From the IMG/VR virus record IMGVR_UViG_3300045988_168012: a stretch of 15,497 nt of DNA; one strand, written 5' to 3'. Below the pieces are notes generated by a model, which did no database searches, was not told the origin of the DNA, and saw nothing but the letters and a program-made list of their open reading frames with translations. How positions within the stretch are numbered: the first letter of the stretch is position 1; each line of letters begins with the position of its first letter. The position numbers and the translations under genes were made by a program. This DNA is from a virus. Positions 1 to 15,497 of the stretch are shown here, piece after piece.

Positions 1-99
1 GTTGATTTTGTAGAACAGGAAAATATTAAAAAGCAGCTTGCCGAACAAGAGGCGATTTTGGAGCAGCAGAAGAACACCGTTTCAGAGCTTCAAAAAAAC
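1..99. repeat. Terminal overlap, identical to 15399-15497 (circular or concatemeric assembly signature)
   Basis: Direct comparison: gttgattttgtagaacaggaaaatattaaaaagcagcttgcc...cagagcttcaaaaaaac occurs at both window ends. Unique length is 15,398 bp. Confidence 0.97.
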
Positions 100-2217
100 T
101 ATGACGATGCGGCGCGGTCGGTAGATGTTAATACATCCGCGCTGCAACGCTTGCAGAAGCGGCAGGGGATTCTTTCAAAGGTCGTATCCGGTCAAAGGAT
201 TTTCGGCGGTATCGGAGCCGTTGCCGGTCGTGCGAAAGATGCGATAGCCGAGAAAAGCAGCCAAATGAAAGACGGCTTTTCCGATATGTTCAAGAAAGGG
301 CTGAAAAGCGCCTTGCTATTCGGCGTCGGACTTCGTACCGTGACGGCTCTTGTAAGCAAGATGCGGCAATACGTCACGCAAGCGGTATCCGAGTTTGCGA
401 AGAGCGACAAAGAAACGCAGGGCAATATAAACGCGCTGAAATCTTCCCTCACGGGGCTGAAAGCCTCTTGGGGCGCGGCGTTCGCGCCTGTCCTTAACGC
501 GGTAGCGCCCATACTGCAAAGGCTCATTGCTATGCTCAATTCCGCAGCGCAAGCCGTAGCGCAGTTTATGGCGGTGCTTACCGGTCGCGGCTCATTCAAA
601 AAGGCGGTAGACAGCACCGGGCAGCTTTCGGACAATCTCGGCGGCGCAGCCGGGAACGCTAAGGAAGCAAAAAAGCAGCTCATGGGTATAGATACCCTTA
701 CCATTGCGCAGGACACGGACAGCGGCGGAGGTGGAGGCGGCGGAAGCGGCGCGACAGCGTTTGAAGATACAGCCGTAGACGCTGAAAGCCTCCCGGCGAA
801 GATCGCGGCAGCAATCAAGGCCGGGGAATGGGCGCAAGCTGCGTCCCTGCTTACCGGAAAGCTAAATGATATGATCGCTTCCGTGGATTGGGCGGGTATC
901 GGCTCTCAGCTCGGCGCGTATCTGGACGGTGCTTTGACGTTCCTTGCGGTAGCGCTGACAACGTTTGATTGGATGGGGCTTGCTGGGAATATTGCTACGT
1001 TCCTTAGCAACGTTATTTCCTCCGTAGATTGGCGGAATCTCGGCATTCTGTTTACGGCAAAATTCCGAATTATCCTACATGGTTTAGTCGGATTTATTCA
1101 GAATTTCGATTGGGGCGCGGCTATGTCGGCGCTGTCTCAATTCGCCGTTGGTCTGCTTAACGGGCTTACGGATGCAATACGTTCTATTGATTGGCTCATG
1201 CTCGGTCAGACGATCTATAACGGCGTAATAAGCGCTTTTCAAAACATAGACTTTGCCGGGATTGTGAAAGCAGTTACGGAACTTAGCGGCGCAATATGGA
1301 GCGCTACTATTGATCTTCTGCGCGGCATAATCGGCGAAGCGTGGCAATCTGTCGTTAATTGGTGGAATGAAAACGCTATACAGGACGGGGAATTTGTTTT
1401 TCTCGGTCTGCTGCAAGGTCTCTGGAACGGTGTAAAAAATATCGGTCTTTGGCTTTGGAATAACATCATTAAACCGTTTATCGACGGCTTTAAGGATGGT
1501 TTCGGTATTCATTCCCCGTCTACGGTTATGGCAGAGATCGGCGGTAACATCATGGCCGGATTGAAGCAGGGCGTTTTAAACAAGATCAATAACGTTATAC
1601 AGGCGTTCGGGCAGCTTAAACAGAGAATCACGGACAAGCTGCGCAGCCTTATTGACACGGCGCGAAATATCAATTGGGCGGACATTGGTACGAACATCGT
1701 TAACGGTATTATCGACGGTCTGAATCGTGCTTGGCAATGGCTTACAGGAGCAATCCAGCAGATGTGCAGAAACCTTTTACAGAGCGCAAAGAACATTCTC
1801 GGCATTCACTCCCCGTCTAAGGTTTTCCGGGAGCAGATCGGCGAGAACATCGGCGCGGGCATTGAAGAGGGCTTAGGCGATTCCGAGAGCGGATTAACGG
1901 CGCAGATGCGGTCTATCTCTTCCGGATTGATCGCGGAGGCAAACCGCTTTTCTATCGGGGAACAGCTCGCCAACATGGGCGGCTTTCGTATGCCCGCCGT
2001 TGCTATGGGCGGCGTAGTGCCGCCGAATGCGTTTTCCGGTTCTGGCGGTTATGGCATATCCCCGGAGCTTGAAAGCAAGCTGGACGCGCTTCTCGACCGT
2101 TTAACAGGCAATAAGCAGCCGATAGAGGTACACACGACGGTAGAGCTTGACCGGCGCAAAGTTGGCGAAAGCGTTTACACCTACACCGAAGAGAGAAACC
2201 GCGGACGCGGCAAATAA
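1..2217 (+). CDS. Tail tape measure protein, C-terminal 738 codons; the reading frame is open at base 1 and continues from 15150-15398 across the junction (about 821 aa in total)
   Basis: Frame 1 is open from base 1; the TTG at 58 in the ORF track is internal. Coiled-coil N-terminal part, hydrophobic A/L/G-rich segment, Gly7 linker, six periodic xxDW/DF motifs, and two copies of the GIHSPS(T/K)V...IG.NI.AG motif typical of Firmicutes siphophage tape measure proteins. Stop TAA at 2215-2217. Confidence 0.85.
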   Translation, partial: VDFVEQENIKKQLAEQEAILEQQKNTVSELQKNYDDAARSVDVNTSALQRLQKRQGILSKVVSGQRIFGGIGAVAGRAKDAIAEKSSQMKDGFSDMFKKGLKSALLFGVGLRTVTALVSKMRQYVTQAVSEFAKSDKETQGNINALKSSLTGLKASWGAAFAPVLNAVAPILQRLIAMLNSAAQAVAQFMAVLTGRGSFKKAVDSTGQLSDNLGGAAGNAKEAKKQLMGIDTLTIAQDTDSGGGGGGGSGATAFEDTAVDAESLPAKIAAAIKAGEWAQAASLLTGKLNDMIASVDWAGIGSQLGAYLDGALTFLAVALTTFDWMGLAGNIATFLSNVISSVDWRNLGILFTAKFRIILHGLVGFIQNFDWGAAMSALSQFAVGLLNGLTDAIRSIDWLMLGQTIYNGVISAFQNIDFAGIVKAVTELSGAIWSATIDLLRGIIGEAWQSVVNWWNENAIQDGEFVFLGLLQGLWNGVKNIGLWLWNNIIKPFIDGFKDGFGIHSPSTVMAEIGGNIMAGLKQGVLNKINNVIQAFGQLKQRITDKLRSLIDTARNINWADIGTNIVNGIIDGLNRAWQWLTGAIQQMCRNLLQSAKNILGIHSPSKVFREQIGENIGAGIEEGLGDSESGLTAQMRSISSGLIAEANRFSIGEQLANMGGFRMPAVAMGGVVPPNAFSGSGGYGISPELESKLDALLDRLTGNKQPIEVHTTVELDRRKVGESVYTYTEERNRGRGK

Positions 2218-2235
2218 TTTTCAGGAGGATAAAAA

Positions 2236-2661
2236 ATGAAAAATATCTCTGTATCGAACGTTCAGGAATACAACATCAACGGGAAAGTGGTTATCCGCTT
2301 TAACCCGATGGATACCGGCTTTGTAAAGCGGTTTCTTGCAGCGTGTGAAGAGCTGGCAAAGCGTCAGGAGGCTTTCGGCAAGGAAGCGGAGGAAGCCCCG
2401 GCGGATAACTTTTTCCCTGTCGCGGAAAAGTCGGATACCGATATGCGCGAGATCATCAACGGGCTTTTCGGCGAGGATGTATGCAAGCCCATTTTCGGGG
2501 AAATGCACCTTACGGCGCTTTCGGACGGTCTGCCGGTCTGGTGCAATCTCATGCTTGCGTTCATGGATGAGATCACGGAAACGGTCGAAGAGGTCAAGGG
2601 CAGCAAAGCAGAAGTCAATCCGAAGCTGCAAAAGTATCTCGCAAAATTCGACAAGAAATAA
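2236..2661 (+). CDS. Hypothetical acidic protein (141 aa) directly downstream of the tape measure gene; possibly tail-associated
   Basis: GGAGG at 2224-2228, 7 nt before the ATG. Clean ORF followed immediately by a hairpin terminator. I cannot assign a motif with certainty. Confidence 0.7.
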   Translation: MKNISVSNVQEYNINGKVVIRFNPMDTGFVKRFLAACEELAKRQEAFGKEAEEAPADNFFPVAEKSDTDMREIINGLFGEDVCKPIFGEMHLTALSDGLPVWCNLMLAFMDEITETVEEVKGSKAEVNPKLQKYLAKFDKK

Positions 2662-2688
2662 AAGCGGGGCATATTGCCCCGCTTCTTC
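2662..2688 (+). terminator. Hairpin terminator after the tape measure operon
   Basis: aagcggggca (2662-2671) pairs with tgccccgctt (2675-2684), followed by cttc. It sits directly after the stop codon at 2659-2661. The T tail is weak. Confidence 0.6.
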
Positions 2689-2690
2689 AC

Positions 2691-2730
2691 GCTTCGTAAC
2701 GCTCCGTAACGGTACGTAACGCTCCGTGGC
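2691..2730. repeat. Four tandem 10-bp units: gcttcgtaac / gctccgtaac / ggtacgtaac / gctccgtggc
   Basis: Read directly from the sequence. Exact 10-bp period with a shared CGTAAC core, in non-coding DNA. Confidence 0.8.
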
Positions 2731-2786
2731 TATGCGCTTGTTCGTTTCGCAGATGGATTTATAGCTTTGTACCAGAAAGTTTGTAT

Positions 2787-2844
2787 TAAAAATCCCCGGT
2801 ATCAAACGATACCGGGGGGGACGCTGGATGGAATCGAAACCCGC
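2787..2844 (-). ncRNA. Candidate small RNA B (about 57 nt): promoter plus intrinsic terminator with no ORF
   Basis: Minus-strand promoter TTGCAT-17-TATACT (2851-2879). Downstream is the hairpin ccccggtatc/gataccgggg (2794-2817) and then AUUUUUA on the minus strand. There is no start codon with an RBS in between. The transcript contains a C7 run. Confidence 0.4.
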
Positions 2845-2850
2845 ACAAAT

Positions 2851-2879
2851 AGTATACCGCACTTTCCGGGAAAATGCAA
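2851..2879 (-). promoter_or_regulatory. Sigma-70-type promoter (minus strand), TTGCAT-17 nt-TATACT
   Basis: Plus-strand agtata at 2851-2856 and atgcaa at 2874-2879 with an exact 17-nt spacer. Paralogous to the promoter at 2983-3011. Confidence 0.5.
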
Positions 2880-2884
2880 TAGAT

Positions 2885-2976
2885 AAAAAACCCCTCTGGC
2901 ATCCTAAGACACCAGAGGGTAAAAAGAAAGGAGGTACCCTGCCGATCTCGCTTTCCTGACGGTCGATTACTACACA
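2885..2976 (-). ncRNA. Candidate small RNA A (about 92 nt): promoter plus intrinsic terminator with no ORF
   Basis: Minus-strand promoter TTGCAT-17-TATAAT (2983-3011). The hairpin ccctctgg/ccagaggg (2892-2919) is followed by U6 (plus-strand A6 at 2885-2890). No plausible ORF. The transcript contains the CU-rich stretch ACCUCCUUUCUUUUU, which is anti-Shine-Dalgarno-like. Confidence 0.45.
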
Positions 2977-2982
2977 ACGCAT

Positions 2983-3011
2983 ATTATACCGCATTCCGTG
3001 TGATAATGCAA
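2983..3011 (-). promoter_or_regulatory. Sigma-70-type promoter (minus strand), TTGCAT-17 nt-TATAAT
   Basis: Plus-strand attata at 2983-2988 and atgcaa at 3006-3011 with an exact 17-nt spacer. Confidence 0.55.
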
Positions 3012-3054
3012 GAGTTATTTATACGCTTTTTCTTTTTCTGTATAATTAAACTAT

Positions 3055-3102
3055 TGCAAGCAATTGATAGCAATTGAAAGCATCTGTATACAATTGCTTG
3101 CA
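3055..3102. repeat. 12-bp inverted repeat tgcaagcaattg / caattgcttgca, with three CAATTG palindromes
   Basis: Inverted-repeat arms at 3055-3066 and 3091-3102. CAATTG at 3061, 3071 and 3091. Non-coding DNA between the sRNA-A promoter and the 3' end of the TA operon. Confidence 0.7.
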
Positions 3103-3169
3103 GATTGCAGCAAAAGGGAAACCGGCGCAGAGCCGAAGCCCTACGCCGGTATTTACGCTCAATCTTCTG

Positions 3170-3364
3170 TTAACCCCATACGGAAGCATGGGAAACGGTT
3201 TCCCCGCTATCGTATTCCTTGCGAGCTGCGGAGATCGCCGCTATATCGTCGGGCGTAGCAACATCATCCGAAACAAAGCGCCGGACGATCTCAAGCAAAA
3301 GCGCCTGTTCTGCCTCTGGCAGATAGTCTATCATGTGGTTTAACTGATCTCTTACCGGTGACAT
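3170..3364 (-). CDS. Putative antitoxin partner (64 aa) encoded downstream of the RelE/ParE toxin
   Basis: GGGGGTG RBS. The ATG lies 3 nt after the toxin stop, so the two form an operon. The protein is small and acidic with a C-terminal ...TPDDIAAISAARKEYDSGETVSH segment like short antitoxin or accessory proteins. No HTH is visible. Confidence 0.5.
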   Translation of the reverse strand: MSPVRDQLNHMIDYLPEAEQALLLEIVRRFVSDDVATPDDIAAISAARKEYDSGETVSHASVWG

Positions 3365-3367
3365 TCT

Positions 3368-3610
3368 TTACACCCCCTTGTAAACTTCACCACGCGGAGC
3401 AATCTTTTCTATCAACAGCACACCGGACGCAGGGAAAGAAAACAGGATGCGCCAATCTCCGACACGCAGCCGGTATGAGCCTGGATACCCTTGTAACGGC
3501 TTTATATCGCCCTCCGGTATCTTCTCTATTGCCGTTCGTATACGCTGCTTTGTCGGCCTGTCCATCCCGGATATAGCTTTTACGGCTCGCTTGGAGTATT
3601 GAATATCCAT
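3368..3610 (-). CDS. RelE/ParE-family type II toxin (80 aa)
   Basis: The motif ...PLQGYPGSYRLRVGDWRILFSF....VLLIEKIAPRGEVY matches the classic RelE/StbE/ParE pattern (YRLRVGDYRIIF...I.HR.E.Y). A consensus promoter lies directly upstream. Confidence 0.8.
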   Translation of the reverse strand: MDIQYSKRAVKAISGMDRPTKQRIRTAIEKIPEGDIKPLQGYPGSYRLRVGDWRILFSFPASGVLLIEKIAPRGEVYKGV

Positions 3611-3636
3611 TTGTATTCCCCCATCCGTGTAAGCCT

Positions 3637-3665
3637 ATTATATGCGGAACGTAAGCTGATTTCAA
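3637..3665 (-). promoter_or_regulatory. Sigma-70-type promoter of the toxin operon, TTGAAA-17 nt-TATAAT
   Basis: Plus-strand attata at 3637-3642 and tttcaa at 3660-3665 with a 17-nt spacer, about 27 nt upstream of the toxin ATG. Confidence 0.65.
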
Positions 3666-3690
3666 TAACTTTTTATGAACGGGGCGCAGA

Positions 3691-3740
3691 GCTGCGATTG
3701 GTAGCGATTCGCTGCGATTCGTACCCATTCGCAGCCGTTG
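3691..3740. repeat. Five 10-bp-phased degenerate units: gctgcgattg / gtagcgattc / gctgcgattc / gtacccattc / gcagccgttg
   Basis: Read directly from the sequence. Strict 10-bp register in a 305-bp non-coding gap. Confidence 0.75.
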
Positions 3741-3780
3741 GGGGGCGTCCGGGGGCGTTCGGGGGCGTCCGGGGGCGAAA
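3741..3780. repeat. Four tandem 10-bp units: gggggcgtcc / gggggcgttc / gggggcgtcc / gggggcgaaa
   Basis: Read directly from the sequence and contiguous with the previous array. Followed by three AAGCCAA copies (3779, 3788, 3808) and A6/T6 tracts. Confidence 0.85.
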
Positions 3781-3970
3781 GCCAAAAAAGCCAACGGTTT
3801 TTTAAGAAAGCCAAATAACCCACGGCTTTACGATAATGTATCATTAACGCACGATAACGTTTGCAGAAATCCCCAAAATGTAAGCAGAAAACGAAAAAAT
3901 GTTTGCATTTATTCCCTTTGTGCTTGCAGATTCGGAGGAAATGCAGACGGAATTATTATAGGAGGACATT

Positions 3971-4399
3971 ATGAAGCTGACAGTAAACATTAAGACCCTG
4001 CCCGCTAAGACGTTCAGAAAGGCGGTAAAGTACGCTGAAACGGTCGTTGCGGAACAGGCTTTGAAAGATACAGACCCATTTGTTCCGGCGCTTACCGGCA
4101 CATTCTCAAAGCTCGCTCACACGGTCGGGAATGAGATCATATACACCGGAGATCAGGCGCAATATCTCTATTACGGCAAAGTTATGGTAGATCAGGACAA
4201 CCGGCACGCCGTTTTCTATGAGGGGAAAGGATGGAGACACCGCAAGGGCGCGATACTCCACGCCACGGACAAGAATCTTGTTTTCACAACGGATATGCAT
4301 CCGCAAGCGCAATCCCACTGGATGGAAGCATCGGAGGCAAAGAACGGCGATAAATGGGCAGAGGTCGCGGAAAGAGCCATTGCAAAGGCGATAAAATAA
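3971..4399 (+). CDS. Phage minor capsid / head-tail connector-like protein (142 aa)
   Basis: AGGAGG RBS at 3959-3964. The pattern DTDPFVPALTGTF...IIYTGDQAQYLYYG...H.QAQSHWMEAS resembles the 'minor capsid protein' family of Firmicutes siphophages (D..PYVP.DTG.L ... YA.Y.YYG ... W.E). This is from memory, not a search. Confidence 0.55.
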   Translation: MKLTVNIKTLPAKTFRKAVKYAETVVAEQALKDTDPFVPALTGTFSKLAHTVGNEIIYTGDQAQYLYYGKVMVDQDNRHAVFYEGKGWRHRKGAILHATDKNLVFTTDMHPQAQSHWMEASEAKNGDKWAEVAERAIAKAIK

Positions 4400-4452
4400 C
4401 CTTGAAAGTGCTTTTCCCGCTTATGGGGAACGGCGGCAGATCGGGGAATAAG

Positions 4453-4525
4453 AAAGAGCGGGAATTAAATCCCGCTCTTTTCTTCATATTAGAGAATGTT
4501 CCCCGGCTGATAAGCCGGTTTCTTT
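4453..4525 (+). terminator. Two hairpin terminators between convergent genes; the first can act in both directions
   Basis: aaagagcggga (4453-4463) pairs with tcccgctcttt (4470-4480), then tcttc. ccggct (4503-4508) pairs with agccgg (4513-4518), then tttcttt. Confidence 0.65.
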
Positions 4526-4547
4526 CTCCCACAAGCGGGGGGAGAAG

Positions 4548-5009
4548 TCACGAACCGACGAAAGAATGAAAAGCCGTTTCATACGTTCCGGCATCTTCCG
4601 GCGTTACTTCATACGGAATGCGGAGAATAGCATAATCAGACTTGTACATATACTGATTCAGACCGAACGCGCCCAAATCTGCGCCGGTAAACTGATTCAG
4701 ATAATCATACCGGGATTTACAATCCGCTTTGTTGGCGAACGTTTCAACCGTTGCCGTGTTGATCGTCTCAATACCGGGAATTTCAAAATCTGCTTTTCCC
4801 GTGTATTCATTCGGACGGCCTAATTTCTGGTTTGGGTCGGTTTCTGCGGTGTATGCCGTTATATCCCCGACAGAACACCCGGCAGAGGAAAGACCGTTTA
4901 TAATATCCTCCGGCGTGTAGTCTTTCGGGTCTGGCCCGGACGAACCGCCGCAAGCGCACAGCACAAGGACAAGAGAGAGAGCAAGGAAAAACGAGATCGC
5001 TTTTTTCAT
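4548..5009 (-). CDS. Secreted lipoprotein (153 aa), moron-like
   Basis: N-terminus MKKAISFFLALSLVLVLCAC|GGSSG has a signal peptide plus a lipobox-like L-C-A-C. GGAGG RBS, its own promoter and terminator. One of only three protein-coding genes on the minus strand. Confidence 0.8.
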   Translation of the reverse strand: MKKAISFFLALSLVLVLCACGGSSGPDPKDYTPEDIINGLSSAGCSVGDITAYTAETDPNQKLGRPNEYTGKADFEIPGIETINTATVETFANKADCKSRYDYLNQFTGADLGAFGLNQYMYKSDYAILRIPYEVTPEDAGTYETAFHSFVGS

Positions 5010-5052
5010 TTTCTTTCAGCCTCCATTTTTTATTATGCCGGGAGATAAAAAC

Positions 5053-5081
5053 ATTATATGCAGGAGCGCAGAGAAAAGCAA
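5053..5081 (-). promoter_or_regulatory. Sigma-70-type promoter of the lipoprotein gene, TTGCTT-17 nt-TATAAT
   Basis: Plus-strand attata at 5053-5058 and aagcaa at 5076-5081 with a 17-nt spacer. Confidence 0.55.
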
Positions 5082-5109
5082 GCGGGGATTTTCCCCCCGA
5101 ATTTTTCTA

Positions 5110-5155
5110 TTGACTTTTGAGTGTGCATAAAGTATAATTCATGTGTGCTCAAAAG
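5110..5155 (+). promoter_or_regulatory. Consensus promoter TTGACT-17 nt-TATAAT with embedded operator-like repeats
   Basis: TTGACT at 5110-5115 and TATAAT at 5133-5138. An 8-bp inverted repeat cttttgag / ctcaaaag (5114-5121 and 5148-5155) and direct GTGTGC repeats (5121, 5143) bracket the -10. Confidence 0.7.
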
Positions 5156-5167
5156 TGAGGTGATGAC

Positions 5168-5341
5168 ATGAGCCCACGCACCGGACGGCCAAAGACGGAG
5201 AACCCTATAAATATCCGAACATCTGTTAGGCTGGACGCGGAGACAGACAGGAAACTGAATGACTACTGCGAAAAGCACGGCATAACAAAAGGTGAAGCGA
5301 TAAGAAAAGGCGTTCACTTGCTTCTGGCCGAAGAAAAATAA
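5168..5341 (+). CDS. Ribbon-helix-helix (CopG/Arc-like) DNA-binding protein (57 aa); not in the ORF track
   Basis: GAGGTG RBS. The sequence MSPRTGRPKTENPINIRTSVRLDAETDRKLNDYCEKHGITKGEAIRKGVHLLL fits the RHH pattern (GRPK, a beta-strand 'vRld', then two helices). Confidence 0.65.
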   Translation: MSPRTGRPKTENPINIRTSVRLDAETDRKLNDYCEKHGITKGEAIRKGVHLLLAEEK

Positions 5342-5397
5342 AATCTCCCGCGCTGGCAATCTTGGCGGAGCGACAGCACGGGAGACCCCCCAGACCC

Positions 5398-5437
5398 TTG
5401 CGGGAGTGGTGTAAATATTCTACTACACCTCCCGCAA
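5398..5437 (+). other. Strong 14-bp hairpin with one bulge in the RHH-Rha intergenic region
   Basis: ttgcgggag-t-ggtgta (5398-5413) pairs with tacacctcccgcaa (5424-5437). There is no adjacent U-tract, so it is not a clear intrinsic terminator. Confidence 0.6.
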
Positions 5438-5474
5438 AAGGTCAATCGTGACTTTTTGTAAGGAGGTTTTTTTC

Positions 5475-6236
5475 ATGCCCAAAACAATACAGCTTGTTTT
5501 CTGGAAGTCGCAAGCGCCGACGCAAGAGCCGTACACCACAAGCGAGGTTATAGCCGAAGCCGCCGGGATGAATCGCCGCACGGTTAACCGTCTTATCCAG
5601 ACCCACAAGGCAGACCTTGAAGAGTTCGGAAGGGTGCGATTTGAAATCACACCCTTAAAGACAAGGGGCGGCGTTCAGAGCGTCACGGTGTACCACTTGA
5701 ACGAACAGCAAGCAACGCTTTTAATGACCTACGCACGGAACACGGAGACGGTACGGGCGTTCAAGAAAGAGCTTGTCAAGCAATTCTATGCTATGCGGTC
5801 GCTTCTATTGGAGCGCAACAGCCCGATATGGCAGGATACGCGAGCGCTTACAAAGGCGGTACGCAAGCAGGAGACGGACGCGATACGCGAGCTTGTAGAG
5901 TACGCCACGGGGCAAGGCTCAAAGCACGCGGTACGGTATTATACGTCGATCTCCCGGATAGCGAACAAGGCGGCGGGGATCACGGACAGAGACCGCGCCC
6001 ACGTCGAAGAGCTGACGGCGTTAATGCTCATTGAGCGGGTGATAGCGGAAGAGATACGCGCCGGGATAGCGGCGGGGAAGCCGTACAAGGAGATATACAC
6101 CGCCATACAGCAGCGTCTATTGACGTTCGGAGGGATCACCGGCACGTCTACGCTTTGTTTAACGCCACACAACGCGCCACACGGCGCTTTTGCGGTCGGG
6201 GAATGCACAGACATTACCGAGACCGCAGAACGCTAA
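5475..6236 (+). CDS. Rha-family phage regulatory protein (253 aa)
   Basis: AGGAGG RBS at 5461-5466. The N-terminal stretch TTSEVIAEAAGMNRRTVNRLIQTHKADLEEFGRVRFEI...VYHLNEQQATLLMTY...AFKKELVKQFYAM matches the Phage_pRha pattern. The ORF-track start at 5448 is less likely. Confidence 0.75.
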   Translation: MPKTIQLVFWKSQAPTQEPYTTSEVIAEAAGMNRRTVNRLIQTHKADLEEFGRVRFEITPLKTRGGVQSVTVYHLNEQQATLLMTYARNTETVRAFKKELVKQFYAMRSLLLERNSPIWQDTRALTKAVRKQETDAIRELVEYATGQGSKHAVRYYTSISRIANKAAGITDRDRAHVEELTALMLIERVIAEEIRAGIAAGKPYKEIYTAIQQRLLTFGGITGTSTLCLTPHNAPHGAFAVGECTDITETAER

Positions 6237-6253
6237 TAAAGGGGCGTGAGAAC

Positions 6254-6586
6254 GTGATACGGATTACAAAAATAGAATCCCTGTTAGGGGATGCGGATAT
6301 TCATTACGTCCGGCAGCGGAACGCGGACACGGTCGCAGGTCTGGAAGCTATAACAGAGCGGATGGATGATCGTACATACGCGGAGCTTATGGACGTACTG
6401 AACGAAGCAGAGGGCGAGGCATTCCGGGACGGTATCGAGCTGGGGCGCGTGTATCAAGCATCCGGCGTCGGCTCTTATGCGGATTTCAAAAACAAAGTCC
6501 GGGAGCTGCTGGAAGAATGCCCGCCGGACGATATAAGCGAGGACTTAGCTAAATTCTTGATGGATGGTGAAGAAGATGGGGTATGA
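6254..6586 (+). CDS. Hypothetical acidic protein (110 aa, GTG start proposed)
   Basis: The ORF is continuous with coding-like composition. The upstream part of the track ORF overlaps the Rha gene and is R-rich. The start is uncertain. Confidence 0.5.
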   Translation: MIRITKIESLLGDADIHYVRQRNADTVAGLEAITERMDDRTYAELMDVLNEAEGEAFRDGIELGRVYQASGVGSYADFKNKVRELLEECPPDDISEDLAKFLMDGEEDGV

Positions 6587-6791
6587 AATCGTTTTTGTTC
6601 TGCCGCTGCTGCTTGTGGTGCTGGCATCTATGGTGATGTGCTTTGTTAGCATCCTTGCACAACGGAACGGGGCGGGCGATAAGACCGCGGCGGACTGTGA
6701 AAGGGTCGCGTTTGCTATCGGCGGCGCGCTTTTCAACGTCTTATTTCAGTTTATTTTGATTCTGCTGGTAAACCTTGCGAACAAATTTTGA
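6564..6791 (+). CDS. Small membrane protein with two predicted TM helices (75 aa; alternative start 6576)
   Basis: Hydrophobic stretches IVFVLPLLLVVLASMVMCFVSIL and AFAIGGALFNVLFQFILILLVNL. Overlaps the upstream gene end. Confidence 0.55.
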   Translation: MVKKMGYEIVFVLPLLLVVLASMVMCFVSILAQRNGAGDKTAADCERVAFAIGGALFNVLFQFILILLVNLANKF

Positions 6792-6807
6792 AAGGGAGTT
6801 TACGAAA

Positions 6808-7203
6808 ATGAATGATATGACGATTCAATACATAAGCCCACGCATTGGGGATATTTATAAGACGTTTGTGGATGAAAAGCGGAAATCCGGTTTTTCTACG
6901 GAGAAGATCAGCGAGCTTTCCGGTGTTCCGTACAGCTTCCTTACAAGGTTCCTTGTCGGTCAAGTTGTCAACCCGTCGTTTGAGTATGTGGCCACGCTCT
7001 GCGCGTTCTTTAGCCTGTCGCTTGACACTCTGGCCGGTTTGGTGCAGGACGGCGCGGAAGCGGCTCCCGGAAGTCTTGAAAACGTTCTTGAAAGCAAGAT
7101 TCACGCGCTCGAACTCGACAAAGCGAAACTTGCCGGAGAGAATGCCCGGCTTGAATCATTCAATCAACAGCTTTTGCAGATCGTAGGGGGTGCGAGAGCA
7201 TGA
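6808..7203 (+). CDS. XRE-family HTH transcriptional regulator with C-terminal coiled coil (131 aa)
   Basis: AAAGGGAG RBS at 6791-6798. HTH_3-like segment STEKISELSGVPYSFLTRFLVGQVVNPSFEYVATLCAFFSLSLDTL, then a heptad-like tail. Confidence 0.75.
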   Translation: MNDMTIQYISPRIGDIYKTFVDEKRKSGFSTEKISELSGVPYSFLTRFLVGQVVNPSFEYVATLCAFFSLSLDTLAGLVQDGAEAAPGSLENVLESKIHALELDKAKLAGENARLESFNQQLLQIVGGARA

Positions 7204-7379
7204 CGGACACACGGAAAGAGCTTGCAGACATGATCGACAGCATGAGCAAAGAGCAGTTTACGCAGTTTTTCATAAAGGCGATACAAGACCCGGAGACGCG
7301 GGCGGCGGTCGTTGACATTCTGGAAAAGGCCGGACTACTTGAAGAGAAAGAAGCGCGGGCAGGGGGTACACAGCAATGA
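7200..7379 (+). CDS. Micro-ORF 1 (59 aa), paralog of 7376-7519; not in the ORF track
   Basis: ATGA overlap with the XRE stop. Begins MTDTRKELADMIDSMSKEQFTQFFIKAI... and shares its N-terminal 28 aa pattern with the next ORF. Confidence 0.5.
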   Translation: MTDTRKELADMIDSMSKEQFTQFFIKAIQDPETRAAVVDILEKAGLLEEKEARAGGTQQ

Positions 7380-7519
7380 CAGACGAACGGAAAGAGCTTG
7401 TGGAAATGATTTGCGCCATGAACGAGGAGCAATTCGCATGGTTTTGCGAAAAGGTCATGGAAGTGCTTACACCAGACGAGCGCGATTTTTACGAAAAGAC
7501 CTGCAAGATCGGCGGTTGA
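7376..7519 (+). CDS. Micro-ORF 2 (47 aa), paralog of 7200-7379; not in the ORF track
   Basis: ATGA overlap with micro-ORF 1. Begins MTDERKELVEMICAMNEEQFAWFCEKVM... Confidence 0.5.
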   Translation: MTDERKELVEMICAMNEEQFAWFCEKVMEVLTPDERDFYEKTCKIGG

Positions 7520-7791
7520 TGTGCGCCGGACGTGCGCCACGGTAAAAACGGGGCGCACGTTTGAGCATCCTTTTTCAATGGTTTTCGGTAAATACGGCGG
7601 TTTTGTTAATCTATTTTCGTTCAAATTTAACCTTTGACATTATCAGTACAAGATGTTAAATTATGTGTAACCATGTGCAACCGAACGCGCACGAAGCGCC
7701 GGAAAGCCTTTATTTATCAATGGTTTTCACGATTGAACGCAAACCACGAAAAACAAGCCGTATTTCCTACGTTGTGCGCCAAATGTGCGCC
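7520..7791. repeat. Five copies of GTGCGCC (one inverted) plus a 12-bp direct repeat TCAATGGTTTTC, flanking a promoter
   Basis: GTGCGCC at 7521, 7532, 7774 and 7785, and inverted at 7552-7558. The copies at 7530-7538 and 7552-7560 form a 9-bp hairpin. TCAATGGTTTTC at 7575-7586 and 7717-7728. Confidence 0.8.
7634..7662 (+). promoter_or_regulatory. Promoter TTGACA-17 nt-TAAATT with an upstream TG (extended -10), facing the KTR-int operon
   Basis: TTGACA at 7634-7639, TG at 7654-7655, TAAATT at 7657-7662. Confidence 0.6.
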
Positions 7792-7805
7792 GGAAAGGTT
7801 GATAC

Positions 7806-7994
7806 ATGGTAAAGCTGATAGGTAACAAGCCGTGGTATTTATGCCCCGTATGCCAACGGAAAATGTTTGTTGTCAGGAGCGGCGCGGTATGTCGCGGCGT
7901 TATGGCAGCGTGTAAACAATGCGGAGAGGTGCGGGAGGTCATCATCAATTACCGCGAGATCAAAACGGGGGTGTCTACAACAAAAAGCGGATAA
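7806..7994 (+). CDS. Cysteine-rich zinc-ribbon protein (62 aa), KTR-like
   Basis: WYLCPVCQRK...AACKQCGE has two CxxC pairs. Its layout is like the small 'cysteine-rich KTR' proteins seen next to integrases in Firmicutes mobile elements (recalled, not searched). Confidence 0.6.
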   Translation: MVKLIGNKPWYLCPVCQRKMFVVRSGAVCRGVMAACKQCGEVREVIINYREIKTGVSTTKSG

Positions 7995-8025
7995 CACAGC
8001 GCAAAAGAAAAAGGAGGCTCACCCA

Positions 8026-9408
8026 ATGGCAAGCATACGGAAGATAAGCGAGAACAGTTACAAGGTCACGGTATCACGCGGCAGGGACGCAGGAAACAAG
8101 CAGATACGCCATTATATGACGTGGACGCCGGAAAAGCCCATGACAGAAAAGCAGATGGAAAAGGCCGTGCAGAAAGCGGCGTATGAGTTTGAGAAGCAAA
8201 TAGAACTCGGCTTTAGGCCGGACGATAGCCGGACGTTCCGGGAATACGCAGAGTATTTCATAGAGCTGAAAAAAACGCAGGGGCATACAGCGGGAACGAT
8301 TCGCGGGTATGAGTGGGTAAAGCGGCGGGTTTATGAGGGTATCGGCGATATGAAACTTGTAGACATTCGACCGCACCACCTAAACAAGCTATACGCAAAG
8401 ATCGCGCAGCCCGGCACAAGAATAAACCGCTTGTACTGCTATCCCAAAATTGAGATCAGACCGTTTGTAAATAGCTTTGGAGGCGTCAACAGGGTTAGCA
8501 AAGACAGCGGAATAAATACGGACATAATTACCCGCGCTTGCCGTGGGGACAGGCTTACACAAACCGCCGGTATGCGTCTGGCGTCGGCTCTCGGTCTGGA
8601 CTTCAAGGCCGCATTTCGCACGGAGGAAAACAAAGACACGCTTACAAATGCGATGATCGAAAAGCACCATGTCTTTGTGCAGATGGTTCTTGATGAAGCA
8701 GAAAAGGACATGATAATCATGTACAACCCGGCGAGGCGTGCAACCGTCCCGAAACGAAAGGCGGAGCCGAAGAAAGATAAATGCTTGCAGCCCGAAGAGC
8801 TTAAAGCGTTTCTTGACGTTCTCGACGGTGAGCAGATCAGAACTAAGGCGATGTTTTACACGATGATCTACACCGGAATGCGGCGCGGCGAGCTATGCGC
8901 CTTGCGCTGGGATAAGATCGACTTTGAAAAAGGGCAGATTCTTATAGACGCTGGCATAACTTACACGAAAGAAACCGGTATAGTATACGGGCAGACAAAA
9001 ACCGGAAACGTCCGGTATGTTTCTATTCCACCGGCTCTTATTTCCACCCTTAAAACATATCGGAAATGGTTTATTGAAGAGCGTTTCCGGCTATGCGGTG
9101 CGTGGGAAGATAGCGGCTTTGTATTCTGCCGCTCTCTCGGCTCTGTCATGGCGCCAACAGATGTTAATATTCTTTTATCGAAGCTCTGCGAGCGGCACGA
9201 AGTCCCACACATACACCCGCACCAATTCCGCCATACCGCCGCAAGCCTTATGATCGCCAACGGTACGGACGTGGTAACGGCGGCGGGCGTTCTCGGCCAC
9301 AAGAACACAAAAACAACGCTATCCGTATATGCTCACGCGATAGACACGGCAAAAGAAAAGGCCGCAAATACTATGGAATCGGCTATAGAGGCTTGCAAAA
9401 TCGGATAA
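8026..9408 (+). CDS. int: Tyrosine recombinase / phage integrase (460 aa)
   Basis: AAGGAGG RBS at 8010-8016. Arm-binding-type N-terminus MASIRKISENSYKVTVSRGRD. Catalytic signature TGMRRGEL (Arg), HQFRHTAAS (H-x-x-R), LGH, and TLSVYAH (Tyr). The 7867 start in the track is an upstream extension overlapping the KTR gene. Confidence 0.93.
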   Translation: MASIRKISENSYKVTVSRGRDAGNKQIRHYMTWTPEKPMTEKQMEKAVQKAAYEFEKQIELGFRPDDSRTFREYAEYFIELKKTQGHTAGTIRGYEWVKRRVYEGIGDMKLVDIRPHHLNKLYAKIAQPGTRINRLYCYPKIEIRPFVNSFGGVNRVSKDSGINTDIITRACRGDRLTQTAGMRLASALGLDFKAAFRTEENKDTLTNAMIEKHHVFVQMVLDEAEKDMIIMYNPARRATVPKRKAEPKKDKCLQPEELKAFLDVLDGEQIRTKAMFYTMIYTGMRRGELCALRWDKIDFEKGQILIDAGITYTKETGIVYGQTKTGNVRYVSIPPALISTLKTYRKWFIEERFRLCGAWEDSGFVFCRSLGSVMAPTDVNILLSKLCERHEVPHIHPHQFRHTAASLMIANGTDVVTAAGVLGHKNTKTTLSVYAHAIDTAKEKAANTMESAIEACKIG

Positions 9409-9477
9409 AACATGATATAATACTAAGCAATCGAATGAAAAAACGTGCATGGAAGAAATTCCCGCACGAATGAGCCT

Positions 9478-9536
9478 ATGAGCCTATTACGGTCGCTTGG
9501 TAACAGAGCGAACGCGATAGGCTCATTTTATTTTTT
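9478..9536 (+). terminator. Long-stem intrinsic terminator after int
   Basis: atgagcctat (9478-9487) pairs with ataggctcat (9517-9526), with an inner tcgct/agcga stem, followed by tttatttttt. An extra direct copy of atgagcct sits at 9470. Confidence 0.7.
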
Positions 9537-9560
9537 CGGACTTTGAAAGGAGAATACAGC

Positions 9561-9755
9561 ATGGCGAAACTTAGAACGCTTCCGAAAGCATACGACTACT
9601 TCAAGGAGAAAGACCCGGATTCCGCGCTTACGAAAAACTATTTCCGCACGCTGGTAAAGACCGGCGCTATTCCGTCGGTACGGCTCGGGAAAAACTTTCT
9701 GATTGACGTTGAAACGCTCGATCAGCACATAGCGAAAGCCTTTAGCGGCCTCTGA
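9561..9755 (+). CDS. xis: Excisionase-like / MerR-type HTH DNA-binding protein (64 aa)
   Basis: AAGGAGA RBS. LTKNYFRTLVKTGAIPSVRLGKNFLIDVETLDQHI resembles the excisionase-family HTH plus wing (G.lP..r.G.r..i). Adjacent to int. Confidence 0.55.
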   Translation: MAKLRTLPKAYDYFKEKDPDSALTKNYFRTLVKTGAIPSVRLGKNFLIDVETLDQHIAKAFSGL

Positions 9756-9786
9756 AAAGGGGAAACGCGCCACGCGAGGGGGTACT

Positions 9787-9945
9787 ATGTCCAAATCGAG
9801 CCGGAAACGGTATCAGGCGAAGCGCCGGGAATATAAGCAGATCGAGGAACAGATAGACCGGCGCAACGCCTACGGACTACCAGACCCGACGCCGAAAGCG
9901 GCGGTTGACAAGATCATACAAAAAGAACGGAGGATAAAAACATGA
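9787..9945 (+). CDS. Small highly basic protein (52 aa); not in the ORF track
   Basis: GAGGGGG RBS 6 nt upstream. MSKSSRKRYQAKRREYKQIEEQIDRRN... Its end overlaps a further 20-codon ORF (9942-10004). Confidence 0.4.
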   Translation: MSKSSRKRYQAKRREYKQIEEQIDRRNAYGLPDPTPKAAVDKIIQKERRIKT

Positions 9946-10027
9946 ACGACAAACAGAGAATGGAGAAACTCGCCGATATTGCAGTATTGGAGCGTAAACG
10001 CTGATGGACAAAACGAAGGAGATCACC

Positions 10028-10324
10028 ATGAAAGAATTTGCGGAGATGGATAAGCGTCCGCAGTATTTCAACTTTTTTCTTGAATCGTGCGAGACGTTGG
10101 CAATGCTCGACAACGAGGGCGCGGGAAAGGTAATTCACGCAATCGCGGATTACTTCATTGACGGCGATACGCCGGAGGACTTGCCGACGTTCACGAAGAG
10201 CGAGCGCCGGGCGTACAACCGTATCAAGCGCGGATGTGATGATAGCTGCGCTCTATGGTATGCGAAAGTTACCGGAGGAAAAGAGGGGGCAAGAAAGCGC
10301 TGGGGGGGAAAAACCGAAGAATAA
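10028..10324 (+). CDS. DUF6291-like phage protein (98 aa; alternative start 10004)
   Basis: AAGGAG RBS at 10016-10021. YFNFFLESCETLAMLDNEGAGKVIHAIADYFIDGDTPE resembles the DUF6291 / replisome-organizer N-terminal-like pattern (recalled). Confidence 0.5.
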   Translation: MKEFAEMDKRPQYFNFFLESCETLAMLDNEGAGKVIHAIADYFIDGDTPEDLPTFTKSERRAYNRIKRGCDDSCALWYAKVTGGKEGARKRWGGKTEE

Positions 10325-10326
10325 AA

Positions 10327-10352
10327 ATAGGTCTCCTATAGGTCTCCTATAG
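10327..10352. repeat. 11-bp tandem repeat ataggtctcct x2.4, each unit containing the ATAGG-N3-CCTAT palindrome
   Basis: Read directly from the sequence, immediately after the stop codon at 10322-10324. Confidence 0.85.
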
Positions 10353-10376
10353 CACTCCCACCATTTTGCTAATAGC

Positions 10377-10418
10377 AACTCATAACTCATAACTCGTAAC
10401 TCATAACACATAACAGTA
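10377..10418. repeat. Six tandem 7-bp units: AACTCAT x2, AACTCGT, AACTCAT, AACACAT, AACAGTA
   Basis: Read directly from the sequence. Followed by the hairpins gcatccc/gggatgc (10421-10437) and caaacgc/gcgtttg (10453-10469). Confidence 0.85.
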
Positions 10419-10582
10419 AGCATCCCTACGGGATGCCATTAAAGGGAAGCACAAACGCGGGGCGTTTGCACTTCTGCGCTTGTGTTATGTATGCATTTTC
10501 CCCGATGTTGTTTACAGCTTCCCGGATAATGCATACATTTCCCGGCTTAATGGTAACATCCCGCACGAAAGGAACGGACAGA

Positions 10583-11026
10583 ATGAATCTTAGAATCTTC
10601 CGCATGACAGCGAAAAAGGCGTATGACAGCATGGAGGACACTGTAAACCGGTATTCTCTGGAACAGTACATAGCAATTTTTGAGCATTTCTTTTCCCGGT
10701 ACGCCGAGAAGCGCGGAGAAGATCACCCGCCGGTAGGATGCGGAAACATCCGGCGTATCATGGAGCGGATGCCGTACACGGGCGCAAAGGATGAAAGCAT
10801 CGGCGGGCGGGATATGTTCGACTACACGGCGGATATGTACCCGGCAATGATAGATCAGTATTTCCGAACGCGCTTTTTCCCCGGATGTGATTACCGCATA
10901 TTTCACTTTATGTGCGGCAACGTTCGGGAGCTGCGTTTATATGAAATCTTGCTCGGGCGCGAAACTGCGGAGGCGTGCGCGGACGGCATGGACAACATCA
11001 AGAACACGAAGGAGGGCAAAGCATGA
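10583..11026 (+). CDS. Hypothetical protein (147 aa)
   Basis: AAAGGAA RBS. The internal ATG is preferred because the first 50 codons of the track ORF cover the repeat and hairpin region. No motif recognised. Confidence 0.6.
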   Translation: MNLRIFRMTAKKAYDSMEDTVNRYSLEQYIAIFEHFFSRYAEKRGEDHPPVGCGNIRRIMERMPYTGAKDESIGGRDMFDYTADMYPAMIDQYFRTRFFPGCDYRIFHFMCGNVRELRLYEILLGRETAEACADGMDNIKNTKEGKA

Positions 11027-11184
11027 CAGAGCAGAAAAGACGATGCAGACAGGTGAAAGAAAACCTTGCAGAGAAAACGAAAGAGCTTTTGATGGACGGC
11101 ATAGACGCCGTACACAAGCTACAGCCCGTTGTTGAGGGCATGAAAGAGCAGATCAAGGAGGCGCGGGACGATGCCGACGATTGA
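11023..11184 (+). CDS. Hypothetical small coiled-coil protein (53 aa)
   Basis: AAGGAGGG RBS. ATGA overlap with the upstream stop. Confidence 0.5.
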   Translation: MTEQKRRCRQVKENLAEKTKELLMDGIDAVHKLQPVVEGMKEQIKEARDDADD

Positions 11185-11386
11185 AGAAGATGCGCGTATG
11201 TTCTGCCCTCTCCGTGACGGGAGAAACGTCGCGGCGGACTGCATCGGGAAAGAATGCGCGTATTTTGGGGAGTATGTTTGTATGCGCGTCTGTGTCTCCC
11301 CCGCCGTCGGTAAGCTCTGCCCGATGCCTTACCACGGGGTATGCAATGGAAACTGCGGATTCAACAAGAGAGGGGGGAAAGACTGA
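11171..11386 (+). CDS. Cysteine-rich small protein (71 aa, 9 Cys)
   Basis: GGAGG about 11 nt upstream. Cys spacing CPL...C...C...C..C...C...C...C suggests a metal-binding or disulfide-rich fold. Overlaps its neighbours. Confidence 0.5.
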   Translation: MPTIEEDARMFCPLRDGRNVAADCIGKECAYFGEYVCMRVCVSPAVGKLCPMPYHGVCNGNCGFNKRGGKD

Positions 11387-11577
11387 TGCAGACATACAAA
11401 GCGGCGCAGCTGGTTCTTGAAGCCGTGGACGGTCTGAACGCCGGACAGATTCAAAACATTATCGGAATGCTGCACGAGTACAAGCAGAAAGCCGCTGTAG
11501 TGCGTTCTATGGTGGCGGGCGTATCAAATGACGCAGAACTTGAAAAAATGATTCTGACGCACTTTAGGGGCGTTTAA
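11386..11577 (+). CDS. Hypothetical small protein (63 aa)
   Basis: ATGA-type overlap (TGATG) with the upstream gene. G-rich RBS agagggggga. Confidence 0.5.
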   Translation: MQTYKAAQLVLEAVDGLNAGQIQNIIGMLHEYKQKAAVVRSMVAGVSNDAELEKMILTHFRGV

Positions 11578-11591
11578 CAAGGAGGTAAAAC

Positions 11592-12038
11592 ATGAGCGAA
11601 ATTAGAGAAGCGATTACACAGCGGCTTACGGGCGGAAACTTTAACGCGCTGGATGCGGTGAGCCGCGAGGACTTCCCGGACGATGAAAGCTATCTCCGGG
11701 CGGCTACAAAGATTCAGCTTGAGAGAAGCACGCCGGAGTATCAGCGGGCGTATGCTTCCCTTGCGGCTGAATACAGCAAGCGGCAGGAAGAGAAGCAGCG
11801 AGCGGCGAACGAGGCGCGATACAAGGAGCTTTCCCGCACGGTGCAGCTTGATTCCGTCGAGCTTGGCAACGTAGAGAAGAAAGCGCGGGAAGCGGCACAG
11901 AGAGACCTTGCAGCAAAAAGAATCGATCTTTCCGGCGTGGGCGCGGCTATTGAGAAGTACGCGGCGCAGTTTGAGAAAGAGGAACGGGAAAGCAAGATCG
12001 GGCGCGTTATGCTCAATGAGCTTATCCGGGGCAGATAA
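11592..12038 (+). CDS. Hypothetical charged coiled-coil protein (148 aa)
   Basis: AAGGAGG RBS at 11579-11585. Followed by a terminator. Confidence 0.65.
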   Translation: MSEIREAITQRLTGGNFNALDAVSREDFPDDESYLRAATKIQLERSTPEYQRAYASLAAEYSKRQEEKQRAANEARYKELSRTVQLDSVELGNVEKKAREAAQRDLAAKRIDLSGVGAAIEKYAAQFEKEERESKIGRVMLNELIRGR

Positions 12039-12044
12039 GGAAAT

Positions 12045-12075
12045 AGCATCCCGTAATACTGCGGGGTGCTTTCTT
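12045..12075 (+). terminator. Hairpin terminator
   Basis: agcatcccg (12045-12053) pairs with cggggtgct (12062-12070), with one G-U pair, then ttctt. Confidence 0.55.
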
Positions 12076-12179
12076 ATGCCCGGATTTATGAAAACAAATG
12101 CTTTTGAGGGGGTGAGGTTATAAACCGGATACGGGACGAGGACATATTAGAGGCGCTTCTTACAACGCCAACACAAAAG

Positions 12180-12479
12180 ATGGCGGCTAAAAAGCTCGGA
12201 TGTACGCCGGTAACGATTTCGCACCGAGTAAGCAACCCGGAGTTTCGTAAGAAGTACGACGAAGCCAGAGAAGGCTTGATAATATCAACGCGAGATATGC
12301 TTCAACGCTCAACGTGTAACGCAGTATCTACGATGGTAGCAATCATGCAGGACGAAAGAGCATCACAGCAAACGCGGCTCAATGCAGCAGAGGCCATATT
12401 AAAGCACGGCGCACGGTATACGGAGATCGGGGACGTTTTGGAGCGCATAAAGGCGCTTGAGGCGAGCAATGAGGAATGA
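12180..12479 (+). CDS. terS: Terminase small subunit (99 aa from the first ATG; the true N-terminus may lie upstream)
   Basis: HTH AAKKLGCTPVTISHRV, then ...RLNAAEAILKHGARYTE, which is typical of terS (AAE.LLKH.G). Its end overlaps the terL start. Confidence 0.65.
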   Translation: MAAKKLGCTPVTISHRVSNPEFRKKYDEAREGLIISTRDMLQRSTCNAVSTMVAIMQDERASQQTRLNAAEAILKHGARYTEIGDVLERIKALEASNEE

Positions 12480-13854
12480 CATAGAAAAGCGTCTTGCAGC
12501 TCTCGAAGCATCAAAGAAGATCGCCGACGAGCTGAAAGAGCGGGCGGCGCAGCGGGACATAACGCAGCATATAGCCCCGGTATACGTCCCTCTCCATGAG
12601 GATATACAGGCGCAGCGGCACAGCATATACAATCTTCCGGGCGGTCGCGGTTCCGGTAAATCCTCCGTCGCCTCTCTGGAAATCGTGAACGGCATAATGA
12701 ACGACAGCACGGCGAGCGGGATTTGCTTCCGGCGTGTCGGCGCTACGCTGCGGGAAAGCGTCTTTGCACAGATCGAATGGGCGATAGATACGCTTGATGC
12801 GTCGGATTTATGGACGCTTACCACAAGCCCCATGAGAGCGACGTACAAGCCCACGGGACAGGCGATTATCTTTCGCGGTCTGGATGAGGCTACAAAGCTA
12901 AAATCAATCAGAGCGCCGGGGAAAACCTATTTCCGGTTTATCTGGTATGAAGAGGCTTGCGAGCTTCCGGGAGAAAGAACGCTGCGCAATGTTACGCAAT
13001 CGGTACAGCGCGGCGGAAAGGTGTTTACCATCTTCCGCACGTTTAACCCGCCGATAAGCCTTAACAATTGGATGAATCGGCTTGTAAACGTGCCGGATGA
13101 TCGAGCCTTGACCGTGCGCACAGACTATACAATGATGCCCCCGGAATGGCTCGGCGAGGCGTTCATAGAGGAAGCCGAACACCTGAAAGCCGTTAACCTT
13201 GACGCATACCGACATGAATACATGGGCGAGCCGATAGGCGCGGGCGGCGAGGTATTCCCCAATGTCACAGTACGGACGATCACGGATGAAGAGATCGCCG
13301 GAATGGGATACTTCTATGACGGTGTTGATTTTGGCTTTACGATAGACCCCGCTTGTTATATCCGCGTGAGCTATAACCGAAAGACGGAAGAGCTTTATTT
13401 GCTGGATGAGATATACAAGCGGCGCTTGCGAAATTCAGAGCTTGCGGAACTGATGCGGGGAAAGTATAAAGCATGGTCTAATGTTATGCCGTTTACTGAT
13501 GGCGCAATGGTGGCTTATTGCGACAGCGCAGAGCCGAAAAGCATAGTTGATCTACGCGCAAACGGCATAGATGCGAGAGAGACATACAAGCGCCCGGACG
13601 CCGTGCGATACCGTATAAATTGGCTCCAACACCGGAAGATCATCATTGACCCGGCACGCACTCCGAACGCCTATAAAGAGTTTACGGAGTACGAATACAC
13701 GACGGACAAGGACGGCAATATTACCGGAGAACTGCCCGACGCGAACAACCACGCCATAGACGCCGTAGCGTACAGCCTTACGCCGGTTATATGGAATTAC
13801 GCGGGGGAAGCCGGAATAGACAACAGGCCGACACCGGCGAGACCGCTTGAATGA
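12469..13854 (+). CDS. terL: Terminase large subunit, PBSX/Terminase_3-type (461 aa)
   Basis: Walker A LPGGRGSGKSS. Walker B FIWYEEA. Nuclease acidic residues in VDFGFTIDPA, YCDSAEPKSI and NNHAIDAVAYS. ATG at 12469 with GAGG 6 nt upstream. Confidence 0.93.
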   Translation: MRNDIEKRLAALEASKKIADELKERAAQRDITQHIAPVYVPLHEDIQAQRHSIYNLPGGRGSGKSSVASLEIVNGIMNDSTASGICFRRVGATLRESVFAQIEWAIDTLDASDLWTLTTSPMRATYKPTGQAIIFRGLDEATKLKSIRAPGKTYFRFIWYEEACELPGERTLRNVTQSVQRGGKVFTIFRTFNPPISLNNWMNRLVNVPDDRALTVRTDYTMMPPEWLGEAFIEEAEHLKAVNLDAYRHEYMGEPIGAGGEVFPNVTVRTITDEEIAGMGYFYDGVDFGFTIDPACYIRVSYNRKTEELYLLDEIYKRRLRNSELAELMRGKYKAWSNVMPFTDGAMVAYCDSAEPKSIVDLRANGIDARETYKRPDAVRYRINWLQHRKIIIDPARTPNAYKEFTEYEYTTDKDGNITGELPDANNHAIDAVAYSLTPVIWNYAGEAGIDNRPTPARPLE

Positions 13855-13869
13855 TTAGGGGGTGAAACA

Positions 13870-14115
13870 ATGTGCTATGTAACGATCAAGTGCCATAACT
13901 GCGGGGCGGCGTCAACGCTCTATGACGGTATGGCGGCAAGGTGTCCCCATTGCGGGGCAACCATCCCGGAGAAAGCCGCCGGGAAGCTCGAAAACCTTTT
14001 AGGGTGTGCGCGGGAGATCGACAAGGATTTACGCAGCGCAGCCGAACAGGGCGCAGAGCTTTTCACGGTGGAAGTCAGAAACTTTCATGTACCGGCGCAC
14101 AAATCGAAATGGTGA
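13870..14115 (+). CDS. Zinc-ribbon protein (81 aa)
   Basis: GGGGGTG RBS. CHNCG...CPHCG are two CxxC knuckles. Confidence 0.6.
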   Translation: MCYVTIKCHNCGAASTLYDGMAARCPHCGATIPEKAAGKLENLLGCAREIDKDLRSAAEQGAELFTVEVRNFHVPAHKSKW

Positions 14116-14129
14116 AAGGATATTGACCC

Positions 14130-14561
14130 ATGAGCAAGCCCCGCTTTCGCTGGTGGGGTTACATGAAATCCGCAATTAGAGCATACCCGGAGCTTTGCGA
14201 CAAGCTCCAAACGATGAAGAATCAGAGCATAACCCCGAATTACAGTTTTTCAGCCGGAGGCGGCGGAGCGTCCAGAACGGCAGAGGCGGCGGCGCTGCGC
14301 GAGCTGACGGGCATTGAAGCCGTAGAGTACGACGCGGTACGGCGAGCCATAGAGAACACCGGAAAGCTCAAAAACGGAGCGGAACGGCAAGCCCTTATTG
14401 ACATGGTTTTCTTTAAGCAAAGCCACTCATTAGAGGGCGCGGCTATGGCGCTTTTCGTATCGTACCAGACGGCCAAACGCTGGCACAATGATTTTATTCT
14501 GGAAGCCGGTAAATGCTACGGCTTGTTAGACGGTAATTTCGGAGGTATGCGCAATGAATGA
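14130..14561 (+). CDS. RinA-like / sigma-70 region-4-like late transcriptional activator (143 aa)
   Basis: The pattern W..Y.K.AIRAYPEL...L...(Gly-rich)...TAEAAALREL...AVRRAIENT..L.NG..R..LIDMVFF.QSHSLEGAAMALFVSYQTAKRWHNDFI matches my recollection of RinA-family activators (C-terminal HTH). Confidence 0.5.
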   Translation: MSKPRFRWWGYMKSAIRAYPELCDKLQTMKNQSITPNYSFSAGGGGASRTAEAAALRELTGIEAVEYDAVRRAIENTGKLKNGAERQALIDMVFFKQSHSLEGAAMALFVSYQTAKRWHNDFILEAGKCYGLLDGNFGGMRNE

Positions 14562-14991
14562 ATTTATGGAAGCCCTCTGCAAAGACGATCTTTCCAAACT
14601 CCGGTATTACGAACGGCGCATAGCCGAGATACCGGACGAGATCGCAGAGGAACAGGCACAGTTAACGTCTATTAAAAGCTCAACGACCGGCTCGACACCG
14701 GTACAGGGCGGCGGGAACAAGCGCGAGGAATGGCTTGTATCAGCTCTCGACCGGATAGACCGGCTAAAGGCAGATTTAAGCTATTTCGAGGGTAAAGTAC
14801 GGCTTACATACCGGGCGCTTGATATGCTCGACCCGGACGATAAGAGAATCCTTATTGTGTTTTATGTCGATAAGCTGAAACGCGGTGCGGATGTCCTTAT
14901 GGATGAGCTTGATATAGACGTTCGTACCGTATGGCGCAGACGTGCGGGCGCATTAGAGGTCTACTGTACCGCACGGTATGCAAGCCGATAA
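14554..14991 (+). CDS. ArpU/DUF1492-like sigma-region-4-type regulator (145 aa)
   Basis: GGAGG RBS at 14541-14545. The tail ...TYRALDMLDPDDKRILIVFYVD......LMDELDIDVRTVWRRRAGALEVY has a region-4-like HTH with a preceding coiled coil, as in phage ArpU-family late regulators. Confidence 0.5.
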   Translation: MNEFMEALCKDDLSKLRYYERRIAEIPDEIAEEQAQLTSIKSSTTGSTPVQGGGNKREEWLVSALDRIDRLKADLSYFEGKVRLTYRALDMLDPDDKRILIVFYVDKLKRGADVLMDELDIDVRTVWRRRAGALEVYCTARYASR

Positions 14992-15014
14992 AGCAGAATG
15001 GAGAGTGAAAAAAC

Positions 15015-15119
15015 ATGGTTACATTTCCGGCATTTTGGGGCGGCGTTATCGCAACGCTCGCTTGTGAATTTGCGGTGCTGCTTGCGTACTCTATCGTGTA
15101 TGCATTCCGGCACAAATAA
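15015..15119 (+). CDS. 34-aa hydrophobic membrane peptide directly upstream of the tape measure gene; not in the ORF track
   Basis: MVTFPAFWGGVIATLACEFAVLLAYSIVYAFRHK has a single TM helix. GGAGAG lies about 10 nt upstream. Confidence 0.4.
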   Translation: MVTFPAFWGGVIATLACEFAVLLAYSIVYAFRHK

Positions 15120-15149
15120 GCCCTTACGGGTGAAAGGTGGTGAAACAGA

Positions 15150-15497
15150 TTGAAAGATATTCGGTTTAAGGTCGGCATAGACGATAGCAAGGCGGCGCGG
15201 GAGCTTGCCGCGCTGAATCGCGCTATTGATAATCTGAAAAGCAAGATCAACGATGCGGCGCAAGCGAAAATAAACCTTGCCCCGCAGCTCGACGAGGCAA
15301 AGCAGAAAGCCGAAGAGACGGCGGCGAGCGTGGCAAAGCTGAAAGAACAGCTTGCAGCGAGCGAGGCAAAGACCAACAGACAGGGGAAAATACGCGCCGT
15401 TGATTTTGTAGAACAGGAAAATATTAAAAAGCAGCTTGCCGAACAAGAGGCGATTTTGGAGCAGCAGAAGAACACCGTTTCAGAGCTTCAAAAAAAC
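15150..15497 (+). CDS. Tail tape measure protein, N-terminal part (TTG start); continues into 100-2217 through the terminal overlap
   Basis: In-frame stop TGA at 15141-15143. The only start is TTG at 15150, with GGTGGTG 7 nt upstream. Translation MKDIRFKVGIDDSKAARELAALNRAIDNLKSKINDAAQAKINLAPQLDEAKQKAEE... is coiled coil. The frame is continuous with frame 1 at base 1. Confidence 0.8.
   Translation, partial: MKDIRFKVGIDDSKAARELAALNRAIDNLKSKINDAAQAKINLAPQLDEAKQKAEETAASVAKLKEQLAASEAKTNRQGKIRAVDFVEQENIKKQLAEQEAILEQQKNTVSELQKN
15399..15497. repeat. Terminal overlap, identical to 1-99
   Basis: See feature 1-99. Confidence 0.97.

Follow-up and report, generated by a model that had tools for sequence, protein, structure and literature searches.

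A putative helper-embedded satellite of gut Oscillospiraceae prophages with its own terminase and tape measure protein

The helper-embedded PICIs (HE-PICIs) of Enterobacteriaceae (Tommasini, Mageeney & Williams 2023; PMC10111431) provide a precedent, in both configuration and logic, for the element described here, and the same study cites intervening elements and regulated gene integrity as a concept. Among other satellites, SaPIs occupy chromosomal sites, carry pri-rep and an origin and usually capsid-size-redirection genes, and encode terS only, without terL or tail genes. The cf-PICIs carry their own terS and terL with a full head module (capsid, portal, protease and connectors) and borrow their tails. 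We analysed a stretch of DNA of 15,497 nucleotides (the window), whose ends share a 99-bp exact direct repeat (15399-15497 duplicates 1-99), giving a circle of 15,398 bp. Sequence comparison suggests, with a probability of roughly 0.8, that the window is the circular, excised (attP) form of a small integrative satellite of uncultured human-gut Oscillospiraceae, which inserts into a tail gene of the prophage serving as its helper and supplies its own packaging enzyme and tail ruler.

The exact integrase sequence occurs on four contigs, every one of 10-20 kb, and the three that were read (15,453, 15,470 and 10,349 bp) each come from a separate sample. Related 15-17-kb contigs in the attP form are yielded by many samples, and the circle is thus not a one-off assembly.

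Integration within helper late genes

Uncultured Oscillospiraceae harbour a ~41-kb siphophage/prophage family whose late operon contains co-oriented insertions of near-identical copies of the element (94-99% nucleotide identity). Judged from its genes, this helper is probably a temperate siphophage of the SPP1-like headful type; it encodes terS, terL, portal, MuF, scaffold, capsid protein, neck genes, major tail, chaperone, a 717-aa tape measure protein (TMP), Dit and Tal. Composite contigs reach 191 kb, indicating that the helper is a chromosomal prophage, and one in 80 helper loci in IMG/VR carries an insertion. The earlier note, which proposed searching for integrated copies and att sites, had likened the layout to Gram-positive phage-inducible chromosomal islands; the search recovered attL, attR and empty attB, and these junctions place the element not in the chromosome like a PICI but inside a late gene of the helper prophage.

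The 14-bp attP crossover core, CATTATCAGTACAA (7638-7651, plus strand), recombines with the middle of the helper tail-completion gene, attL homology starting at 7638 and attR homology stopping at 7651. One 71.9-kb contig (L221) carries the element at 94-98% nucleotide identity with exactly these boundaries; there the tail-completion gene is truncated at 62 aa, and attR is followed by the major tail gene. Junctions of the same type occur on contigs of 63.7 and 104 kb from two samples (L218 and L220), with 98.6% identity over window positions 1-7651. The gene is intact in other helper loci, such as L128 (15974-16423; phrog_3266 'tail completion', E=5e-12), and the positions at which the core varies among elements are also those that vary in the helper codons TAT CAR TWC AAR. 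The window's own lineage was seen integrated in the tail-completion gene only.

Sister elements, with integrases 50-78% identical, enter this helper family at three further sites, all within the same 3 kb of head-tail genes, and for each of these both junctions were found on one contig. The major capsid site lies at codon ~202 (core ATCTTCAAAACCGA; attB in L097, attL in L014, L015 and L217, attR in L217), the head-closure-position site is the start codon of a DUF6751 gene (L183, L216), and the major tail site is that gene's start codon (L018, L189, L222, L224). All four characterised site groups are helper late genes, with att cores of 11-14 bp across the attP, attL, attR and attB sets. Identity among integrases is 98-100% for elements of one site group and 50-78% across groups, with subclades tracking the sites. 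Metagenome scaffolds may be chimeric, but each junction type recurs in two to four samples.

In the gene tables of L216-L224, helper late genes and the satellite int, xis, terL and others lie on one strand, and gene calling places int first after attL, with int-xis upstream and int aimed inward. attP brings nothing to stand in for the interrupted target: the tail-completion gene is truncated to 62-79 aa, the capsid gene is left as pieces of 211 aa and 199 aa, and at the two start-codon sites the insertion parts the ORF from its ribosome-binding site. In addition, int-less deletion derivatives (L218, L220, L223) and off-target chromosomal copies (L215, L219) mark some copies as dead ends.

The attP core is flanked on the plus strand by a P arm (7509-7637) with repeat motifs at 7520-7538 and 7571-7586 and by a P' arm (7652-8025) with repeat motifs at 7713-7728 and 7773-7791, a -10-like hexamer and a small Cys-rich ORF (7806-7994). 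TTGACA at 7634-7639 closes the P arm and overlaps the first two bases of the core, so that a promoter-like site is split across it. This split site is present in eight of eight attP types. Promoter-like sites number 23 in the window against 15 expected, a match being individually weak, and the conservation could instead reflect integrase-binding sequence.

Gene content of the circle

The integrase gene (8026-9408, plus strand) aims inward from the att site and encodes a 460-aa tyrosine integrase (E=5e-32), whose best phage-database matches, from Bacillota phages or gut contigs, reach at most 33% identity. It is followed by an excisionase-family HTH gene (9543-9755, plus strand; TIGR01764, E=7e-6, below cut-off) and a plus-strand block of small genes without assigned function (10004-12038), which comprises a DUF6291 gene (10004-10324) and ORFs at 10583-11026, 11171-11386, 11341-11577 and 11592-12038. 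The 10583-11026 product, the sole block protein searched against a large database, has homologues in this element family only.

The packaging module and late regulators lie downstream on the plus strand. The small terminase gene terS (12180-12479), of which relatives carry two alleles, has a weak PHROG terS match (E=5e-5) backed by its position. The large terminase gene terL (12457-13854; Terminase_3, E=5e-32, and Terminase_3C) is of the SPP1-G2P type, its product matching the SPP1 G2P nuclease domain (PDB 2wbn, E=2e-24); it groups with small elements (53-57% identity), not with helpers (43%). Always adjoining terL is a gene for a Zn-ribbon protein (13870-14115; phrog_15404), whose exact sequence occurs in 1136 indexed blocks of a public collection. 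Two RinA-like late regulators follow (14130-14561 and 14554-14991; phrog_36, E=4e-6 and 4e-11); they match TIGR01636 RinA below cut-off (E=6e-4), have no Pfam sigma-70 match and are 47-52% identical to the helper's single copy. terS, terL, the Zn-ribbon gene and both RinA-like genes are the most conserved of the family, at 96-100% amino acid identity across elements differing in integrase and cargo, which argues for selection on packaging.

An 821-codon plus-strand ORF, with a TTG start at 15150, crosses the circle junction (15150-15497) and ends at 2217 (1-2217). Its product matches 11 PHROG tape-measure families (best E=1e-30) and no Pfam family, lies beside a chaperone-like gene and is homologous to the helper's 717-aa TMP; it is a mosaic, with 41% identity over the N-terminal 340 aa, 75% over the C-terminal 77 aa and an unrelated centre. 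The adjacent gene (2236-2661, plus strand; 141 aa, phrog_11299) is a candidate tail-assembly chaperone by synteny and is 47% identical to a helper gene sited between the major tail and TMP genes. Further along, 3971-4399 (plus strand) encodes a Minor_capsid_2 neck-module protein of 142 aa (PF11114, E=2e-15). The earlier note saw in it a possible capsid-size remodeller; this is not plausible, as the protein is a copy, at 61% identity, of the neck-module protein that the helper itself encodes and has only weak HK97-gp10/neck-protein fold matches, and no capsid-size-redirecting gene was recognised in the window. Overall, the satellite late genes are diverged homologues of helper genes (31-61% identity). 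Many relatives have a 389-aa tail-fibre-like gene in place of the tape measure module, which makes this module part of the cargo in a variable late zone and not a trait that defines the element.

A non-coding stretch with four strong hairpins (2662-3169) contains a module breakpoint at 2688-2776. Beyond it lie, on the minus strand (3170-3844), a cargo gene for a RelE/ParE-type toxin (3368-3610) with small ORFs on either side (3170-3364 and 3662-3844) and one for a 153-aa lipoprotein with a signal peptide and Cys (4548-5009, minus strand). The plus-strand regulatory zone (5168-7519) holds a small RHH-like ORF (5168-5341), Rha (5475-6236), ORFs at 6254-6586 and 6564-6791, a weakly matched XRE gene (6775-7203) and two paralogous small ORFs (7200-7379 and 7376-7519).

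Gene calls and HMM searches agree with the earlier note in finding int/xis, terS, terL, a TMP and late activators without capsid, portal, tail tube or lysis genes. Searches with three HMM libraries (Pfam, PHROGs and NCBIfam) returned no family for capsid, portal, protease, tail tube, baseplate, lysis or replication, and the window gave no profile match to a primase, SSB or DUF5906; as in a satellite, the element thus lacks virion structural genes that an autonomous phage would require. The longest unassigned ORF is 197 aa, a length that would not accommodate an HK97-fold capsid protein or a portal. Likewise, no hidden capsid, portal or replication fold was found, the single structure model, of the largest unassigned ORF, being all-helical and of low confidence.

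Proposed life cycle and alternative explanations

We favour a satellite that supplies its own packaging enzymes and TMP while exploiting a helper, as the earlier note suggested; the ~41-kb family, with homologous terL, RinA and TMP, was identified as a specific helper, and we infer the dependence on it from sequence. Once embedded, the satellite would be replicated passively along with the helper. Helper late transcription reading into int-xis would then switch it on. Consistent with this step, the integrated copy L221 has no terminator-like site on the plus strand from the helper genes to int, nor from the satellite right end to the major tail gene. Excision would repair the helper gene and join the promoter-like site across attP. 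Satellite TerS and TerL (headful, SPP1-like) would package satellite DNA into procapsids made by the helper, the RinA-like proteins would drive late promoters, and the TMP, with helper-compatible ends around a foreign centre, would be built into helper-made tails together with the chaperone-like and neck proteins. Headful terminases normally require concatemers. A 15.4-kb circle as packaging substrate is hard to square with such a terminase and with no recognisable replication gene, and this counts against our reading.

Insertion breaks an essential helper gene and supplies no substitute, derivatives lacking int have become fixed in helpers of several samples (L218, L220, L223), and the cargo includes a toxin-antitoxin pair and a lipoprotein. 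Such features would also suit a mainly non-parasitic role, that of an intervening element in control of gene integrity, either keeping the head-tail operon broken to the bacterium's benefit or timing the helper late genes; the element would then be akin to skin in sigK, with packaging genes surviving as remnants. We regard this as unlikely, because conservation in the family is highest for the packaging and RinA-like genes, assemblies yield the free 15-17-kb circle much more frequently than the composite (388 versus 75 blocks), and the integrase has radiated onto several helper sites. The two copies at chromosomal sites (L215, L219), together with a distant relative adjoining flagellar genes (L001) and a copy beside glmS (L024), could instead speak for an ordinary Gram-positive PICI-like chromosomal island with accidental secondary insertions in prophages. 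However, the two chromosomal copies occupy pseudo-sites resembling the major-tail attB and have integrases 98-100% identical to the major-tail group, which, with four of four characterised site groups in helper late genes and the window lineage seen integrated only in the tail-completion gene, makes this explanation quite improbable.

The earlier note reasoned that homologues integrated inside normal ~40-kb prophages, with head and tail genes between terL and the TMP gene, would mark the circle as a deletion derivative or a chimeric assembly. The integrated copies literally do lie inside such prophages and their late genes are homologous to the helper's, but they form separate units bounded by int, flanked by att junctions and matched by empty sites, without head or tail genes between terL and the TMP gene, and the helper has its own terL and TMP. 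A deletion derivative of the ~41-kb phage, or a chimeric or mis-circularised assembly, is very improbable given the same 15-17-kb circle in many independent assemblies, the precise attP/attL/attR/attB sets, late-gene identities too low for a recent deletion product and a terL nearer to small elements than to helpers. Even less credible, with int/xis, regulators, terminase, late activators and some head-tail genes in its favour, is a very small autonomous temperate phage whose structural genes escaped recognition; its ~15.4 kb, its short unassigned ORFs, the all-helical model and the HMM results given above all speak against it.

Beyond the favoured helper-embedded satellite, a broader reading is tentative and, taken jointly, rather doubtful. 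It holds that a satellite lineage widespread in the human gut adopted the helper-embedded lifestyle independently in Bacillota, that its integrase radiated onto at least four sites (possibly six or more) in the head-tail genes of one prophage family, that read-through triggers excision, that a promoter formed only on the excised circle drives re-integration, and that swappable entry modules consist of either its own TMP and chaperone or a tail-fibre-like protein. At a guess, the TMP serves to gain access to helper-carrying cells that shut out the helper's version of this protein. If true, the entry modules would admit satellite particles to precisely the cells that the satellite needs, since attB exists nowhere else.

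Comparison with known satellites

The earlier note held that the element matches neither known class, and this stands for classical PICIs and cf-PICIs. At ~15 kb, about one third of the helper genome, it resembles Gram-positive PICIs and SaPIs in size, in the order of int/xis, regulators, small-gene block and packaging module with terS, and in its probable dependence on helper virion proteins, a SaPI feature; it differs in having its att site in a prophage late gene, no replication family and a full terL. Like cf-PICIs, it has its own terS and terL and would need a helper for the remaining virion parts, but it carries tail and neck parts, including the TMP, and no head genes.

In regulated gene integrity, exemplified by the skin element in sigK, a site-specific insertion splits a gene and regulated excision restores it. 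Here, by contrast, a gene of another mobile element, the prophage, is interrupted, and the insertion encodes packaging genes of its own.

The configuration published for HE-PICIs does fit (PMC10111431). As in these, a tyrosine integrase and an excisionase lie upstream with int inward, attP provides no replacement for the split gene, repeated motifs flank the attP core, and subclades of one integrase clade track several late-gene sites within a few kb, capsid and tail-tube genes among them; off-target chromosomal copies, tandems and a variable 'late zone' of helper-like genes are likewise shared. Unlike HE-PICIs, whose lineage is defined by a single integrase clade and by ordered Integration, Bro, Replication (with primase) and Late zones plus AlpA, our element has no recognised primase or replication zone, its excisionase matches TIGR01764 rather than AlpA, and its Rha-type regulator lies at the far end, not beside int. 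It is found in Bacillota (Oscillospiraceae), with an SPP1-like headful siphophage rather than a lambdoid cos phage as helper, and adds TMP, chaperone-like and neck genes. Moreover, the type HE-PICI 11capE lacks terS and presumably uses the helper cos machinery, whereas our element has both terS and terL. The likeness is one of configuration, and an origin independent of HE-PICIs is likely. With a configuration already known but a different phylum, helper type and gene set, the element would be a Gram-positive counterpart of the 'helper-embedded satellites' so far described in enterobacteria only (PMC10111431).

Insertion into the late genes of a helper siphophage

Alignments of the window with longer contigs break off between 7606 and 7713. 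In L014 and L015, contigs from two samples, the genes upstream of the integrase gene (int) encode a portal, a MuF-like protein, a scaffold protein and a capsid protein truncated at 208 aa, and a search with this type of portal retrieved >80 contigs of a ~41-kb siphophage family, the helper. Only 1 of the 80 helper loci fetched carries the element, and the capsid gene is intact (403 aa) in the remaining loci. The helper locus L097 and the L014 flank are 99.7% identical as far as a single point, and the capsid-gene attB obtained from the two reads ...AATCCC ATCTTCAAAACCGA TATGCAGG..., with a core of 14 bp. Both capsid-gene junctions are present on the 191-kb scaffold L217.

Further copies occupy other late genes. 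In L018, L189, L222 and L224 the element sits at the major tail gene's start codon, and bases 1-29 and 15675 onwards of L018 map to overlapping positions in the intact helper L110. In L183 and L216 the insertion lies at the start of the DUF6751 gene, the downstream neighbour of the head-tail adaptor gene. The element in L221 (71.9 kb) is 94-98% identical to the window, with attL starting at window 7638 and attR ending at window 7651; the interrupted helper gene, flanked by Minor_capsid_2 and the major tail gene, belongs to phrog_3266 ('tail completion') and is shortened to 62 aa. Junctions are the same in L218 and L220, which show 98.6% identity to window 1-7651. The element cores TATCAGTACAA, TATCAGTTCAA and TATCAATTCAA vary where the helper codons TAT CAR TWC AAR also vary, and the 16-nt core of L020 is matched exactly in 11 helper loci. 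The helper loci contained no target for two further attP types, those of L185 and L193.

Every insertion has the orientation of the helper late operon, int being the first called gene past attL and the excisionase gene (xis) following the inward-facing int. Integrase identity is 98-100% inside a site group vs 50-78% between groups. Insertion is site-specific and disrupts a helper late gene. The earlier note had read the element as a satellite; this interpretation is partly supported and can be sharpened to a helper-embedded satellite inserted in one of its helper's late genes. Since the composite contigs, i.e. helpers with a satellite inside, measure 62-191 kb, they imply that the helper is a chromosomal prophage. 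Integration linked to a tRNA was rejected, because the window has no tRNA. The attR pattern TTGACANTATCAGTWCAARATNATYTAYCG had no match in viral or metagenome contigs; the real attR sites have ...TATCAATTCAA followed directly by ACTTATTTAYCG.

The helper map (L128) runs through terS, terL, portal, MuF, scaffold, capsid protein, head-tail adaptor (phrog_541), DUF6751 protein, Minor_capsid_2, tail completion, major tail, phrog_11299, a Gp15-like protein, a 717-aa tape measure protein (TMP), Dit and Tal. The helper thus has its own packaging and tail genes, of which the satellite versions are diverged homologues: satellite and helper proteins are 43% identical for terL, 47-52% for the RinA-like regulators, 61% for Minor_capsid_2 and 47% for the phrog_11299 protein, and within the TMP 41% over the N-terminal 340 aa and 75% over the C-terminal 77 aa, with none in the centre. 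Among cultured relatives, the portal of Acutalibacter phage Fontainebleau comes closest to that of the helper (46%), and the satellite has 0.37 of the helper genome length. In L128, a helper locus that is intact in other respects, two overlapping frames (343 aa and 132 aa) make up the capsid gene (13499-14724), which is a single 403-aa ORF in L097; a sequencing error or a pseudogene may explain the split.

The excised circle and its genes

Sequence comparison showed that 99 bases are identical at the start and end of the window, which leaves a circle with 15,398 bp of unique sequence. The TMP gene crosses the junction; its open frame has 823 codons, of which TTG 15150 to the stop at 2217 gives 821 aa, matching 11 PHROG TMP families (best E=1e-30) and no Pfam family. 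The terL product (12457-13854) matches Terminase_3 and Terminase_3C as well as the SPP1 G2P nuclease domain in PDB, and is therefore a headful-type enzyme. Gene callers start terL at 12469 (461 aa), so the exact look-up of the 465-aa, TTG-initiated ORF, which returned no record, is uninformative. A weak match identifies terS at 12180-12479, and the tyrosine integrase (8026-9408) is accompanied by an excisionase-family protein (9543-9755; match below threshold). The remaining assignments are Rha and XRE regulators (the XRE match being weak), Minor_capsid_2 (3971-4399), two RinA-like regulators (phrog_36; TIGR01636 below cut-off) and, on the minus strand, a RelE/ParE toxin with two small partner ORFs (within 3170-3844) and a 153-aa lipoprotein (4548-5009), which could, speculatively, be an exclusion factor.

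Pfam, PHROGs and NCBIfam confirmed the gene list of the earlier note and its observation of terminase and tape measure genes without head genes: none of their capsid, portal, protease, tube, baseplate, lysis or replication families matched the window. Unassigned ORFs in the window are all ≤197 aa, and no capsid-size gene was recognised in the satellite. The window also contained no tRNA, no Rfam match at gathering thresholds and, among its cargo genes, no defence system detected by PADLOC. The Minor_capsid_2 model (pLDDT 77.5) had no significant fold match in PDB; among viral models it matched its own family (three matches with E≤0.001, best 2e-10) and, more weakly, HK97-gp10/neck proteins (E about 0.06). 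Homologues of this neck protein that are ≥79% identical lie on contigs of ≤~17.5 kb (satellite size or fragments), and the 55-60%-identical homologues listed with long contigs are on ~39-44-kb contigs (helper size); the satellite copy therefore forms its own satellite-borne subclade and is no recent capture. A conserved 147-aa protein (10583-11026) has homologues only within the element family and no sequence match in PDB; its AlphaFold model is all-helical and, at pLDDT 56, too poor for structure search.

Several further sequence features were observed. About 500 nt (2662-3169) contain four strong hairpins without a convincing ORF; terminators, pac or an origin are candidate roles. A module breakpoint lies at 2688-2776, and all relatives keep the backbone from 2776 onward. 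Two terS alleles (about 100% vs 64-67% aa identity) occur in a terL background that is 96-98% identical, which suggests switching of packaging-site specificity. Between attP and int lies a 62-aa CxxC...CxxC ORF (7806-7994; weak Lar-like match, E=0.007); the stretch aligns at ~78% nt identity across relatives with different integrases, and gene callers annotate the ORF in few copies only, e.g. L218/L220 8827-9018.

At attP (7634-7662), the crossover site splits a sigma-70-like promoter: TTGACA closes the P arm, the core forms a 16-18-nt spacer and a -10-like hexamer, reading TATAAT in three attP types, lies in P'. This arrangement is found in 8/8 attP types and is absent from the L221 attL. Such a promoter would exist only on the excised circle, aimed at the small Cys-rich ORF and int; the conserved site could equally be an integrase-binding sequence. 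Direct repeats flank the core on both sides (7520-7538/7773-7791 and 7571-7586/7713-7728; motifs TGTGCGCC..GTGCGCC and TTTWTCAATGGTTTTC) and are candidate arm-type integrase sites.

Recurrence, variants and relatives

When the whole circle was compared by megablast with 50,697 phage records, none matched. The exact integrase is on four contigs, all in the 10-20-kb class, and the three that were read (15,453, 15,470 and 10,349 bp) are from three separate samples. Many relatives with 92-99% nt identity occur in IMG/VR and ENA/JGI metagenomes, including 15-17-kb contigs (L016, L178, L182, L185, L187 and L191) that are circular attP forms, as they are colinear through window 7200-8030. Free circles were recovered from many samples. 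An IMG/VR pattern search with the P' arm recovered only contigs already known. The exact sequence of the Zn-ribbon protein (81 aa) encoded next to terL is found in 1136 blocks of public assemblies, its longest contig being 10-20 kb in 388 blocks and >20 kb in 75. With an element this common, gut virome pipelines likely take the satellite for a small phage, and composites for ~55-kb phages in which the terminase and TMP genes are duplicated.

In many relatives, a 389-aa tail-fibre-like gene and an 86-aa gene stand in place of the TMP and chaperone module (L015 8156-9590; also L016, L182, L186, L187, L215-L217, L219 and L221), and no relative lacks int, xis, three small genes, terS, terL, the Zn-ribbon gene or either RinA-like gene. 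Two kinds of tail/entry parts can thus be exchanged in the late zone. The TMP is not a defining part of the element family; the TMP module and the tail-fibre-like gene are both entry-related tail parts. In Gram-positive siphophages, some exclusion proteins target the TMP. Helper lysogens are the only cells with attB, and we speculate that swappable tail cargo could let satellite particles enter them despite helper-encoded exclusion.

Two distant relatives, L001 (4994-14033) and L024 (395-13332), are small chromosomal islands with terL 54-57% identical and with replication genes (DnaD/DnaC-like or primase-like). Both carry terS-terL followed by a 680-780-aa TMP-like gene, with the Zn-ribbon protein between in L001 and a possible portal-sized ORF in L024; this matching arrangement indicates that the terminase and TMP pairing is old in the lineage.

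Copies outside helpers were observed at chromosomal pseudo-sites in L215 (~3650-18000) and L219 (~3770-18180), on contigs of 143 kb and 215 kb, with cores GGCTGAATA and GATGAAATA. Their integrases are of the major-tail type, the pseudo-sites resemble the major-tail attB, and the copies are off-target integrations. HsdR/Fic adjoins one and ThrRS the other, this ThrRS being about 80% identical to Ca. Limivicinus and Oscillospiraceae MAG proteins. The host belongs to Oscillospiraceae, near Ca. Limivicinus. Deletion derivatives that lack window 8153-12822, which runs from int through terL's N-terminal part, are fixed in helpers in several samples (L218 and L220, 8439-19187; L223, 9107-19465); the helper tail-completion gene is left permanently split in L218/L220, and a head-closure-position gene is affected instead in L223. 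A ~26-kb contig (L019, L174, L179 and L193; IMGVR 3300045988_160083, ERZ791729.330) holds a complete element of the window type that is linked, near window 5330-5387, with a second, much more divergent satellite with a 50% identical integrase and a different attP core. The presence of two different satellites rules out a concatemer/tandem artefact; either a tandem pair or a join made in assembly via a shared 57-bp stretch could account for the contig.

Proposed working and comparison with known satellites

Past integration, we infer that the embedded satellite would be copied along with the helper, in line with the reasoning put forward for HE-PICIs (helper-embedded phage-inducible chromosomal islands of Enterobacteriaceae), which fits with its having no recognisable replication gene. 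Read-through of helper late transcription would then reach int-xis; in L221, no plus-strand terminator-like site was found from the helper neck genes to int, or from the satellite right end to the major tail gene. Excision would restore the tail-completion gene, the satellite RinA-like proteins would act on late promoters, and the satellite TerS/TerL would package satellite DNA into helper procapsids. The ends of siphophage TMPs contact the chaperone/terminator and the tip complex. As its ends match those of the helper, the satellite TMP should be capable of templating tails built of helper subunits. To our knowledge, no earlier satellite type has terL and a TMP without head genes, which raises the question of why a satellite would replace the tail ruler.

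HE-PICIs are co-oriented insertions in late genes of lambdoid prophages, reported from Enterobacteriaceae only, at 14 sites that the integrase subclades follow (PMC10111431). Their attP has no replacement sequence and a doubled motif around the core, and off-target events, tandems and late-gene capture occur (PMC10111431). In the present family, too, integrase subclades track late-gene sites, the late zone is variable, and off-target copies and tandems occur; its repeated motifs on both att arms recall the doubled attP motif. Therefore, the element is a helper-embedded satellite and is not categorically new. It differs from HE-PICIs in phylum, helper type and zone order, in having no primase and in carrying terS, terL and tail parts. 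Nor does it fit the definition of SaPI-type PICIs, which have a chromosomal site, pri-rep and terS only, or that of capsid-forming PICIs, which have their own head module. No Gram-positive example was found in the literature searched on 'helper-embedded', and within that literature this is a first Gram-positive helper-embedded satellite. It is widespread in the human gut, and its gene set is unusual. The helper-embedded configuration in gut Clostridia would mean that phage parasites use it as a general and probably convergent strategy, and that it is not peculiar to a single clade.

Follow-up and report, generated by a model that had tools for sequence, protein, structure and literature searches.

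A ~15.4-kb circular phage-like element assigned to human-gut Clostridia carries two units on its minus strand, flanked by a RelE/ParE toxin-antitoxin operon and a convergent tail-gene terminator. Our preferred reading, to which we give a probability of roughly 0.55, is that these are two independent units of the housekeeping-sigma type, each giving rise to one small non-coding transcript (about 80-92 nt for U1, about 55-60 nt for U2), that together they form a moron-type cassette, and that U1 would act in trans on Shine-Dalgarno (SD) regions. They may plausibly be mobile-element small regulatory RNAs of an ordinary, known kind. We infer transcription, transcript ends, trans-action and targets from sequence. 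Throughout, the window is the whole stretch of DNA analysed (15,497 nt), and the features discussed below are collected in the table.

Table. Minus-strand features of the two candidate RNA units and their upstream context (window coordinates).
Feature	Position	Strand	Remarks
Predicted U1 RNA	2885-2978	-	~90 nt; ~80 nt in short allele
P1 -35 hexamer TTGCAT	3006-3011	-	Sequence reading; same in 21/21 alleles
P1 -10 hexamer TATAAT	2983-2988	-	17-nt spacer 2989-3005; same in 21/21 alleles
CCUCCUU, anti-SD-like	2928-2934	-	0/7 columns variable in 21 alleles; flanks vary
T1 intrinsic terminator	2892-2919	-	12-bp stem, UUAG loop, then G + U6 (2891-2885)
Predicted U2 RNA	2786-2846	-	~55-60 nt
P2 -35 hexamer TTGCAT	2874-2879	-	Begins 5 nt past T1 U-tract
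P2 -10 hexamer TATACT	2851-2856	-	17-nt spacer 2857-2873
T2 intrinsic terminator	2794-2817	-	10-bp perfect palindromic stem, GUUU loop, then AUUUUUAA
RelE/ParE operon terminator (context, upstream)	3121-3150	-	Interrupted U-tract UUCCCUUUUG
Region upstream of P1 (context)	3012-3112	-	CAATTG repeats + AT-rich stretch

Conservation was assessed in an alignment of 21 different alleles taken from related human-gut elements of ~15 kb; all are close relatives (roughly 90-95% identical), so that few independent events lie behind any invariance reported here. The element is common: in the public assembly collection, 176 indexed blocks contain its toxin protein. The nearest relatives of its TerL belong to human-faecal uncultured phages and to Blautia/Clostridium phages (41-54%), and comparison of the integrase protein with GTDB species genomes returned relatives at 24-34% only. 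Neither blastn of the 508-nt intergenic region against PLSDB plasmids and GenBank phages nor megablast of the full window against phages gave a match, and an exact 21-mer of unit 2 has 0 matches in GTDB species genomes. Similarly, an nhmmer search of ~120 fetched loci with both units found homologs in the close family alone.

The preliminary description had read two minus-strand promoters, TTGCAT-17-TATAAT (3011-2983) and TTGCAT-17-TATACT (2879-2851), and both are indeed present. With TTGNNN at -35, a spacer within 16-18 nt, a TATAAT-like -10 and conservation among alleles, P1 and P2 both look like sigma-70/SigA promoters. None of the 12 hexamer columns of P1 is variable, as against six of the 17 columns of its spacer (21 alleles). 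P2 is slightly less constant: its -35 is TTGCTT in two of the 21 alleles and TTGCAT in the other 19, and its -10 reads TATACT in 20 of 21 and TATATT in one. A generic promoter scan missed both promoters because TTGCAT agrees with TTGACA at three of six positions. The motif TTGCAW-N17-TATAMT, with at most one mismatch, nevertheless occurs five times in the window against 0.29 expected, a count that 0 of 200 shuffles reached. Of the other three matches, two precede the toxin operon (3665-3637) and a 153-aa gene (5081-5053), and one lies just beyond the 3' end of int, heading the next plus-strand gene block (9393-9421); these positions are consistent with gene promoters. A promoter-like site on the plus strand (3018-3046) was discarded, as its -10 is not conserved and reads TATAAA in most relatives.

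The two promoter segments are alike over 37 nt (73% identity, 2849-2885 versus 2981-3017), and their spacers match at 10 of 17 positions by hand count. An earlier suggestion of duplication thus holds for the promoter segments; it fails for the units as paralogs, as their transcribed parts share no similarity and an 11-nt match between the terminator tails is the sole likeness beyond the promoter segments. The P2 spacer contains a near-palindrome, GCATTTTCC-C-GGAAAGTGC (9+9), and the hairpin that it forms (2881-2855) was picked up by our scan. Such spacer palindromes are not kept among alleles, as seen in the P1 spacer variants and in the L003-type P2 spacer.

U1 would start at G2978-G2975 and end within the U-tract at 2890-2885. 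Its predicted fold has an energy of -32.1 kcal/mol (z = -2.6 versus shuffles). No segment of the locus varies more than the 5' body (2982-2935), in which 24 of 48 columns are variable in the 21 alleles and indels of 1, 2, 3 and 7 nt occur; the third codon positions of the adjacent toxin gene vary less (11 of 81). Much of this variation in the body comes from two haplotypes that recombine, one long and one short, each of which forms its own stable 5' structure. Directly 3' of this body lies the invariant CCUCCUU box, extended in the window allele to ACCUCCUUUCU (2935-2925). A constant box between variable flanks, retained in 21 of 21 alleles, is what is expected of the seed of a trans-acting, SD-occluding sRNA. 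The idea that ACCUCCUUUCUUUUU is single-stranded does not stand for the window allele, in which CCUCCUU is mostly paired with an upstream AGGAAAG..GAG and has a mean unpaired probability of 0.20; the corresponding values in other alleles are 0.37-0.62. A second box, CCUC(C/U), is located in the 5' arm of T1.

The hairpin and U6 tract first described ~60 nt beyond P1 are present, but the stem has 12 bp and not 8. Only two of the 28 T1 columns vary among the 21 alleles, and these two pair with each other, as U-A in five alleles, U·G in one and C-G in 15. The covariation is confined to this single pair, and 34 of 500 trials of a shuffle control scored as high. The two tandem G·U pairs of the stem are invariant. 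Folding is also asymmetric, at -20.0 kcal/mol for the minus strand versus -14.8 for the plus strand, which has no U-tract. As judged from the alignment, T1 is under strand-specific selection as a minus-strand RNA, given its invariant G·U pairs and the U-A / U·G / C-G series. The conservation of promoters and terminators that the preliminary description had proposed as a check is thus borne out: the P1 hexamers are invariant, those of P2 nearly so, and T1 varies at the two columns above.

For U2, we place the probable start at G2846/G2844 and the end within the U-tract at 2792-2788; the predicted fold has an energy of -23.6 kcal/mol (z = -2.7 versus shuffles). Nine of the 34 columns of its 5' body are variable, and no conserved seed was identified in the 21 alleles. 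In particular, the C7 run formerly put forward as a seed (2820-2814) has an uninterrupted length of 4 to 8 depending on the allele, with four of its Cs in the terminator stem. The 10-bp hairpin followed by AUUUUU was correctly located (2817-2794): T2 folds at -18.5 kcal/mol and is followed by AU5, with a U-tract on the minus strand alone. In L002, L004 and L120 its loop reads in the opposite orientation (AAAC), and a U·G pair occurs in one allele. Both T1 and T2 have the G+C-rich stem and minus-strand U-tract of intrinsic terminators, and they rank 2nd and 4th among the terminator-like sites of the window.

Neither unit contains an ORF with a ribosome-binding site, as had been proposed from the single sequence, and relatives make the case stronger. 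The minus-strand reading frame across the units is broken in them by indels of 1, 7 and 2-3 nt, and a hydrophilic 43-aa ORF on the plus strand (2828-2959) has acquired a stop or a frameshift. Coding is therefore excluded on both strands by indels of 1, 2-3 and 7 nt together with a stop-creating substitution. The plus-strand complement of CCUCCUU, AAGGAGG, has no start codon after it. There is no gene opposite the units, and as the sole plus-strand ORF is interrupted in relatives, cis-antisense regulation of the lambda OOP type and a type I toxin-antitoxin system were both rejected.

The proposed search for a known RNA family was negative. Rfam 15 gave no match anywhere in the window at the gathering threshold, including RsaE, the Spr RNAs, riboswitches, leaders and tRNA-like families. 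At E <= 10, positions 2600-3250 gave chance-level matches only, the best of which, at 23 bits for a gathering score of 45, falls on the adjacent terminator region (2656-2762). ARAGORN detected no tRNA or tmRNA, which rules out GGGTTTCGATTCC as a tRNA T-arm remnant or att site. A CRISPR-repeat mimic, that is, an RNA anti-CRISPR, was also considered; to our knowledge, the units bear no likeness to common repeat types.

Targets inside the element fared no better. The longest exact complement of the sRNAs is 9-10 nt, which is the chance level, and shuffled queries reach best duplex energies that are about the same or stronger. The ribosome-binding sites of int and Rha, singled out earlier as possible targets among the element's own genes, rank 3rd and 8th of 25, neither being distinguished, and shuffled sRNAs yield equally good duplexes. 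A self-targeting or antisense role was rejected on these grounds, as was a phage immunity RNA of the P1 c4 or P4 CI type, for which complementary sites in the element do not go beyond chance. No mRNA target with complementarity beyond a generic SD was found within the element.

Relatives of the element show how the locus is exchanged. When the left-hand module is replaced, the units remain with the toxin-antitoxin side, and the breakpoint lies just downstream of T2 (~2776). Three sister elements (L024, L025 and L027) carry a non-homologous cassette at the same site, composed of TTGACT-17-TATACT, a 5' hairpin and a CU-rich terminator, and the 5' hairpin is swapped between alleles. Several other sister elements, as well as chromosomal toxin-antitoxin copies, lack a cassette. 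The site thus behaves like a moron slot, occupied by a non-homologous cassette in some sister elements and by none in others. Homologs of the L024 cassette are confined to the close family (nhmmer, ~120 fetched loci), and when the downstream side of the 64-aa gene's more distant homologs (70 of them) was scanned for a promoter plus terminator, essentially no further cassettes appeared. Exchange of a 5' domain is seen twice, as long and short alleles in the present units and as hairpin-swapped alleles in the sister elements.

Sequences upstream of P1 also vary. Phased CAATTG repeats (3050-3105), whose copy number differs among relatives by a 21-nt indel, are accompanied by an A-tract and AT-rich stretch (3014-3045); 51 of the 124 columns of the upstream non-coding region are variable (21 alleles), and a 76-nt indel occurs near the cassette among relatives. 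Further upstream, the tail of the RelE/ParE operon terminator has still fewer U in most relatives (TTTCCCTTTCCCCCGG) than in the window. Because this U-tract is interrupted, read-through into U1/T1 is possible. In total, a stretch of 500 nt contains four terminators on the minus strand (3150-3121, 2919-2892, 2817-2794 and 2686-2660).

This density of terminators could be the whole story: T1 and T2 would back up the leaky RelE/ParE terminator and keep antisense transcripts out of the convergent tail genes; the hexamers would be non-functional promoter look-alikes, and no separate sRNA would be made. The interrupted toxin-operon U-tract, worse in relatives, fits this explanation, as do a TTGCAT that falls under the generic promoter threshold and the failure to find a target in the element. 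Nevertheless, we consider it unlikely, as it does not account for invariant P1 hexamers amid a variable spacer and flanks, for two hexamer pairs spaced by exactly 17 nt in the pattern of the element's gene promoters, for an invariant CCUCCUU that has no role in termination, or for the consensus-grade TTGACT-17-TATACT of the equivalent cassette in sister elements. A decaying moron remnant, in which the ORFs of accessory genes have been lost and the promoters and terminators may still fire to give functionless RNAs under neutral drift, would explain why half of the U1 body columns vary, with several indels and beyond the third codon positions of the toxin gene, and would agree with the unstable C-run, the 76-nt indel and variable repeat number nearby, and the presence of a cassette in some sister elements but not in others. 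However, uniform drift should not leave conservation in patches that fit function (hexamers, CU box, compensatory series of T1), and much of the body variation reflects two recombining haplotypes, each with a stable 5' structure, instead of scattered decay; such a remnant is, in our opinion, quite improbable.

The locus might also function as DNA, with hairpins, spacer near-palindromes and CAATTG repeats serving as protein-binding or replication/packaging sites (an operator array, an iteron-type origin or a pac-like site). The phased 10-11-nt repeats of variable copy number and the AT-rich stretch directly upstream (3014-3105), the 9+9 near-palindrome of the P2 spacer and the perfect palindrome of T2, whose loop flips between relatives, are the features one would invoke. 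Yet the G·U pairs of T1 and the U·G intermediate would turn into A·C mismatches on the opposite strand or at the DNA level, U-tracts follow both hairpins on the minus strand alone, the spacer palindromes are not conserved, and neither a replication initiator nor a small terminase was recognised adjoining the region, all of which makes a DNA-level role highly improbable. Finally, the units could conceivably serve a defective or phage-parasitic element as a specificity module made of RNA, in which a constant promoter, CU box and terminator frame a rapidly exchanged 5' domain targeting transcripts of helper or competing phages, so that an allele swap re-targets interference or immunity; we regard this more elaborate proposal as very unlikely.

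Under the preferred reading of two sRNA units, U1 would combine a fast-evolving 5' domain with an invariant CCUCCUU placed directly 5' of a strong terminator. Its CU-rich box would pair in trans with the SD regions of host or helper-phage mRNAs and thereby block translation initiation, and the variable 5' domain may add or alter specificity. U1/T1 may in addition be the 3' end of a read-through toxin-operon mRNA, given the poor U-tract of the toxin-operon terminator. By analogy, the most likely model for such a trans mechanism is that of Firmicute sRNAs of the RsaE/RoxS and SprD types.

If transcribed, U1 and U2 would join a short list of sRNA candidates from mobile elements of uncultured gut Clostridia. 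Translation of strong-SD mRNAs, whether from the host or from a helper phage, could be dampened by an RNA that reproduces the 16S anti-SD tail literally, and a conserved frame with an exchangeable 5' domain offers a hypothesis on how such elements retune RNA regulators. Otherwise, the units would be a commonplace case of convergent operons with non-coding cargo between them.

Small structured RNAs of temperate phages and satellites include c4 of P1/P7, the CI RNA of satellite P4 and lambda OOP. The c4 alleles of heteroimmune phages differ in their recognition loops, and the swapped 5' domains observed here resemble these differences. However, c4, P4 CI RNA and OOP either pair within the genome that encodes them or lie antisense to a gene, whereas the present units have no in-element complement beyond chance and no opposite-strand gene.

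Trans-acting sRNAs are established in mobile elements, as exemplified by SprD (PMC2880579), DicF (PMC5069750) and svsR (PMC12803456). Like E. coli DicF and svsR, the units are non-coding cargo of temperate or defective phage elements (PMC5069750, PMC12803456). The niche of DicF and svsR is to reprogram host genes or limit competing phages (PMC5069750, PMC12803456), and a similar niche may be supposed here. DicF and svsR are, however, Hfq-dependent, proteobacterial and without sequence kinship to the units, and DicF is processed from an operon transcript without a promoter of its own, unlike the units.

SprD of S. aureus pairs over the SD/start region of the chromosomal sbi mRNA (PMC2880579). 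Like the Staphylococcus aureus Spr RNAs, the units have their own predicted promoter and intrinsic terminator and are located in an accessory region of a Firmicute mobile element, but they differ from them in lacking sequence or covariance-model similarity and in their host clade, uncultured gut Clostridia. CU- or C-rich anti-SD seeds are established for RsaE (PMC6158497) and RoxS (PMC5419742). U1 is short, of similar size to these RNAs, and ends in a strong 3' terminator, with pyrimidine-rich motifs complementary to a G-rich SD; its two boxes, CCUCCUU and the CCUCC/CCUCU of the T1 5' arm, extend the likeness. RsaE and RoxS are nonetheless core-genome, widely conserved RNAs with UCCC/CCCC in loops, whereas U1 is confined to one mobile-element family and carries a literal 16S-tail-like ACCUCCUU that is partly paired in some alleles.

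Both candidate units lie in a ~500-nt non-coding gap between two convergent gene blocks (see table); we call their predicted minus-strand RNAs U1 (promoter P1, terminator T1) and U2 (promoter P2, terminator T2). The promoters and hairpins of the preliminary description are all present in the window, except that the T1 stem comprises 12 bp and not 8 bp. A generic promoter scan of the window listed neither P1 nor P2, because TTGCAT matches TTGACA at only 3/6 positions. The pattern TTGCAW-N17-TATAMT (at most one mismatch) occurs five times in the window, whereas 0.29 occurrences are expected; across 200 shuffles the count never rose to five. T1 and T2 rank second and fourth in strength among the terminator-like sites of the window, and the folding of the predicted U1 and U2 RNAs beats that of shuffles (z about -2.6 and -2.7, respectively). 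Comparison of the region with curated RNA families, tRNAs, GenBank phages and plasmids returned no match.

Coordinates of the features discussed, with variable columns among the 21 alleles
Feature	Position	Strand	Variable columns
Tape-measure-like gene, running on across the junction	58-2217	+	
141-aa PHROG-11299 gene	2236-2661	+	
Bidirectional terminator closing the tape-measure/141-aa block	2660-2686		
T2 stem-loop, perfect 10 bp, then AUUUUUAA	2817-2794	-	
U2 5' body			9/34
P2, TTGCAT-17-TATACT, starting 5 nt past the T1 U-tract	2879-2851	-	-35, 1/6; -10, 1/6
T1 stem-loop, 12 bp, then G and U6	2919-2892	-	2/28
CCUCCUU box	2934-2928	-	0/7
U1 5' body			24/48
P1, TTGCAT-17-TATAAT	3011-2983	-	-35, 0/6; spacer, 6/17; -10, 0/6
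Repeat/AT region upstream of P1			51/124
Toxin-operon terminator	3150-3121	-	
64-aa partner of toxin	3364-3170	-	
RelE/ParE-type toxin	3610-3368	-	
TTGCAW-N17-TATAMT copy upstream of toxin operon	3665-3637		
TTGCAW-N17-TATAMT copy upstream of 153-aa gene	5081-5053		
TTGCAW-N17-TATAMT copy just past int 3' end, upstream of next plus-strand genes	9393-9421		
Non-homologous cassette at equivalent site	L024:5250-5400, L025:2135-2290, L027:1395-1545		

A protein-coding reading can be ruled out for either strand. The minus-strand frames through the units (63 and 257 aa) are disrupted in relatives by the 1-, 7- and 2-3-nt indels of the U1 body, and in several relatives a 43-aa plus-strand ORF (2828-2959) is interrupted, either by a frameshift or by a gained stop (CCCGCATAA); reading the sequence by eye, we found no suitably spaced ATG, GTG or TTG downstream of the plus-strand AAGGAGG, which is complementary to the CCUCCUU box. 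On these sequence grounds, both units are considered non-coding.

Homologs were retrieved from IMG/VR, JGI/ENA metagenomes and Logan assemblies, and 21 distinct alleles of a 350-nt region (window included) were aligned; the elements that carry them share roughly 90-95% identity, and those with a stated source are from the human gut. The best explanation of the region, to which we give a probability of about 0.55, would be two independent small non-coding RNAs transcribed from the minus strand. U1 would most likely act in trans through its anti-Shine-Dalgarno-like CCUCCUU (CU) box, directly 5' of T1. A pure stack of terminators with fortuitous hexamers is an unlikely account, as the P1 hexamers and the CU box are invariant, and we are still more doubtful that the units are the remnant of a decaying moron, since conservation is patchy and function-shaped.

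Evidence from T1 also bears on the small RNA reading. Its two variable columns form one base pair (U-A in five alleles, U·G in one, L115, and C-G in 15), and two tandem G·U pairs are invariant among the 21 alleles; read on the plus strand, where these G·U pairs would be A·C mismatches, the hairpin loses 5 kcal/mol of stability and has no U-tract. T1 is thus under selection as a minus-strand RNA structure, with modest statistical weight, since the alleles are close kin, only one pair covaries and 34 of 500 shuffle trials attained the observed value. The stretch from the toxin-operon terminator to P1 contains a perfect 12-nt inverted repeat (TGCAAGCAATTG/CAATTGCTTGCA) and phased 10-11-nt direct repeats GC(W)(W)(K)CAATTG (3050-3105), with a 21-nt indel accounting for a difference of two repeats among relatives. 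Adjoined by an AT-rich/A-tract stretch (3014-3045), the direct repeats look like an operator array or iterons. That the units themselves form a DNA-level site tied to these repeats is highly improbable, T1 being strand-specific and G·U-dependent.

Other sequence changes occur around the units. The T2 loop (2804-2807) changes from GTTT to AAAC in three relatives (L002, L004 and L120), and the loop of the bidirectional terminator (2672-2675) from AATA to TATT in two (L001 and L006), both stems remaining intact; an exact loop inversion of this kind is what palindrome-mediated inversion or template switching leaves behind. Inside a 76-nt segment (2689-2764) are three to four copies of a period-10 repeat, CGCTYCGTAA (2680-2764). 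The segment is missing in the relatives covering it, apart from L003, where the repeat has one copy more.

The units had been proposed to be paralogous, but only their promoter segments are alike (37 nt at 73% identity, with 10 of the 17 spacer positions matching by hand count), which points to shared promoter architecture or co-regulation rather than to a duplicated sRNA gene. Nor does the C7 run proposed as a seed hold up: among the 21 alleles, its uninterrupted length varies from 4 to 8 (C5 to C8 at 2814-2820, together with interrupted runs, for example TCCCC), as fits slipped-strand events and not a conserved motif. This unstable homopolymer, with four of its Cs in the T2 stem, is unpromising as a seed. 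The other proposed seed, ACCUCCUUUCU (2935-2925), reproduces the 3' end of Firmicute 16S rRNA exactly, and only its CCUCCUU is invariant among the 21 alleles. Described as single-stranded, it is mostly paired in the window's allele, its partner being an SD-like AGGAAAG..GAG that lies upstream; the mean unpaired probability is 0.20 there and 0.37-0.62 in other alleles.

No target was found inside the element, either by exact complementarity (at most 9-10 nt, the chance level) or by best duplex energies, which were -36.0 kcal/mol for the U1 variable domain, -26.4 for the CU box and -32.9 for the U2 5' part, versus mean bests of -35.8, -26.1 and -38.0 for shuffled queries. The int and Rha ribosome-binding sites, previously suggested as targets, rank 3rd and 8th of 25 and do not stand out; extra A-rich pairing with the int site is not kept by the short U1 allele (alleles read by eye). 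Two U1 forms occur in the window's family, a long one (window, L032, L114-116, L121 and L122) and a short one, and both show free recombination with P2 variants.

The window ends in a 99-nt exact direct repeat (1-99 and 15399-15497) and is thus a circular contig of a ~15.4-kb element, in which Rha regulator, HTH protein, tyrosine integrase and large terminase (TerL) genes are also identifiable, but no major capsid, portal or replication genes. The nearest TerL relatives are from uncultured human-faecal phages and Blautia/Clostridium phages (41-54% identity), and one homolog of the 64-aa protein is from an Oscillospiraceae MAG, suggesting that the host is probably a gut Clostridium-class bacterium. 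Most related contigs measure 13-16 kb, and 176 blocks of public assemblies index the toxin protein; the element may represent a phage, satellite-like or defective, that is common in the human gut. Pfam and PHROG hold no family for the 64-aa product, which belongs to a well-conserved family (27 sequences, invariant DD[VI]ATPDD core). Its gene co-occurs with the toxin on these elements and in chromosomal contexts, and it is presumably the antitoxin, in toxin-first (HigBA-like) order.

In six relatives (L008, L013, L115, L118, L121 and L123), the tape-measure/141-aa module (window 1-2775) is swapped for unrelated genes (389 and 86 aa). As the breakpoint (~2776) is immediately downstream of T2, both units travel with the toxin-antitoxin side. 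Mosaicism likewise affects the upstream flank of the toxin operon, where a 348-aa or RHH gene takes the place of the minor-capsid-like gene. More distant elements (64-aa protein 66-71% identical) share the integrase/Rha/terminase/sigma-factor architecture. Three of them (L024, L025 and L027) carry at the equivalent site a cassette unalignable to the window's units, in which a consensus-grade promoter (TTGACT-17-TATACT) precedes a 5' hairpin and a terminator whose 5' arm bears AACCUCUUCCC; the L027 cassette combines this promoter and terminator with an unrelated 5' hairpin. No such cassette is found in L020-L023, L026, the chromosomal toxin-antitoxin copies (L015-L019) or about 70 more distant loci. 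From this distribution, the site behaves as an accessory ('moron') slot repeatedly holding small non-coding promoter-to-terminator units. In both families, an exchangeable 5' domain is set in a constant frame that has a CU-rich box close to the terminator.

In the two-RNA reading, U1 would most likely target the Shine-Dalgarno regions of mRNAs from the host or a helper phage through its conserved box, a mode of action that we propose tentatively. As the toxin-operon terminator has a poor U-tract, transcripts reading through from the toxin operon may also have U1/T1 as their 3' end. The literal 16S-tail mimic and the constant frame with a variable 5' domain are mildly interesting, and nothing here runs contrary to expectation. 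Pairing of sRNAs with Shine-Dalgarno regions is established for SprD (PMC2880579), RsaE (PMC6158497) and RoxS (PMC5419742). The candidate sRNA genes match no curated family and, as cargo of temperate-phage-like Firmicutes elements, would be of a known kind; sRNA carriage on mobile elements is documented for DicF (PMC5069750) and svsR (PMC12803456).
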